64,000 nt of DNA from a virus. Taxonomy: Duplodnaviria; Caudoviricetes. Below, piece by piece: positions 1-64,000 of this stretch. The notes under the pieces are model-generated. The model saw nothing but the letters and a program-made list of their open reading frames with translations. It made no database searches and was not told where the DNA came from. The position numbers and the translations under genes were made by a program. The first letter of the stretch is position 1. Every line of letters begins with the position of its first letter. The stretch lies in the IMG/VR virus record IMGVR_UViG_3300031992_000011; one strand, given 5' to 3'.

Positions 1-1
1 A

Positions 2-2359
2 ATGGCAAGAAGGCACATTTTACACATCAAGTCCGGCAAGGCGCTCGACGACAAAATGTACGGGGTAATAAGCCAGCCGAAGATACCGTCGCCTGACCAG
101 ATTGAACCGGGCGAAATCGCCGTCAACTACGCTGACGGTGTAGAAACAATATCAACATTAAGCGTCGGGGTAAACCAAGAGAACGAGATTGAAAGAAAAG
201 TCGTCACGTTCTCGTCAGACCGCGCGCTCTATGACGTGGAGGAAGCCGTCGCTACCGCCATCGTCGGTCTCGACAACAAGATAGAGAACAACGCGCAGGA
301 CGTGTCAGGTCAAATCAGTGTCGTGTATGACACCATCAAGAACAAAGAGAAAGTGACGTCAGCGGCGCTGAACGACCTAAACAACAGGAAGGCCAACAAG
401 TCTGACACATACACCAAGACAGAGGTGGACAACCTGCTGAACAATGTCGAGATAGACATCGATGACGCCCTCGACACGGAATCGGAAAACCCGGTACAGA
501 ACAAGGTCGTCTCTGAGAATCTGTCAAGGATTGAATTAGTGTCGTCCGCCGCGTTCAACGACTTAAACAGCAAGAAGGCCGACAAGTCGGACACCTACAC
601 CAAGACGGAGGTGGACAACATGCTGAACAACTTTGGCATCGAAGTTGACGACGCCCTCGACGCGGAATCGGAAAACCCGGTGCAGAACAAGGTCGTCTCT
701 GAGAATCTGTCAAGGATGGAATTGGTGTCGTCCGCCGCGTTCAACGACTTGAACGACAGGAAACTCGACAGGTCTGAAGCGGACGGGTTTTTGACAGTCG
801 AGTCTGATCCTGTATTCACTTCTTCTGCGGCATACTCGATATCGGAAGAAGACATCAACAGGTGGAATGGCGCAGGTTCTTCAGACCTGATTGTCAGTGC
901 GTTAGTCGGATGGGTTTGCGACACAGATTTCCAGACAATCGTTGATGCCCACAAAGACGGCAGACAAGTGTATTTCCGATATCCAGGAGCGTCGCGTGAC
1001 AACCATGCCGGACAAACAGTCAACAGTCCGGCACTCATACCGCTTAAAAAAGTCACTGAAGATGACGGTGATGTCGAAGGTGAGGTCGAATTCTCTGCGT
1101 CGTGGTTCGAACCGAAATTCGATACATTTGTTCAATATACGATATTTGTGGTCGCTGAAGGAAACGTGGTTTCGCAAAGTTTCACCGCGGCAGACCCGTT
1201 GTTGAAGGCGGACTATAACCCCACCAACCCTATATTGTCACTGGACAAGGCAAGTTGCCCGTTTGACTTATCCCTTAACCGCGATTACAGCATAAGGGTT
1301 CTCATTCCGGATGAAGCCATTAATACTTCACGGATACGGATACATGATTTCGCCACGTTTGACATCAAAGAGTTTGTCCATACTTTATCGAAAACAGGCG
1401 GAAGAATAAGTCTGAAGGAAATCAATATGTCCGGTGGTGAGACCTTAGAACTTGAGTTCGACCCGGATACCGGCCAGTTCATCAGAAAAAACTACATGCG
1501 TATCGACGGCGCTGCCGCATCGGACGAATCTGTTTCAGGCGTGTCGTACAATTCTCAGTCACAAAAGATAGTGTTCACCGACAAATCAGGAAGCACCATC
1601 GCCGAAATCGACGCGACCGCTTTCATCAAGGACGGCATGGTGAACAGCGCTTCCGTTGTAGATGGAGACATTGTCATAACATTCAACACAGACGCGGGCA
1701 AGGATGCTATCCACATACCGCTCAATTCTATTGTGACAGTTGACGCTGAGTTGACGGAGAATGGCACCAACCCGGTCCAGGGCGGCGCTATATACGCAGA
1801 GTTGAAGCGTAATGAGCTTGTGGTGTCGTCGGCGTTAAATGACCTTAATGACAGAAAGCTCGATTCGGCCTCCATTGCGGAATGGGCCAAAAGCGATGTC
1901 AAACCGACTTACACATATGATGAGGTCGGCGCAATGCCGAACACTACGAAATACGCCGCGTCAATCGGGTATGATTCTGCCACACGCACGTTCTCGCTCT
2001 ACGATCAGAACAATGTCTCGATGGACAGCACGACACTGCCGGCGGCGACTTCCACGACCATGGGCATGGTCATTGCCGGCAATGACATCAACGTGAATGA
2101 CGGCGTCATATCACTTGACAAAGAGACAGTCGTCGACGACACGACAATGACTTCGACCAAGCCGGCGACGACAAAGGCGATATATGAAGCCATCGAAGAG
2201 GCGGCACGCGTCGCTTCGGCCGGAATAAACCAGAACAAGGACAGCATAACGTCACTCAACACTGAAGTAACAAGACTCAGCAGTCTTATCGAATCTTATC
2301 ATGACGAACTGGCCACTCTAATCGAGATGGAGGGTGACACTCTTTACATCAACCAATAA
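2..2359 (+). CDS. Repeat-rich tail fibre/appendage protein (paralog of the N-terminal part of 4868..9013)
   Basis: 785 aa; N-terminal 'P-Q-I--GEIAVNY' shared with the 4868 ORF; recurrent SAL/FNDL, SENPVQNKV and ETDP motifs, plus DATAFIKDGMV...ITFNTDAGK module, as seen in Bacteroidota phage fibres. Confidence 0.7.
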   Translation: MARRHILHIKSGKALDDKMYGVISQPKIPSPDQIEPGEIAVNYADGVETISTLSVGVNQENEIERKVVTFSSDRALYDVEEAVATAIVGLDNKIENNAQDVSGQISVVYDTIKNKEKVTSAALNDLNNRKANKSDTYTKTEVDNLLNNVEIDIDDALDTESENPVQNKVVSENLSRIELVSSAAFNDLNSKKADKSDTYTKTEVDNMLNNFGIEVDDALDAESENPVQNKVVSENLSRMELVSSAAFNDLNDRKLDRSEADGFLTVESDPVFTSSAAYSISEEDINRWNGAGSSDLIVSALVGWVCDTDFQTIVDAHKDGRQVYFRYPGASRDNHAGQTVNSPALIPLKKVTEDDGDVEGEVEFSASWFEPKFDTFVQYTIFVVAEGNVVSQSFTAADPLLKADYNPTNPILSLDKASCPFDLSLNRDYSIRVLIPDEAINTSRIRIHDFATFDIKEFVHTLSKTGGRISLKEINMSGGETLELEFDPDTGQFIRKNYMRIDGAAASDESVSGVSYNSQSQKIVFTDKSGSTIAEIDATAFIKDGMVNSASVVDGDIVITFNTDAGKDAIHIPLNSIVTVDAELTENGTNPVQGGAIYAELKRNELVVSSALNDLNDRKLDSASIAEWAKSDVKPTYTYDEVGAMPNTTKYAASIGYDSATRTFSLYDQNNVSMDSTTLPAATSTTMGMVIAGNDINVNDGVISLDKETVVDDTTMTSTKPATTKAIYEAIEEAARVASAGINQNKDSITSLNTEVTRLSSLIESYHDELATLIEMEGDTLYINQ
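392..763 (+). repeat. Two tandem 186-nt (62-aa) coding repeats (ADKSDTYTK...SAAFNDL)
   Basis: Units begin at 392 and 578; long identical stretches such as cagaacaaggtcgtctctgagaatctgtcaaggat; further copies at about 5590-5960. Confidence 0.9.
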
Positions 2360-2376
2360 AAACAGCAGTCAATATT

Positions 2377-3660
2377 ATGGAACCACTGTATATTTCGAAA
2401 ATAAGTGCAAAAAAGAGCGGTATCGAGCGCAAAATACTCGACACTAACAAGATAATAAGCGCGACGTATGCCGAACTGTCCACGATGGTGACCAACGAAG
2501 CACTTATTCCCGGACAGATGTATCGCATCACGGACTATGTCACAACGGTCAAGTCGACCGAGACTGACGTGCAGAGTGCCGGACATCAGTTCGACATCAT
2601 CGTCACGGCGCAGTCCTCCACAGACTTCTTCGGCCAGGCAAAGGCGGCGCTGCACGACGGGGACACATATTTCGCCTCAAGCGACCTTTCCAAGTGGGAA
2701 CTCGGATACAAATTCAAGGCGACAGCAAAATACTCGTGGGCAGATCCGGACAATAGCAAGGGTGTGATATACTACATGAAGGACGACAGAGGAAACAGCG
2801 CCCCATATGACTTCAAGAACATAATGTTCCGCAGGTACAAGGCGTCGAATGCCAGCTTTGTCCAGAATACATTCATGAACACAGCCCCCGCCAATGCTGA
2901 GACCACTGCCATAACATCGTCAATTACAAGAACATTAGACGGAATGTGGGCGTTTTATAGCGCAGGTTCGAAAATATTTGACCTGATACAAGTTGATCCC
3001 GACACTTCCGATTCCATATTCTTGTACACGTGGTCGTCGCTGACTGTCGTTGAAGGTGCGCCTAACTGCGTCGACCTGTCCATCTCCGGGGCGTCAAATG
3101 TCCACATCAATTTGGGGGACGATTTTCCGGACACACAAAAACTTCCGAATATCGTTACCGTGTCGTACCCGCCAAACACGTCGTCGCCATACCGTCCGGC
3201 GTACACCAACATTCGGCTCAGCGGAAGCAATGTCACATTGTATAGCAACATACAGAAACTTTCCTCCGTCGACATAAACGGGACAGAATCTGTGTTCGTG
3301 CATAACGCAACCTCATCGCAAATGTTGAAAGTCGGGGGCTCATTCTCACATTGTCTTATAGTCAACTCGGAAGTGTACTCGCATCCGCTGCTGACTTCTT
3401 GCACGTTCTACTCATGTGCCGCAATCACCGCGGTATGCGACGCATCGTATCTGACGATGTCGAATATTGATGAGGGGATAGTGATGGGGTCGTCGCTATA
3501 CGCATACGGAGGAGACTCCGCTACCCATAGTAAATTCACGGACTTTGCGGCGCCGTCCGACATACAAGGAAATGTGCGGTATCCTGTCGTTGTCCGACTG
3601 CCGGACCTCGATGCCACGTCAAGCGGCAACCACCAGAACCTTACGTACACATCAGCATAA
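2377..3660 (+). CDS. Fibre/receptor-binding protein (paralog of the C-terminal part of 4868..9013)
   Basis: TY-EL...YRITDY..T...SA-H-FDIIV-A...HDGDTYFA-S-L--W-L-Y...KGV--YMKD...YDFKNIMF block shared with the 4868 ORF; beta-helix-like C-terminus. Confidence 0.65.
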   Translation: MEPLYISKISAKKSGIERKILDTNKIISATYAELSTMVTNEALIPGQMYRITDYVTTVKSTETDVQSAGHQFDIIVTAQSSTDFFGQAKAALHDGDTYFASSDLSKWELGYKFKATAKYSWADPDNSKGVIYYMKDDRGNSAPYDFKNIMFRRYKASNASFVQNTFMNTAPANAETTAITSSITRTLDGMWAFYSAGSKIFDLIQVDPDTSDSIFLYTWSSLTVVEGAPNCVDLSISGASNVHINLGDDFPDTQKLPNIVTVSYPPNTSSPYRPAYTNIRLSGSNVTLYSNIQKLSSVDINGTESVFVHNATSSQMLKVGGSFSHCLIVNSEVYSHPLLTSCTFYSCAAITAVCDASYLTMSNIDEGIVMGSSLYAYGGDSATHSKFTDFAAPSDIQGNVRYPVVVRLPDLDATSSGNHQNLTYTSA

Positions 3661-3682
3661 CAACGAAACGGAATAGATTGTA

Positions 3683-3859
3683 ATGAAAACCATCGGGAAA
3701 AAGATATATGCCGACAAAGGCAAATCACTGTATAGGAAGGAAGACGGTTCCGGACCGTTCAAATGCGTGTCATTGGGGTTCGGAATATTCAATAACGGAA
3801 CTCTGAGGTCTGAGAAGGCCGAAGACTACGAGGAAAGGAAAGACGATAACAATGGCTAA
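3683..3859 (+). CDS. Small 58-aa protein, paralog of 9126..9371 (possible fibre chaperone/adaptor)
   Basis: Not in ORF track; MKTIGKKIYADKGKSLYRKEDGSGPFKCVSLGF...AEDYEE; shares I-AD-GK-L-R...V-LGF...ED(F/Y)-E with the 9126 ORF and fills the gap between genes. Confidence 0.7.
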   Translation: MKTIGKKIYADKGKSLYRKEDGSGPFKCVSLGFGIFNNGTLRSEKAEDYEERKDDNNG

Positions 3860-4850
3860 GAACATATTCAAAGTAAGCAAGGAGAGCGACTATGAGATGA
3901 TGGTGAGGAACAACCTTGTGGTTCCGCATATCGTGCTTATAGAGGAGACGGGTGAGGCGAAAGTCTCCGGACTTTTCAGACAGAAAGACGCCGCAGAGGC
4001 CGGCGATCTTGTGTGTTTTGTCAACGGTGTCCCGAGGTTTGTCAGGCCGGAAGGATGGAATGATTCGCTCGCCGAGAAATACGGCCGTCCTGAGGCGATG
4101 GTCATCAAGCCGTCGTCTCACACGGAAGACGGGAGGACAGTCTGCATGTCTATCGAACTTCTGACCGACGGCATCAACGGAAAGGTGTCGACAGAGTTCC
4201 TTTCATCCGCTGCGGCCACGGAAATCCCGTCATATGACGGCGTGTGTGTCAAAGTGGACAACATGCTTAACACGACTTATGGAAGCGGTAGTACCGGGTA
4301 TCTGCCTTCGACCCATGCGACAGGAACAGCATGCGCCGAGGACGCTGTGACCAAATACATTGACACCGAGAACATGTGTCCGTCACCATACGGTCCTGAC
4401 GGCAGCGCATACGCCATGTATAACGACCCTATGATTTCGCCGGACGACAACACGACAATCCTCAATGTGCTCGCCAACGAAGTTGCCGAACTTGACGCGC
4501 TGATACAACAGAGCATCGACTCTAATGCATTCAACACATCAAGCGGATGGCACAGGGCGTCAGTCTACTCGACACCGAACATACAGGCCGGTCAGTGGAG
4601 TCTGGCCTCGTGCAACGAGATCGGGTACATCGTGGCAAGGAAGTCGAGAGTGCTTTATTCGCTCGGGAAAGTGGACAGTGGAAGCGCGCTGTACAAGACG
4701 CTGTCAGGTGTGCTGTACGGTTCAGAAACGGAAGCGGACGGCAAACTGATGTCAAGGCAACCCGGATGGTTTGTCGACACGGCAACCGGCGAGGTTGGCA
4801 CATACCCAACTGGTAACTTCATGAAGGCAGTCGCGGTAACAGCAATCTAA
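3852..4850 (+). CDS. Hypothetical virion-associated protein
   Basis: 332 aa, co-oriented in the fibre cluster; 'GQWSLASCNEIGYI' weakly resembles the W-LPS--EL motif of C-type-lectin-like domains. Confidence 0.5.
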   Translation: MAKNIFKVSKESDYEMMVRNNLVVPHIVLIEETGEAKVSGLFRQKDAAEAGDLVCFVNGVPRFVRPEGWNDSLAEKYGRPEAMVIKPSSHTEDGRTVCMSIELLTDGINGKVSTEFLSSAAATEIPSYDGVCVKVDNMLNTTYGSGSTGYLPSTHATGTACAEDAVTKYIDTENMCPSPYGPDGSAYAMYNDPMISPDDNTTILNVLANEVAELDALIQQSIDSNAFNTSSGWHRASVYSTPNIQAGQWSLASCNEIGYIVARKSRVLYSLGKVDSGSALYKTLSGVLYGSETEADGKLMSRQPGWFVDTATGEVGTYPTGNFMKAVAVTAI

Positions 4851-4867
4851 AGCGGAAATAGGAACAA

Positions 4868-7800
4868 ATGGGAAGGAAAGTATTACATCTAAGGAACGGG
4901 AATAACAATGTACTGCCGACACCGGCACAGATACTTGTCGGAGAAATAGCCATAAACTATTTCAAAGACAACGAGATGCTCGCAATCAAGAACAGTGCCG
5001 GCGAGGTTGTCACATTCTCTTCGGATACACTAAACAACGCTTACCGGCAGGCAAACGAGCGTGTGGTGGCGTCAGCGCTAAATGACCTTGAGGAACGCAA
5101 ACTTGACAAGTCTGAGGCAGAAGATTTCATAACGGCCGAGACCGATCCGACAGTGCCCGCATGGGCGAAGTCACCGACAAAGCCTTCGTACACGGCGGCA
5201 GAAGTCGGTGCTCTGCCTGACAGCACAAAGTACGGTGTCTCGATTTATTATGACACGGAGAATAAGCAGATTTTGCTGAAGGACGCCGACAATAACACAC
5301 TGGGGTCGCCGATTGACGCCACCGCGTTCATCAAGGACGGCATGGTGAGCAGCGCTTCTGTCACGACTCCTTCAGAAGGAGGCAACGCCGGCGTGCAGTG
5401 CCTGGTGATTACGTTCAACACTGACGCAGGTAAACAGCCTATCGAGATACCGCTGTCTGATTTTATTACGGTGGACGATGAGCTTGACGCGACTTCGGAG
5501 AATCCTCTGCAGAATAAGGTGATAAAAGAGAACCTTGACCGCATTGAACTTGTCACGGCCGCCGCACTGAACGACATGAACAGCAATAAGGCCGACAAGT
5601 CGGACACCTACACAAAGTCGGAAGTGGACAACCTGCTGAACAATGTCGAGATAGACATCGATGACGCCCTCGACACGGAATCGGAAAACCCGGTGCAGAA
5701 CAAGGTGATTTCAGACAACCTCACCCGTATCGAGGAGGTGACATCTTCCGCCTTGAACGACATCAACGACAGAAAGGCCGACAAGTCGGACACCTACACC
5801 AAGTCGGAGGTGGACAGCATGCTGGACAATGTCGAGATTGAAGTCGACAACGAAATGCTCGACAATTCTGAGAACCCGGTGCAGAACAAGGTGATAACCG
5901 GTCATATCAGCCGTATCGAAAAGGTCACGTCATCCGCACTCAACGACCTTGAGGAGCGCAAGCTCGACAAAAGTGAGGCCGATAACTTCTTGACTGTTGA
6001 AACCGACCCGACGGTTCCGGCGTGGGCCAAAGCGTCGGAAAAACCGTCATATGACGCGTCGGAGATTGTGTACACGACAGAGGCGGCGACACAGTACCTG
6101 ACTTCCGGCGACAACCTGCGAGATTCTTTGGAAGCGCTCGACGAAGCGGTCGCAGGAAAACAGGATGAACTTACGTTTGACACGGAACCTGTCGAGAATA
6201 GCACAAATCCCGTAACGAGCGGTGGTGTCTATGCCGTGATAGCCGACTCGGAAGAAGTCGTCGCCGCCGCGTTGAATGACCTCGAGGACAGAAAACTCGA
6301 CAAGGCGGACGCGCAGAACTTCCTGACACAGGAGACCGACCCGCTGTTCACCGCATCACCGGCATATGGCATAACAAGCGGTAACATCACGGACTGGAAC
6401 TCGAAACAGCCGGGCGGCACTTACGTGTCAAGCGTGCAGTACGATTCGGCAGCGAAGAAAATATATTTCAAGGACAAGGACGGTGCAACCATAGCGTCGT
6501 CAACAATAGACGCTTCGGACTTCATAAAAGACGGTATGCTGAGCAACGCGGAAGTTTCCGGCGGAAACCTTGTGCTGACGTTCAACACCGACGCGGGAAA
6601 ACAACCTATACAGATACCTCTGACTGACTTTGTGGTTGTGGACAATGAACTGCTTGACAACTCCGAGAACCCTGTTCAGAACAAAGTCATCACGGCGAAC
6701 CTTTCCCGCATCGAGCGCGTCACTTCGACAGCGTTGAATGACCTTGAGGAGCGCAAACTCGACAGAAGCGAGGCCGATGACTTCCTGACGGTTGAAACCG
6801 ACCCGACGGTGCCGGCGTGGGCCAAAGCGCCGTCAAAACCGTCGTATGCGGCGTCAGAGATCACATACGACGGAAGTGACGTTGAAACCGCATTGGATTC
6901 CATCGCAGACAAGCAAGACCAACTCACATTCGACACAGTTCCGACGGCAAACAGCACCAATCCGGTCACAAGCGGCGGGTTGTACACAGTCATAGTCGAC
7001 AATGAGAAGGTGACGGCGGCGGCTTTCAACGATATTGAACAGCGTAAACTGGATAAGGATGAGGCCGCGTCCACATACGCGCCGCAGTCGTCCACATACA
7101 CAAAGAGCGAGGTGGACAACCTTGTCCAAGGCTCCGTCGTAAGTGTGGACGATGAACTGCTTGACGACTCCGAGAATCCGGTGCAGAACAAAGTCATAGC
7201 AGAGAGCATACTGAGGATAGAGACGGTGACTGCCGCTGCCTTGAACGACCTTAATGAGAGGACATATAATCTTGGCACTGACACAGATTCACTGCAAGAA
7301 TCCGTACAAAGCATCAACGAAACAATCGCTGACATACAGGACGAGATTGACTCGCTGTCACCGGAATACACCGTCAACGGAAAGACCGGAACAGCAAGCA
7401 ATCCGATTGTGCTCGACGGACGGGACATCAAACTCACCGGTTACACTTCGCCGTCGAACAACACAGACTATGACCCGATAGCACAGACCGACACCATCAA
7501 CCAGGCGTTCTCGAAGGTGATAGAAGCGATGACGGACAACGAAGATGTAGCGGCCGCCGCAATCAATAACCTTGACGCGAGACTCAGGGGTGTGAGTTCC
7601 GACCTGCAGACACTCATCGACAACCCGGTCGAACCGATGGTAGAAGTCACTTACAGCGAGCTTGTGGCGCTGAAGAACGGAGGTGAGCTTGCCGCCGGGT
7701 CGTGGTACAGGATTACCGACTACCAGTGCACAACAACGCAGACGGGTACATCATCGGCAAACCATCCGTTTGACATCATCGTTCTCGCGTTAAGCAACAA

Positions 7801-9013
7801 CACGCTGTCAGAGGAGGCAAGGGCAATACAGCACGATGGGGACACCTATTTTGCGAAATCAAAACTGAACGCATGGCAGCTCAAGTACTCGCTTGAGAAT
7901 GACAAGGTGAAATATGGTTGGGCAGATACCGTGAACGGAAAGGGTGTTGTCTGGTATATGAAGGATGAGTGGAACAATGAGTGCGGTTATGACTTCAAGA
8001 ACATCATGTTTACGAGGGCACTAACGAATGGAGCGCTTGATAAGGACAATGGCACCAACACATCCGTCTACACATTCAACGGTTATCTCGGCGGAAATCA
8101 GATTGACCTGTCAAACGGAATTGACTTGGCGGTCGCTGGTGGGAACGGGTATGTTACGATGTGCGCCGAGAACATCATTAAATCATGGTATGATTATGGA
8201 AATCAGACAAGTATTGTTCAAGGCAACGGTCTTATGTTGCTGAATGACAATGTTTTTCTTTGCTCGGCAAATAATATCGGAGAAATCCAAAATTTGTATG
8301 TTTTTGGAAATGTGTTTGAACAAAGTTGTTATCAGAACACATTACATGGTTTTGCCGAGAAAAATGTATTCGGTGAAAATTGTGAAGACAACACGTTCGG
8401 GACTAATTGTGGCAACAACACGTTCGGAAATAATTGTGACCGCAACACATTCGGGAATAATTGCGTAAGCAACACGTTCGGGAATAATTGTGACGACAAC
8501 TCGTTCGGGTATAATTGCGTCGGCAATACGTTCGGGTTTTACTGTGGCAACAACACGTTCGGGGAATCCTGTTACCGCAACACGTTCTGGAATGACTGTA
8601 GCGGCAACGCATTCGGGACTAGTTGTAGTAACAACATGTTCGGGAATAATTGCGCAAGCAACACGTTCGGGACTAATTGTGGCAACAACACGTTCAGGAA
8701 TCAATGCTTAAGCAACACGTTCGGGAATAGTTGTAGTAGCAACGTGTTCGGGGACTCTTGTTTGCTCAATAGATTTGGAACTGGAACAGCGATAATAAAT
8801 TATGTGAGATATATTCAAGTCGAAAACGGTGTTCTGTACGCCGATATAACAACAACTGCGACAACAAGTGCTGCAAATTATTTGCAGAATATCACAGTTT
8901 CTCAAGGCGTAAGTGGCACAGATACGACACATAAGGTAATCAGTCACCCGACCGTCGGCGACACGTTCCAGACGATTTACCGTCCAGCGAACTCTCAGAT
9001 TGTGAGTGTGTGA
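4868..9013 (+). CDS. Long tail fibre/receptor-binding protein with C-terminal NTFGNNC repeat solenoid
   Basis: 1381 aa; many SALNDL/ENPVQNKV/ETDP repeats, two FIKDGM modules, YRITDY...YDFKNIMF domain and 15 nonapeptide repeats near the C-terminus. Confidence 0.75.
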   Translation: MGRKVLHLRNGNNNVLPTPAQILVGEIAINYFKDNEMLAIKNSAGEVVTFSSDTLNNAYRQANERVVASALNDLEERKLDKSEAEDFITAETDPTVPAWAKSPTKPSYTAAEVGALPDSTKYGVSIYYDTENKQILLKDADNNTLGSPIDATAFIKDGMVSSASVTTPSEGGNAGVQCLVITFNTDAGKQPIEIPLSDFITVDDELDATSENPLQNKVIKENLDRIELVTAAALNDMNSNKADKSDTYTKSEVDNLLNNVEIDIDDALDTESENPVQNKVISDNLTRIEEVTSSALNDINDRKADKSDTYTKSEVDSMLDNVEIEVDNEMLDNSENPVQNKVITGHISRIEKVTSSALNDLEERKLDKSEADNFLTVETDPTVPAWAKASEKPSYDASEIVYTTEAATQYLTSGDNLRDSLEALDEAVAGKQDELTFDTEPVENSTNPVTSGGVYAVIADSEEVVAAALNDLEDRKLDKADAQNFLTQETDPLFTASPAYGITSGNITDWNSKQPGGTYVSSVQYDSAAKKIYFKDKDGATIASSTIDASDFIKDGMLSNAEVSGGNLVLTFNTDAGKQPIQIPLTDFVVVDNELLDNSENPVQNKVITANLSRIERVTSTALNDLEERKLDRSEADDFLTVETDPTVPAWAKAPSKPSYAASEITYDGSDVETALDSIADKQDQLTFDTVPTANSTNPVTSGGLYTVIVDNEKVTAAAFNDIEQRKLDKDEAASTYAPQSSTYTKSEVDNLVQGSVVSVDDELLDDSENPVQNKVIAESILRIETVTAAALNDLNERTYNLGTDTDSLQESVQSINETIADIQDEIDSLSPEYTVNGKTGTASNPIVLDGRDIKLTGYTSPSNNTDYDPIAQTDTINQAFSKVIEAMTDNEDVAAAAINNLDARLRGVSSDLQTLIDNPVEPMVEVTYSELVALKNGGELAAGSWYRITDYQCTTTQTGTSSANHPFDIIVLALSNNTLSEEARAIQHDGDTYFAKSKLNAWQLKYSLENDKVKYGWADTVNGKGVVWYMKDEWNNECGYDFKNIMFTRALTNGALDKDNGTNTSVYTFNGYLGGNQIDLSNGIDLAVAGGNGYVTMCAENIIKSWYDYGNQTSIVQGNGLMLLNDNVFLCSANNIGEIQNLYVFGNVFEQSCYQNTLHGFAEKNVFGENCEDNTFGTNCGNNTFGNNCDRNTFGNNCVSNTFGNNCDDNSFGYNCVGNTFGFYCGNNTFGESCYRNTFWNDCSGNAFGTSCSNNMFGNNCASNTFGTNCGNNTFRNQCLSNTFGNSCSSNVFGDSCLLNRFGTGTAIINYVRYIQVENGVLYADITTTATTSAANYLQNITVSQGVSGTDTTHKVISHPTVGDTFQTIYRPANSQIVSV
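8363..8767 (+). repeat. 15 tandem 27-nt coding repeats, consensus AAC ACG TTC GGG AAT AAT TGT NNN NNC (N-T-F-G-N-N-C-x-x)
   Basis: Units at 8363+27n; units 8390 and 8660 identical; codon 9 ends in C in all 15 units. Confidence 0.95.
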
Positions 9014-9039
9014 TAGTTATAAATGTGCAACAGCATGCT

Positions 9040-9074
9040 AAATTCCGGTACATATGTGTGTGCCGGAATTTTTG
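9040..9074 (+). terminator. Intrinsic terminator after fibre gene
   Basis: aaattccggtaca...tgtgccggaattt inverted repeat followed by T-run. Confidence 0.65.
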
Positions 9075-9087
9075 TTTCCACTTCTTC

Positions 9088-9094
9088 TATTTAT
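9088..9094 (+). promoter_or_regulatory. Putative phage late promoter TATTTAT
   Basis: Recurrent motif; ATG at 9126. Confidence 0.6.
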
Positions 9095-9125
9095 TGGGTG
9101 GTAAAGAATTTATCTACAGTTAATC

Positions 9126-9371
9126 ATGAAGACAGAAATAAGGGATAATGGAATAAAGAACTGCACAGTGATAACGGCCGATGAAGGAAAGGTGTTGAGG
9201 CGCATCTCCAACGGTGAAGTGGTCGGCAAGGAGGTATGGCTCGGGTTCACGTTCTACATTGACGGGGTCCGGCAAAAGCCGCCCCATCTGGATGTTCCGG
9301 AAGATTTCGATGAAATTGACGAACCCGAAGATATCGGCACTGACGATAATACAGAAGAAACAAGTATGTGA
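9126..9371 (+). CDS. Small acidic protein following fibre gene (possible chaperone/adaptor)
   Basis: 81 aa, ITADEGKVLRRI...EVWLGF...PEDFDE; paralog of 3683..3859. Confidence 0.65.
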   Translation: MKTEIRDNGIKNCTVITADEGKVLRRISNGEVVGKEVWLGFTFYIDGVRQKPPHLDVPEDFDEIDEPEDIGTDDNTEETSM

Positions 9372-9374
9372 CAT

Positions 9375-10958
9375 ATGAAATGGTTCAAGAAAATGACTGC
9401 GTCTGAGTACGCTTCGTCCAGTGCGTCAGTTGTCAGTCCAAGTGTTGTCCTTGCCGGCAGTGACGTAAAATTCGGGGGAAATCTCGCCATGACCGACAAC
9501 ACGAACTTTGAATTCATGAAGTTGCTCAGGGACACTGGGGTGATATCCGCTGACAAGACGTCAATCACACTTGAGGAGGCCAGCCAGATTACTTCGTTTC
9601 CGTCGGCACTCATGAACGCCACCGGCACATTGACGGCGACAAGCATACGTGAGTTGATGTTCTTCACCGGTTTCTCGACATGGCCGGCCACGTTCAGAGG
9701 ATTAGGCACCAATGAGGACGCTCTGAACCGTGAGATGATTCCCTTCACGACAACGGACATCGCATCGGCCGCGCTGCAGAGCAGACTTAGTGTGCGGAAG
9801 ATATTCATACCGGACAGGACGATATACGGTGACGGCGTAAAGATACTCAGAGACCGTGTCATACGGCAAAATTACTATTTGCGTTATCTTTATCTGCCGT
9901 CCACGTTGACGACCGTACAGGCCAACAACTTCAACCGTCTCGGTTGGAGGGGTTCGAACAGCGGAATCGCAAGCAGCGCTTTCGTCGGAGATGACCCATG
10001 TGTATTGGCTGTTGTGTGCATGGCCAAGGTCCCGCCTTCGGTCGTTAGTACGGACAATAATTTCTTTGTACATGGCAGTTTCAACCTGACAGGAATACTG
10101 GATCTGAAAATCTATGTGCCTGACGAGTCTGTCTCCGCATACAGGACGGCCACATGGTGGACGAATTATGCGCAATACATACTTCCGTTAAGCAAGTGTA
10201 CGGTGAGTTTCTATGACTCGTTTGACTGGTATTACCTTTCAAGGCATGCGCGTGACACCGGCGACCGCACAATCACCTACACACTGACGCATCTTACCGT
10301 GGAACAAGGTCCGTCGTCCATTGCCGCAGGCACTTCGGCGACTATAGTCATCTCTCCGGAAACAGGACATATTCTCCCGTTGGCCGTGAGGGTGATAAAC
10401 GCCACGCTTGACTCTTATGACAGTGCGACAGGGACCATTGTCGTCTCGAACCCGACCGGCGACGTGGAGATAGTCGCCGACGCCATATGCACTGATTATC
10501 GTGTTCTGTGGCCGGCCGCAATCACGGACTACAGCGGAACTTATTATTGTATCGCTGTTTTCAGCGGGACTCAGTCAAACACACGCGCGTGTGCCGTCCT
10601 TCCGCGTGAAGGTCTGGCGAACCCGTGCACATGGGGTCAAAGCTCTCCCGGCAGCACAAGCACCGGTACACAGCACATGTCTCGGTATTCGACAATACCC
10701 ATCCCGTACGGGGCGCAGACACTGAAGTTGACCTTCACAAACACGTCATACAACATATCGTCAGGACTTTTCAACGCAAGCGGGAAAAACCTGAAGGCGA
10801 CGGCATGGGACTCCGCCCAGTCTGCGGCAAGGGTCTACGACCTTTCGCAGTACCCGGCGGCCACGCATCTCGGCCTGAATTTCAAACGGTCCAACAACGC
10901 CGCGTTCACGTCCGCCCCGACTTTTGCCGAAATGGGACTGTCCATCACGTTCGAATAA
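9375..10958 (+). CDS. Virion surface protein with BspA-type LRR elements and Ig-like domain
   Basis: YLYLPSTLTTVQANNF repeat unit and KIYVPDESVSAYRTATWW C-cap typical of BspA/LRR_5 proteins; then an Ig-like segment (TITYTLT...VEIVA). Confidence 0.6.
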   Translation: MKWFKKMTASEYASSSASVVSPSVVLAGSDVKFGGNLAMTDNTNFEFMKLLRDTGVISADKTSITLEEASQITSFPSALMNATGTLTATSIRELMFFTGFSTWPATFRGLGTNEDALNREMIPFTTTDIASAALQSRLSVRKIFIPDRTIYGDGVKILRDRVIRQNYYLRYLYLPSTLTTVQANNFNRLGWRGSNSGIASSAFVGDDPCVLAVVCMAKVPPSVVSTDNNFFVHGSFNLTGILDLKIYVPDESVSAYRTATWWTNYAQYILPLSKCTVSFYDSFDWYYLSRHARDTGDRTITYTLTHLTVEQGPSSIAAGTSATIVISPETGHILPLAVRVINATLDSYDSATGTIVVSNPTGDVEIVADAICTDYRVLWPAAITDYSGTYYCIAVFSGTQSNTRACAVLPREGLANPCTWGQSSPGSTSTGTQHMSRYSTIPIPYGAQTLKLTFTNTSYNISSGLFNASGKNLKATAWDSAQSAARVYDLSQYPAATHLGLNFKRSNNAAFTSAPTFAEMGLSITFE

Positions 10959-11010
10959 TCGCCAATGATTCTTCCGTGGGAAAAACGTGAAATGACAAAT
11001 ATTGGTTTTA

Positions 11011-11043
11011 AGGTGTCCATCTGTTTTTGGGACACCTTTTTTT
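11011..11043 (+). terminator. Intrinsic terminator
   Basis: aggtgtcc-loop-ggacacct followed by T-run. Confidence 0.75.
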
Positions 11044-11054
11044 GACACTGACTA

Positions 11055-11061
11055 TATTTAC
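11055..11061 (+). promoter_or_regulatory. Putative late promoter TATTTAC
   Basis: Motif upstream of ATG 11083. Confidence 0.55.
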
Positions 11062-11082
11062 CTGTAAAAAGGCTTTAACACA

Positions 11083-12612
11083 ATGAAACATGTGCTCCAT
11101 AATGATGAAGGTTTCTTTCTGTACCGTGCGAACGGAAGTATGATTGTAGACTTGACTCAGATATCAAGCGAAGGCGTGTCGAAGGATTATGTGGACAACG
11201 CCATCGCGGACAAACAGGACGCAATAGATGACCTGGAATCAATACGGAGCGGCGCTTCGGCCGGTTCGACCGCGTACCAGAAACCGTCCGGCGGAATTCC
11301 GAAGTCGGACATGTCGTCAGACGTCCGGACGTCTCTCGGCAAGGCGGACACGGCGCTTCAGTCGTACACGGAGACCGATCCTGTGTTCTCGGAATCGGCT
11401 GCGCACGGGATCACTTCCTCTGACATATCAAACTGGAACTCGAAGACATCAAACACCGGCACGATAACCGGAATCACGATGAACGGTGTGTCGAAAGGAA
11501 CGTCCGGTGTCGTGGACCTGGGTACAGTGTTGACGGAGCATCAGTCTTTGGCGCAATACGCCGACGGGGCTGAGTATGACTCAACCAACCACCTTATATA
11601 TCTTAAGCACGGAAACACAAGGCTGTCCAACCCGATTAACGCGGACGATTTCATCAAGGACGGTATGGTTGACACGGTGACTATCGGCCAGCCGTCGTCA
11701 GGTTCGCACGCCGGTACCGACTGCCTCATAATCACGTTCAACACGGACGCAGGAAAGACTCCGATAGAGATACCGTTAAGTGGCATTTTCGACCCTGACG
11801 ACTATTACACGAAGGACGACATCGACAACGCTGGTTATCTCACGGGCGAGACGCAGTTGTCAAAGGGCACCACGACAGGAAGCGGAAACGCCGTTACGGA
11901 CATAAGTGTAAGCGGTCATAAAATAACATTGACGAAGGGCAGCACGTTCCTTACCTCTTACACAGAGACAGACCCGGTGTACAGCGCCAGCGCGGCTGCC
12001 GGCATAACCTCTTCGGATATATCAAATTGGAACGGCAAGACTGACAACGTAGGCACCATCACCGGCATAACGATGAATGGCTCGTCAAAAGGGACGAGCG
12101 GCGTCGTGAATCTCGGAACCGTAATCACCAGCGAGACGCAGTTGTCGAAGGGAACTGCGACCGGAAGCGGAAATGCCGTTACTGACATCAGTGTAAGCAA
12201 TCATCAGATTACACTCACAAAAGGAAAGACGTTCTTGGAGAGCGAGACGGACCCCGTGTTCGGAGCGAGCGCAGCCGCAGGCATATCTTCATCCGACATA
12301 TCCAACTGGAACTCAAAGACGGACAATGTGGGAACAATCACCGGTGTCATGATGAACGGTGTGTCGAAGGGCGCGTCCGGTGTCGTTGACCTCGGTACTG
12401 TCATCACAAGCGAGACGCAGTTGACCAAGGGGGTGACTGTTGGGTCAGGCAATGCTGTGACGGACATGTCCGTGTCCGGACATCAGATAACCTTGACGAA
12501 AGGCGCGACATACCTGACAGAGCATCAGTCCCTGTCCAACTATGTCACATATGACTACATCGGTTCGATCGATGATTTGACGAACGCCGAACTGAATGCA
12601 ATCTTCACTTAA
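11083..12612 (+). CDS. Fibre protein with triplicated modules
   Basis: Three ETDPV-S-SAA-GI-SSDISNWN-K...GVV-LGTV units, three ETQL-KG---GSGNAVTD-SVS-H-ITLTKG units and one FIKDGM module. Confidence 0.7.
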   Translation: MKHVLHNDEGFFLYRANGSMIVDLTQISSEGVSKDYVDNAIADKQDAIDDLESIRSGASAGSTAYQKPSGGIPKSDMSSDVRTSLGKADTALQSYTETDPVFSESAAHGITSSDISNWNSKTSNTGTITGITMNGVSKGTSGVVDLGTVLTEHQSLAQYADGAEYDSTNHLIYLKHGNTRLSNPINADDFIKDGMVDTVTIGQPSSGSHAGTDCLIITFNTDAGKTPIEIPLSGIFDPDDYYTKDDIDNAGYLTGETQLSKGTTTGSGNAVTDISVSGHKITLTKGSTFLTSYTETDPVYSASAAAGITSSDISNWNGKTDNVGTITGITMNGSSKGTSGVVNLGTVITSETQLSKGTATGSGNAVTDISVSNHQITLTKGKTFLESETDPVFGASAAAGISSSDISNWNSKTDNVGTITGVMMNGVSKGASGVVDLGTVITSETQLTKGVTVGSGNAVTDMSVSGHQITLTKGATYLTEHQSLSNYVTYDYIGSIDDLTNAELNAIFT

Positions 12613-12629
12613 ACTCACAACTCAGCAAT

Positions 12630-13565
12630 ATGGCAAACACAACGGTAAGAGACTTCATCAAAAAGGCACTTCAGCAATTTTACGGGAAACTCTCTACGGA
12701 CATCTTGAGCGGAAAGGAGGCTTCTTCGAACAAGGTGACTTCATTCGGTCCGTCAAGCACCGACTCGCAGTACCCGTCTGCGAAGTCCGTACACGACAAG
12801 TTCGCCTCGTTGGGCGGAACGGCCGGGATAGCCTCTGTAACAAACAACATAGTCACTTTGAAATCGGGTATTTCCGAGAACGAGGGCGTCATATCCAACA
12901 GTGACGGGGCGGACATCACGCTCCACAAGGTGGCTTCGACCGGTTCGCCTGACGACATAACTGTGCAATACAACAGTCAGAGCGTGTCATTGTCAAACGC
13001 GCTTAACTCAATCAAGTCAGGAATCGACACGGCTCAGTCAACAGGAACACAGTATATCGTGTCCGGCAGCGCGGCCAACACGCCGAACGTCACGACATAT
13101 GAGGGGACGCCCGGAACATTGTCGCCATCTTCGTCAACGACAGGCAAAGTTTACCTTGTGCCGAACGACAGCGAGTCATACACACAATACGTGACCACCC
13201 AGAGCGGTTCTGTGTACCAATGGACAAGTCTCGGCAGCACCACTGTCGACCTGACCGGTGTGGTTAAGGTGATATCCATGAACGGCAAGATGTTCTCGGT
13301 GTCAGAGGGCACTACACTGGTGGACGTCGGTGATGTCGTCAAGGAGGTATCCGGCCAGTCGTCAATCGGAAACGCGAACACAGATTACGTCCACGTCACG
13401 AGCACGACGACAAAAGACGCCAATACGGGTGGAAATGCCGTCACGTTGTCCGGACAACTGAAGACAGGTGACATAAGCGCGAACACTAACGGTGTCGCAA
13501 CAGTGGAGAACATCAAGCCGTACATTGACGGGAAAATAGTCATAAGGACTTGGTCGAACACATGA
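12630..13565 (+). CDS. Fibre/structural protein
   Basis: 311 aa, Ser/Thr-rich; GKVYLVP...YTQYV...W--LGSTTVDL motif as in phage fibre proteins. Confidence 0.55.
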   Translation: MANTTVRDFIKKALQQFYGKLSTDILSGKEASSNKVTSFGPSSTDSQYPSAKSVHDKFASLGGTAGIASVTNNIVTLKSGISENEGVISNSDGADITLHKVASTGSPDDITVQYNSQSVSLSNALNSIKSGIDTAQSTGTQYIVSGSAANTPNVTTYEGTPGTLSPSSSTTGKVYLVPNDSESYTQYVTTQSGSVYQWTSLGSTTVDLTGVVKVISMNGKMFSVSEGTTLVDVGDVVKEVSGQSSIGNANTDYVHVTSTTTKDANTGGNAVTLSGQLKTGDISANTNGVATVENIKPYIDGKIVIRTWSNT

Positions 13566-13589
13566 TAACCGCGCAAACAGCAAGCAGCA

Positions 13590-13901
13590 ATGAGTCTATG
13601 GTTGGGAAATAAGCAGATAAAGCAGTTGGGTGTCGTCTTCACGGAGGGTGACACATCGCAACTGCAGGCGTCGAACATACGCAAAGGCGCGTCAATCCTC
13701 GGAATCAACGGAACATTCAGCGACGGAAGCATGCTGGGCGGGAACACGGCGGCGACGGCAGGAAACATCATGAGCGGTTACTCCGCGTTCGTGGACGGGA
13801 ACAGGGTCGACGGGTCGCTTGAGGTGAATAACTACTACACCGGCACGGCCGAACCGACGTCGGACATAGGTAAGAACGGCGACATATATCTTAAGAAATA
13901 A
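13590..13901 (+). CDS. Small fibre-associated protein
   Basis: NIRKGASILGINGT, ATAGNIMSGYSAFVDG--V-G and EPTSDIGKNGDIYLK motifs typical of phage tail proteins. Confidence 0.6.
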   Translation: MSLWLGNKQIKQLGVVFTEGDTSQLQASNIRKGASILGINGTFSDGSMLGGNTAATAGNIMSGYSAFVDGNRVDGSLEVNNYYTGTAEPTSDIGKNGDIYLKK

Positions 13902-13921
13902 GGAAATAGAAATCGTTTTTC

Positions 13922-14638
13922 ATGACAAAAGACATCGCTAGGGCATATGCGGCAGAACTGAGGTATTATCAGGACAAGGAAGCACAGCATTCCAACGTCC
14001 TCGACATAATGGACTACATTGTCCCGTGCGGATATGATACGTATGGCGAGTATTACGCCGACGCACAAGTGTACATGCTGAGGACACTGGACTATGACGT
14101 GGTCGAAGAGCCGTACATAGACCCGGCAATGCCGCTTCCGTACCTGAATGAAAGGCGTCCGGCGTTCCTGTACACCATACACTGCGGCACGAACTACGCT
14201 TTTGTAAAAAATGACTTCGACAAAGAGGACGTGCTTTCCAAACACGGTTATCGCATGACCAAGCTCGGATATGAGTTCAGCTCAGGACCGATACTGTCGT
14301 CTGACGGTGACTTGCGCATATATTTGATATATCCGATACAGATAGACCTTAATGCCACATATTTCCTTGAGAAGTTCCGCGAGTACTTCAGTGAATATTT
14401 CACAGATGTCGCCATAGACAACAATGACATCATGATAGCGGGGAAAAAAGTGTGCGGAAGCGTGATGTTCGACCACAATGAGATGAAGGTGTTGCTGATG
14501 CAGATAAACTTCAGCGACAAGGAGGACATCATACGCGAGATATGCGGACCGAGCGCCAAGGCACCCGGATACATCGACCCGACAATATTGGGCGCTGAAC
14601 AGTTAAAAAATGAATTCGTGTCATGGCTAAGTCTCTGA
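13922..14638 (+). CDS. Lipoate-protein ligase A / BPL-LplA-LipB family catalytic-domain protein
   Basis: NNDIMIAGKKVCGS matches the NDI---GKK-SG signature; SSGPILSSDGDL aligns to a degenerate GGG-V--D-G-L. Confidence 0.65.
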   Translation: MTKDIARAYAAELRYYQDKEAQHSNVLDIMDYIVPCGYDTYGEYYADAQVYMLRTLDYDVVEEPYIDPAMPLPYLNERRPAFLYTIHCGTNYAFVKNDFDKEDVLSKHGYRMTKLGYEFSSGPILSSDGDLRIYLIYPIQIDLNATYFLEKFREYFSEYFTDVAIDNNDIMIAGKKVCGSVMFDHNEMKVLLMQINFSDKEDIIREICGPSAKAPGYIDPTILGAEQLKNEFVSWLSL

Positions 14639-16020
14639 TTTTATACCCATACTCTGACGTTCAGGTCAACCACTCAAAGAGTGCATCCGGCAATCAAGGG
14701 TACTCTTTGATCAATGAGGCGAGCAACAGTTCGAACGGATACATCCAAGATATACTTGAAACGGACAACAAGACGCTGTTGTCGACGTTCTCGAGCATGA
14801 GACCGGCGTCAAACATCTCTGTCGGCAAGATACGGCTCAATTCTATCACGTCGGTAAACCTCTATCTTCAGGTGACCAAAGGTTCTAACGCGACACTTGC
14901 GGAAATTTCGATATACGGAAGCGTAGCGGTTGACGGGACAACATATACCTCCCAGTCATACAACCCGTCGGGTGCGGTGAGCGCTTCTGCCCAGACACTG
15001 TCAGTTCCGTCTAACACAATAGGGAAAATATACACCCCAAGTTCAGACGATAGCATAGAGTTCACTGTCGCGACATCCGGATACTACACTACACAGTCAA
15101 GCAAAAACAATGATTCCACCATCAGGATATACAACGCGAACGTCACAGTTTCATATGATGACGTGTTCGAGTGCAAGGCGGAGATAGTGTCGGGTGTCGG
15201 TATCGTGTCAGCGACCACTTCCGCTCAAGATGTTGTTGACGGGGATGTCTGCACATTCACCGCTGCCGTGGATGCAGATTGGAGGTTCGTCGGATGGTTC
15301 GACAATTCTGATTTCAGCGGTGACCCGGTCTCGACTTCAGCGACTTACACCACCGTCATCACCAAAAACACGACGCTTTATCCGAAGGCAGAGACAAAAT
15401 ACGATATCAGCGTATATGGGGACACCACAAAATTCTCATACACATGCTCGTCGCAGGGAAACAAGGAATACGCGGGCGAGATTGTGACGATAACTGTCAC
15501 GCCGTCAAAGTCGATATACAAGTACTCAGGCATATACAAGGCTGACATCAACGGAAACAAACTGTCGGAACACATAACGAACGACAACCCGTACACATTC
15601 ACGATGCCGGCAGACAACGTGCGCATCTACGTCGAAATCGGCAAAGAGGTGAAAGTGTACGTCAACTGCGTAAACTGCTCGCTCTCTTCCGGAACATCAC
15701 CGGTGGTCTCGTCGAGCGGCAAAACCGAGACAATCTCACTGGTGTATGACACGACAACGTCGGATTGGTCCGGCATCTATCAGGATCCGGGGCACACAAT
15801 CCGTCTGACCGGCGAAACATCGTACACGTTCGTCATGCCGGAGAATGACGTGTACCTTTATGCGAAGGCCATCGGGAAACAGCAGATTTATGTACGCGAG
15901 AACGGCACTTGGCAGACATATAGCGGAGTCTATGTCAAGGAGAACGGACAGTGGGTTCGCAAGGACGATTATGAAGGCATATTTGACGCCCTCAAGAACT
16001 ATGTCCACATTAAACTATAA
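14623..16020 (+). CDS. Virion protein with InlB B-repeat-like (Flg_new-type) domains
   Basis: FTAAVDADWRFVGWF...STSATYT, NPYTFTMPADNV and SYTFVMPENDV repeats; C-terminal YV(R/K)ENG-W duplicated. Confidence 0.6.
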   Translation: MAKSLILYPYSDVQVNHSKSASGNQGYSLINEASNSSNGYIQDILETDNKTLLSTFSSMRPASNISVGKIRLNSITSVNLYLQVTKGSNATLAEISIYGSVAVDGTTYTSQSYNPSGAVSASAQTLSVPSNTIGKIYTPSSDDSIEFTVATSGYYTTQSSKNNDSTIRIYNANVTVSYDDVFECKAEIVSGVGIVSATTSAQDVVDGDVCTFTAAVDADWRFVGWFDNSDFSGDPVSTSATYTTVITKNTTLYPKAETKYDISVYGDTTKFSYTCSSQGNKEYAGEIVTITVTPSKSIYKYSGIYKADINGNKLSEHITNDNPYTFTMPADNVRIYVEIGKEVKVYVNCVNCSLSSGTSPVVSSSGKTETISLVYDTTTSDWSGIYQDPGHTIRLTGETSYTFVMPENDVYLYAKAIGKQQIYVRENGTWQTYSGVYVKENGQWVRKDDYEGIFDALKNYVHIKL

Positions 16021-16038
16021 AAACATGATTCGTAAGAT

Positions 16039-17115
16039 ATGAACAGCAGCGACACACAAGTGAACCAATTGGTCATCAACTTGATTGAATCAAGGTCAGA
16101 TTTTGACACAATGAAATCAAACGGTCTCAGCGCCAACGAATTGTACCTTGTGTCAAACGACAGCACATATCCGGTGACAGAAATCAACTACGTGTCGACC
16201 GGCACACCGAAATTCACATATAAGACGGAGGATGGAACGGTGACAGACATCATCACGCTGTCGAACCTCAAGACAGCGCTCAACCTGTCGTCCGTGGCGT
16301 CTGACGGGCAATACACCTCACTGACTTCAAAACCGCAGATAAACGGGGTCGAACTGTCCGGTAACAAGACGACGTCCGACCTCGGAATCACACTCAACTA
16401 CGCGTCGGACTCAATCACAAACAAACCGTCAATAAACGGTGTCACCCTTACTGGCAACCAGACGACAAGGGCACTCGGCATCAACTATGGAGACCTCAAC
16501 AACCTGCCTGATATACCGTCCGTGACAAGCGAGTACGTGAAAGGGAGCACAAGCGCAGCACTTACAGCGGCAGGCGTTGACCAGGCGCTCGAAAACTATG
16601 TGCCTAAGACCCGTTCGGTCACAGGCACCGGCGCTCTGTCAGGCGGCGGCCAGCTTACAGGCGACATTTCAATAACGCACACCAGTGCGCCGACCGGACT
16701 TGTCACTTCACCGGTAAAGGTCGGTGTGGACAACTACGGTCATGTCTGCGTCGGTTCTAATATACTTCCCGAGGAAATCGGCGCGGTTCCGGTGAAATAC
16801 GCCACGACAAACTCGATATCCTCGCTTGACGGAACGAACACCGTGCTGGTCGTAAACTGCGGACAGAGCGAATCGTTCGGTTTCTCGACCATCCCGACAG
16901 TCGGAAGAGTCACCACACTGTACTGCGTCAATGCGTCCGAGAACCAGATAACACTGACAATTCCTAACGCCATAGCGGATTCCGTGTTCGTGGACGGCAC
17001 ACTGATTTCCGCAAACCACAACGTGACGCTATCCGTAAGGCAATGCAAGAGGTTCGACTTCACAATCATCCCGATGGGCGAGACAACGGCGGCGGCATTC
17101 ATAAACATATTTTAA
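16039..17115 (+). CDS. Tail fibre protein
   Basis: Two KP-INGV-L-GN-TT--LGI repeats and TGTGALSGGGQLTGDISI motif typical of phage fibres. Confidence 0.65.
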   Translation: MNSSDTQVNQLVINLIESRSDFDTMKSNGLSANELYLVSNDSTYPVTEINYVSTGTPKFTYKTEDGTVTDIITLSNLKTALNLSSVASDGQYTSLTSKPQINGVELSGNKTTSDLGITLNYASDSITNKPSINGVTLTGNQTTRALGINYGDLNNLPDIPSVTSEYVKGSTSAALTAAGVDQALENYVPKTRSVTGTGALSGGGQLTGDISITHTSAPTGLVTSPVKVGVDNYGHVCVGSNILPEEIGAVPVKYATTNSISSLDGTNTVLVVNCGQSESFGFSTIPTVGRVTTLYCVNASENQITLTIPNAIADSVFVDGTLISANHNVTLSVRQCKRFDFTIIPMGETTAAAFINIF

Positions 17116-17213
17116 CATGATCGGAAACAGATGGGTGGGGTCGAGTAGTATCATCCCCGCACAAAACACACTGTCATTCCGAATTTAACCGGAAATTTAT
17201 CAGAACAATACAC

Positions 17214-17220
17214 TATTTAT
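17214..17220 (+). promoter_or_regulatory. Putative late promoter TATTTAT
   Basis: cacTATTTAT upstream of scaffold ATG 17254. Confidence 0.65.
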
Positions 17221-17253
17221 TTAGAAAATAAGAAAATTACTTGTCAAACAGCG

Positions 17254-18594
17254 ATGGCAAAGAACATAAGAAGCAAATACATCAAGAATCTCATCGACGA
17301 GCAGAAGGGCCTTGACGCCAAACTCGAGGAGACCACAAAGGAAACCCTCAGGAGCATACTGAAGGAGACCGTCTCCGAAGAGTTCAAGAAGATACTCAGC
17401 GAGAGCGATGACGATTATGAAGAGGAAGAGGTGACCGCTGACGGCGCGATTGACGCCGCTGACGAAGTCCCTGTGGATACCCCTGACGAAACGGAAGGCG
17501 GAGAAGACACCGCGGAAGAACCTGAGTTGGACGGCGCTGACGCAGAAGAAGGCGAAGACGCTGCCGGGGAAGATGAAGAGGGGATATGGGATTCGCTCGA
17601 GCAGTACAAGAACGAAGACGGCGAGTACGACCTTACAGGCTTCAGCGCAGAAAACGCTGCAAGGGTGCTTAAGGTGATGGATCCGGACAAGGACGGCGTG
17701 CGCATCGTACGCAAAGGCGACAAGATCGAGCTCAGCGACGAGGCCAACGACGCGGAATATGTCATTGAACTCGAACCGGAGCCCGAGAACGAATACGAGA
17801 TAGACATCGAGGAATCGGTCGACGAGTGTGACGCGAACATGTTCGAGTCAGAGAACACGGGAAACACCGAATACACTGACGGATACCAGAGGGAGACTGC
17901 CATGACGATGGATCCTGACGACGGCGAAAAGACACGCAATTGGAACGCCGGCACACCGACAGGGAACGGAAAGCGTTGGGTCGGCAACAAGAGTGACATG
18001 AGCCCGTACAACAAAAAGGTCAACGAGGAGGCAATTGTCGAGGTTGTCACAGACGACAGGCCGGACGAGTATGCGGAGACGCAGAGTAACAAACGCAGCG
18101 CCACGGAGGATCTGCACTACGGTTACGGCGACATACGCAGACATGACAGGCACCGCATCGGTGCGCAAAACCCGACAATGAACCGACGCACTGAAGAATC
18201 CATCAAGCGCAAGGCGAACGAGATTTTCCGCGAGAACAAGCAGCTCAAGCAGGTCGCGGAGAAGATAATGAAGAAACTTGACGAGGCGTACGTGCTCAAC
18301 CACAACCTCGGCAGGATAATCAAACTCGTCACCGAGAATGCCACCACAAGAGACGAGAAAATCGACATCGTTAACCGCTTCAACGACACCCGCTCAATCG
18401 ACGAGAGCAACCGCGTCTACGAACAGATAGACCGCGAACTCAAGTCGTCAAAGCAGACAAGCAACGTCGACAAGGTGGTGAACGGTACGATCACCGAGGC
18501 CAAACAACCGGGCGTGGTGGAGACATCACTCTACCAGTCTGACGACCTCTACAAGACCATCAACATGATGGAAAGGTTGGAGAGAATCAAATAA
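17254..18594 (+). CDS. Prohead core/scaffolding protein (T4 gp22-like)
   Basis: Highly acidic, coiled-coil, directly upstream of the major capsid gene; many candidate L/I-x-E protease sites (ILSES, ITEA). Confidence 0.75.
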   Translation: MAKNIRSKYIKNLIDEQKGLDAKLEETTKETLRSILKETVSEEFKKILSESDDDYEEEEVTADGAIDAADEVPVDTPDETEGGEDTAEEPELDGADAEEGEDAAGEDEEGIWDSLEQYKNEDGEYDLTGFSAENAARVLKVMDPDKDGVRIVRKGDKIELSDEANDAEYVIELEPEPENEYEIDIEESVDECDANMFESENTGNTEYTDGYQRETAMTMDPDDGEKTRNWNAGTPTGNGKRWVGNKSDMSPYNKKVNEEAIVEVVTDDRPDEYAETQSNKRSATEDLHYGYGDIRRHDRHRIGAQNPTMNRRTEESIKRKANEIFRENKQLKQVAEKIMKKLDEAYVLNHNLGRIIKLVTENATTRDEKIDIVNRFNDTRSIDESNRVYEQIDRELKSSKQTSNVDKVVNGTITEAKQPGVVETSLYQSDDLYKTINMMERLERIK

Positions 18595-18620
18595 ACAACG
18601 GTATTTCCGGAGTTTGGCAC

Positions 18621-18627
18621 TATTTAT
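18621..18627 (+). promoter_or_regulatory. Putative late promoter TATTTAT
   Basis: cacTATTTAT upstream of MCP ATG 18664. Confidence 0.65.
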
Positions 18628-18663
18628 TATTTGTATAAAACAAAAAAGAACATATCTTAGAAT

Positions 18664-20688
18664 ATGCGTGAACTTTTGACAAGCGGCGCCGTCGGCAACA
18701 TCGAGGCGAACGCGCAACAGAAAATGAGGCAGGACATCCAGGAGAGATGGGAAAGACTCCATCTCGTGGACGGTCTGAACGGACATATCAAGGAGACCGT
18801 GGCAACCCTCTATGAGAACCAGGCCAAGCACCTTATCTATGAGGCGACCACAGCTGACAACAGCGGCTCGTTCGAGACCGTTGTCTTCCCGCTGATCCGT
18901 CGTATCTTCAGCAAACTGCTCGCCAACGACATCGTGTCAGTGCAGGCCATGAACCTGCCTATCGGCAAGCTGTTCTTCATCAAGCCGGTCACCAGCGAGC
19001 GCTACTGGGACTTCCAGAATCCGGACTCGCTCACAGACGGCGACACCGGTTCACACCGCGGCCTGATGGGCTACACACGCGGCAACCGCCACTACAACGC
19101 TGACGCTCCCGAGCACTTCGGCGAACAGGACGGAAAGTTCATCAACGAGGATGCGGCTGACGGAATGAAGCGCATCAGCGGCGACCGCTCATGGCAGCAG
19201 TACAACCGCTACTACCTCCCCGACGAGGTGGTCGAACCTGTGCAGAATGACGCGACCACAAGCGTGCCATACGTCACCAAATACATGAAGAAGAGCCTCT
19301 ACGACCTCTTCTATGATGACTTCCTGTTCGACAACAGCAAGGGCAAGGTCCACATCAAGGTCGGCACTGCGAAAGTCGCCCTCATCGCTCCTGACGGAAG
19401 CTACGTCTATCCGACAGACGACGCAACAATGAAGGAAAAGTATCTTGAGAGAGTCAAGGCGCTCAGTCCGGACGGTTCTATATCGAGCGTAATTCTCGAG
19501 GTCTCAGGCTTCAGCAATAACAACGCCGGAAAGCTCATCGGTCCTGACGGAAACGAAATGGACACCGAGGCGTTCCTCGCTTCGCTGAAGGTCATCAACA
19601 AGAACGCCATCAGCGGTGACGGTGAAGGTGAAGACGAGAAGGACAAGTTCGCTTCATTCGGCGCAGGCGAGCCAATCCACTTCCGCGTCGTCACACAGAA
19701 GTATGGCGCAGGACTCGTCGACTATGAGGGCACTTGCGACGCAAACGGCAAGATGTACATCGAACTCGACCTGACCAAACCGGTCAAGAAAGCCGGAACA
19801 ACCGTTCTCGGATATATCGGCATCAATCCGGACCAGTTCAAGAACTTCCTCGGCGACACACAGGAAGGTGAATACGACGAGACTATCGCGAACCAGTTCA
19901 TGATCGTGTGGGCACAGTACGACAGCCTCGAGCTCGAAACCGAGATGGGAGAAGTTTCGTTCGAACTCACATCAGTCACAGTTTCTGTCGAGGAGCGCAA
20001 ACTCCGTGCGACTTGGTCACCGGAACTTGCTCAGGACGTTTCTGCCTTCCACAACATTGACGCAGAAGCAGAGCTCACTTCAATACTGTCAGAGCAGATC
20101 GCTGCCGAGATTGACCGTGAAATCCTCCGCGACATCCGTAAATCGGCACCTTGGCAGACCCGCTGGGACTACAACGGCTGGCAGCGCATGAACGTTCCTT
20201 CGACCAACTACACTCAGAAGGACTGGAACCAGACACTCATCACACAGGTGAACAAGATTTCAGCGCAGATCCACAAGAGCACACTCCGCGGAGGCGCAGA
20301 CTGGATCATCGTTTCTGCCGAGATTTCTGCAGTGATGAACGACCTTGAGTACTTCCACGTGACAGACGCAAGCGCTGACAGCGACCAGTACAACATGGGT
20401 ATCGAGAAGATCGGTTCGCTCCAGGGACGCTACCGCGTGGTCGTTGACCCGTACGCACCGTATTGGTCACTCATCATGGGTCACCACGGAACATCGCTTC
20501 TCGACACAGGTTACATCTACGCACCGTACGTGCCGATGGCGTTGACCCCAACCTTCTACAACCCGTTCAACTTTGCCCCAATCAAGGGTATTGTGACCAG
20601 GTATGCTAAGAAACTTGTGAACAACAAGTATTACGGCGCAATCGTGGTTGACGGTCTGCAGCACTGGTCGACACTCGAACTCCGCTAA
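18664..20688 (+). CDS. gp23: Major capsid protein, T4 gp23 family
   Basis: LYENQ, PLIRR...DIVSVQAM--P-G--F, RKLRATWSPELAQD--AFH-IDAEAEL--ILS--I--EIDREI, RGGADWII-S, GYIYAPYVP, GIVTRY motifs of gp23. Confidence 0.95.
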   Translation: MRELLTSGAVGNIEANAQQKMRQDIQERWERLHLVDGLNGHIKETVATLYENQAKHLIYEATTADNSGSFETVVFPLIRRIFSKLLANDIVSVQAMNLPIGKLFFIKPVTSERYWDFQNPDSLTDGDTGSHRGLMGYTRGNRHYNADAPEHFGEQDGKFINEDAADGMKRISGDRSWQQYNRYYLPDEVVEPVQNDATTSVPYVTKYMKKSLYDLFYDDFLFDNSKGKVHIKVGTAKVALIAPDGSYVYPTDDATMKEKYLERVKALSPDGSISSVILEVSGFSNNNAGKLIGPDGNEMDTEAFLASLKVINKNAISGDGEGEDEKDKFASFGAGEPIHFRVVTQKYGAGLVDYEGTCDANGKMYIELDLTKPVKKAGTTVLGYIGINPDQFKNFLGDTQEGEYDETIANQFMIVWAQYDSLELETEMGEVSFELTSVTVSVEERKLRATWSPELAQDVSAFHNIDAEAELTSILSEQIAAEIDREILRDIRKSAPWQTRWDYNGWQRMNVPSTNYTQKDWNQTLITQVNKISAQIHKSTLRGGADWIIVSAEISAVMNDLEYFHVTDASADSDQYNMGIEKIGSLQGRYRVVVDPYAPYWSLIMGHHGTSLLDTGYIYAPYVPMALTPTFYNPFNFAPIKGIVTRYAKKLVNNKYYGAIVVDGLQHWSTLELR

Positions 20689-20716
20689 TATCCAAGTATT
20701 TGGAATACAGCAACTT

Positions 20717-20752
20717 ATAATGTCATAGACTTCGGTCTATGACATTATTTTT
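20717..20752 (+). terminator. Strong intrinsic terminator with cUUCGg loop after MCP
   Basis: ataatgtcatagac-ttcg-gtctatgacattat perfect 14-bp stem plus T-run. Confidence 0.9.
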
Positions 20753-20927
20753 GGGAACTATATACTTGTTGTCCCTCCAAATATTTTCAGTTAAAAAATC
20801 TAAAATCCCGTTGGCAACCGATTGAGGTGTCAATGGGATTTAACTCATCAAGCTAATCGTTCACATTCGGCAATGAATTCCCCATCAAAAAATCTCCCAA
20901 TTCCCATCACTTCTTTCCATGATGCAC

Positions 20928-20934
20928 TATTTAT
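20928..20934 (+). promoter_or_regulatory. Putative late promoter TATTTAT inside the IS segment
   Basis: gcacTATTTAT, same context as upstream of MCP; ATG at 20958. Confidence 0.6.
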
Positions 20935-20957
20935 TTGGGAAAATAACATTAAAAGAT

Positions 20958-21569
20958 ATGAAAAGAAGAATAAGACTGACTGAGGGCGACTTAAAGAGGA
21001 TAGTGAGCGAGAGCGTTAAGAGGGTGCTGAAAGAAGGCAAGTTTATTAACAACAAACGATTAAGTGCAGAACAGCTGCCCAACTACAAAGGGCGCGAGCG
21101 TTATAAAAACAACTTCAGACAAAGCGACCAAGTTCAATTGACTCCACACCATGAAATGAGCCTTTATGATATTATCTTTAGAAAGGATTTAATTCGTTTA
21201 AAGAAGTTGGTGCGTGAGAAATATGGCATCAATCCATCTTCATTACACACCAGAATTATCGGCAATGAGTTTTCAAACCCAAATCAAGATGTCAGCATAG
21301 AAATACCAGCCAATGAAGCATTTAAAATTGATAATGTCAAAGAATTTATGGACATGGTTTCCAAACTGCATTTCCAAAGTGCGCCATATGATGAATTTCA
21401 AGAACGTGGGACTATATGCTTAATGTACGATAACAAAGATAATCCAGATTATGAAGATGGTTACTCAGCACACGGAATCAGGGTCAACAATATGGGTAAA
21501 GCCTATCAACCTATCGAATATGAACCAACAGATTGGTATGAACTTAATGATAAAGGCTATTTTGATTAA
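20958..21569 (+). CDS. Orphan protein with RLTEGDLKRIVSESVKRVLKE leader (putative head-packaged protein)
   Basis: Start reassigned to MKRRIRL, downstream of TATTTAT; stop overlaps the transposase stop (ttaa 21566-21569). Confidence 0.7.
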   Translation: MKRRIRLTEGDLKRIVSESVKRVLKEGKFINNKRLSAEQLPNYKGRERYKNNFRQSDQVQLTPHHEMSLYDIIFRKDLIRLKKLVREKYGINPSSLHTRIIGNEFSNPNQDVSIEIPANEAFKIDNVKEFMDMVSKLHFQSAPYDEFQERGTICLMYDNKDNPDYEDGYSAHGIRVNNMGKAYQPIEYEPTDWYELNDKGYFD

Positions 21570-21784
21570 GCTGCTCTCATTCCAACACCAATCTCACTCC
21601 ACCGCAGAATGAGTCCAATGGACTTGCTGAACATATGGGCGAATCGCATTGATTCGCTCATTTTTCTTGTGTTCCAGCGGAACACCGCCTCGTTCAAGTA
21701 CTGTTGAAGGTGACCGTCACTCACGTTGTGGTAACAGCCTGTTATCATCCTGCGGAAGTGGCTCCAGAAACCCTCGATTGAGTT
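21566..21784 (-). pseudogene. IS1595-family DDE transposase, C-terminal fragment
   Basis: NSIEGFWSHFRRMITGCYHNVSDGHLQQYLNEAVFRWNTR matches N-IE-FW---KR---G-YH-VS--HL--Y--E--FR-N; N-terminal part absent. Confidence 0.9.
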
Positions 21785-21850
21785 TCCGCATATGGGACTG
21801 CGGAATGTCCAAGTACGTGTGGAGGAAAGAATGACCGGAAAGCAGTTGTT

Positions 21851-23530
21851 TTAACCGTGCGAGTTTCCGTCTGATGTTTCTTTGGTGAAAAAGACGATAA
21901 GTTCATCGTCTTTGATGCGGTTGACTTTTCTGCTGTCTGCGTTGTTGTCGTATGACATCTGATATGTCAGCAGTGTTTCATATTTGTAAGTTTCCATCCA
22001 TGAGATTTCCTTGTAGTTGATGTCCAATCCATACGAACTCAGATAATCATTGGAAACACCTATTTTCTTGAACGCGTCAAGTACCTGTTGGACGGTGCCG
22101 GTTCTCAGAAGTTTATATATATATTGATACATCGAATTCACGTTCTTGCTCCTTGAATGCGTGTAGTCGCTTCCGTAGTCATGGTATTCCATCACCTCTC
22201 TCGCAATTCCGTCGGCAAAGGTTTGCATATCCCCTAATCTTTCTCCGCTGAACAGTACAGCGAACTTGTCCTTGTGTGGATCGGTTATGATTATTTTCGC
22301 ATATCCCACCGTAACGACAAGGAATCGCACTTTCTTGTCATAGTCAATGTTGTCGTAGAAGTCTGTCGGCCGCATGCCGTGCCTCTCATAATATGCGTCA
22401 TCTACCATTTTTGATTTGATTGAGCAAGCTTCGCGGAACGTGTTTGCCCCAAGCTCTTTGAAATAGTCGCTCATCATCTGTACCACTTTTGAGGTGAACC
22501 TGTTCGGCCGGTCTGAAAGGTCCCTGCGCACGGAGTCAAGATGTTCTGCAACATAATTGAATGTGGTTCTGTCCCTTTCCCCCTTTACGTCTCCGATGAT
22601 TGAAGTGTATTCCGAAAGTCCGTACTTATCCAGCAGTGACGAAACTCCTTCACCCAACTTTTTCCCGTCATACCGAGGGTTTCCGAACACGATGAACAGA
22701 AGTACTGACTTCAGGAGTCCGATGTTGTTCTTGCTGATGCTTCCGTTGTACACCACGTCCGGATACCCCCATTGTTCGAACTTTTTCCATATATCGACCG
22801 GTTTTCCTCCCGGATTGTTGAAATCCCGCTCGTTGTCAAATATTCTTACCAACGATTGGAGCGGTGTGCGCATGACCGAGACCGCGATCTGCCGGAATTT
22901 CTCGTTGTTGTCCAAGTCCGGCATGAAGAAGTCGACTGACTTTATCATCTTATGGGCGTCGTGTATGGCTGAGTGGTATGAGAACACGCGGTCTTCGGAC
23001 TCGTTCCCGCTATGGAACTGTCGTTCGTTGTCAAAGTTGTGGGATACGTAATCTTCCACCTCTTCAGGTGTCGCGTCCGGATTTTTCATTTTGTACGATG
23101 TCGCCACGTACCTCCTCTGTGCTTCTTGTGACTTCTCGTCCTTCGGCATTGTCTCATAATACTTGAACTTGTCGTTGAACACGCCGCCGCCCCAATAGTT
23201 GACAGGTTTTCCTTTCAGCGTGTTGGAAAGCGTGTTTCCGTCAAGAACAATCCTGACGCCGCCGTTTTTGCTCCCTCTCGAATACCCGAACCGTGAACTG
23301 TATATTCTGGTGCACGACAGGTAGAATTTGCGTTTTTTGTCATAATTGTCGGAATCCTTCGCATAAGCCGACTGAAGATATATCACGTCACCTTTGCAAA
23401 TTTCAAAACCGTTGCTGAGCGAAGTGAAGTGGTACAGCGTTTGACTCAATCCTTCATTTAGCAGACATTGTGTTCGGAAGGATTCGTCGATTCTCCTCAT
23501 AAGGTCCTTTATCTCGTTTAGACTGCCCAT
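21851..23530 (-). CDS. Orphan protein with N-terminal ADP-ribosyltransferase-like motifs after an LLNE|G site
   Basis: LYHFTS...FYLSCTR...ESEDR order fits an H-S-E ART-like fold; start reassigned to MGSLNEIK. Confidence 0.5.
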   Translation of the reverse strand: MGSLNEIKDLMRRIDESFRTQCLLNEGLSQTLYHFTSLSNGFEICKGDVIYLQSAYAKDSDNYDKKRKFYLSCTRIYSSRFGYSRGSKNGGVRIVLDGNTLSNTLKGKPVNYWGGGVFNDKFKYYETMPKDEKSQEAQRRYVATSYKMKNPDATPEEVEDYVSHNFDNERQFHSGNESEDRVFSYHSAIHDAHKMIKSVDFFMPDLDNNEKFRQIAVSVMRTPLQSLVRIFDNERDFNNPGGKPVDIWKKFEQWGYPDVVYNGSISKNNIGLLKSVLLFIVFGNPRYDGKKLGEGVSSLLDKYGLSEYTSIIGDVKGERDRTTFNYVAEHLDSVRRDLSDRPNRFTSKVVQMMSDYFKELGANTFREACSIKSKMVDDAYYERHGMRPTDFYDNIDYDKKVRFLVVTVGYAKIIITDPHKDKFAVLFSGERLGDMQTFADGIAREVMEYHDYGSDYTHSRSKNVNSMYQYIYKLLRTGTVQQVLDAFKKIGVSNDYLSSYGLDINYKEISWMETYKYETLLTYQMSYDNNADSRKVNRIKDDELIVFFTKETSDGNSHG

Positions 23531-23546
23531 TAGATGTTTTTTTATT

Positions 23547-23553
23547 ATAAATA
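23547..23553 (-). promoter_or_regulatory. Putative late promoter TATTTAT
   Basis: ataaata on the + strand, just upstream of ATG 23530. Confidence 0.6.
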
Positions 23554-23639
23554 CAGAAAACTTGGCGACAAAGTCAGATGTCAGTGTTTGACATGTCTTT
23601 ATCACCAAGCATGTGTACTCTTGCCCGTGTACTTATTTT

Positions 23640-25055
23640 CTATTTGTGTGCCGCCGAATCTTCTGTCTTCTCATTGATGAGCATGTTGATGAACGACTGC
23701 ATCTCATATGCGGACACGTAGTAATATCCGCCGTTCTTTTTGTGCCCAATCTGTCTTGCAAATTCCCAATATCTGTCCATGTTCCGTCTGAACAGCGATA
23801 TTGCACTATAGAACAGCATAGGACTCATTCTTGATTTGATGTAGACTCCGCCATATACACCGGTGCCCGCCGGAGCATGTGTTATTTTTGGTTTGTTGTC
23901 AGCGGAAATCAGACTTCCGACGGCGTATTTCTCGACGAATGTGTCGGATATCGCCTGTGAACGCCCGTAGAGCCACCAATTTTCCTTGGTTGTGTCTTTC
24001 CCGAGTTCTTCTGCGATATCCTCAAGGTAGAACATTGTGTTTTCGCCCATCTCATCCATTGACTTCGGCGCGCCTGATGCGGTGTACGGAAAAATGATGT
24101 TCGTGCGGGTTCCTTTCGACGCTTTTACACAATGTATGCATGATTCAAGCGTGTCGGCAATCTCATTGTCTTTGACCACGAACATCTTGTCGGCGAGTGT
24201 TGCGTATCCGTTCTTGACCTCTATCCCTGTCGCGTCGTCATGATGCGACAACACGTTGCGGACGAGTTCCGGCTGTTCACAAAAATAATATTTATCGTCA
24301 ATTTCACAGTCCTTTGTCGCTATTCTTACAGTTTTGTCGTCTTTTATGTGCCTGAACACAAAACTGTCACCCATATATCCCTTTTCCATCAGGAATATGG
24401 ACGGATATGTATTCGCGTCGTCAAACACCTTCTCGTGTCCGCAATCAATGACACCGATGATTGGGGCATTTTCCTTGATGTACTTCCTTAGGTCGCCACC
24501 GGACAGACTTGTTGTCCATGTTGACGGTGTTATGTAGCACATTCTTCCTCCGTCTGACAGCATGTCGATTCCGACTTTATAGAACGCTATGTACAAGTCG
24601 GTCATTCCTTTCCTGCTTATCCCTGCGGATTTTATCTTTGCCCTGAGTTCACCGAAATCCTGAACCTTCCGGTATGGTGGATTTCCGATGACAAAGTCCA
24701 TCTTGCTGTCGAACTTATGTTCATCGAGTGCGTCCCCGCATATGATGTCCCATTCGCTCGTGTTAACTTGTAACCCCAACGTTTTCGCCACGTCGCTCAG
24801 CCTGCATCTTGTGGTGTGTGCCAGTTCTGCGTCAATTTCTATGCCGTGGATATGTCCGACAACGTCACTGGCGTCTATTGCCTCACCTTTGTGTGCAAGT
24901 ATATACCGCTTGAGTGCTTCGGCAAGCATTTCCCCGTTTCCGCATGAGTTGTCTATGATGTGTTTATGGAGTATGTCTCCGTCTGAAACATACCCCATAA
25001 AATCTAACATCACACACACGGTCCACGATGGGGTGAAAACCTTTTCGTTAAGCAT
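23640..25055 (-). CDS. N6-adenine DNA methyltransferase (gamma class, Eco57I/TaqI-like)
   Basis: DNSCGNG SAM motif, GIEID, VIGNPPY, DLYIAF, G--CYITP. Confidence 0.9.
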   Translation of the reverse strand: MLNEKVFTPSWTVCVMLDFMGYVSDGDILHKHIIDNSCGNGEMLAEALKRYILAHKGEAIDASDVVGHIHGIEIDAELAHTTRCRLSDVAKTLGLQVNTSEWDIICGDALDEHKFDSKMDFVIGNPPYRKVQDFGELRAKIKSAGISRKGMTDLYIAFYKVGIDMLSDGGRMCYITPSTWTTSLSGGDLRKYIKENAPIIGVIDCGHEKVFDDANTYPSIFLMEKGYMGDSFVFRHIKDDKTVRIATKDCEIDDKYYFCEQPELVRNVLSHHDDATGIEVKNGYATLADKMFVVKDNEIADTLESCIHCVKASKGTRTNIIFPYTASGAPKSMDEMGENTMFYLEDIAEELGKDTTKENWWLYGRSQAISDTFVEKYAVGSLISADNKPKITHAPAGTGVYGGVYIKSRMSPMLFYSAISLFRRNMDRYWEFARQIGHKKNGGYYYVSAYEMQSFINMLINEKTEDSAAHK

Positions 25056-25079
25056 TTGTGTTGTGGTGTTTTGTTGTGA

Positions 25080-25232
25080 TCATCTGACACGCGGTCTCTG
25101 ACCACGGTTGTTGTCGCGTTCCTCACGCTCTCTCTCATTGCGTGTCATGATCCGTATCCCTCGTTTCTGTGCCCACGCCATCAATTTTGCGTGTGATTTC
25201 TGTATGCGTTTATTGAACGATTTATCTCCCAT
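25080..25232 (-). CDS. Small basic 50-aa protein
   Basis: Not in ORF track; MGDKSFNKRIQKSHAKLMAWAQKRGIRIMTRNEREREERDNNRGQRPRVR fills the gap between the TROVE and MTase genes. Confidence 0.5.
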   Translation of the reverse strand: MGDKSFNKRIQKSHAKLMAWAQKRGIRIMTRNEREREERDNNRGQRPRVR

Positions 25233-25260
25233 ATCGTAGTGTTTTTAGACATTATACTAA

Positions 25261-26898
25261 TCAAATCTCAATTGCCTCGATTTTCTTGATGACCTCGGCA
25301 TATCCGCGTGTGTTCGCACTGATGGTGTCAAAAATCTTGTCACTCCATCCGGCGATGTTAATGACGTTCCCCTTTGTGTTGAAGACGTTTGTGCTTCCGT
25401 ATTGTCTCAAGTTTACGACGACAAAGTGGCACTGCGGGTTGATGTGCATAAACTCCTTGAAAAGTTCCTGAAATCTTCCGCTTCTGTCACCAGAGGACAC
25501 ACCATACCACGGAGTCTTGCCGTTTTCTCCTATCTGACAATCCGAAAAAACGACAACGTTGTCCACACGTTTTTTCTCATTGACGACTGTACGCATGAAG
25601 TCATAGATTCCGGCTTCGGTGGCAGGTCCGCATTTCCTTCCTTCGTTGAAGGACTCCTCGTTGAACTCGAGCAGTCTTTTATTGCGGTCCACCTTGACCG
25701 GTATAAGACGGTCACCAAACAGGCCGATGTACACATCCTTCTGCCTCCAAGCAAGCATAGAACCGAACAGATTGCCGATCATCGCAGTTGTTGTCTTCGA
25801 GAACGCTGAAACCTTGGACGAACCTCCTCCGTCGCCTCGGCAGCTTCCGCTATGGTCGATCAACACAGCGACATTTCCGTCAAGACACGGGATGTTCTTG
25901 CACGATATTTCGATGGCGTCCTCAAGTGCCGACAGTACCTTCTGCACATTTTTCGACAACTCGTTTTTGACGTCAGATTCGAACATGATTGACGATTTGC
26001 TGTCTTTGTCCTCCATGCTTTCCACCTCATGGTATGCAGACGCAAAACGGAACGGAAGCAGACGCGAGTTGAGAATCTTCTTCTCGTTTCTGAGCGACTC
26101 GCACACTGTGTCAAGACTGTCCGGCGAATGCAGTATGATGTTACGCAGGTTGCGGACAAGGTTGAAGATCGGCATGCCGCCGACATTCTCAATCACCGAC
26201 TCGATTGCCTCCTTCTTCGCCTTCTCCTTTTCGTCCGCAGTCTTGGCATCTGAACCGCGCTTTGACATCTCCTTCTCGAGAATCTTGCTGTCATATAAGC
26301 CGTCAAGACTCTCACCCGCCATCAGTCGCCTGTACGCCTCCTCGTTCTTCTGTGTCGGCGTCGGATGTAGCAGGTTCACGAGGTCCACGAGCGACAGTTC
26401 GCGCCGCTCCATCTTGTATTTGTCAATACGGTACGGATCCATACCCTCAAGCACCGACTTGAAACCCTTCTTGATTGCGTTCGGAATCTTGCGGACAGGC
26501 TTGCCGCCTTCGCACTTGTTCATGCTCGCATAACACGACAGAATCTCCGACATGTCATCAGGACGCACGGCGATTTTCTCATAGAAACGCTTGCCCCACT
26601 CACTGCCGCTTATCTTTTGTGCGATGTATGCGGCGATGAGGTGCGTGACTGAACGCATGTTTCCGTCGTTTCTTGCATAAAGGGCAAGTTTTGCGGCAAA
26701 CAACGGGTCGGACTTGTCCAGCAGCGACTTGATGCGCTGTGTAGTCTCTTCCTCCTTCTCATAATACCCGTTCTGCAGGAATGTTGTCATTACCGTCGCC
26801 ACAAGTTCCTCCCTCGGGTCGAGTTTGTAGGCGCGCTCGCCCATGAAATTAACCTCTGTTGCCTCTCTCGGTGACTTTTTCTTGTTGAATTTAGCCAT
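25261..26898 (-). CDS. Ro60/Rsr-like TROVE-VWA RNA-binding protein
   Basis: ALYAR---NMRS, NLVRNLRN and LLPFRF (TROVE); VLIDHSGS MIDAS, FSDCQ and IAGWSD (VWA). Confidence 0.9.
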   Translation of the reverse strand: MAKFNKKKSPREATEVNFMGERAYKLDPREELVATVMTTFLQNGYYEKEEETTQRIKSLLDKSDPLFAAKLALYARNDGNMRSVTHLIAAYIAQKISGSEWGKRFYEKIAVRPDDMSEILSCYASMNKCEGGKPVRKIPNAIKKGFKSVLEGMDPYRIDKYKMERRELSLVDLVNLLHPTPTQKNEEAYRRLMAGESLDGLYDSKILEKEMSKRGSDAKTADEKEKAKKEAIESVIENVGGMPIFNLVRNLRNIILHSPDSLDTVCESLRNEKKILNSRLLPFRFASAYHEVESMEDKDSKSSIMFESDVKNELSKNVQKVLSALEDAIEISCKNIPCLDGNVAVLIDHSGSCRGDGGGSSKVSAFSKTTTAMIGNLFGSMLAWRQKDVYIGLFGDRLIPVKVDRNKRLLEFNEESFNEGRKCGPATEAGIYDFMRTVVNEKKRVDNVVVFSDCQIGENGKTPWYGVSSGDRSGRFQELFKEFMHINPQCHFVVVNLRQYGSTNVFNTKGNVINIAGWSDKIFDTISANTRGYAEVIKKIEAIEI

Positions 26899-26978
26899 TT
26901 TCACTGTTTTTTAGTAATGTTATTACACAAAAAAAGAATTATCACGATAAGGTGTATCGTTGTACACCGAATTTTTCG

Positions 26979-27010
26979 CAAAGGTAGGATTTTTTTATGA
27001 GACTACCAAA
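26979..27010 (-). promoter_or_regulatory. Bacteroidota sigma-A promoter TTTG-N20-TACCTTTG
   Basis: Exact -33/-7 consensus upstream of the TROVE gene. Confidence 0.8.
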
Positions 27011-27019
27011 ACTTTGGTG

Positions 27020-27832
27020 TTAATTTTTGTTAAACTCACTAATTCTTTGATTACACAACTCAACATATTTGTCGTAAATCTCAGAACAGATGTAATTTAT
27101 GCCCAATTTTATGCACGCGAGCGCCGTCGTTCCGGTTCCTGCGAACGGATCAAACACAAGTCCTCCTTTCGGGCAGTATACATTTAACAGTTGTTCGCAT
27201 AGTTCCGTCGAATATGTCGCCTTGTGGATGGAGCATGGTCCGTCATTGTTCTTGGCCTCGACAAAATTCTGCACATTTTCGTAGTTTTTCTGTCCTGTCC
27301 CCTTTGACGTGGACACCACCTGCTTGTTTGTGGTGAATGTGCGGTACTCGTCCCTGCGGCAGAACACGAACACAGGCTCCCATATTCTGGTCAACTTGTT
27401 TGGACTTGCCGTGTTGGGCACCGCGTTCCTTTTCTTCCAAGCGATACAGTCGGCCACACAGAAATTTGTGCGGGTCTGTATTGCGGCGATAAGGTTCCAC
27501 ATCGTGTCATGTGTGTTCACGCCGTAGTTTATGTTGTACAGCACAGTTCCGTTCTCTTTCAGTATGCGGTCGAACCCGTCAAATACGCCTACCGTCCAAT
27601 CCTCGTACTGCTCCGGTGTCAGATTGTCATTCAGGTCGACGTATCTCGTGCTGTACCTTCCCTTCTTGTGGTCGTTGAAGAAGTCGGTGTGTGACCTTGA
27701 CGTGTTATATGGAGGGCTTGTCAGCACGACGTCGACGGAATTTGGCGTCATGCGCTTCATGCAGTCAGAACAGTCTCCGTGCCATATTGTGTTCGGCGCT
27801 ATGGCGCACTCTGTTGTCAGTAATTTTTCCAT
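27020..27832 (-). CDS. N4-cytosine/N6-adenine DNA methyltransferase (beta class)
   Basis: VLTSPPY precedes FDPFAGTGTT; H-A--- motif. Confidence 0.9.
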   Translation of the reverse strand: MEKLLTTECAIAPNTIWHGDCSDCMKRMTPNSVDVVLTSPPYNTSRSHTDFFNDHKKGRYSTRYVDLNDNLTPEQYEDWTVGVFDGFDRILKENGTVLYNINYGVNTHDTMWNLIAAIQTRTNFCVADCIAWKKRNAVPNTASPNKLTRIWEPVFVFCRRDEYRTFTTNKQVVSTSKGTGQKNYENVQNFVEAKNNDGPCSIHKATYSTELCEQLLNVYCPKGGLVFDPFAGTGTTALACIKLGINYICSEIYDKYVELCNQRISEFNKN

Positions 27833-28617
27833 AATGTTTCCACCTTTGTCTTTTTCTTCCGGGTTCCGGTCACTGTGTTGACATCAAAGTTTATTTTCGT
27901 GAACCCAGCTGCCGTCAGCTGGTCATACATCTCGCAGTCATATCCGCTTATGAGCAGTTTTGCCTTGCTGTTTAAGCATTCTTCTATGAATTTCTGTTGC
28001 ATCTCGTTGTCCATGTCAACGCTATACCTCGTATCCCCTCTTGTGTCCCAAGCATATGGCGGATCGCAGTACATGAACGACCTGTCATACTCCCGGTAGC
28101 GGTTCATCAGCGCTATCCCGTCACGATGCATTATGACCATGTGACTCATCCTCTGATGGAATTCAACAAGTTTGTCCACTGTGCTGAGGTAGTCCGACAC
28201 TGACTTCGCCATCCCCCTCCTCACGACCATATTAACAGACATCCCGCCTATGCCGTTGTGCGATGTCCGGTTGACGTAAAAGAAATAGAACGCCCGCTCA
28301 ACCTCGCTGATTCCTCTGTCCTTGAGTCTCTCGCGGAACTCGTCACGGAACTGCTCGGAGTACGGGTAAATGTCACATTTCGACTTGAACTCCACGAACA
28401 TGTCCTTGTCCGCTATGACCTTGTACAAGGTGTACACATTTTCGTCGAGGTCGTTGTATATTTCAATCTCGGGTATATGTTCCATGTGGAACCCTATCGC
28501 ATAGGAACCGCCGAACGGTTCTATGTATGTCGTGTATTGTGACGGATCCGGGAAGTGCGGTATTATCTTGCCGAACATACCGTTCTTTCCGCCGAAATAT
28601 TTGATTGGGGCGTTCAT
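27817..28617 (-). CDS. Dam-like (D12 class) adenine methyltransferase
   Basis: YFGGK, YIEPFGG, YNDLD, YCDPPY. Confidence 0.9.
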   Translation of the reverse strand: MNAPIKYFGGKNGMFGKIIPHFPDPSQYTTYIEPFGGSYAIGFHMEHIPEIEIYNDLDENVYTLYKVIADKDMFVEFKSKCDIYPYSEQFRDEFRERLKDRGISEVERAFYFFYVNRTSHNGIGGMSVNMVVRRGMAKSVSDYLSTVDKLVEFHQRMSHMVIMHRDGIALMNRYREYDRSFMYCDPPYAWDTRGDTRYSVDMDNEMQQKFIEECLNSKAKLLISGYDCEMYDQLTAAGFTKINFDVNTVTGTRKKKTKVETLWKNY

Positions 28618-28633
28618 ATTTTGTATTTTTTGG

Positions 28634-28665
28634 CAAAGGTATGTTAAAATGAACTGATGTGCAAG
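28634..28665 (-). promoter_or_regulatory. Bacteroidota sigma-A promoter CTTG-N20-TACCTTTG
   Basis: -7 element exact; upstream of the MTase pair. Confidence 0.75.
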
Positions 28666-28697
28666 GATTTTAACATTTTTAACACGTTGATCGTCTC

Positions 28698-28704
28698 TAT
28701 TTAT
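28698..28704 (+). promoter_or_regulatory. Putative late promoter TATTTAT
   Basis: cTATTTATA upstream of ATG 28734. Confidence 0.6.
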
Positions 28705-28733
28705 ATCGTAGAGTTAAAATTCAAGTTATTGAT

Positions 28734-29267
28734 ATGAATGATTGGATAGATGATGATAGATTGAATAAGTTGTCCACACAGTTCAGCAAAATTTTCCATA
28801 ATTTTCGCGACCGTTTGGAAGATATGGTAACTTCAAACACACTGATGCGTTCGGTGGTTTCAGAAATTACAAATTGTCGTTGGACTCGGAATTACGACAT
28901 TGTATTCGACTTGTATCTAAAGACCAGAAACCGTCGTTTCATCGACGATCTGTCGCGATTGTTCCAACGTGAGCTGGGTGACATGTACGCATTCCTGCGC
29001 CTGCGTGATGGAAGCGACATCCGCCGAGATAACCCGTCAAACATTCGTGAAACGTACAAAGGAATGAAACTGACCGTGGCGTTCAATCCGGACGAAATGG
29101 CGGAGACAAGGTTGACGCAGCACGAAAAAGGTTTTGTTGACAGTCTAGATTCGATGTCGGCCAAATATTCGGCGCCCGGACATGAGTTCAAGTCCAACGC
29201 GAATGAGTCTGTCGTCCGCCGATTGGTAGAGGAAAGTGTCGCTTCCGCCATACGCAGACTGTTGTGA
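28734..29267 (+). CDS. Orphan protein with C-terminal NE|SVVRRLVEESVASAIRRLL tag
   Basis: 177 aa; own late-type motif; tag resembles the leaders of 20958 and 56318. Confidence 0.65.
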   Translation: MNDWIDDDRLNKLSTQFSKIFHNFRDRLEDMVTSNTLMRSVVSEITNCRWTRNYDIVFDLYLKTRNRRFIDDLSRLFQRELGDMYAFLRLRDGSDIRRDNPSNIRETYKGMKLTVAFNPDEMAETRLTQHEKGFVDSLDSMSAKYSAPGHEFKSNANESVVRRLVEESVASAIRRLL

Positions 29268-29288
29268 TGCCTCATTTGTGTGCATAGC

Positions 29289-29331
29289 AAATAAAAACAA
29301 CCGATTTTCGTCGGTTGTTTTTATTTTTTTT
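29289..29331. terminator. Bidirectional terminator between convergent genes
   Basis: aaataaaaacaaccga-ttttcg-tcggttgtttttattt. Confidence 0.8.
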
Positions 29332-29348
29332 GGTTGCGCATTTTTGTT

Positions 29349-29837
29349 TTAGTATGCCAAAATGCAGTACTGTGGTCGTATAGAGATGCTGATTGTCGCC
29401 AGCCCGTCGTCTGAATAGTCGAGGTCGTCGAAACTTGAAGAAACGACCATACAAGACTTGAGTATCCACATCGAGATAGACGCGCCCGTCGGGTCGAGCA
29501 TCTCGAGGATGAGGTCTCGCTTGTATCCTGCGGCATATCCCTGTCGTCCTGTCGCCGACTCTGAATGGAGTCGCACCCATTCCATTACCGCCTGCGACGC
29601 TGACGGGCCAATCGGGTCTCTTAGCACAACATTTATCTGCTCCCACAGATAGCGTCCAACGACCCAACTCGAAGTGTTGAGGAACGGGATCTCAGTCTCG
29701 CCTTGTGTTATGGTCGGGCGTGAAGCGGACGCCACCCACCACTCCTGTATGCCGAGGTCCGAAGGGAACCTGAGCAAGAATCGGTTTTTTCTTAGCGGCT
29801 CATATTCAACCGGAGCCTTTATAAGCAAATCATTCAT
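29349..29837 (-). CDS. gp19: Tail tube protein (T4 gp19-like)
   Basis: EPLRKNRF, ASRP-I, W--I---L-D, V-EW, YKRD--LEMLDP-G----W-L, LDY motifs. Confidence 0.85.
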   Translation of the reverse strand: MNDLLIKAPVEYEPLRKNRFLLRFPSDLGIQEWWVASASRPTITQGETEIPFLNTSSWVVGRYLWEQINVVLRDPIGPSASQAVMEWVRLHSESATGRQGYAAGYKRDLILEMLDPTGASISMWILKSCMVVSSSFDDLDYSDDGLATISISIRPQYCILAY

Positions 29838-29877
29838 TTGTACAAATTGATTCTGTTTTTCGTTATTTTGTCCACTT

Positions 29878-29884
29878 ATAAATA
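29878..29884 (-). promoter_or_regulatory. Putative late promoter TATTTAT
   Basis: Upstream of tail tube ATG 29837. Confidence 0.6.
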
Positions 29885-29904
29885 TATATCACGAGAAAAT
29901 GGAT

Positions 29905-31329
29905 TTAGTCATATCGCTCTGTCTCGTCGTTCACGATGTCGAATTCGAGCAGATCGCGGTGGTAGAGCAGTTCTATGCCGTACCTGACCCTGATGTCGAT
30001 ATAGTATCTTGACGGTATGAGGTCCTCTGTCCTTATCAGAAAGTAGTTCATGTCATACGCACGTTCTGTCGGCGAGTATCCGTAGATGTCTATCTCGCTC
30101 TCGCCGTTCTTTGTGTACAGGCGATATTCTATGTTGGCCTCCGAGTAGGTCTGTTTGGAAGTATAAGGTATTTTGCACTCGACACTGACTTTCCTTATGT
30201 CCCCTCTCCTTATCTTCTCCCTGTGCCCTATTCCGTACACGTAAGGCTTAAACGTCTCGCTTCCGTTGTTCTGCGGTATGCCCAACGTGAAATGCGACTC
30301 GGCGTTTTTCGGAACGAACCTGAGTTCCACCTCGCCCATGTCGTACCCGTTGTACGACAGTCCTGACCATGTGTCGAAATACATGGTGTCTGGTTCGAAC
30401 TCCGCCCTGTCCGCGACCTCTATGTAGTAAGCGCCCTTTGTCGGCGACTTCACCTCATATTCCTCCCCGTTGATGGACGCCTTCGGCATGCTGTCAAGGT
30501 TGATAGGCATTCCGCCTGACGCGGCGAAGAAATACAGCCTGTTCGTGCGTCCCTTGCAGAAGTTCAGCCTGTCGTCGGCGACCGGGTTGTCGTATTCTGT
30601 GTGTATGAAAGGCTCGTACAGCGAACGCGTGTGGCCGGTGAACATTCCGACATACTGCGAAACATTCTCCTCGCATTCCTCGTATTTCGGTGAAAACGCT
30701 ATGCCGAACCCGTTGTTGCACTCATCTCCCGCGATCATCGAATTGAAGATGTCTGTCACGTCCACCGACACAGGTTCGTTTCCCATGTCAAAGTGCTGGT
30801 ATGCGAATATGACGTCTGACTTGTTGCCGGACTTTGCGGTGAACAGGTCGAGTTCCTTTGACAGTCTGTCTGTGGAATATATCCCTTCCTCGTCCCACCT
30901 GCAGCGGCTGCGGTAGTTGTACCAGTTCGACCCACCGCTTGAGAATCCTCGCCCTGTGTTGTCGTACAGGTCTTTCACGTAGTCGAACCCGCGTCCTGCG
31001 TCCCAGTCATACGGCACACGGAAGAATATCAGGTCGTATGACACGGCCCTGAGTTTCCTCCCGCTGAAATGACTGTCGTCCATGCCGCAGTTGATTCTGC
31101 GGTCGTTGACGGACGCGGCGTTTGTCATATGCAGCGTGTGCCTCAGCATTGACGTGTCCGCTATTGTTCCGTCGTCGATGAGTCCCCTAACTTTTTCACA
31201 CGGGAAGTGTATGAGACCTCTTGTGAGCATTTTGCCGTAATTCAGTTCCATTACCGGGTTCAGCGCGAGGTTCGCTGATGAACCCCTCACAATGGTGTTT
31301 GATTTGTCGGCATATGTCCTTATGTGCAT
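29905..31329 (-). CDS. Putative structural (baseplate/tail) protein
   Basis: 474 aa between tail tube and gp5-like genes, with its own late-type motif. Confidence 0.5.
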   Translation of the reverse strand: MHIRTYADKSNTIVRGSSANLALNPVMELNYGKMLTRGLIHFPCEKVRGLIDDGTIADTSMLRHTLHMTNAASVNDRRINCGMDDSHFSGRKLRAVSYDLIFFRVPYDWDAGRGFDYVKDLYDNTGRGFSSGGSNWYNYRSRCRWDEEGIYSTDRLSKELDLFTAKSGNKSDVIFAYQHFDMGNEPVSVDVTDIFNSMIAGDECNNGFGIAFSPKYEECEENVSQYVGMFTGHTRSLYEPFIHTEYDNPVADDRLNFCKGRTNRLYFFAASGGMPINLDSMPKASINGEEYEVKSPTKGAYYIEVADRAEFEPDTMYFDTWSGLSYNGYDMGEVELRFVPKNAESHFTLGIPQNNGSETFKPYVYGIGHREKIRRGDIRKVSVECKIPYTSKQTYSEANIEYRLYTKNGESEIDIYGYSPTERAYDMNYFLIRTEDLIPSRYYIDIRVRYGIELLYHRDLLEFDIVNDETERYD

Positions 31330-31344
31330 CTTTCCGCTTTTTGG

Positions 31345-31351
31345 ATAAATA
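31345..31351 (-). promoter_or_regulatory. Putative late promoter TATTTAT
   Basis: cgcTATTTATc upstream of ATG 31329. Confidence 0.6.
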
Positions 31352-31354
31352 GCG

Positions 31355-32236
31355 TCAGTTGAACTTTATTGATTTGGAGAGCATGTCGTCAAGGTTGACC
31401 ATGAGTTTCCTTACCATTTCATTGTCCATCACGGTTGACTTCATCGGGAATGGGTGCGTGTGTGTGACCAGCGCTGTCACGACGTTGCGGAGAAAGTCCA
31501 CGAGTTCGTCCCCGTATATCATAGGATGCGCCTTGGCCTCTATGTTCGCCATCTCATCGTCGTTTATGCATCCGTCCTTTCTGTCCCCGTTCAGGTTAAG
31601 CAGTGTCTTTGAATCATGGGAAAGCAGGTTGATGCGGTCGGCGACTATGTTGATCGAACTTGAATATAGGTCGTCCCGCGTGCCGCGCTGGGCGTACTTC
31701 ATCTGTATGTATGCCGGGTCGACGGTGTTTCTTTTCAGTCTCTTTAACTTCTCTCTCGCGCCGGCGTCTTTCTTGTGTCCGCAACGTATCCTGACCTCGT
31801 TGTCCTTTAGCACGATGTCGGCGTTCTTTCGCCCTTCTATCGCGATGTCTTCCCTTTCCGGCAGAGTGCCCAAGTTCTCCTCGTCTTTTTCCGGGGACTG
31901 TTCCGGAAGTCCGGTCTGCGTTCCGGTAAGCAGCGATCTCGCTGTCCCGTTATGCAAGTCGTAGTCCATCGTGTACGGTTGTGATATGATCGGACCGACG
32001 AAAACTCTCTGAGTACCGGATTTGCCTTTCTGCTGAAGGAACACTATCACACTCTCCCCGACCTTCGGGTTGACGTGAAGATGTTTCGGGAGCATGGGGA
32101 ACACGTATGGCAGCGATTCTATGGGTGCGTTGTCATCGTCGTATGCTGGTATCCTGACCCTTATCCTTCCCCCTCCGTCAGGGTCGAACGTGCTTAGTAC
32201 CGGCAATATGTAGAAATTGGCGTTGTCACCTTTCAT
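31355..32236 (-). CDS. Baseplate hub/central spike protein (gp5/GpV-like OB fold)
   Basis: DPDGGGRIRVRIP...PKVGESVIV OB-fold motif and C-terminal HTHP metal-binding tip motif. Confidence 0.7.
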   Translation of the reverse strand: MKGDNANFYILPVLSTFDPDGGGRIRVRIPAYDDDNAPIESLPYVFPMLPKHLHVNPKVGESVIVFLQQKGKSGTQRVFVGPIISQPYTMDYDLHNGTARSLLTGTQTGLPEQSPEKDEENLGTLPEREDIAIEGRKNADIVLKDNEVRIRCGHKKDAGAREKLKRLKRNTVDPAYIQMKYAQRGTRDDLYSSSINIVADRINLLSHDSKTLLNLNGDRKDGCINDDEMANIEAKAHPMIYGDELVDFLRNVVTALVTHTHPFPMKSTVMDNEMVRKLMVNLDDMLSKSIKFN

Positions 32237-32417
32237 TTTTGTCGTCGTTTTTCTCCCTGCGTTTTATTTCGGCGTCTATCGCCGAGTATTTGTCGGCCGC
32301 TTTTCCCATGCGTATGTATTGCTTGTACATCTCGGACTTTGCCTGTTCGAACTCGTTGTACATCTCCTCGGCCATCTTGTTCAGTTCTTCTGTCGTGTTG
32401 TCTTTGTACTCGTTCAT
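32226..32417 (-). CDS. Small coiled-coil protein
   Basis: 63 aa, overlapping both neighbours as in a coupled operon. Confidence 0.55.
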   Translation of the reverse strand: MNEYKDNTTEELNKMAEEMYNEFEQAKSEMYKQYIRMGKAADKYSAIDAEIKRREKNDDKNER

Positions 32418-32809
32418 TTGCCGATTCCCTTGAAACTCAGCGGCTGTATGTTGACGCCGCTGAACGTTATCGGACCTGTCGGTCCTGCTCCGGTCCCGGT
32501 GACGCTTACACTTCCGGGTCCTGCGACCACGTCCACCGCAAGGTTGTCCTTTATCTCCTTCACCACCTCCTCGCTGATGATTCTGACAAATTTGTTGATG
32601 ATGTTTGGAGAACCGTCCGGATTCACGCCGGTCGGAATGCCGGCCTCAGACAGACGTTTGATTATCGCTGTCGTTAGCGCCATTGCGGACAGGCCCGGAC
32701 GCTCGCTCGCCTCGCATAAAAGAAGCAACGGCGGTATGGTCGGAAATGCCTTCCTGACGAATTTGAGTTTTCCGTTTACCGCGTTCGCTATTGTGTTTAT
32801 CCATGCCAT
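32414..32809 (-). CDS. Hypothetical baseplate-region protein
   Basis: 131 aa, in operon; Gly-rich C-terminus. Confidence 0.55.
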   Translation of the reverse strand: MAWINTIANAVNGKLKFVRKAFPTIPPLLLLCEASERPGLSAMALTTAIIKRLSEAGIPTGVNPDGSPNIINKFVRIISEEVVKEIKDNLAVDVVAGPGSVSVTGTGAGPTGPITFSGVNIQPLSFKGIGK

Positions 32810-32824
32810 TCTGTTAGCGTATGT

Positions 32825-35029
32825 TTAGCAGTTATCTTCACGCGGAGACTCTTCTTCCGGCGTTATCGTGCCGCGGTAGATGTCGGCATAGTCCACATTG
32901 TCCATGTCCCAGTCGTTGAGACCTCTGTTCCGGCTGAAACAGTCAATGCATCTCATGATGAGTCTGCGGTAGTATTCATATTGTTCCTCGGCGAAAAGTT
33001 TCGCCTCCTCGATGGCGAGCAGGTCGAGCAGTTCCTTGAGTTTGTTGAACAGTATGGATATCAGTTGGTCGCGGACTGTCCGTATCAGTGAAGTGATGAG
33101 GTTCCTGTATGACTTGATGTACTCGTCGATGCCTAACGGCGTGGCCATGCCTAGCACAGACATGTTGACTGCTATGAGCAAGTAGACTTTAGGCGACATC
33201 AGCGCCTGCACAATCACATTCGCGAGTTCGGTCAGTATGGTCTGTATGAATCCGAACTTTACCCCTCCGCTTAGGCGGACATGTTCTTCGCCTTCGCTGT
33301 ACATGTCATATGATATCTCACGCAGACTTCCTTCAATGACAGACTCGACATCCTCCTTTGACGTCCCGTCTGAAATCGCGTCAATTGCGGAAAGTATCTT
33401 GTACGGGTCTACCTTGGCGGCGCTTGTCGCGATGCTGTCCGCCGTGAAATATCCGGCATGCTCGAGTTCGGCCTTGTCCAGCATCGCCTGATACTCTTTG
33501 TTGGAGAACTTGAAGAAGCAGTCTGACACCACAACATCGTCCGACTCTATGACATCCTGCACGGTCTTTTTTATCATGTCGCGGACGACCCTCATCTCAA
33601 ACGACATGTCAAGATTCACGCTTATGCATCCGGTCAAAGCGTCAATCAGTTGGGCCACGACGACTTTTGAGTCGAACAATTTAAGCGAGGATATGTAATC
33701 ATAGTTGAATTCGACCAATGTCCGGTTTTTGTAGTGGTTGGATTTAATTGATCTATACGCATCTGTTCCGGCGTTTTGTATCGCTTGTGTCAGATTGTTT
33801 TTATTTTCGTCCAGTTCCGCCTGCTGTGCTTGTATATACTTCTGCTTTTCTTTTATTTCTTGGTCTATGCTGTCCTTCTGCTTCTTGGCGGCCTTTATGG
33901 ACTGTTTGCGCAAATCCTTGCCGTCAGAATCAATGTCCGCGTCGCTCTCTTTGATTTGCTCTTCCCATTTCGCTATTTCGCGCCCAAGCATCAGCGACCT
34001 CGCCTCAAGCTCAGCGAACTCGCCCTTCGCTTTTTGTATGTTGTCTTGGTTTGTGCGTATTCCATTCTCTATACCTTCTCTGTCATCGTCCGACTTAGGT
34101 TCGCAGTTCCCGAGAAGCACCTGTATTGCGTTGTTAAACGGAACCGGAGGGTCGATAGCGTAGCCTTCGGCGTTCCGCAGAGACGACCCGTTCTTCTGGT
34201 AGTCAAGGGTAATTATTCCTGCGTCCCTCGTGTCTCTTTTGTTCTCGTCATCGGACTGTGCGGCCTGTTCTTTTTGCACAATGTAGCTGGAGCGTCCCCA
34301 TACTGAGTCCCCGAATGTAGACTGTACAAGTTTCACGCCGCGCCAAGCGTGCCTTCTTGCCGCCCGATTCTTCATGAACCACAGGAATGCGTTGAAGTCG
34401 CCGGCGTTGACAAGGTCGTCAGGTTTCTCAAATCCGTCGCATCCGAAATAGTAGTATCTGCCGACATTGTGTTTGAAAAGATTGATGCTTCCGAGCCCGA
34501 ACATCTCACTGGCCATTTGTGAGAGCGGGTTTGACACTGAGGTTTCAATGCCGTTGAACGGCAACTCGGTGTCCGACATCATCTGTTCTGTCATCCCTGT
34601 CTGGTAATCGGCTATCTGTGACAGCGTCTTCATGTCTATCCTGATCCTGTCGTCGAGAGGGCACATTTCCAGTATCCCGAGCAGGTCTATCTCGTTGATC
34701 GGGAACACGACGCCGTTACGGAGTAAATCATCCGGGATGAGTGGGTTCAGTGAGCAAGTGAGGAGGTTTCTGATGTTCGACAGAAGAAGCGCCTTTACCG
34801 AAATCTCTATCGCCGGTATCGCTGTCGCTATCATAGAGCCGACATACTTTAATAAAATGTCATATCCGGCGGTCTGTTTGAACAGGTCCACGATGAATTC
34901 CAACGGGTTGGAACTCATGTTTACGGACACACCGACATTGTCCGCATCAAGATCAGGGAACCTGTTCAGCATCGTTTGTGCCGCGTCTATCGTTCCGAAC
35001 ACCTCACTTTTTATCCTCTGAAAGTTCAT
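32825..35029 (-). CDS. Large structural-region protein with central coiled coil
   Basis: 734 aa; heptad-rich segment of about 110 aa. Confidence 0.55.
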   Translation of the reverse strand: MNFQRIKSEVFGTIDAAQTMLNRFPDLDADNVGVSVNMSSNPLEFIVDLFKQTAGYDILLKYVGSMIATAIPAIEISVKALLLSNIRNLLTCSLNPLIPDDLLRNGVVFPINEIDLLGILEMCPLDDRIRIDMKTLSQIADYQTGMTEQMMSDTELPFNGIETSVSNPLSQMASEMFGLGSINLFKHNVGRYYYFGCDGFEKPDDLVNAGDFNAFLWFMKNRAARRHAWRGVKLVQSTFGDSVWGRSSYIVQKEQAAQSDDENKRDTRDAGIITLDYQKNGSSLRNAEGYAIDPPVPFNNAIQVLLGNCEPKSDDDREGIENGIRTNQDNIQKAKGEFAELEARSLMLGREIAKWEEQIKESDADIDSDGKDLRKQSIKAAKKQKDSIDQEIKEKQKYIQAQQAELDENKNNLTQAIQNAGTDAYRSIKSNHYKNRTLVEFNYDYISSLKLFDSKVVVAQLIDALTGCISVNLDMSFEMRVVRDMIKKTVQDVIESDDVVVSDCFFKFSNKEYQAMLDKAELEHAGYFTADSIATSAAKVDPYKILSAIDAISDGTSKEDVESVIEGSLREISYDMYSEGEEHVRLSGGVKFGFIQTILTELANVIVQALMSPKVYLLIAVNMSVLGMATPLGIDEYIKSYRNLITSLIRTVRDQLISILFNKLKELLDLLAIEEAKLFAEEQYEYYRRLIMRCIDCFSRNRGLNDWDMDNVDYADIYRGTITPEEESPREDNC

Positions 35030-35034
35030 CGTCT

Positions 35035-35430
35035 TTACATCTTGTATTCTCTGACAGTCTCGTTCTTGCTTTCAGCGGCCATCTTGTCTGCTTTTGCGAT
35101 GAAATCGTCCCAGTCGCCTATCTGTTCGCTCTCCTCGAACGTGCGCTTGATGTTCCCGTTGAATTTGATCAGTTCCGTAAGCAGTTTCGCCACCTCCATC
35201 TTGCGCCCGATGGCCTTGTCCTTGCTCGTGATGAAGTCGTTTATCGCTTTTGCGTATTTGGATTTCGAATCCATGCCTTCTTCGGACAGTACCGTCGAGT
35301 TCGCCAGCTTGTTGATCTCATCCTGAACCTGCTTGATGTTCTGGCACGCCTCGTCATATAGTTCTTGCAGAAGTCTCTGAAGGTTGTCTGACGAGTCTAT
35401 CTTGACTTTGTATTTCTTTAATGGTACCAT
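35035..35430 (-). CDS. Hypothetical helical protein
   Basis: 131 aa; first gene after TATTTAC at 35448. Confidence 0.6.
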   Translation of the reverse strand: MVPLKKYKVKIDSSDNLQRLLQELYDEACQNIKQVQDEINKLANSTVLSEEGMDSKSKYAKAINDFITSKDKAIGRKMEVAKLLTELIKFNGNIKRTFEESEQIGDWDDFIAKADKMAAESKNETVREYKM

Positions 35431-35447
35431 TGCTGTTGTGTCTTCCG

Positions 35448-35454
35448 GTAAATA
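35448..35454 (-). promoter_or_regulatory. Putative late promoter TATTTAC within a ttccgg...ccggaa inverted repeat
   Basis: Minus strand reads ttccggaTATTTACcggaa. Confidence 0.55.
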
Positions 35455-35461
35455 TCCGGAA

Positions 35462-36250
35462 TCAGTTTTCCATCAGTATCTCCTTGGTCACCAAATAGAC
35501 GTCCTTGTACCTTTTCATCGCCGCCCTTACTTCCTTCGGGTTCAGCATCGTGTATTCCGATATGAAGTATTGCGCGGACGTCTTGTTGAACTTCCTTGAC
35601 TCTATCCTCGTGAACAGGTCGTCCCAGTTGGTGAGCATCTCTATGAGCGCATACCCAACCTTTTCCTCGTTCTCGGTGAGTTCGAGCTCGTCAGCACGAA
35701 GCAGCATGTCCTTGATGTTCTCCACTGTGGCGTCGATGACTTCGTTGTAGAACGGAAGTGAGCTTTCCTCTTCTGTGCGGTTGTCCCCCTTTGTGCCGAA
35801 TTCATCCTCGTACGACACTGTCCGCTCCGTGTGCTTCATGTCCTGTGTCCTCTTGAGCAGAAGGTATCTCTTGCACACCGTGCCGCAGTATGAGTACGCC
35901 TTGTACCCCTTTGTCGTGTCGAAGTTGTTGACCTTGGTTATGAGGAACGACATCGTGTCATTGAAAGTGTCGTCGTATTCTTCTGACGGTGTGAACAGCT
36001 TGTACCTCCGCATGATGCTCTCTATCATCTTCGTGAACGCGGGATAGAGTTTCTCGCGGAACACGCGGTTGCGGAAGTTCTGGTCGTCGCTCTTGATGTA
36101 CTGCCTGAACGCCTCCTCTTCCTCTTCGTAAAAATATCCGGTCCTTTTGTCCGGATTCGGTTTGCGCCCGCGTTTCTTTTTTACAGCGGGCGCATGTTCC
36201 GTTTCCGTGTTTCCTTGTATGGCCGTGGTGTTCAATGTCTCATCTTCCAC
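35462..36250 (-). CDS. Late-transcription sigma factor (T4 gp55-like)
   Basis: Sigma region-2-like stretch LYPAFTKMIESI...DD...KVNNFDTTKGYKAYSYCGTVCKRYL; no region 4 recognised. Confidence 0.7.
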   Translation of the reverse strand: MEDETLNTTAIQGNTETEHAPAVKKKRGRKPNPDKRTGYFYEEEEEAFRQYIKSDDQNFRNRVFREKLYPAFTKMIESIMRRYKLFTPSEEYDDTFNDTMSFLITKVNNFDTTKGYKAYSYCGTVCKRYLLLKRTQDMKHTERTVSYEDEFGTKGDNRTEEESSLPFYNEVIDATVENIKDMLLRADELELTENEEKVGYALIEMLTNWDDLFTRIESRKFNKTSAQYFISEYTMLNPKEVRAAMKRYKDVYLVTKEILMEN

Positions 36251-36254
36251 CGTC

Positions 36255-37082
36255 TCAACTAAGGGTTTCGTCGTGGAGTGTGTCGATACCGTTTCCGCGG
36301 TCTTCCTTGTACTTGCACTCCTTATATGCGAGGTTGAACCATTTCTCGATATCGGCCTCGGTGTATCTCCGGTTGTATTCGTCCGTTAGGCTGCCCGTCC
36401 TGGCGACTGTGTGCTTGTATCCCTCCTTTGGCGCCACCATCGCCTTCATCCCGTTCTCTGTGAGTCTGAGCAGGAACTCGAAATTGAAAGCGACCTCGAT
36501 GGACGGTTTGAATCCTCCGACCATAATAAAGTCGGCGGTGTTTATCACCGCGCCGGTGAGATTGAACACGGCCATGCCCTCAAGACGGTGCCTGTTGATG
36601 ACCCCGACAGGGTCTGTGTCGTTCTCGTTTGTCGTGATGAACATCGGCGTCAGCGCCATTGTGTTCCCGTATGACCAGTTCTCGCCTTTCTCGTCATGGT
36701 AAAGGTTGACAGGGATGATGACACTCATCGTCTCGTTGCCGACCGAATAGTCGTGCGCCATGTTCAGCCATTTCGGTGTGTATTCGTCGTCGAATTCGAT
36801 GACGGAGAAGTGTTCCGTCTTCACCTCTTCGGCGGCGCGGTTGATTTGACTGCAGTAGTCCGCCGCCCCGTTGTTCTGTACGATTTTTACGCCGCGTTCA
36901 TCCATGAGCGCTTTGAAGTCACCGTTTTCGCAGACATCGGCCGTCGCTACCGCCATCAGCGTGACCTTCCCGTGTTTGTAGTTCTTCACGGCGGCGTCGA
37001 CTGACTTGTACATGTTCTCCGACATCTTGCGGATTTCGTCGTCAAACTTGTGGTATGGTGTGACAATGGTTAAATCTTTCAT
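36255..37082 (-). CDS. Glycosyltransferase family 2-like protein
   Basis: LTIVTPYH, N--A--V-TE-F---EFDD, GGF...EFLLRL. Confidence 0.75.
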   Translation of the reverse strand: MKDLTIVTPYHKFDDEIRKMSENMYKSVDAAVKNYKHGKVTLMAVATADVCENGDFKALMDERGVKIVQNNGAADYCSQINRAAEEVKTEHFSVIEFDDEYTPKWLNMAHDYSVGNETMSVIIPVNLYHDEKGENWSYGNTMALTPMFITTNENDTDPVGVINRHRLEGMAVFNLTGAVINTADFIMVGGFKPSIEVAFNFEFLLRLTENGMKAMVAPKEGYKHTVARTGSLTDEYNRRYTEADIEKWFNLAYKECKYKEDRGNGIDTLHDETLS

Positions 37083-38251
37083 TTCTTGTTATCGTCTTCT
37101 TTTGGGGCGTTATTCTCGACTGTCTCCTTGACCGACTCTATCTCCGTGATGCGGTCCTTGAGGATTGACTCGAACATGTGCAGTGTCTCCTTCTCAAACT
37201 CGGCGTATGTGTATTTCTTCGCCGTCTTGTCCATCTCTTCGTACAGCAATTCAGGCACCTCGTCGCGCATCCACGAACCGACAACTTTCGCCAGCACGTC
37301 AGGCACGTCGTTGATGTTGTTGTACCATATCCCGTTGTCGAGTATCGTGTTGTTGTCGCCCATCCATTCCGGTATGATCTCGGGCAGTTTCCCTATCACG
37401 ATGTTCCCGCACTTTATGGCGTCCACGGCACTGCGGCCGAATGGAGTCTCAGGGTCGTGCCATATCGTGATGCATCCCTCCTTGAGCAACTCCGCATACT
37501 TGTCGGCCGGCATGTTCCTAAGTGCGCGGAAGGTGACAAACTGCATGAGCGGGTATTTCCAGTAGAATGTCTTGATGATGTGCTCTGCGTCCGAATTCGT
37601 CGCCGCTATGTTGACAATCAGGTTTTTCGCCTTTATCGGTTTTGACAGCGTTGACGGGAAATACGGGTTCAGTTTCCTCGTCCTCACGTACGGGAACACG
37701 CCGTTTAGCAGTCTCGCCTGTGTGTCTGTGGAGACGATGGCGTCGGTTATGCCGTAGCTCGCCCACTGGTCGCCGTATGGTATGAATTCGGTGACATACT
37801 TGAAATTCTGAAGTATGGCGTATCTTTTGCACGGAAGTTTTTTGTCGAACGTCTCCTTCATCAGCGACGTGAACACTTCGGGGATGAACAGGAAGTCGGA
37901 CGGGCCGACAGTCCACTGTCCGGAGGATATGTTCATGTGCGGTATGGATGAATAGCTGTCGCCAAGCCATTCTCCGACACCGACGAACATTCTCATCTCG
38001 TCGAGAGGTTTACCTTTCTTGTGCAGTTTCTTCAACTCGTGCTCGCTGTACTCGTTGACTATCTGATAAAGCATCGTCACGTTGTATCCGTTCTGATGCA
38101 GCGTCCTTGCGATGTCGTACACGTACAGCATGTTGCTGTTAGGCACATTTTTGCAGTCTGTCACGAAAAAGAACAGCCGTGACTCCTTCTTGTCTATCGC
38201 CTCTATCGTTTGGTTTATCCTGTTGAGGATTGTTTCGGTCTTGTCGTTCAT
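37079..38251 (-). CDS. GT-B/family 4-like glycosyltransferase
   Basis: DFLFIPE, A-VS, ETPFGRSAVDAIKCG-IVIG resembling E-FG---EA---G--V. Confidence 0.6.
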   Translation of the reverse strand: MNDKTETILNRINQTIEAIDKKESRLFFFVTDCKNVPNSNMLYVYDIARTLHQNGYNVTMLYQIVNEYSEHELKKLHKKGKPLDEMRMFVGVGEWLGDSYSSIPHMNISSGQWTVGPSDFLFIPEVFTSLMKETFDKKLPCKRYAILQNFKYVTEFIPYGDQWASYGITDAIVSTDTQARLLNGVFPYVRTRKLNPYFPSTLSKPIKAKNLIVNIAATNSDAEHIIKTFYWKYPLMQFVTFRALRNMPADKYAELLKEGCITIWHDPETPFGRSAVDAIKCGNIVIGKLPEIIPEWMGDNNTILDNGIWYNNINDVPDVLAKVVGSWMRDEVPELLYEEMDKTAKKYTYAEFEKETLHMFESILKDRITEIESVKETVENNAPKEDDNKK

Positions 38252-38607
38252 TTTGTGTCGTTTGGATCGTGTATCTTGATTATGCCCATGTCAACAAGTG
38301 TGTTGATAGCCAGTATCTGTCCGAATGGCATTTCGTCCCATGTCTTTCGGTCTTCGCTGAGAGGGCGGAGCGCGCACTCTAATATCATCTTTATGGAGTC
38401 ATACTTGAGTCCCTGCACGGTGTCATTGCCGTTGTACTTTGTCTCGACTATCTCCTTTGACAGCATTGATATCTCGTCGTCCCCAGGTTCGAGCCCGTAT
38501 GTCTGCGATACGGTGGTGTTTGACGTCACATCATTCCTTCCGACTGAAGAGAATATCTTTGCGTAGGCATTCCAGTTTATGATGTATTCCTTGCCGTTGA
38601 ATGTCAT
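38248..38607 (-). CDS. Hypothetical protein
   Basis: 119 aa in operon. Confidence 0.6.
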   Translation of the reverse strand: MTFNGKEYIINWNAYAKIFSSVGRNDVTSNTTVSQTYGLEPGDDEISMLSKEIVETKYNGNDTVQGLKYDSIKMILECALRPLSEDRKTWDEMPFGQILAINTLVDMGIIKIHDPNDTK

Positions 38608-38629
38608 TATGCTCTTGTCTTTTTTGCGC

Positions 38630-39250
38630 TTATTCTTCGAGAAGTTTCTCTATTGTCCTGTCCGGGTCGTCTATGACGGCGGCCATGCTGTCAAACGAGT
38701 GGTCGGCCGCAGAACCGGCATTGTAAGGCATGTTGATTTTCACGGACACTTTCCCGTCCGGTTTCGCGTCGAGGACTGTCGGGTTCGCTGTGATGACAAT
38801 GTCGCATCGCTTCCATATGTCGGCCGAGTTGACAGGGAACCATATCTCCCTCATCCTGCACATGTTCGCCGACAAGTACGACAATGTCGACTGTATCGTG
38901 AGATTGGCCTCGAGAGGACTGTACAGTATGAATTCAGGAGCGTTGTCCTTCTCGACAGCGTTAATGAGGTCTCTGCCCGTCCACATGTTGAACTTGGCGT
39001 TCAACCCTTTTGAGCACTCGTCCGCCCTTGCGTGCAGCTCGAACGGGTAGTCGATGTACCTGAAATTTGTGTATTCGTCACGGTTCTTGAACGGGAACGA
39101 CTTGCTGAAGTCCGCGTCGGTGATGTCTTCTGTTTTCAGTTCTGCGGCCGGATCGATGAATTTCCGGTAAACGTAAATGAACTGCTCCGTGTATGCCCGG
39201 AGCACGTCATTGAGCTCTATGCCTATCTTCTTTCCCATGCAATCAGTCAA
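38630..39250 (-). CDS. 5'(3')-deoxyribonucleotidase-like HAD fold, catalytic motif degenerate
   Basis: KIGIELNDVLR in place of I-ID-D-V; C-terminal VKINMPYN. Confidence 0.6.
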   Translation of the reverse strand: MTDCMGKKIGIELNDVLRAYTEQFIYVYRKFIDPAAELKTEDITDADFSKSFPFKNRDEYTNFRYIDYPFELHARADECSKGLNAKFNMWTGRDLINAVEKDNAPEFILYSPLEANLTIQSTLSYLSANMCRMREIWFPVNSADIWKRCDIVITANPTVLDAKPDGKVSVKINMPYNAGSAADHSFDSMAAVIDDPDRTIEKLLEE

Positions 39251-39656
39251 TATGTGGAGTTATTTCATTTCCGTCTTTGTCGAAGAACACGACCCTCGGG
39301 TATGCGTGGTCAAGATTCAGTTTCTCTCCGCATGAAGGGCACTCATAGCGTCCGATACGCTCATTGAGCGCGTGGTTCATGATTACGGGGACTTGTGACA
39401 CTATCTCGCTTCCGCATGAAGGGCAGTATGCCTTCCGTAGTTTCACGGTCAGTTCGCTGTCTCTGACGTCAAGTTTGTCCTCGGTGAACTTTCTGTACTC
39501 CATATGGAATCTTCTGAATGCGACTTCTATGTCGTTCGGGTCGTTCCTCATCTGCTCAACCATACGGTCGGTTTCCTCGTCTCCGGTGTTCGGTTCGGTG
39601 AACGGGTTTTGCTCGACGTCGTTCATGTACATTGATAGTATGCTTTTCTTGTCCAT
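39243..39656 (-). CDS. Zinc-ribbon protein
   Basis: Two CPSC motifs. Confidence 0.65.
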   Translation of the reverse strand: MDKKSILSMYMNDVEQNPFTEPNTGDEETDRMVEQMRNDPNDIEVAFRRFHMEYRKFTEDKLDVRDSELTVKLRKAYCPSCGSEIVSQVPVIMNHALNERIGRYECPSCGEKLNLDHAYPRVVFFDKDGNEITPHID

Positions 39657-39702
39657 GTGATATTGTGTATATTATTAAAATGTGTTAACAAACGTAAAAA
39701 AG

Positions 39703-40224
39703 TCAACTGAACTTTATCGTCTTTTTCGTTTTTCCGCCATCCGTCCAGTTTGAATAGACAAACGACACGGGTTCTATGAGCACGAGCGGCGTGAGCATGT
39801 CTATCAGATGCCTCTTTGACGCCCCTTTGTTGAGATAGGCGACGGTCATGTGCGGATGGTATTCCTTGAATTCGCTGTGTGACGGATAGACTGACAGTAT
39901 CTCACTGTTCGACGCGTGGAGTATGTCGCTGGCCACGTCGCACTTGAGCACGTCATAAAGTTCATTGTCGAATATTGAGACATTGGTGAGCATTGCCCTG
40001 TAATCATGCAGCGGCCTTAGCATCTTGAAAAGTTTGCCGGTGTCCGTGTCGTTGTCAAGGCACGCGGCCAGCGTGACATGCGGCATTAGTTCAAGTCCGA
40101 AGTCGTCCGGACGCTCCGGATCTCCGTAAAGCTCACTCTTGTCGATGCTTTCCTGTATTTCCCTTATGATGTCCGGTACACCGTATTCCACCATCAGGAA
40201 TGCGTATTTCTTATCTTCTGCCAT
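39703..40224 (-). CDS. 2H phosphoesterase, T4 gp57B/Acb1-like (candidate anti-CBASS nuclease)
   Basis: PHVTL and SEFKEYHPHMTVAY HxT motifs; start reassigned to MAEDKK. Confidence 0.75.
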   Translation of the reverse strand: MAEDKKYAFLMVEYGVPDIIREIQESIDKSELYGDPERPDDFGLELMPHVTLAACLDNDTDTGKLFKMLRPLHDYRAMLTNVSIFDNELYDVLKCDVASDILHASNSEILSVYPSHSEFKEYHPHMTVAYLNKGASKRHLIDMLTPLVLIEPVSFVYSNWTDGGKTKKTIKFS

Positions 40225-41309
40225 TCTTGTAACCCTTCGTTCAGTTTGTTCATCATGCACTTGTTGCACAGCACATGTCCGTATGTCTCCTTTGAAATCT
40301 GCATGTCGTAGTATTCGGCAAGACCTTCTGTCTCGCCGACATCCGCGGCGTCGATTTCCGCAGTGTCATACCTTACGACCTTGCCGCATTCCTCGCAGAC
40401 ATATTCCTTCACAGGCTCATTGCCGGTGATGTCGACAATATGCTCCCGTTTCTCCTTGTTTTTGTATTTGTCTGTCACCGATTTCTCATAGAACTCGTCC
40501 ATCATGTCCTTCGCGTCGACAACGACGCCGGCGCGCATCCGTATCACATAGTTCCCGTCATACTCGTCAATGGACATCAGCATCGGGTTGCGCAAGCGGA
40601 ACACTATCAGGTCGTCCATTCCCCACGCGTTTGACGTGATGAATGAGATTCCGCTGATGTCAAAGATGTCATTGTACCGGTCTGTCTCGGTCGCGGCCTT
40701 CTTTATCTCGCTGACGAAACCCTTTGAGACGTACACATACTCGTCCGGATACTTGCTCACGTACATGTCGACGTACATTGCCGTGCTGATGTCGTCGTTG
40801 TCCTTGCGCATCACGACAATCTTCTTCACGAAATCCTCAAGACGGTACCTCGGCGTGAAGTTTCCGTCACGCTGGATATCAATCCAGTGCCGCGTGCGAT
40901 CGCCGCGTCCGCCAACCTGCTTGAGTCCGTCGGACACGTTCTCTATTACTGCATTGTTCTCTTGTATGGTCACGACGCTGTACCCGTCCCGCTCGAGTAT
41001 CTTCGGCATCTTTTTCTCTGTGTTGCCTCTTCGTTTTGACATGTATGGGGAGAAATAGACGTATTTTTTTGCCTCGCGGTCGACGAGGTATGTCCTGTAT
41101 CTGAGTTCGCGCACCTGCTGTGTCTCTTTTCCCGCGAGAAGGTCTTTTGACACCCTGTTCTCGTGCTGTTCCTCGTTTATCGTGATGTTGTTTCCACCGT
41201 ATTCGCCGCTGTAGGTGCGGAACATCTCATCATCGGCATTTTTGGCGCCCCGCGCAATCTGCGACATCAGTGTCACACACATGCGTTTCAACTTCTTTAG
41301 TAGTTTCAT
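40194..41309 (-). CDS. Hypothetical protein with C-terminal CxxC...CxxC
   Basis: 371 aa; CEEC and CNKC. Confidence 0.6.
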   Translation of the reverse strand: MKLLKKLKRMCVTLMSQIARGAKNADDEMFRTYSGEYGGNNITINEEQHENRVSKDLLAGKETQQVRELRYRTYLVDREAKKYVYFSPYMSKRRGNTEKKMPKILERDGYSVVTIQENNAVIENVSDGLKQVGGRGDRTRHWIDIQRDGNFTPRYRLEDFVKKIVVMRKDNDDISTAMYVDMYVSKYPDEYVYVSKGFVSEIKKAATETDRYNDIFDISGISFITSNAWGMDDLIVFRLRNPMLMSIDEYDGNYVIRMRAGVVVDAKDMMDEFYEKSVTDKYKNKEKREHIVDITGNEPVKEYVCEECGKVVRYDTAEIDAADVGETEGLAEYYDMQISKETYGHVLCNKCMMNKLNEGLQEWQKIRNTHS

Positions 41310-41547
41310 TCTTGTCGTCTTCGATAAATTTCTTTGTCCTCTTGTACAACTCTTCGTCGAGTTTGTTGATGAATCCGAAATACATCATGTATTCGTCGTT
41401 CACACGTTTGTCGTTCTGATTCACGCTCTTCTGTCTGAACAGTATGTGACATCGTCTGTCGCACATGTTGTACAGACTGTCCAGTTCTGCCAATGTCAAT
41501 TGTGATAGTGCCATATGTGCTATGATGTGTTTTTTTGCTGTCGCCAC
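41230..41547 (-). CDS. Hypothetical protein
   Basis: About 105 aa, helical; true start uncertain; 3' end overlaps the next gene. Confidence 0.4.
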   Translation of the reverse strand: MATAKKHIIAHMALSQLTLAELDSLYNMCDRRCHILFRQKSVNQNDKRVNDEYMMYFGFINKLDEELYKRTKKFIEDDKNETTKEVETHVCDTDVADCAGRQKCR

Positions 41548-41698
41548 AATCTTTATCTGAAATATGCGGGTTTAGGTGGACATTTTTCAACTCTGTCGCT
41601 GTCCGAACACCGAGTCATGTGGTGTAATTAGACAAAAAAGCGGTGTGAACGAATGCTCCGTTCGCGATATTAGACAATATCTGTCCATGTCCGCGAAC

Positions 41699-41738
41699 AA
41701 AAAAAGCGGCAGCCACTTTCCATAGACGTGGCCGCCGC
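41699..41738 (-). terminator. Intrinsic terminator after dUTPase
   Basis: Minus strand gcggcggccac-loop-gtggctgccgc-ttttttt. Confidence 0.75.
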
Positions 41739-41764
41739 AGCAATAAAACAGAAAAATATAATTA

Positions 41765-42208
41765 TTAAGACATTCCGGTGTGTCCAAACCCGCCGTCACC
41801 CCTTTCGGTGTCACCCAATGTGTCGGTTTCGACGAGTTCTACCCTCTCATGTTTGGCGAACACCAGCTGTGCGATGCGCTCGCCGTCTCCGATGTGCTCG
41901 GTTTCAGTGCCGAGGTTGACCAGCACGACACATATCTCGCCGCGGTAGTCTGCGTCTATTGTCCCGGGCGTGTTCAAAACGGTTATGCCCTTGTTCACGG
42001 CAAGACCGCTTCTTGGCCTGACTTGGCATTCTATCCCTTCCGGCATTTCGATATATATGCCGGTGCGAACCATGACGCGCTGCATCGGTTTTATGTCGAT
42101 AGTGTGCTCCGTCCATGCACGAATGTCCATGCCGGCGCTTGAAGGTGTCTTGTATTCCGGCATGGGGTGCGGGGATCTGTTGATGATATTTACTGTAAGT
42201 TTGTCCAT
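41765..42208 (-). CDS. dut: Trimeric dUTPase
   Basis: [37 protein letters not shown] motifs. Confidence 0.97.
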
Positions 42209-42209
42209 T

Positions 42210-42800
42210 TCATTTATAGTTTTTAAGTTCTATTGTCGTGAGTGTGTTCACCATCTTCGTGAGGACACATAACGTCGAGGTCATGATGAGTTTGTTCTCC
42301 TCCATGTCGCGGTCTATCGAGGTCATTGCCTCAAATTCCTCCTCGGCGAGCACAATGCCATAGTTCTGGCACAAGTACAGGCTTCTTTCCCCGAGTTTCA
42401 TGCTGCCGGGAAGATCGTCGTTGAAATCATATATGTACCCCTTCTTGATTTTCCAGTCGTCCGTGCTCGGTATGAACATCACGGCCTTCGCCAAGTGCTG
42501 AAGAAGAAGGACGCGCATCAGCATCGAGAAGTTTACCGCGAGTCTAGGATGTCTCGGTTTGTCCTTGTCGGTGCCTGTCAGCGCCATCTCGTTTATGTCG
42601 TACGCGATTCGGCAAAGGCGGTTCAGCACGATGTCCACCATCCCTCCCTCGTATGCCCCACGCATAGGGTCGCTCAGCGCGTATGGGGCGCGCTTTATCT
42701 TCTCACCGATTTCGTCCATCATCCGCTGCGAGTAGCAGTTGTATTTCTCAAGGCGCTGTATGTACTTGAGGTAGTTTGCATTCAGTCTTGCTTCGTCCAT
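42210..42800 (-). CDS. Degenerate HD-domain (YhaM-like) protein
   Basis: AP...[17 protein letters not shown] (in place of LLHD-GK), GERSLY, EE--A; start reassigned to MDEARL. Confidence 0.55.
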
Positions 42801-42818
42801 GTCTTTCGCATTTTTGCG

Positions 42819-42850
42819 CAAAGGTAATGTTTTGGGTTGAGATACACAAA
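42819..42850 (-). promoter_or_regulatory. Bacteroidota sigma-A promoter TTTG-N20-TACCTTTG
   Basis: Exact consensus upstream of the HD/dut operon. Confidence 0.8.
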
Positions 42851-42869
42851 CATTTTATGGAAAATTAAC

Positions 42870-42905
42870 AAAAAAATACGCGCATATCCTCACGGACGGC
42901 GCGTA
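42870..42905 (-). terminator. Intrinsic terminator with GUGA tetraloop
   Basis: Minus strand tacgcgc...tcc-gtga-gga...gcgcgta followed by T-run. Confidence 0.7.
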
Positions 42906-42934
42906 AACTCATAAAATTATGACTATTGAAAAAA

Positions 42935-43591
42935 TTACTGTTTTTTTCTCTTTTTGTTCTTGCCCCTGTATTTCATCTCGCATTCATATATGTTGTCGTC
43001 ATCGTCGAGGAAAAGGAACTTGTTGCTGAGTTTCATCACGGACAGTCCAGGTTCTTTCCGCGACGCGCTCTCGTTCAGCGTCTGCTGTAGCGTCCCGAGT
43101 TTTTTGTCGATTACACTCTCGACAATCGCCTTGATTATTTCATAGTCGATAGTTCCGGATGGAGATGTGCGCCTCCTTTCCGGCGCCTCTTGTATCATCT
43201 TGTCTACCGTCTTGCTTCTGTCAAGACGCTCTGACTGCTCGAGGATGCTCATTGACCGCTTGATTCCGTCCATGCTGTCCAGTTTTTTACCGAGCGTTTC
43301 CGTGAACATGTCCATTTCTGAGGCAGTGCTCTCGTTCATCATCAGCGGGTTCGCGATGATGGAGTTCTTGATGGCGTCAGGCACGTTGCTGTCTTTGATC
43401 CGTCGCTTCGAGATATTCTCGTTCATCTCCTTGAGCGCCTCTTGCGCGTTGTAAGGCTTGTACGCTTCCTCGCCCGGCGGCATCATGTATCCGGAGAACG
43501 TCGGAACCTTTGACGGGTCCACCGCTCTCTTGTTCGGCTTGGAAAGGGATGACTTGTCGTTCCCTATGTTCTCGACTAAATTCAGGTCCAT
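42935..43591 (-). CDS. Hypothetical protein with several x-x-E|S/A candidate sites
   Basis: 218 aa; MNES, IQEA, IIKAIVESVIDKKL...LNES. Confidence 0.6.
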   Translation of the reverse strand: MDLNLVENIGNDKSSLSKPNKRAVDPSKVPTFSGYMMPPGEEAYKPYNAQEALKEMNENISKRRIKDSNVPDAIKNSIIANPLMMNESTASEMDMFTETLGKKLDSMDGIKRSMSILEQSERLDRSKTVDKMIQEAPERRRTSPSGTIDYEIIKAIVESVIDKKLGTLQQTLNESASRKEPGLSVMKLSNKFLFLDDDDNIYECEMKYRGKNKKRKKQ

Positions 43592-43641
43592 TGTTGTTCT
43601 GTTTCATTAAAACTGCCTGCCGGCCCACGTATTTGTCAATA

Positions 43642-44538
43642 TCACCGCTTGGGTATTTTCGACAGGTCTATCTTGCGCGGATTCTCGAGCTGCCTCAACA
43701 GTTCGTCCATCCCTCTCTCGGTGTCCGTGCGGTATGTGTCGGGTTCTTTCTCTTCTGTCTCCGGTTCTGTTTCCTCCGGTTTGACTTCTTGCTTCCCTGA
43801 AGGCTTGTTGAACTTTGACAGGTCTATCTTGCGCGGATTCTCGAGCTGCTTCATCAGTGAGTCCATCCCTCTCTCGGTGTCAGTGCGGTAAACATCGTCG
43901 TCCTTCTTCGTGTCATCCTTCTTGGTGTCGTCATTCTTCATTTGCGGACCGCTTGAAGGTTTCAGAGAAGGTACCGTCATCTTTATTCCGTTCTTGGTGT
44001 CTATGCTGACCGGATCCTGAAGTTGTTGTCTCACCCGTTCCATCCTCCGTTCGGTGTCGGTCTTGTAGATGTCAGAAGAAACCCTTGGCACTCCGTCGGT
44101 TGAAATCTTCCTGAGCGCGTCGTCCGTGATTTCACTGTCCGGACCTCCGAACTGCGCGACCTTGAATACAACCGCCATGGTGTTGTCGCCGTTAGGGTTG
44201 AATTCCCCGAGACCCTTGTATATGTCAGAGGCTGGTTGGGTAAATATCTGGTCTGTCGGGTCCCACTCGCTTATCCTGTCAAGAAGGAAAAATTTCCACG
44301 AGGGCACACGCGAAGTTGTGTCCCCGTATGGCTGGAACGCCCTTATGACCGGGTTTCCCGCACTTGTCGTCCCGTATGCATACACCTCGATTATCCTGTC
44401 ACCTGTCGCTATGTCCTCCCCCTTCGAGTGATAGTTTATCAGTATCCTCCTGTGGTTGTCCAAAGCGTCATCGATGTCCTGTTCGGACACGGACTCTTCA
44501 AGAAGCACGCTCTCGAGTAGAGAACTGAGGGATTTCAT
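43642..44538 (-). CDS. WYL-like domain protein with C-terminal repeats
   Basis: INY...RIIEVYAYG...IRAF...WKFFLLDRI fits WYL; three Y(K/R)TDTER-M----QL--P repeats; LLESVLLEES leader. Confidence 0.7.
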   Translation of the reverse strand: MKSLSSLLESVLLEESVSEQDIDDALDNHRRILINYHSKGEDIATGDRIIEVYAYGTTSAGNPVIRAFQPYGDTTSRVPSWKFFLLDRISEWDPTDQIFTQPASDIYKGLGEFNPNGDNTMAVVFKVAQFGGPDSEITDDALRKISTDGVPRVSSDIYKTDTERRMERVRQQLQDPVSIDTKNGIKMTVPSLKPSSGPQMKNDDTKKDDTKKDDDVYRTDTERGMDSLMKQLENPRKIDLSKFNKPSGKQEVKPEETEPETEEKEPDTYRTDTERGMDELLRQLENPRKIDLSKIPKR

Positions 44539-44546
44539 TGTGCTCT

Positions 44547-44912
44547 TTATCTTATGACGTACTGTCCTTCTCGGACGTTTTTGGAAGTGTCCACTATCTT
44601 CTCGGTGTACGGTTCGTCCGAACTGTACAGGCTCCTGACCATCGACTGCTTTCTCGCCTCGTTGTCAAGGTCGTTACCCATTCCGCTCGCCGGATTGGTG
44701 TCGAAGTTTGAATAGTTGAACACACCCTTTGGCCCGTTGCAGTCAGGCAGCCAGTGTGTGTGCCCTCCGTGTCCGGTACCCTTGCCCTGTCTGTCGCCTG
44801 TGGCCAGCGCGTCAGGATGTGTCTCTGAATACGGGTTTTCCCTGGTATAGTCGCTTCTGACAATCTCATTGTGCCTTTCTTCTATACCTCTTTTTTCCAA
44901 ACATGATTGCAT
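44547..44912 (-). CDS. Hypothetical late protein
   Basis: 121 aa; TATTTAT upstream. Confidence 0.6.
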   Translation of the reverse strand: MQSCLEKRGIEERHNEIVRSDYTRENPYSETHPDALATGDRQGKGTGHGGHTHWLPDCNGPKGVFNYSNFDTNPASGMGNDLDNEARKQSMVRSLYSSDEPYTEKIVDTSKNVREGQYVIR

Positions 44913-44942
44913 ATCCTAAAAGTTGTTTTTTCCTTGTGTATG

Positions 44943-44949
44943 ATAAATA
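44943..44949 (-). promoter_or_regulatory. Putative late promoter TATTTAT
   Basis: aacTATTTATc upstream of ATG 44912. Confidence 0.6.
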
Positions 44950-44951
44950 GT

Positions 44952-45503
44952 TCATTTGACATAAGCGCGCCGCAATTCTTCGTCCACCATCCGGAGTATA
45001 TCCTCATATATGCTGTTCCCGGCGTGTGCCGAAGATTCGTAACGGACAATTTGCCCGTCGGAAACGGAACGGTTCATGTTGCCGGTGTTGAATTTTTCAC
45101 GCGTCGCTTTTGTGCTGGTTCTCTGCTTCTCGTGCGGCTTTATGTACGCGTTGTCCGCTCCGGCCGCCTTGAGCGCAGCCTTTCTGTCGTCTATCGTTTT
45201 CGTGGCGAGCCCGAGCGTGTTGTTGACCCATGTCCTCATCTCGTCGCCTCCGTTCAGTATGTACTCGTCCGACTTGTCTGAACCGTTGTAGTTGTCAAAG
45301 AAATTCTTGATGCGTTTCATCTCGTTGTACGCGATTCCGTTCTTCATTGACAGTATGTTGTTCAACCTCTTGTACCCGTCTACGGTCTTGTCGCCGTTGT
45401 ATGACGCCAATGTGGACTCAAGATGTTTCCTTATCCCGTCTCCGAGCGGAAACACCCTGTGCTTGAGTTCCTTGTTGCCTTCTGTCAAAAGTATGCGCAC
45501 CAT
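44952..45503 (-). CDS. Hypothetical protein with ILLTE|G leader
   Basis: 183 aa. Confidence 0.6.
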   Translation of the reverse strand: MVRILLTEGNKELKHRVFPLGDGIRKHLESTLASYNGDKTVDGYKRLNNILSMKNGIAYNEMKRIKNFFDNYNGSDKSDEYILNGGDEMRTWVNNTLGLATKTIDDRKAALKAAGADNAYIKPHEKQRTSTKATREKFNTGNMNRSVSDGQIVRYESSAHAGNSIYEDILRMVDEELRRAYVK

Positions 45504-45506
45504 GAT

Positions 45507-46082
45507 TCAACCTAATTTCCTTCTGAGCACTTTCTTCCACACCTCAGGCAGTGTGGACAGGTTCATGTTCTCGATAATCTTGTTCAGCACCATCGCGCAC
45601 TGCTTGTCACTGAGACCGGACGAGCGCATGGCGTCAAGAAGTACATCTGTCTTCTGCTGCACACCTTGCGGTATCTTGACAAGGTCGTCCCCTTGTTTGT
45701 TGTTCGAGTATGTGTCAAGTCCGTATCCGGTCTCGGCCGGCGCCTCGGCGCTGTCGTCGACTCCGTCGCGGTTCGTGTCGTCGTTGGCGGACTCTGACAC
45801 GGTGAAAGATTTGTCCAGATCAATGTAAACGTCAGGATCCGACGCCGTCGGGTGTCCGTACGCCATGCCGAACCGTCTTCCGTAGAACTGAGGGGTTATG
45901 TTGGCGGAAACGTCATCACCTGTCGTCGGCATTGCGGATTCAGTGCCGTCAAGTACCCCGTCGGCAGTCACGTCTTGCTGTCCACGATGGGCGTTGAACG
46001 GTGTGTCGGACAGGTATGAATAACCTGTGTCACCCATGTACTCCCTTAGTTGTTCCTCGCGCAATATGATGGTTCTCATCAT
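45507..46082 (-). CDS. Acidic hypothetical protein with IILREEQLRE leader
   Basis: 191 aa. Confidence 0.6.
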   Translation of the reverse strand: MMRTIILREEQLREYMGDTGYSYLSDTPFNAHRGQQDVTADGVLDGTESAMPTTGDDVSANITPQFYGRRFGMAYGHPTASDPDVYIDLDKSFTVSESANDDTNRDGVDDSAEAPAETGYGLDTYSNNKQGDDLVKIPQGVQQKTDVLLDAMRSSGLSDKQCAMVLNKIIENMNLSTLPEVWKKVLRRKLG

Positions 46083-46094
46083 GTCCTTCTATTA

Positions 46095-46424
46095 CTACTC
46101 GTCGTCGTAGCAGTCGACGCCGTTATCCCTCAATATCTCGCTCACAACAAACAACTGCCTGCGGTTGAGGACGTCGCTGTGCTGTATCATGTAGTTGTCG
46201 TCACGGAGTCTCATGTCTCCGCACGTGTATGATATGTAACGGCTGTCATCCTCGCTCGAAGTGTATGGAACATATATCGTGTCGCCCATAACCTCATATC
46301 TCCCTTTCCTGATGGAGTTGAAGAAAATCCTTATCTCATGCTGCCATTGCTTGTCGTCAGCCTCAGACAATATTCTTGTCATCACTTTCCGCGTGATGGA
46401 TTCCACCAATTCATTATTTCTCAT
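46095..46424 (-). CDS. Orphan protein with LVESITRKVMTRILSE|A leader
   Basis: Start reassigned to MRNNELVES, downstream of TATTTAT. Confidence 0.6.
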   Translation of the reverse strand: MRNNELVESITRKVMTRILSEADDKQWQHEIRIFFNSIRKGRYEVMGDTIYVPYTSSEDDSRYISYTCGDMRLRDDNYMIQHSDVLNRRQLFVVSEILRDNGVDCYDDE

Positions 46425-46435
46425 TTGTCGTTCGA

Positions 46436-46451
46436 TATTTACAGATAAATA
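46436..46451. promoter_or_regulatory. Pair of oppositely oriented late-type motifs: TATTTAC (+) and TATTTAT (-)
   Basis: TATTTACagATAAATA between divergent genes 46424(-) and 46474(+). Confidence 0.65.
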
Positions 46452-46473
46452 GCGTTTCAACACTGATTATGCA

Positions 46474-48336
46474 ATGAGTCACATCCTTAATCATAACAGG
46501 ACACCGTTCGTCTTCAAGATAGACCGCAGCCAGTGCTGGGACTTCTTCCTGGACGGCGGTGCATATTCTTCTCCGTATGTCTCGGCGGACGGTTACGCAG
46601 ACCGTTGCCTTGCGGTTTCTGTCGACACGGCAGAATGCGGCACTGTGATGCCGGACATGGTGTACGGATCGGACAGGTATGTATGGTCCGAAGCCAGGAA
46701 CGGCGGGCTGTCGTTGGACAACATAGGGATTACCGGAATGGACAACGGGACTATACTGTTTGACCGTAATACCGTTTCTTCGTCAGAGTTCAACCGTCTG
46801 TATGGCGGCAGTTCCCTTGCGATAGAAGAGGACGACATGAGGATGCATTTCCGCAAAGCCGGAGGAAACAATGGAATTTTCTATTACGGAAACGACATTG
46901 TCCACGAGGACGGGGTGGACTGCATCAGACTGTCAGGCGGTTTCTACCAGGGATTCTTCAAGAGCGGTGACGGGTACCAGATTCTGCCCACCAACATAGG
47001 TGAAGGCGTTTGTCTTGAATTCGTGATAAAACCGGACGGGGCGGTGAAGCGCGCCGACAAACTGACAATGAACGACAGGTATCCGTCAAACAGCGGGATA
47101 TTCTTCTATATAGGAACACGCGCGGAGAACAAGTGGTACAGGTATGCGGAGCACGAGGAACTTTTCGAGCGGATATCCAACACGTATTTCGCTGATGACG
47201 GTTATAACGGAGGCGGTTACTTCAGCGACATCACAACAAGCGCTGTCTATTTCGAAGACAGTGACGAATACTCGTCTGACGACGGGTATTTCGCTGACGG
47301 GTACGGCAGCGACTCATGTCCGGAAAAACCATGCCGGCCAGTGCACGGAATGGGCAGTGTCAGTTCGTGCTCATGCAAACCGAGATGCACTTGCTCAAAA
47401 TATTTCTCCGACGGGTATTTCGACAAGGTGAGCGAACCGTGCGAGTGCACGTCTGACTACAATCTCGGAGGAGATTATTGGGACACATCGTCGGTTCCTC
47501 TTGTGCCTGACACTGAAAGGTCTACTTTGGGAGGGCACTCGCTTTCGACCCCGAACATTGTCGAGATAGAGACCGACAACAAGTTCCTGATGTTTGACCG
47601 TACCTGCTCCGGCGTCACCGCTGACCATTGGGAGGAAGGAACGAAGGCGGTCATCACCGACGTGAAGGCTGATGACCGTGAAAACTACTTCCTGCTGTAC
47701 CACAGGGGGTGCGGCGGTCTGCTCGCGGACAAGACGTGGTCGTCAAAAGGCGACCGCAGATATGACGCCGCCCGCGACATTTACCGCAACGCTTTCGCCC
47801 TTCAGGTCCGTCAGGACGGTTCGATCGGATACAAGTATGCAGTCAAGGACTGCGACTGCACCGGTGACACATGCGGAAACCCGGCGATACTTTCCGAATG
47901 GACTGTGCCGGGCGTTGTTCCGGAGGGTAAATGGTCTGTGGTGCACATGAAACTCATGCCGTCCGGAATCCATTACGGCACATGCACAAAGTCGACCTCG
48001 TCGTCACAGAAGATGCGTGTGATGCTTTATGTCGACGGCAGGCTGAAACTCGTGTCCAAAGAGATACCGACGCTGAACCTCAGGAAACTTGCGGAAACGG
48101 ACGACAAACAGGAAGGTGTGCCGTTCAACATATCGTTGGGCGGAGGGACTCAAGGTCTTGCGGATGTTGTCTACTATGACTACACGAAGACGCCGTCCGA
48201 AGTGCTGCCCATTGAGCGTGAGTTCGGGGGCAGTCTGTTCGGGTACATGAGATGCTTCAGATTTTATGCGTGTCCGCTTTCGTTGTCGGAAATCGAAGGC
48301 AACGTTAATTTTGTCAAGAGTGGTTTTGAAACCTGA
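46474..48336 (+). CDS. Virion protein with ConA/LamG-like fold and Cys-rich insert
   Basis: LEFVIKP, W--V...MLYVDGRL, I-LGG, F-G-M--FRFY--PLS--EI pattern of LamG domains. Confidence 0.55.
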   Translation: MSHILNHNRTPFVFKIDRSQCWDFFLDGGAYSSPYVSADGYADRCLAVSVDTAECGTVMPDMVYGSDRYVWSEARNGGLSLDNIGITGMDNGTILFDRNTVSSSEFNRLYGGSSLAIEEDDMRMHFRKAGGNNGIFYYGNDIVHEDGVDCIRLSGGFYQGFFKSGDGYQILPTNIGEGVCLEFVIKPDGAVKRADKLTMNDRYPSNSGIFFYIGTRAENKWYRYAEHEELFERISNTYFADDGYNGGGYFSDITTSAVYFEDSDEYSSDDGYFADGYGSDSCPEKPCRPVHGMGSVSSCSCKPRCTCSKYFSDGYFDKVSEPCECTSDYNLGGDYWDTSSVPLVPDTERSTLGGHSLSTPNIVEIETDNKFLMFDRTCSGVTADHWEEGTKAVITDVKADDRENYFLLYHRGCGGLLADKTWSSKGDRRYDAARDIYRNAFALQVRQDGSIGYKYAVKDCDCTGDTCGNPAILSEWTVPGVVPEGKWSVVHMKLMPSGIHYGTCTKSTSSSQKMRVMLYVDGRLKLVSKEIPTLNLRKLAETDDKQEGVPFNISLGGGTQGLADVVYYDYTKTPSEVLPIEREFGGSLFGYMRCFRFYACPLSLSEIEGNVNFVKSGFET

Positions 48337-48348
48337 AAGCCACCAAAC

Positions 48349-48355
48349 TATTTAT
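48349..48355 (+). promoter_or_regulatory. Putative late promoter TATTTAT
   Basis: Upstream of ATG 48375. Confidence 0.6.
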
Positions 48356-48374
48356 ATTGAAAACGAAAGTTACA

Positions 48375-50312
48375 ATGAACGGCATAACCTATTTTAGATT
48401 AGTTTCCCCGTACAGTAATGACATAACCAAGAACTGCGGACTCACCGGACAGGAGATTGACAACAATTTTTTCGTTCTTGAGGGCCGTGACGTCAAGTCT
48501 GTCACTCTTGACGGTGAGACACTCAAGGTGAACCTGTATAACGGTGATGTCATACCGGCCGACATGAGCGGACTGACCGGTTCCATCAAGGAGTCGATGT
48601 CCGACTTCGTCAAGTCGCTGTCGTTCGAGTTCGACCGCGACAACGGTGTCCTTAAAATCACACAGAACGGTGTCACGCAGACAATCGGCGGTTTTGTGAC
48701 CTCATATGAGGACAACAATGTCATTGCCACGGACGAGACACTGCAGGGCACAGGCAAGCCTGAGTCACCGCTCGGTGTTTCCAGAGCCTACAGAACAGGC
48801 GCATACGCACCCGTGAACATGATAATCGACAAGACGAACGGCCAGACCCTTCCGAGCGGCGAGAACCTGCACGCCGGCGACCGTTTCCTTGTGCACGACA
48901 AGGTGGGCGACTACGGGCTGCTTTACGATTATGAGGGCGTGAAACGCATCACGTGCGACCTTTTCATGAATTCTTCGAAATGGCGCGTCCCCACAAAGGA
49001 GGACTGGGACGACATGCTCAACGCCATCGAGCCGAACGCGGCGAACCGGGACCACGCGAATGCCACAAGCAACAGGTATCTCGGCAAATACGCCGGCGGA
49101 TATCTGAAGTCAAAGACCGGATGGATCGGCAGCGACGACGGGAACTCACCAGCTCCGGGCACCGGCGAGCCAACGGTCGACGACATGATAGGGAACACCA
49201 GTACACAAAGATGCTGCTGCGGCAAGAACGTGCCGTCATGCAGCCCGATGTACTGCGGGGAATACACCTCATGCTGCTGCAGACCGGACAGGAACCCTGA
49301 CGCGAGCGGCGCTGACATGTACGGATTCAACGCGAAACCGGCCGGATACGTCGACGACGGTGGTCTTGTCGGATATTTCGGCGAAAGGGCGTCGTTCTGG
49401 ACGGCGACACTGTCACCGAGCGGAAACAGCGCGTACATCAAGAGGCTTGAATGGGACAAGACAAACGTCTATCAGGACATCATCTCGACCAAGTACTCAC
49501 TTTCGCTCAGACTTATCAAAGACTACGACGGAAGTAATTTCTATGGACATGAACAGATACTCGGAGAAACATACGAGACAGTGCTCATGCCGTCGGTAAA
49601 GTCAGGCAGCAAGGTGTGGACTGCGGTAAATGTCGCGTTCAACAACGACTCTTATTGCGGCATAGAGCCGAACAACGGTCTTAACCTGACATACACTGAA
49701 AGATACTACATCGCTGAATGGGACGGCCACAAGTGGGTCACTGCCCCGTTTAACGAAGGCGACTCTGTGGTCGTGCTTGTGGCACCGGACGGTTCAAGGG
49801 CAGTGGACTACAGACTCGTTGACGGTTCTCTTGTCAGGGTCAGTGACATCATAGCCGAACAGGTCGTCGGGAAGGTTGACGAGGAACTTGACGAGATAAG
49901 GCAGTCGATCGCAGACGAGGCGTCGGCAAGGGAGGCGGCCGACAATGAGTTAAGAAATGCGATAGACGCCGAGATTGAGGCGAGAGGACAGGCTGACAGG
50001 GAACTTAACGAGAAAATCGACACGGAGATTTCCGCCCTTGACTCGAAGATTGCCCAGGAAAAGCAGGACCGCGAGGAGATGGACACGCTCCACGACGAGC
50101 AGATCAGCGACCTCGCCTCAAAGTTAGACCAAGAAAAACAGGAACGCGAGAACGCCGACAACGCGCTTGCGGGTGAGATTGACGGCATCGAGAAGAGACT
50201 TCTCGCAAGTGGGGAATTTGACGTCGACAGCGGCGTGCTCACACTGAAGTCGGAAGACGGTGAGTCCACGGTGATAAACGTCGGATTCGGTTTCAACTTC
50301 GGTGACGTATAA
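48375..50312 (+). CDS. Virion protein with Fib_succ_major (FISUMP) C-type-lectin-like domain and coiled coil
   Basis: YGLLYDY, WRVPTKEDW, LKSKTGW, DMYGFNAKPAG, ASFWT, SLRLIKD; C-terminal E---R--AD--L heptads. Confidence 0.75.
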   Translation: MNGITYFRLVSPYSNDITKNCGLTGQEIDNNFFVLEGRDVKSVTLDGETLKVNLYNGDVIPADMSGLTGSIKESMSDFVKSLSFEFDRDNGVLKITQNGVTQTIGGFVTSYEDNNVIATDETLQGTGKPESPLGVSRAYRTGAYAPVNMIIDKTNGQTLPSGENLHAGDRFLVHDKVGDYGLLYDYEGVKRITCDLFMNSSKWRVPTKEDWDDMLNAIEPNAANRDHANATSNRYLGKYAGGYLKSKTGWIGSDDGNSPAPGTGEPTVDDMIGNTSTQRCCCGKNVPSCSPMYCGEYTSCCCRPDRNPDASGADMYGFNAKPAGYVDDGGLVGYFGERASFWTATLSPSGNSAYIKRLEWDKTNVYQDIISTKYSLSLRLIKDYDGSNFYGHEQILGETYETVLMPSVKSGSKVWTAVNVAFNNDSYCGIEPNNGLNLTYTERYYIAEWDGHKWVTAPFNEGDSVVVLVAPDGSRAVDYRLVDGSLVRVSDIIAEQVVGKVDEELDEIRQSIADEASAREAADNELRNAIDAEIEARGQADRELNEKIDTEISALDSKIAQEKQDREEMDTLHDEQISDLASKLDQEKQERENADNALAGEIDGIEKRLLASGEFDVDSGVLTLKSEDGESTVINVGFGFNFGDV

Positions 50313-50337
50313 TATCTTATCGGAATATATCAAGACA

Positions 50338-53300
50338 ATGGAAAACAACAAATACAGACTTCAAATACGTTCGCACAAGGAACTGTTCCCGACCAAAGAA
50401 GCCGCGATAAGCTACCTTGAGACTGGAAGGGACTGCTTCCTGAACACGGCGAAATTCGGTGAACCGGCACTGGTTTTCTACGGTGACGACCCGGACAGTC
50501 CGAAGATGCTCGTGGCGGTCGGAAGCACAATTCCGGACAACGGAAGACTGTCACTGTCATACATTGACGACAGCGAACTCCGAGAGATGATTTCTCATGT
50601 CGAAGAAGAGTTGGGTTCTTCATCAGAAGAGGTCGAAAGGCTCAAAGAAAAGACAGAGAAACTCGACGACATGCTGATGGACGTCGTCGGCGCTACCGGT
50701 CTCACGTACGACCCGAACAAGATCGAGGACCAGATAACATATGAGCCGGAAGACCGCCGCGACCCAATCATAGGTGACGCAGAAACACTCGCGAAAGCGG
50801 TCGGCCTGCTCTCGGAGCGGATACAGGACGTGGCTTCCGAAGCGGCAACAAGCGTTGAGGACACCACAACAGTCGCAATGTCGAAAAACTCTGACGGTGT
50901 CATATCGTCTGAGGTGAAAATTTGCTCAATCGACACGAACAACCAAGGTTTCGACAACAACATGATCGGTTCTGTCGACGCAGGCGAGAACGGCGGAATA
51001 TACGCCGCGGTCGACCTGTCGTATGACACTGCGTCGAAAAAGCTCAGATTCTCGCGCAGCGGGGTTGAGAACGGGGTGTTCAAAACAGACGCGAATGTCA
51101 AGGAGTTCGACCTTGATTTCGGCGAGCACACGGTGATCGGTGTCGACAACGGAGGAAACACGGTCGAACTTGCTGTCAACGAAGACAATGGTGTGCAGAA
51201 GATATCGGGCAACGTCCGCCTTTCAGGAAGAAACTCGATACAGAAGGACGGTGACGGGGGACTTTTCGTCGACGCGTCGATTTCCGTGAACGAGAACAAC
51301 GACTCACTCATATTCCGCCTCGGAAACACCGAGACTGTCGTTAACCTTCCCGGCGCAGGCGTCTTTGACCGTGCGGAATATGATTCTGTCAACAACGCCA
51401 TCAAGCTGTACTTCCTCGACGGCGAGACGATAACAATACCGCTCGGGAATGTCTTTGACAACATAAACCGCATCGCAGTTGACAACAAACCGTCTGATTC
51501 GGTGACCTTGTCTATTGTCTCCGAAGACGGTAAGGACACGCTGTCAGCGGACACGAAGGTGGCGGTCTCGCCGAAACAGCTGATTGAGAAAAATCCTGAC
51601 AACGGCAATCTGATCGTCAGTTCAGACGTCGTCGCGACAAACGAAAGCGTGTCCTCGGCAGTCGACACGGCAAAGTCTGAACTCATCTCATCAATCCACG
51701 AGGTGAGCGACAAGGTCGACACGACAAAGAATGAACTCGAGACAAAGATACACACTGTAGAGGACAGCGTCACAGAGACAAATCGAAGCGTGGAGACGCT
51801 CTCCGACAGGATCAGCAGCATAGAGAACGACGGCGCTACCGACGCCGAGCTGGCGACCAAGGCAGACAAGACTTACGTCGACTCGAACTTCGTGAAGAAG
51901 TCTGACGTGCTGGCGGAGGTGAGCAATACGTCGGAGAACCCAGTGCAGAGTCGTGTGCTCAGCCAGAAACTCGGTGAAATCAGCGACGGAATGTCCGCCA
52001 CCAATGAATCACTGGAAACTGTACGCCAGCAGCTCGACGCCGCATACAGCAACCTGAATTCGAGGGTAAGCACGAACGAGACCACACTGTCGGACGGTAT
52101 CACTATCGACAAGGTGTCTGAACTTGTGTACGCGCTCAAGATAAACGGCGTAGAAAAGGGAAGAATCAACTTGCCGAAAGACCAGTTCTTCGAGTCAGCG
52201 TCATACGACGCGGGAAATAACGAGATTGTCCTCGTGTTCTTCACAAACGACGGCGAAGGCGAGAGCGTAAGACAGGAAGTCAGGATACCCGTGGGCGACC
52301 TGGTGGACACCTACAACGCCGGCGACGGCCTTTCGTTGTCGGAGAACACATTCTCGGTGAAACTCAACTCACAGAACGAGTCAGAATATCTGAAAGTTTC
52401 CGACGGCGGCCTGATGCTGACCGGCGTGTCGGCGATCAAGTCGCTTGTGGACAACATGTCCGGTGCCATCGACAACATCTCTGAGACTCTCGCAAACAAG
52501 GCGGACAAGACATACGTCGAAAGCTCGCTCGAAGGAAAACAAGACACACTGAACGGAAGCGACACGGTGTCAATCGACAACCGTACGCTGAACGTGAAGG
52601 TCGCGTCCAACAGCGACACCCGTCAGGACAACATGATACGCGTCGTCGACGGCGAAGGACTTTACGCAAACGTCACGATACGCGTCGACAAGGAAGCAAA
52701 CAAACTGTACTACCGCACAAGCGGGACGGAGGGCGAATACAGTGTCGATCTTCCGGAAGCGCCCGGAGTGAGCGTCGTCAAGTCCGCGTCGTATGACCCT
52801 GCGACCAAGAAACTCACCATCATATTCGACACAGACGCCGGCGGTGAGGGGACACCGATAGTCATCGACATGACAAGTCTCGTCGCCGACATAGACGACA
52901 AGGTGGACGCCATAAACGACAAGGTGGACAACTTGAGGATACCTATCGACAACTTCTACGGTGGGGCGGTAAAGACGGTGACACCAGGCTCGATATCCGT
53001 CAACTCGAGCGAGGCGTTCGGAATCGACGCAAGCAGACTTGTGTCCAATGACGCAGTGTCCAACAACTGCATCGCATATGACCCTAACGTGAACGGACTC
53101 TATGTCGAGGACAAGTGGTCTGAGAAAATCAACGGTTTCGACGCGAGGATATCGGCGCTTGAGGCGAGTATCGAGAACTTCGTCGGAGGGTACTCGGACA
53201 AGATCGACAAGATGTGGAAGACGCTTTACGGCGAGAACGGCAACCCGTCGAATCCGGAGACTAACTCTCTCGTGTACAACCTGTACAACAACTTACTCGA

Positions 53301-53376
53301 CTTCAACGACACTACCGGTAACTGGGTTGTGGACGACGAAGACACAGTCCACACAAGCGACGGAGAGGTGTTCTGA
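50338..53376 (+). CDS. Long fibre/structural protein
   Basis: About 1010 aa; three (S)A-YD----I-L-F modules, KADKTYV and SENPVQ motifs shared with other fibres. Confidence 0.65.
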   Translation: MENNKYRLQIRSHKELFPTKEAAISYLETGRDCFLNTAKFGEPALVFYGDDPDSPKMLVAVGSTIPDNGRLSLSYIDDSELREMISHVEEELGSSSEEVERLKEKTEKLDDMLMDVVGATGLTYDPNKIEDQITYEPEDRRDPIIGDAETLAKAVGLLSERIQDVASEAATSVEDTTTVAMSKNSDGVISSEVKICSIDTNNQGFDNNMIGSVDAGENGGIYAAVDLSYDTASKKLRFSRSGVENGVFKTDANVKEFDLDFGEHTVIGVDNGGNTVELAVNEDNGVQKISGNVRLSGRNSIQKDGDGGLFVDASISVNENNDSLIFRLGNTETVVNLPGAGVFDRAEYDSVNNAIKLYFLDGETITIPLGNVFDNINRIAVDNKPSDSVTLSIVSEDGKDTLSADTKVAVSPKQLIEKNPDNGNLIVSSDVVATNESVSSAVDTAKSELISSIHEVSDKVDTTKNELETKIHTVEDSVTETNRSVETLSDRISSIENDGATDAELATKADKTYVDSNFVKKSDVLAEVSNTSENPVQSRVLSQKLGEISDGMSATNESLETVRQQLDAAYSNLNSRVSTNETTLSDGITIDKVSELVYALKINGVEKGRINLPKDQFFESASYDAGNNEIVLVFFTNDGEGESVRQEVRIPVGDLVDTYNAGDGLSLSENTFSVKLNSQNESEYLKVSDGGLMLTGVSAIKSLVDNMSGAIDNISETLANKADKTYVESSLEGKQDTLNGSDTVSIDNRTLNVKVASNSDTRQDNMIRVVDGEGLYANVTIRVDKEANKLYYRTSGTEGEYSVDLPEAPGVSVVKSASYDPATKKLTIIFDTDAGGEGTPIVIDMTSLVADIDDKVDAINDKVDNLRIPIDNFYGGAVKTVTPGSISVNSSEAFGIDASRLVSNDAVSNNCIAYDPNVNGLYVEDKWSEKINGFDARISALEASIENFVGGYSDKIDKMWKTLYGENGNPSNPETNSLVYNLYNNLLDFNDTTGNWVVDDEDTVHTSDGEVF

Positions 53377-53451
53377 TTGACTTAGACTACTTTTTACGGT
53401 AAAGTTGGCGGCGCCGGAGAAAAAAATCCGGGCCGCCATCATCGAACAAGA

Positions 53452-53458
53452 TATTTAT
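53452..53458 (+). promoter_or_regulatory. Putative late promoter TATTTAT
   Basis: Upstream of ATG 53496. Confidence 0.6.
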
Positions 53459-53495
53459 ATTGGAAAGATAACAAACTAAACCAATTAATATTAAT

Positions 53496-55343
53496 ATGGC
53501 AGCAGCAAGAGTTTTACAACTTCTTAGAAGCACAACAATTTATGACACTTTCGAACTCGCAGCGAGCGCGTTGAGAGGTCTGCAAGGTCGTAAAGACGGT
53601 GAGATCGTGTTGGCGAGGTACACACCTGTGACTGTAAACGGTGTCACAGTCGACACAGCAATCGGCGTATATCACGTTGCCGGCAATACCACAACATGCA
53701 CCGTCTTCCAAAGTTCGACAGAAATAGCGAAGAGACTGGACGACATTCAGTCGGAACTTGACGACACACAGACCGGTGCCGGTCTTGGTACTGATGGTTC
53801 TTATACCGTACCGGAAGAGAATGAGGCCGGTTTTGAGGTTCTCGGTGGTCAGAATGCCCCTGACAATCTCTATGATGCCATCATGAAACTGGCCGACGAG
53901 ATCGCCGGTATGGACTACTCATATAACACGAATGCCAGTGATACAACCGCAAGCGCGGCCGTGAACGACCGTTCAAAGGTTATCGCGTCAATCAGCGAGG
54001 TCAACGGTGACATCACTGTGGGCAGCACAGCGGCTAAGGACCTTCTCTTGACCAATTATACAAATGACGGCACAACCAATACAGGTTCAATCGTTCCTGC
54101 CGATACTGTCGAGAAGGCGTTTAACAAATTGGAGAACAAGGTTGGTGCGAACAAAATCACAAATGCAGACGGCTCAATCACTGTTACAGAACCTACCGGT
54201 TCCGCAACAACCACTGACATCAACGTCAACATAAAGACAGGTGAGAAGGTACTTCACAAGGATGGAAACGAAGGTCTGTGGACTGACATCAAGATCCAGA
54301 AGGTCATACCGACCGGAACTGCTGGCACTGACGAGATTCTCGACACGAATCTTGGTGCCAACGTCCGTGAGGCTTATCGACTGATGTCAAATAACGGAAG
54401 CGGAACCTATGTGCAACTTGGTAAGGATATCAATGTCTACAAGGACAGTTCTCTCATCAGTGTCCAACTCGGTACAATGGGAGACACACTCACCAACGAG
54501 GACGCAAACCAGAAGTCAGATGTTTCGACAATCGTTCCGGGTACAGGCGACGACGCTCTCGTGTTCGTGTACTACCTCGGTGACGAGAACAAGTACCAGA
54601 GGGCATCTATCAACGTCGAGAGTTTCCTGACAGATTCTGAATACGGTATCGGTCTTGCTGTAGAATCTGACGGAGCCGCCACAAACAGCAAGCGTGTCTA
54701 TGTCAAGAAAGACACAAATTCGGAGCAGGTTATCACTGCGTACAGCGAGAGTGGTAACACTACAGCAGATGTTCTCACAATAGGCAATGATGGTGTCAAG
54801 GTAGCGAACATCCAGGCCGCTATTGACGCTGCCGTCGGAAGGGCGCAGACAACAATCAATACCACCGTCAACAAGTCAGGTGAGACTGTTGCGGATCCTC
54901 ACATCTCGATAGCGGAGACAACTGCGGACAACGGTTCGAAGAGTTACACATTCTCAGAGACCGACATCGATTCACAGGCGAGGGCGATCGCTGCCGAGAA
55001 GGTTCTTTCTGATTCAATCAACGGAACCGGTTCTTACAACGAGACAACCGGCGTCGCCACCCCATACGCTTCACCCGCTAACGCGACATACGCAAATACA
55101 AACAATGTAAAGGGTGACATCGCCGCACTTGATGCAGCAGCCGCTGACGGTCTTAATTTGGTCACAAGCGCGAATAAAGCGATTGTCGTTGGCGCAAAGG
55201 AAAACAAGCAACAGGAACTCACACTGACACTTGACACTACGACGCAAGGAACTGGCATGGAGTTGACAAGCGTGGACAACGCTCTCACAATCACCAACGC
55301 CGGACTGTTCCTCTCAAACACTTGGGACTGTGGCACGTACTAA
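53496..55343 (+). CDS. Fibre/structural protein
   Basis: QSELDDTQTGAGLGTDGSY motif; Thr/Asn-rich; C-terminal WDCGTY. Confidence 0.65.
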   Translation: MAAARVLQLLRSTTIYDTFELAASALRGLQGRKDGEIVLARYTPVTVNGVTVDTAIGVYHVAGNTTTCTVFQSSTEIAKRLDDIQSELDDTQTGAGLGTDGSYTVPEENEAGFEVLGGQNAPDNLYDAIMKLADEIAGMDYSYNTNASDTTASAAVNDRSKVIASISEVNGDITVGSTAAKDLLLTNYTNDGTTNTGSIVPADTVEKAFNKLENKVGANKITNADGSITVTEPTGSATTTDINVNIKTGEKVLHKDGNEGLWTDIKIQKVIPTGTAGTDEILDTNLGANVREAYRLMSNNGSGTYVQLGKDINVYKDSSLISVQLGTMGDTLTNEDANQKSDVSTIVPGTGDDALVFVYYLGDENKYQRASINVESFLTDSEYGIGLAVESDGAATNSKRVYVKKDTNSEQVITAYSESGNTTADVLTIGNDGVKVANIQAAIDAAVGRAQTTINTTVNKSGETVADPHISIAETTADNGSKSYTFSETDIDSQARAIAAEKVLSDSINGTGSYNETTGVATPYASPANATYANTNNVKGDIAALDAAAADGLNLVTSANKAIVVGAKENKQQELTLTLDTTTQGTGMELTSVDNALTITNAGLFLSNTWDCGTY

Positions 55344-55368
55344 TCAGTACTCATCAATTCGGCAATAT

Positions 55369-55396
55369 AAAACGAGGGGCGAAAACCCCTCGTTTT
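55369..55396. terminator. Bidirectional terminator
   Basis: aaaacgagggg-cgaaaa-cccctcgtttt between convergent genes. Confidence 0.8.
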
Positions 55397-55429
55397 GTTG
55401 TTTATTGTTCCCCTTTTTTGGTGCTATTG

Positions 55430-56233
55430 CTAATCAATCCACGGGAACTCCCTGACTATGGCGTTGACGAAGTGGAACTTCTGCAGTTTCTTCATCGCGA
55501 TGCACCTGACCTCCGAGCGCCAGTCGTGTGTCCTGATGAAGTCCACAACTTTTTCCCGTCCTCTCAAATTGTCGTCCACCTTTATCTTGTACTCCGCGGA
55601 GTATCTCTCGCCGTCCGAAAGTATCTTGCCGCAGCTTCCGTCACCCCAAAGGCACACGCGCACATCGAACGGCGCGTCGTCATACCCATTCGAATCATTC
55701 CGCACGAAGTTCACTCGCTTGAGGTTGGTCTTTGGCCTTTCGTTTGTTCCTCCTCCCTCAGGCCGCCTGTACACGTTGAAGCAGCAGTGCAGTTTGCGTC
55801 CGCTGTATGTCTCTTCGCCGAGGTCGATCGACTCTATCAGGTCGAATTCGTACAGCGACTGTGTGTTCCATAGTTGGCTGATAGGAAGTATCATCGCCAC
55901 GTAGTCACCGCACGATACAGCCTTCTTGAAGAATTTCTGCGCCAGGTTCATCCGGCTGCCGTAAGGAGGGTTTCCGAGCGTGAGCCGTCCCTTCTTGTAC
56001 GGCATCTCATATGACAGGTAGTCGGCTTCTATGACGCGTGGGTCGTCAGTTTCCGGTCTGATGTCAATCCCTATGTCCACGCGCACGTTGTCGCTGTGCA
56101 TGAACGCTCCGTCACCGCAGCTTGGTTCCACGACCTCTGTGACCGCGCCCATGTCAACGCACGCTGTCAGTATGCCGAGACATCTGTCCACGACATGACT
56201 CGGTGTGTAGTATTTGTCGTCATTCAGTTTCAT
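55430..56233 (-). CDS. N6-adenine DNA methyltransferase-like protein
   Basis: DKYYTP, VEPSCGDGAF, GNPPY; start reassigned to MKLNDDK. Confidence 0.85.
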   Translation of the reverse strand: MKLNDDKYYTPSHVVDRCLGILTACVDMGAVTEVVEPSCGDGAFMHSDNVRVDIGIDIRPETDDPRVIEADYLSYEMPYKKGRLTLGNPPYGSRMNLAQKFFKKAVSCGDYVAMILPISQLWNTQSLYEFDLIESIDLGEETYSGRKLHCCFNVYRRPEGGGTNERPKTNLKRVNFVRNDSNGYDDAPFDVRVCLWGDGSCGKILSDGERYSAEYKIKVDDNLRGREKVVDFIRTHDWRSEVRCIAMKKLQKFHFVNAIVREFPWID

Positions 56234-56253
56234 ATGCTCAAAAATTTTTACTG

Positions 56254-56261
56254 CAAAGATA
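56254..56261 (-). promoter_or_regulatory. Bacteroidota -7 promoter element TATCTTTG
   Basis: Upstream of MTase ATG 56233; -33 box imperfect. Confidence 0.65.
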
Positions 56262-56293
56262 AAGAAAATTATTGACACTGAAAAGTTAAATTA

Positions 56294-56300
56294 TATTTAT
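56294..56300 (+). promoter_or_regulatory. Putative late promoter TATTTAT
   Basis: Upstream of ATG 56318. Confidence 0.6.
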
Positions 56301-56317
56301 ATGAAAATATCATCTAT

Positions 56318-56788
56318 ATGTACAAAAGAAGGAGTGTGACGTTAAGTGAAAGTCGTCTCAGACGTCTTATCTCAGAGGCGGTCAGAAAAGCACTGACGGA
56401 GAGTAATGAGGACACCAGATGGTACAACAATCAGGAGTCGGATCCCGGTGTCGGCAGTGAGTTGGATTTTTCTCCGCAGTTGTGGACAGAAATCAGATTC
56501 GTGCAGGGCGGAGATGATGACTACGAGGAAATTGACCGTATGTTCTGCGGCGACGATGATGTGTACTGTGAGGGCAACTCGCAGCCTGTGATAGAGTATT
56601 TGGCGCAGTGGGATGACGGCGAGGGAAACGTCGTCGAGGACGAGCCGAGGATAGCGAGGAACGACACCGTTTACGATGACGAGAACGGAGAATACATATT
56701 AAGGTACAACTCGTCGGTAGGTGGATGTTACCTGCTCTACAGGAAAGCGTCACCGCAAGAAGTTGACTGGTATCAGAACAATCGTTGA
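56318..56788 (+). CDS. Acidic orphan protein with TLSESRLRRLISEAVRKALTE|S leader
   Basis: 156 aa; leader aligns with that of 20958. Confidence 0.7.
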   Translation: MYKRRSVTLSESRLRRLISEAVRKALTESNEDTRWYNNQESDPGVGSELDFSPQLWTEIRFVQGGDDDYEEIDRMFCGDDDVYCEGNSQPVIEYLAQWDDGEGNVVEDEPRIARNDTVYDDENGEYILRYNSSVGGCYLLYRKASPQEVDWYQNNR

Positions 56789-56810
56789 CACACAACGTTT
56801 TAAGAGAGTA

Positions 56811-56846
56811 TCTGCATCGTTTTAGGTAACATTAAAACGATGCAGA
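56811..56846. terminator. Hairpin between convergent genes
   Basis: tctgcatcgtttta...taaaacgatgcaga. Confidence 0.7.
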
Positions 56847-56876
56847 ACTGTTAAAATGAGTCTACTGCACGTTCTT

Positions 56877-57731
56877 TCAATAGTTGGTTACAAGCACCTC
56901 GTCAGCGCCTCCCCTGTCCTTCCTGTGGTAAGAGCTGTTGCTGTATGAGTTGTTCAGATGATGCACGTTGTATCTTTCGGACCACACGGAGAGTATCTCA
57001 TTGGTCTTCCCCTTGCTCTGCAGTGCGTTCGACAACGCGAACTTTATCCCTTTTTCGTCGAGACAGTCGAGCAGGGACAGAAGTTTTCTCTCGCACGTTT
57101 CGTTCCATCCGCCGTTCTCGTTGTATGTGGCGCATGTTATCAGATATGGCGGGTCGCAGTACACGAAATCATCGTTTCCGAGTTTGTCGAGTTTGAGCTC
57201 GCCGAAGTCCTTGCATGTGAACATAACGTCCATACTTGTTATTCTCTTGTGAAACTCCGTCAGGTTTTTTCTGATGGCGTCGTTGAACTTGCTCCGGTTC
57301 TTTCCGAACGGCATGTTGAATCCTCCGTCCTTGTTGAACCTTATCTGGTGGTTGAACGAGTAGCATATGAGCACAAACAGGTCTAACGGGTCTTTCTCCG
57401 TAGAGTTGTTGTAATCTGACCTGAATCTCAGGTATGCATCCGAGTCCGTCATGGTCAGGCCATATTCCTCTATTCTACTGTCCACGCGCCCTATCACCTC
57501 GTCAATGCTTAGTGACTTGAACTTGTTGTATATGCCGATAACGCCGTTATCAGCGTCGTTGGCTACAATTCTGTCCGCCGTGACGTTCACCGCCACATTC
57601 CCGCCTCCCGTGAAAAGGTCGACAAACATTCTCACCTTGTCCGGGAATAGCGGCAATATCTGCTTGAGCAGTTTATATTTCCCGCCGGTGTAGTTCATCG
57701 GCGATTTTACTAATTTTTCCGGTATTGTCAT
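56877..57731 (-). CDS. dam: Dam-family DNA adenine methyltransferase
   Basis: NYTGGK, VDLFTGG, RFNKDGGFNMPFG, YCDPPY, FALSN, EVLVTNY. Confidence 0.9.
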   Translation of the reverse strand: MTIPEKLVKSPMNYTGGKYKLLKQILPLFPDKVRMFVDLFTGGGNVAVNVTADRIVANDADNGVIGIYNKFKSLSIDEVIGRVDSRIEEYGLTMTDSDAYLRFRSDYNNSTEKDPLDLFVLICYSFNHQIRFNKDGGFNMPFGKNRSKFNDAIRKNLTEFHKRITSMDVMFTCKDFGELKLDKLGNDDFVYCDPPYLITCATYNENGGWNETCERKLLSLLDCLDEKGIKFALSNALQSKGKTNEILSVWSERYNVHHLNNSYSNSSYHRKDRGGADEVLVTNY

Positions 57732-57746
57732 GTTTCGAAAAATTTT

Positions 57747-60700
57747 TCATTCATAAGAGAAGTCACTGAAATCCTTGTCGAGGATGTCGAACAGGTTGCC
57801 AATCACGACACCGTGTTTCCTTGATATGAAATTGTTTGTGCTCGGGTCCTCGTCTACAATGTCCGCGATGCATTTCGGCAGTATGCCTTCTTCAATCAGA
57901 GAATCAACGTCGGTTCGCTTGAGCGAGGCAATTGCCTTGTTGTACTTCTCAATCTCCTCTTTGACCTCATCTGATTTGAGTCGTTCCATGCGTTCGGTGT
58001 AGTCTTGTTTTATTTCGTTCCAGTCCATGCCTATCTCACGCCAATACGGAGGTTCTTCGTTTATTGACGTCCAAAACTTTATCTCCTTATCCTCCATCGT
58101 CATCAGCTGTTCGTACGTGTCTTGGTCGGATGCGCTCAGAGGAAAACCGCTGACGAGCCTTGTTTCCTCTTCGGTGAATGCCCTCCTGTCCTTCGGATCG
58201 GTTATAAGTATGTTGCTGACCTCCTTTCCCTTGTCGTTTATCCGTGACCTGACCTCAGGGGCGAAACAGACAAGCAGCGTTGATATGCGGCTGTTGAACA
58301 TGTCGACATACTTCGCGACATTGTATTCAAACATGTCGTCGCAGTAATGCTCTTCCTCGTCCTCAACGATGTTGTTCGGAAGAAGCACGCAGTTGAACAC
58401 AATCTCGTCCTCCTCGGACACCGGCACACCGTAATGTTTCCTTCCCCACTGGGTTATTTCCATGGATTTCACTGACGGGTCCGCCTTTTTCGCCTTATTG
58501 TACAGTCGCTCAATCTCACGCGTGACCTCAACCTTTCCGCCACCGTCCGAAGGTATGAAGTATCGCGTCACGCGTTTCACGTCACTGTCTGATTTCTTCT
58601 TGCCGGTGTTGATGTAGTATATGGAGTCACCCATGTTCACGTCAAGACCCTCCTTTATTGCGAGCTCGTACCACGCCTGCCGCGACTTCTTCGTGCCCGC
58701 CTTTGTGCGCTGAAGGCATGCCTCCTTGTATGCCTTTATGCTCGTCTTTATCTTGCCGACAGTGGCGATATCCTTCAGTGGTATGCGGAGATTGTATATG
58801 TCCTCGAGATAGTCGTAGTAGTATTCTATGAAGTCGTGCCCGCGGTTCTCAAGCAGCATGCGTATCGCCTTGTCGAGGAATTTCTCGATATATTTCGGCA
58901 TCTTCTTGGACTTGATGCTGTTTCCGACAAGTTTGACTGACCCGTCGTCAAGAAGGTCAGAGTATACCTTCCGCCGGTAGTTCGCCGAAGCAGGGACGAA
59001 CTCGTCAATTCCGAGACCCATCTTGTTGACGCCGTCATAGTACTTGTTGTTCAAGAAAAGGTCCTCGAACTCGCATACGTCGGCCTCGACGCCGGTGTAT
59101 TCCTTCCCCTTCACACTGTTGCGTCCGAGACCCTTGCCGATGTATGGGTTGTCGTCTGTGTATCTGAAAGAGTCCGGCATCTTGAAGTTGAAACCGTCGG
59201 TGTCCCCCACGATAGGTTCGTATCCAAGATTCTTGAAATGATGTATCATCAGTCTGAGGCACTGTCTGCCTATCGTCGTCGTTTTCTCCGCAGCGACAAT
59301 GTCACTGAATGGGAACACGGAACCTGAACCGAATGAACCGAAAAATCCGTTACAAATCACCTTCTGTGCCGCCTGAAGTCCGTCATAGAAGGTGGATTTC
59401 GCCGCGTCGCCCAATTTTGCGTACTTTTTCTTCAGACCCTTGTTGTGTTCGCGCTGGTCGAGCATGTAACCGAGAAGCATCAGCATCACGTCGTCTATGT
59501 CGGCCTCGGCCTTGATGTTGAAGGACAGCAGAATCGACGGATAAAGACTGTTGTAGTCAAGTTTCACAACATTGTCGACAAAACCGACCTTGAGAAGTCT
59601 TGACAGTCCGCCCGTGAACGGTCTGCTGTCGATGAGTCTCGGTATCGCCGAGTCGTGCTGATAGTACCATGCGAGCATGATATATTTCCACACGGCCGCT
59701 GTTCCCATTGTGCAAACCTTGTCGTATGACACCGGCAGAAGTTTGCTGACGAAGTAGTTCGTGGTGTTGTACTGAAGTTCGACCTTGTCCGTCTCCCAAA
59801 GGTCGTCCAGCAGGTATCTCTGAACGATGTACCGACCGGTAACCCAAGTGAATTTCTCGCCCGTCTCCTTGTCCGTCGCGCCGTCATAATCCGTTGTATA
59901 TCTGTCCCTCATGCTGTCGCTGAACCTGAACCAGTGCCCATTCTCGTCATTGAACGCATACACACGTTGTTCGTCCGACCATGTCTCGTTGATTATCTTG
60001 CCGGGCACGTACACCCTGTTTTTCTTGGCTATTCCCGAGTACTTCGTCACGTATTTCAGTGAGGCCGACTTCATGTTGCTGTTGATTGCCATGGCCCTTC
60101 TGACCGCAAACAGCGAGTCGGTCAGATGGTATCCCCACATGATTGTCGGGTTGTAGTACTCCATCTCTCCGCCGAGTTTGAGAACCTTAGGCTTCGACTT
60201 CTTGTACACTCCCTTGGGGAAGTAAGGGTCTCCGAACTCATTGAGACCTCCACACCCGTTCACCATCAGTCTGACGTCGATGAAGTTCCAGTCGAAGTTC
60301 TCGACGTTGTGGCCTGTGATGATGTCCGGTTGTATCTGTTTGATTATCGTGAAGAATTCCTTGACGGCAAGAACTTCGTTTTCATGCTTTTCATCCGCAG
60401 TTCCGCCTGACACTGTTATGATTTTTTCAAACCCCTTGTTTGTGCGTATTCCTATCTGGTCGATGGTGTCATGTTCCGGATCGAGACCGCTTGTCTCGAG
60501 GTCGAACTCCAACCTCACAAGGTCGTCATAATTGTCGTATCCCTTGAACTGTCGCTTGCCGGTTGATATCATGTACTGTTCGACAGGGGAGACGGATATG
60601 TAGTTCCTGACCTTGTCGTCGTCGCTGTACACGGGCACGCCCCCTTTCTCGAAGAACGACATGAACTCGCTGTAGGTCATCGCGGTCTTTGCGAAGAACA

Positions 60701-61031
60701 TCAGGTTGTATCCGTTCTGTGTCCGTTCAGGCACCGTCCCGTCACGGCGCGCTGTCTTGAGTGACCTCACACCGATGTGCATTGACCTCATTTTCTCGAT
60801 TATCTCCGTGCGGTTTCCGCGATACAGACGTCTTGCCGCGTCCTGCCTCGCCCACAGGAACGGAAGGAACGCCTCCTTCTTGACGCGCTTCACGCCTTTG
60901 TCGTCGCGGTAGATGATTGACACCTTGTCGTCGTTGTAACCGCACTCGAACTTGATGATGTGCTCCATCGGGTCGGTGCCGGCGAAGAATTCGTCTATCT
61001 GCTGTTTTAACGTCACATTCTCGTTTTCCAT
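57747..61031 (-). CDS. polB: Family B DNA polymerase with 3'-5' exonuclease
   Basis: FDLET (ExoI), GHNVENFD (ExoII), DYNSLYPS (motif A), K---NGFFG (motif B), GDTDG (motif C); start reassigned to MENENV. Confidence 0.95.
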   Translation of the reverse strand: MENENVTLKQQIDEFFAGTDPMEHIIKFECGYNDDKVSIIYRDDKGVKRVKKEAFLPFLWARQDAARRLYRGNRTEIIEKMRSMHIGVRSLKTARRDGTVPERTQNGYNLMFFAKTAMTYSEFMSFFEKGGVPVYSDDDKVRNYISVSPVEQYMISTGKRQFKGYDNYDDLVRLEFDLETSGLDPEHDTIDQIGIRTNKGFEKIITVSGGTADEKHENEVLAVKEFFTIIKQIQPDIITGHNVENFDWNFIDVRLMVNGCGGLNEFGDPYFPKGVYKKSKPKVLKLGGEMEYYNPTIMWGYHLTDSLFAVRRAMAINSNMKSASLKYVTKYSGIAKKNRVYVPGKIINETWSDEQRVYAFNDENGHWFRFSDSMRDRYTTDYDGATDKETGEKFTWVTGRYIVQRYLLDDLWETDKVELQYNTTNYFVSKLLPVSYDKVCTMGTAAVWKYIMLAWYYQHDSAIPRLIDSRPFTGGLSRLLKVGFVDNVVKLDYNSLYPSILLSFNIKAEADIDDVMLMLLGYMLDQREHNKGLKKKYAKLGDAAKSTFYDGLQAAQKVICNGFFGSFGSGSVFPFSDIVAAEKTTTIGRQCLRLMIHHFKNLGYEPIVGDTDGFNFKMPDSFRYTDDNPYIGKGLGRNSVKGKEYTGVEADVCEFEDLFLNNKYYDGVNKMGLGIDEFVPASANYRRKVYSDLLDDGSVKLVGNSIKSKKMPKYIEKFLDKAIRMLLENRGHDFIEYYYDYLEDIYNLRIPLKDIATVGKIKTSIKAYKEACLQRTKAGTKKSRQAWYELAIKEGLDVNMGDSIYYINTGKKKSDSDVKRVTRYFIPSDGGGKVEVTREIERLYNKAKKADPSVKSMEITQWGRKHYGVPVSEEDEIVFNCVLLPNNIVEDEEEHYCDDMFEYNVAKYVDMFNSRISTLLVCFAPEVRSRINDKGKEVSNILITDPKDRRAFTEEETRLVSGFPLSASDQDTYEQLMTMEDKEIKFWTSINEEPPYWREIGMDWNEIKQDYTERMERLKSDEVKEEIEKYNKAIASLKRTDVDSLIEEGILPKCIADIVDEDPSTNNFISRKHGVVIGNLFDILDKDFSDFSYE

Positions 61032-61096
61032 AATGTCGATAGTTGTTTGGTACCTGCAGCCGCACAAATACGGCATCGGTCATTATACTTTTTCCG

Positions 61097-61129
61097 CAAA
61101 ATTAATCGTTTTATCCGTAACGACACAAA
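61097..61129 (-). promoter_or_regulatory. Bacteroidota sigma-A promoter TTTG-N21-TAATTTTG
   Basis: Upstream of the DNA polymerase gene. Confidence 0.75.
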
Positions 61130-61205
61130 CACTTTCTGTCATTTTAATGTTTTTTAACTATCTCTGGCAAAAAATGAAGAATATCAATGATACGGTGCTT
61201 TGCCA

Positions 61206-61212
61206 TATTTAC
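61206..61212 (+). promoter_or_regulatory. Putative late promoter TATTTAC
   Basis: Upstream of ATG 61217/61226. Confidence 0.5.
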
Positions 61213-61216
61213 AGGT

Positions 61217-63310
61217 ATGGTTATCATGTTGTCAGAAAACAGTTTTGACCGCAAGGTGAACAAATTCCTGAGCGGTTACACGGGCGGTGGGTTCTCGTCG
61301 GTGCGCGAGTTCCTGCTTAAGGGACTCTACGGGAAATTACCTGAGATGAGATGCATCAAAAATCCAGAGACAGTTTCTGACGTGGTCCGATGGTTTTTCA
61401 ACCCGGACGGAAGCGTGAAGAATGCCGAATATGTGAATGATTTCCGTGCGATACTCAAGTCGCTCATAGATAAAGACGGGGTTGACAAGATACAGAATTT
61501 CACGCACGGTTTTGAACTTCTGTCATTCATGAAAACTTTCGGACATCTGACACCGCGCGAAAAGAACCATATCCCGCGCAACTCGTCAAGAAAGTCAGTA
61601 AAGGCGGACAACGGTTACACTGTAACAAGGATAGATTCGTTCGATGAGATGACGCGTGCGCCGTTCGGCGACAGCTGGTGCATCGGTCAAGACCGCGAAT
61701 GGTGGGACGAATTCGCTGACGAGTCGGTTTCCACTGTATATATGGTGGTGAGGTCTGACGCAGCGCAAGCAAGGCCGTCCACAATGATGGATGACGACGA
61801 AGAGGTCACCGCAGACGAGTATTTCTCCGGAATTGACAGTTACACAGATTCGCTGCGTAGCGGAAAGTGGGGGTCTCTCGGTTCAGGAAGGTATCCGTAC
61901 GACAGTTACGGCATGTCCGCGATGGTTGTGATAAGTTACGAGAATGGTATGCATGAAGTGTGGTCGAGGTACAATATGAGTGGAAAGGACGGAGACTATC
62001 TGAGCAAGGGTCAGATGTCCAAACTACTCGGAGCACCATTCGAGACTCTTTTCCCGTACGTCAACTACACCATCAGCGAAAGTGCGCTGAACGAAAGCGA
62101 ATACGCCTACCATCTGACCGGCAGGGCGTCGGACGGGAGCAGAATCAACCATGACATGCGCCCTTACGGTAGCGAAGGCAGAGTGATGATGACGCAAGGC
62201 AGGGACACCGGCCATTTCGGGAGCGGGACTTACTTCTCCACATATACGTTCGGGGGATATGAAGGTCTGCCAAAATACGGAGAAGGAAACAACGATCCGC
62301 ATTTCATACAGATCAAGGACGGCGTGTACCGTGTCGACCTGGACTTGTACAAGAACCTGTACAGGGTAGAGAGCGAGGACGAGGGGGACATTCTGTTCTC
62401 GACACTCAAGTTGCTCAATGAATTCTTTAACCGCGTGACGGACGAGGATTTTGTCGGCAAAAAAGAACCTAACTACAACAACGCCGGTATATACCAGGTC
62501 GTCAGACGGAACTGTTCGGTGCTCGGACTGAAGTGCCCGTCATACTATGAACTGACAAGGATGGCGCAGTCGCACAAGGGTGTGCAGTCGTTCTCGACCC
62601 TTTTCATGGAATGGAACGGTTTTAATGGCGTTAACGTATGCGGACTGTACAGGTTTGACAACACGACGCATGGTTCTGTGATATATGACCTGTCGAAGAC
62701 GGGGTCGGCAATAGTGCCCGTCAAGAAGGCGAAATACTTTAGTCCTAAAGTGACATCACGGTACGGTTACGTCAACACTGACGGGAAATATGACGATGAT
62801 GAGATGCTTGCCCTCACATCCCCATATTACATTCCGGAAGAAGAAACTTTCAAGAAAATGCCTTTCAACAGACAGGTGAGAATATTGAAAAACATGATCA
62901 GTAACGGCAAGGTTGTCCGTTTTTGGACGTTTGAATCGTGCTTTTCTGACAAACTTAAGAAACTATATCTTCAGTTGGTGTTCAACAACCGCGACAAGTC
63001 GCGATACGGTGAAATGGTCGGAAGTGTCATGTTGGGAGGTGATGATAAGTACAGATGGCGTAAATATATCGTGGAGAATGGTCTGTACTATTGGGCCGGA
63101 TATTACAACAACCGAGTGTCAGGTCTTACAGCCATAATGTCCGAACTTGACGACTGGAACCTTGATGACGACGAGAACAAGAAACAGAACCTTGCCAACT
63201 TCAAGAACCTCATGCGCTATGTGAAACGTCCGTTGGAACTTGATGAACTCACAGCAATCCACGAATACACAGGCGTGTGGTTTGACTATGACGGCAATCC
63301 TGAAAAATGA
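61217..63310 (+). CDS. Multidomain protein with internal ISE|SALNE|S linker and ADP-ribosyltransferase-like second domain
   Basis: AYHLTG...GHFGSGTYFST...GFNGVNV...SVIY resembles the YHG...G-FG-G-YF...GYDGI pattern of ART domains in phage polyvalent proteins. Confidence 0.55.
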   Translation: MVIMLSENSFDRKVNKFLSGYTGGGFSSVREFLLKGLYGKLPEMRCIKNPETVSDVVRWFFNPDGSVKNAEYVNDFRAILKSLIDKDGVDKIQNFTHGFELLSFMKTFGHLTPREKNHIPRNSSRKSVKADNGYTVTRIDSFDEMTRAPFGDSWCIGQDREWWDEFADESVSTVYMVVRSDAAQARPSTMMDDDEEVTADEYFSGIDSYTDSLRSGKWGSLGSGRYPYDSYGMSAMVVISYENGMHEVWSRYNMSGKDGDYLSKGQMSKLLGAPFETLFPYVNYTISESALNESEYAYHLTGRASDGSRINHDMRPYGSEGRVMMTQGRDTGHFGSGTYFSTYTFGGYEGLPKYGEGNNDPHFIQIKDGVYRVDLDLYKNLYRVESEDEGDILFSTLKLLNEFFNRVTDEDFVGKKEPNYNNAGIYQVVRRNCSVLGLKCPSYYELTRMAQSHKGVQSFSTLFMEWNGFNGVNVCGLYRFDNTTHGSVIYDLSKTGSAIVPVKKAKYFSPKVTSRYGYVNTDGKYDDDEMLALTSPYYIPEEETFKKMPFNRQVRILKNMISNGKVVRFWTFESCFSDKLKKLYLQLVFNNRDKSRYGEMVGSVMLGGDDKYRWRKYIVENGLYYWAGYYNNRVSGLTAIMSELDDWNLDDDENKKQNLANFKNLMRYVKRPLELDELTAIHEYTGVWFDYDGNPEK

Positions 63311-63313
63311 CTG

Positions 63314-63898
63314 TCATCCTCTGTCGAACGTCCTGTGCGCGTTACATCCGATATAGTTCCCGACGACAACACACATATAGTCAACAGCGAGCGTCATGTC
63401 CGGCATGCCTCCGCATGACAGATAGAAGGCGTCCGCTATGCTGTGCGCGAAACCGCACAGTATGAATACGGGCACACCGAACAGCAAAGGAAGGAACTTT
63501 CCGTTTCTCGCGAATTTTACCGCCGTTGTCATGATAAAACCGCACCCCGCGCCGAGAGCGACAAGTCTCAGTGGTCCGGCGGCAATCCTCGCCTCTGCGA
63601 TTGCCGCGCACTTGTCCGCAATGACGTCCCCCGTCATACGGTAATATCCGGCCACAGCGAGGCAACCGATGATGTTCCCGGCGAGTATCGTCGCAAGTCC
63701 GAAATGTTCTTTCAATGTGCTGACGAAACCGGCGGTCCCTGTATACAGTCTCAACCGCCAATGCACGACAGACAGAAGTCCGAATGCGAAAAGAACGGCG
63801 CCTGCGACCCCTCCGACACGCAAGTTGACGACACATCCGATTGATATGCAGACGCCGGCCATCACGGAAGACATGAAGGCGTCAACATGTTTTTTCAT
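63314..63898 (-). CDS. Formate/nitrite transporter (FNT, FocA-like) family channel
   Basis: AGVCISIG, LF-FGL, LYTG, GNIIG, FILCGFAHSIAD, GNYIG motifs; hydrophobic. Confidence 0.85.
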   Translation of the reverse strand: MKKHVDAFMSSVMAGVCISIGCVVNLRVGGVAGAVLFAFGLLSVVHWRLRLYTGTAGFVSTLKEHFGLATILAGNIIGCLAVAGYYRMTGDVIADKCAAIAEARIAAGPLRLVALGAGCGFIMTTAVKFARNGKFLPLLFGVPVFILCGFAHSIADAFYLSCGGMPDMTLAVDYMCVVVGNYIGCNAHRTFDRG

Positions 63899-64000
63899 CA
63901 CCGTCGATCAGTAAATCCATCATGTGCTTCCTCGCCAGTAACTCGGACACCGTTTTCTCTGCCTCACCAAGGTTGCATTCAATGCATCCTTTGACATACG

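Follow-up and report, generated by a model that had tools for sequence, protein, structure and literature searches.

A candidate protease-cleavable capsid-targeting leader on diverse late-type proteins of T4-like phages and on genes carried by IS1595 elements

In phage T4, the internal head proteins IPI-IPIII and Alt carry a capsid-targeting sequence (CTS) that is removed by the prohead protease gp21 (Mullaney and Black 1996; reviews PMC3012670, PMC9026906). Related processing has been described in phages phiKZ, 201phi2-1 and SPN3US, where the propeptides of head and ejection proteins are cut by gp21-related proteases (PMC5694885, PMC10052503). Here we describe a tag of about 26 residues on unrelated proteins of an uncultured T4-like phage of ~330 kb, whose host is probably a rumen Prevotella, and of its relatives. 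We assign a probability of about 0.6 to the reading that this tag is a capsid-targeting, protease-removed leader on late proteins, a very large group of variable membership, whose cargo would be delivered with the DNA. As with the T4 CTS, a short conserved leader is found on unrelated, hypervariable proteins and ends at the L/I-x-E of an S77-type protease; the tagged phage clade encodes capsid protein, scaffold and protease of the T4 type, the tagged genes are apparently late, and the C-terminal tags recall the C-terminal propeptide also known from T4 Alt. Unlike the T4 CTS, the tag measures 26 residues instead of ~10, with no sequence similarity seen between the two, has two or three candidate cut sites, and also occupies internal and C-terminal positions or links the parts of polyproteins. 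Furthermore, each genome has 9–34 tagged genes compared with ~4 for T4, most cargo is acidic, and the tag is spread by IS1595 elements and is also present in host chromosomes. The tagged proteins did not match any internal head protein family in Pfam, PHROG or NCBIfam, and since homology to the T4 internal-protein and CTS families is lacking, the tag would be an analogue or a very distant variant of these rather than a member by homology. The original prediction of a candidate new system was overstated, as CTSs on highly diverse internal proteins are the established picture in T4 (PMC3012670, PMC9026906); the best reading is that the principle of the T4 CTS, itself known, recurs here in a new, greatly expanded form, in which the scale and the transposon spreading tagged genes are new.

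The likeness to phiKZ, 201phi2-1 and SPN3US lies in the several Glu-ending cleavage motifs per propeptide with Ser preferred at P1', in the identical N-termini of diverged paralogues and in the many head proteins that are processed. However, the proteases of these phages prefer A/S/G at P3, where the tag has L/I/V, their propeptides are mostly longer than 100 residues and do not constitute one portable module, and their gene order is not of the gp23/gp22 T4 type. The polyvalent proteins of phages and conjugative elements, a subject of Iyer and colleagues in 2017, reportedly combine unrelated effector modules in one precursor and are thought to be delivered with DNA and processed. Several unrelated modules are likewise joined in single precursors here, but these modules are small, mostly of unknown fold, and have a single conserved tag between them in place of dedicated protease domains. 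Finally, IS1595-family insertion sequences with passengers have the same layout as the elements described below, with a DDE transposase, terminal inverted repeats and, between the transposase and one of the ends, passenger ORFs that vary, but here the passenger is a tagged phage-type late gene, and the window (the whole 64-kb stretch of DNA that was analyzed) has only a 75-residue transposase remnant.

A gp23-type major capsid protein (MCP) with an N-terminal propeptide and an adjoining scaffold homologue are both present in the window. The MCP (18664..20688, + strand) matches Pfam Gp23 at E 1e-70, and alignment to mature T4 gp23* places its mature start near residues 45–61. Four of its seven [LI]xE sites lie within the first 60 residues (nt 18664–18843), and the sites I-K-E, L-Y-E and I-x-E|A, three within this stretch, are kept in relatives; such a concentration of sites in the MCP propeptide is consistent with the tag being a capsid leader. 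In the scaffold-like acidic protein that adjoins the MCP (17254..18594, + strand), residues 28–50 (nt 17335–17403) are tag-like and end in I-L-S-E, after which conservation of the scaffold is lost. The scaffold N-terminus scored 10.1 bits against the tag profile, the best among 883 N-termini outside the family. Thus, of the pattern said to be shared by the scaffold N-terminus and the MCP, a partial match to the second half of the tag stands for the scaffold, whereas the MCP is without a tag and scored negatively. The similarity between tag and scaffold is weak by hhalign (P 0.0016, probability 16%), which we counted against a capsid function, and cut sites across the whole scaffold showed no significant enrichment in the window (z 0.7) and a marginal one in relatives. 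An S77 prohead protease (PF03420) was not found within the 64-kb window; PF03420 of the T4 type occurs together with a gp23-type MCP in each of the four near-complete relatives, and the pair was present in 7 of 10 tag-bearing records that were examined.

The tag, with the consensus M-K-(K/R)-x-I-R-L-T-E-S-D-L-H-R-I-V-K-E-S-V-K-R-(I/V)-L-x-E, contains two near-invariant L-x-E triplets; it begins as a short extended segment and continues as an amphipathic helix. Among 107 distinct tagged proteins, column conservation was 97% at L7, 99% at E9, 95% at L12, 93% at V20, 94% at L/I24 and 92% at E26, and column entropy rose from 0.6 bits at E26 to 3.6–4.1 bits from the next residue onward. The leader therefore ends in the prohead-protease motif L/I-x-E, a predicted cut site. 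Ser occupies P1' in 68% of cases after E9 and in 84% after E18, in agreement with the P1' Ser preference of the related SPN3US protease (PMC10052503). Counting against a cleavable leader, P1' after E26 is loose (S/G/A in only ~42%) and position 18 is Glu in only 70%. Mismatch at codon positions 1, 2 and 3 of the tag was 0.31, 0.22 and 0.58, respectively, indicating that third positions diverge freely and that the peptide, not the DNA, is conserved; a DNA-level repeat as the nature of the tag was ruled out on these grounds. In 150 representatives, 132 N-terminal, 156 internal and 18 C-terminal instances of the tag were counted, and polyproteins with 2–4 tags as linkers were found. Pfam, PHROGs and NCBIfam contained no model matching the tag, and GenBank phages gave no match by tblastn of the tag or megablast of the region.

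All peptides quoted in the original prediction were found at the ORFs named (genes are designated here by the coordinate at which they begin). Across 52 window genes, the density of [LIVM]xE[SGA] was 3.6 per 1000 aa, and five proteins had at least two matches within their first 30 residues compared with ~0.2 expected. When a profile built from 41 tags was scanned against 1199 six-frame window ORFs, strong matches were obtained only with 20958 (E 1e-17) and 56318 (E 1e-10), followed by the 28734 C-terminus and the scaffold N-terminus (E 0.3–0.5). The proposed set of ten ORFs sharing the tag thus contracts to these two canonical carriers; three or four others, among 46424, 46082, the 28734 C-terminus and the 61217 junction, are diverged or partial and backed by homologues, and 44538, 43591, 45503 and 23530 are weak or unsupported. 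Gene 20958 (20958..21569, + strand) encodes a protein of 203 aa with the canonical tag at residues 1–26 (nt 20958–21035), where [LIV]-x-E ends at E9, E18 and E26; its cargo portion contains no [LI]xE and has no homologue in the closest relative. A late-type TATTTAT motif (20928..20934, + strand) lies 30 nt upstream of its start. Gene 56318 (56318..56788, + strand; 156 aa) has a variant tag at residues 1–28 (nt 56318–56401) and TATTTAT at -24, and is a lone gene oriented against methylase and polB genes. Its AF2 model (pLDDT 79), which gave no PDB fold match, shows a coil (residues 1–10), a helix (11–37), a disordered linker (38–55) and a compact alpha/beta cargo (56–155). Variants of this cargo domain carry a canonical tag, a degenerate tag or no tag, or are followed by a tag and a second cargo.

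Among the diverged cases, the small late gene 46424 (46095..46424, - strand; TATTTAT at -27), the first gene of a late operon extending to 42935, has its tag in the first 21 aa (nt 46362–46424), and its homologue in relative G001 matches the tag profile. In the conserved late-operon gene 46082 (45507..46082, - strand), the first 14 residues (nt 46041–46082) resemble the first half of the tag, and this N-terminus, at the canonical position, ranks third of 19,214 positions for that half. The last ~17 residues (within nt 29205–29264) of the accessory late gene 28734 (28734..29267, + strand; TATTTAT at -36) resemble the second half, for which they and scaffold residues 36–50 are the third- and fourth-best matches. 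C-terminal tags occur in relatives, and the 28734 C-terminus may be a weak example. The two-part protein 61217 (61217..63310, + strand; 697 aa) has the junction I-S-E|S-A-L-N-E|S (nt 62072–62098) before a domain of ~400 aa. In 109 of 111 homologues, [LIVM]-x-E|[S/A/N] stands immediately before this domain regardless of the sequence further upstream, and that conserved leader/domain junction has its homologue in the internal L-N-E|S of 61217. A model of its C-terminal domain (pLDDT 72, first 75 residues poor) gave no structural match, and Pfam and PDB sequence searches with 61217 returned nothing. The accessory late gene 23530 (21851..23530, - strand; 559 aa) has three [LI]xE in its N-terminal 26 aa, which resemble the tag loosely (0.9 bits); this gene and 45503 fall in a grey zone as putative carriers. 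The late-operon genes 45503, 44912, 44538 and 43591 (42935..45503, - strand) are syntenic in the closest relative, and no tag was detected in them; homologues of 45503 and 44538 show short stretches with L-x-E at the N-terminus, the significance of which is uncertain. Given their negative profile scores, we do not count 44538, 43591 and the MCP among the tag carriers.

A TATTTA[TC] motif had been reported ahead of six of the listed genes, and we located it 11–47 nt upstream of 20958, 23530, 28734, 46424, 56318 and 61217. The same motif is found upstream of the scaffold, MCP, tail tube, fibre and other structural genes, and early genes carry TAnnTTTG instead. Its association with the tag also held, TATTTA[TC] preceding 20 of 41 tagged genes compared with 143 of 929 genes overall. 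We infer that the tagged genes are expressed late, together with the head genes.

In related T4-like phages of 330–400 kb, the tag was found on at least 93 unrelated cargo families, with 9–34 tagged copies per genome. The anticipated diversity of the attached domains was borne out, as 109 cargos fell into 93 BLAST clusters and only 4 of 108 had a Pfam match. Public data contained the tag in 8558 protein clusters. Both this number and the up to 34 tagged genes in one genome far exceed any known set of head cargo, and most cargo proteins are acidic (median pI 5.15), unlike the basic internal proteins of T4; these observations were counted against a capsid role. Within cargo, [LI]xE is depleted (95 observed versus 113.9±9.5 expected), and the same was seen in an independent cargo set (134 versus 192±12.6, z -4.6), in which [LI]xD, Ex[LI], [LI]xQ and [VA]xE were all enriched. 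In the other small proteins of the phage, [LI]xE was enriched (z +6.5).

Taken as a capsid leader, the tag would be a module of ~26 residues that the phage and its relatives use as leader, linker or tail of late proteins. Through the helix of the tag, a protein would bind to the scaffolding core while the prohead assembles, a step suggested by the similar segment at the scaffold N-terminus. Cleavage behind the L-x-E triplets by an S77 (gp21-type) protease would follow, setting the cargo free inside the capsid and reducing the tag to small peptides, and the cargo would enter with the DNA at the next infection. Consistent with this sequence of docking, cleavage, packaging and injection are the boundary at the second Glu, selection at the protein level, the late-type promoter, co-occurrence with S77 genes, depletion of [LI]xE in cargo and the portability of cargo with and without a tag, as well as the conserved 61217-type junction, the polyproteins with tag linkers, the resemblance to the scaffold N-terminus, the diversity of cargo, and the precedent of the T4 CTS and of C-terminal processing of Alt (PMC3012670, PMC9026906, PMC5694885). 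The proposed modular, scaffold-like address label on variable effectors is therefore retained as regards a late-type modular leader with protease-type sites and a likeness to the scaffold N-terminus; it loses ground in that only two of the ten ORFs have a canonical tag and four are unsupported.

Tagged genes are also located within IS1595 elements in Prevotella and Segatella chromosomes, where no head genes were found near the tagged loci, a further point counted against a capsid function. An IS1595 transposase or its remnant lies directly downstream of the tagged ORF at no fewer than 17 of 26 bacterial-genome loci, at several phage loci and in the window. There, the remnant (21569..21793, - strand) comprises C-terminal residues 254–328, is 72–76% identical to Prevotella chromosomal copies, and is convergent with and abuts 20958, the same layout as in intact elements. 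The DDE transposase of a Prevotella copy matches NF033547 at E 1.6e-58. At three loci (L121, L136 and L142), the element ends start with GGCAA(C/T)TATATA, and inverted repeats bracket the tagged passenger and the transposase; such ends were not found in the window. The best explanation for new tagged genes is cassette exchange, some of it on IS1595 elements moving between host chromosomes and phage genomes. Tags outside N-termini and tagged genes as IS1595 passengers, including the host-chromosome copies, had been missed in the original prediction.

Could the tag mainly serve IS1595 or cassette exchange, as a recombination handle or as a peptide for transposition or its control, with the link to the head being incidental? 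The frequent downstream transposases fit this idea, as do near-identical IS copies that share only the transposase, the ends and a ~90-nt tag region with unrelated DNA between them, and one locus at which the IS end abuts a truncated tag start. We nevertheless regard it as very unlikely, because the third codon positions are free while the peptide is conserved, because the tag sits inside the element, far from the inverted repeats, and because a phage late-type motif precedes 21 of the 26 tagged ORFs in elements. Moreover, in phage genomes a neighbouring transposase is absent for most tagged genes, with none seen in G004 and 2 sites for the 34 tags of G001. It is less likely still that most of the listed genes are chance Glu- and Leu-rich amphipathic helices, with a shared function confined to the two clear paralogous leaders. 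In line with chance, 23530, 45503, 46082 and 46424 score 0.9–2.9 bits, within the top 7–12% of all N-termini, and 44538, 43591 and the MCP score negatively. However, both canonical tags belong to a family of thousands, 46424 and 61217 are linked to it through homologues, and the best partial matches are at protein termini and in the scaffold, not at random positions. For the tag family as a whole, a chance origin is refuted by its size and its occurrence in relatives.

An unlikely alternative is a general docking or oligomerization helix, possibly a cleavable linker, directed toward another partner (an assembly intermediate, a chaperone or a host factor), with cargo that acts in the producing cell rather than being addressed to the capsid. 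The three placements of the tag, the very many tagged genes per genome, the acidic cargo and the unconstrained P1' after E26 would all be accommodated. What such a helix fails to explain is that conservation ends exactly at a Glu with L/I at P3, that cargo specifically avoids [LI]xE, that 109 of 111 homologues keep the [LI]xE|S junction regardless of upstream sequence, that the tag is like the scaffold N-terminus and that it co-occurs with S77 protease genes.

Should the tag indeed direct head loading, it would single out thousands of protein families, nearly all of them without a known function, as effectors that jumbo phages of the gut and rumen probably inject, providing a ready catalogue for the discovery of anti-defence and host-takeover proteins. 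The T4 trick would then extend to virions with dozens of cargos and to precursors in polyprotein form, and a defined 26-residue handle would be at hand for packaging foreign proteins into Bacteroidota phages. The link to IS1595 suggests a concrete route by which cargo genes pass between phages and hosts. More speculatively, and in our view improbably, chromosomal tagged genes might stay silent until a jumbo phage infects, their products then being loaded into progeny heads via the phage tag; this would amount to transposon hitch-hiking or effector supply, or to a host 'Trojan horse' that spoils particles, and in either case IS1595 would be a shuttle for injected-effector cassettes between host and phage genomes. 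A copy is carried by the culturable Segatella bryantii DSM 11371, which offers an experimental starting point.

The peptides quoted in the original prediction, which placed a capsid-targeting, protease-cleavable tag on about ten window ORFs (named here by start coordinate) and saw the same pattern in the scaffold and the major capsid protein (MCP), are all present in the ORFs named. Against a background of 3.6 [LIVM]xE[SGA] motifs per 1000 residues, five proteins hold at least two copies within their first 30 residues, compared with ~0.2 expected. Scanning 1199 six-frame window ORFs with a profile derived from 41 naturally occurring tags recovered two strong members, 20958 (E 1e-17) and 56318 (E 1e-10); third and fourth came the 28734 C-terminus and the scaffold N-terminus. 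Among ~19,000 positions, the 46082 N-terminus ranked third with a profile of the first half of the tag, and the 28734 C-terminus and scaffold residues 36-50 ranked third and fourth with a profile of the second half. The scaffold N-terminus (10.1 bits) was the top non-family N-terminus of 883, and hhalign comparison of the tag with scaffold N-termini gave P 0.0016. The predicted set of carriers holds firmly for 20958 and 56318 and more weakly for 46082, 28734 and the scaffold; 46424 is tied to the family via a homologue that itself matches the tag profile. Profile scoring of N-termini led us to reject 44538, 43591 and the MCP and to rate 23530 and 45503 as borderline.

The tag, a module of ~26 residues with [LIV]-x-E triplets ending at E9, E18 and E26, is real and widespread. 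Proteins retrieved with residues 1-40 of 20958 were 85-92% identical across the leader and unrelated beyond it, and an IMG/VR scan yielded 43 tag loci, in nearly all of which the tag begins at the Met of the ORF. The tag recurs across related phages on diverse attached domains: whole records of five jumbo phages, four of which encode an MCP 63-72% identical to that of the window, carry 9-34 tagged ORFs each, and 109 cargo sequences (the unrelated protein parts joined to the tag) fell into 93 clusters, with almost no matches in Pfam or PHROG searches. Across 107 distinct tagged proteins, conservation reaches 92-99% at L7, E9, L12, V20, L/I24 and E26, column entropy rises from 0.6 to ~4 bits immediately past E26, and the tag varies much more at third codon positions than at the other two. 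An exhaustive profile search covering 1.84 billion representative proteins gave 8,558 matches at E ≤ 1e-3, with 1,436 of them reaching E ≤ 1e-10.

The tag is not confined to N-termini, as relatives carry in-frame ORFs in which it lies between one domain and a second cargo, and also C-terminal tags; in the 150 top-scoring representatives, a list biased toward multi-tag proteins, we counted 132 N-terminal, 156 internal and 18 C-terminal tags, with up to four per protein. The 56318 cargo domain is found with a canonical tag, a degenerate tag or no tag, or 5' of a tag and second cargo, and in an AF2 model of 56318 the tag is a free helix followed by a disordered linker and then a compact domain. 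The C-terminal domain of 61217 (~400 aa, nt 62096-63307, + strand) is one of a family with over 400 members, mostly standalone at ~410-420 aa, with an invariant G-H-F-G-S-G-T-Y-F box; it had no match in Pfam, PDB-sequence or fold searches, which gave no support for an ADP-ribosyltransferase assignment of 61217. In 109 of 111 family members [LIVM]-x-E-[S/A/N] directly precedes this domain, and the junction is kept regardless of what precedes it, be it a leader of 4 residues, a half-tag of 17, a full tag or a domain of 400 residues.

Early genes such as methylases and polB are directly preceded by TAnnTTTG, the Bacteroidota-type -7 promoter box of the literature (27817-28617, 42210-42800, 55430-56233 and 57747-61076). 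Structural genes, and presumed late genes in general, have TATTTA[TC] in its place (20-47 nt upstream of the structural genes), and ~16 of the 21 window copies are correctly placed and oriented ahead of a gene. Shared with head and tail genes, TATTTA[TC] precedes both strongly tagged window genes and 20 of 41 tagged genes in three genomes, versus 15% of all genes.

An S77 prohead protease, presumed to cut at [LI]xE, is encoded together with a gp23-type MCP by all near-complete relatives and by 7 of 10 tag-bearing records tested, the remainder being fragments. Four of the seven [LI]xE sites of the MCP lie within its first 60 residues, where alignment to mature T4 gp23* places the mature start, and three of these are conserved in relatives. 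Cargo is specifically depleted in [LI]xE relative to shuffles (95 observed versus 114±9.5 expected in a first set; 134 versus 192±12.6, z -4.6, in an independent set of 285 segments) and both window cargos, those of 20958 and 56318, have none; in the phages' other small proteins [LI]xE is enriched, and four control triplets ([LI]xD, Ex[LI], [LI]xQ and [VA]xE) are enriched in the 285 segments. Together with the shared promoter motif, the 61217 junction, the portability of the 56318 cargo and the AF2 model, these indirect data fit a leader or linker that would be removed by a Glu-specific protease with L/I at P3. Taken with the resemblance to the scaffold, they would also fit a head-loading function, and we put the probability of a protease-removed head-loading tag at roughly 60%. 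The ORF directly 3' of the 600-aa S77 protease gene in the closest relative (G004:24120-24700) starts with a half-tag ending L-N-E and has no ATG 5' of it; it may start at a codon other than ATG or be fused to the protease ORF.

The capsid targeting sequence (CTS) of T4 internal proteins has been viewed as a possible evolutionary device to load proteins of many kinds (PMC3012670, PMC9026906). Both termini of Alt undergo processing, and in giant phages such as SPN3US a single propeptide is cut at several Glu-ending motifs, Ser being favoured at P1' (PMC5694885, PMC10052503). The present tag would work like the T4 CTS but differs in length, positional freedom, polyprotein use, cargo number and transposon spread, and because tagged proteins had no match to internal-protein families it is not a CTS member by homology. 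What was proposed as a candidate new system would, judged from sequence, extend an already known principle in a new and far larger form.

Bacterial assemblies, among them the isolates Prevotella sp. MA2016, Prevotella sp. tf2-5 and Segatella bryantii DSM 11371, hold tagged genes too; there they sit within IS1595-family elements that run from an inverted repeat through the late-type motif with its tagged ORF and a convergent transposase to a second inverted repeat. A transposase or remnant persists at no fewer than 17 of these 26 loci, and 21 of 26 have TATTTA[TC] 5' of the tagged ORF. In the window, a remnant comprising the last 75 transposase residues (21569-21793, - strand; 72-76% identity to Prevotella chromosomal copies) adjoins 20958 convergently. 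Because near-identical IS copies share transposase, ends and a ~90-nt tag region but differ in the DNA between, cassette exchange is suggested. In the tf2-5 locus (L136:4509-4534) the opening 20 nt of a further tag ORF lie inverted directly beyond the IS1595 right end; the element apparently inserted into a tag start or recombined there. On the DSM 11371 chromosome (L135:2900-3361), an orphan tagged gene of 87 aa lies between glycoside hydrolase and lipoprotein genes; it has a promoter and 5' leader almost identical to those of phage-contig tagged genes and a transposase remnant 3' of it.

The window, from a contig of 330,287 bp, is part of a very divergent T4-like myovirus for which no close relative was found among GenBank phages. 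Its host is probably Prevotella or Segatella, since related tagged genes were found in rumen Prevotella assemblies. The gp23-type MCP (18664-20688, + strand; Pfam Gp23, E 1e-70; 674 aa) has a large insertion of ~300 residues (about 110-420) with no alignable counterpart in T4 gp23, and a scaffold-like acidic gene (17254-18594) lies 5' of it. Also encoded are tail tube, fibre and baseplate-like genes, a family-B polymerase, a dUTPase and several DNA methylases; with five DNA methyltransferase genes in 35 kb (23640-25055, 27020-28617, 55430-56233, 56877-57731), the commitment to DNA modification is unusually heavy. A 545-aa protein (25261-26898, - strand), matching PHROG 850 'RNA-binding protein' over its full length (E 6e-34), may be of Ro60/TROVE type. 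A six-gene, presumed late operon (42935-46424, - strand), syntenic with G004:90162-94515 and adjoining large structural-looking genes at 46474-55343, could encode head-core or internal proteins.
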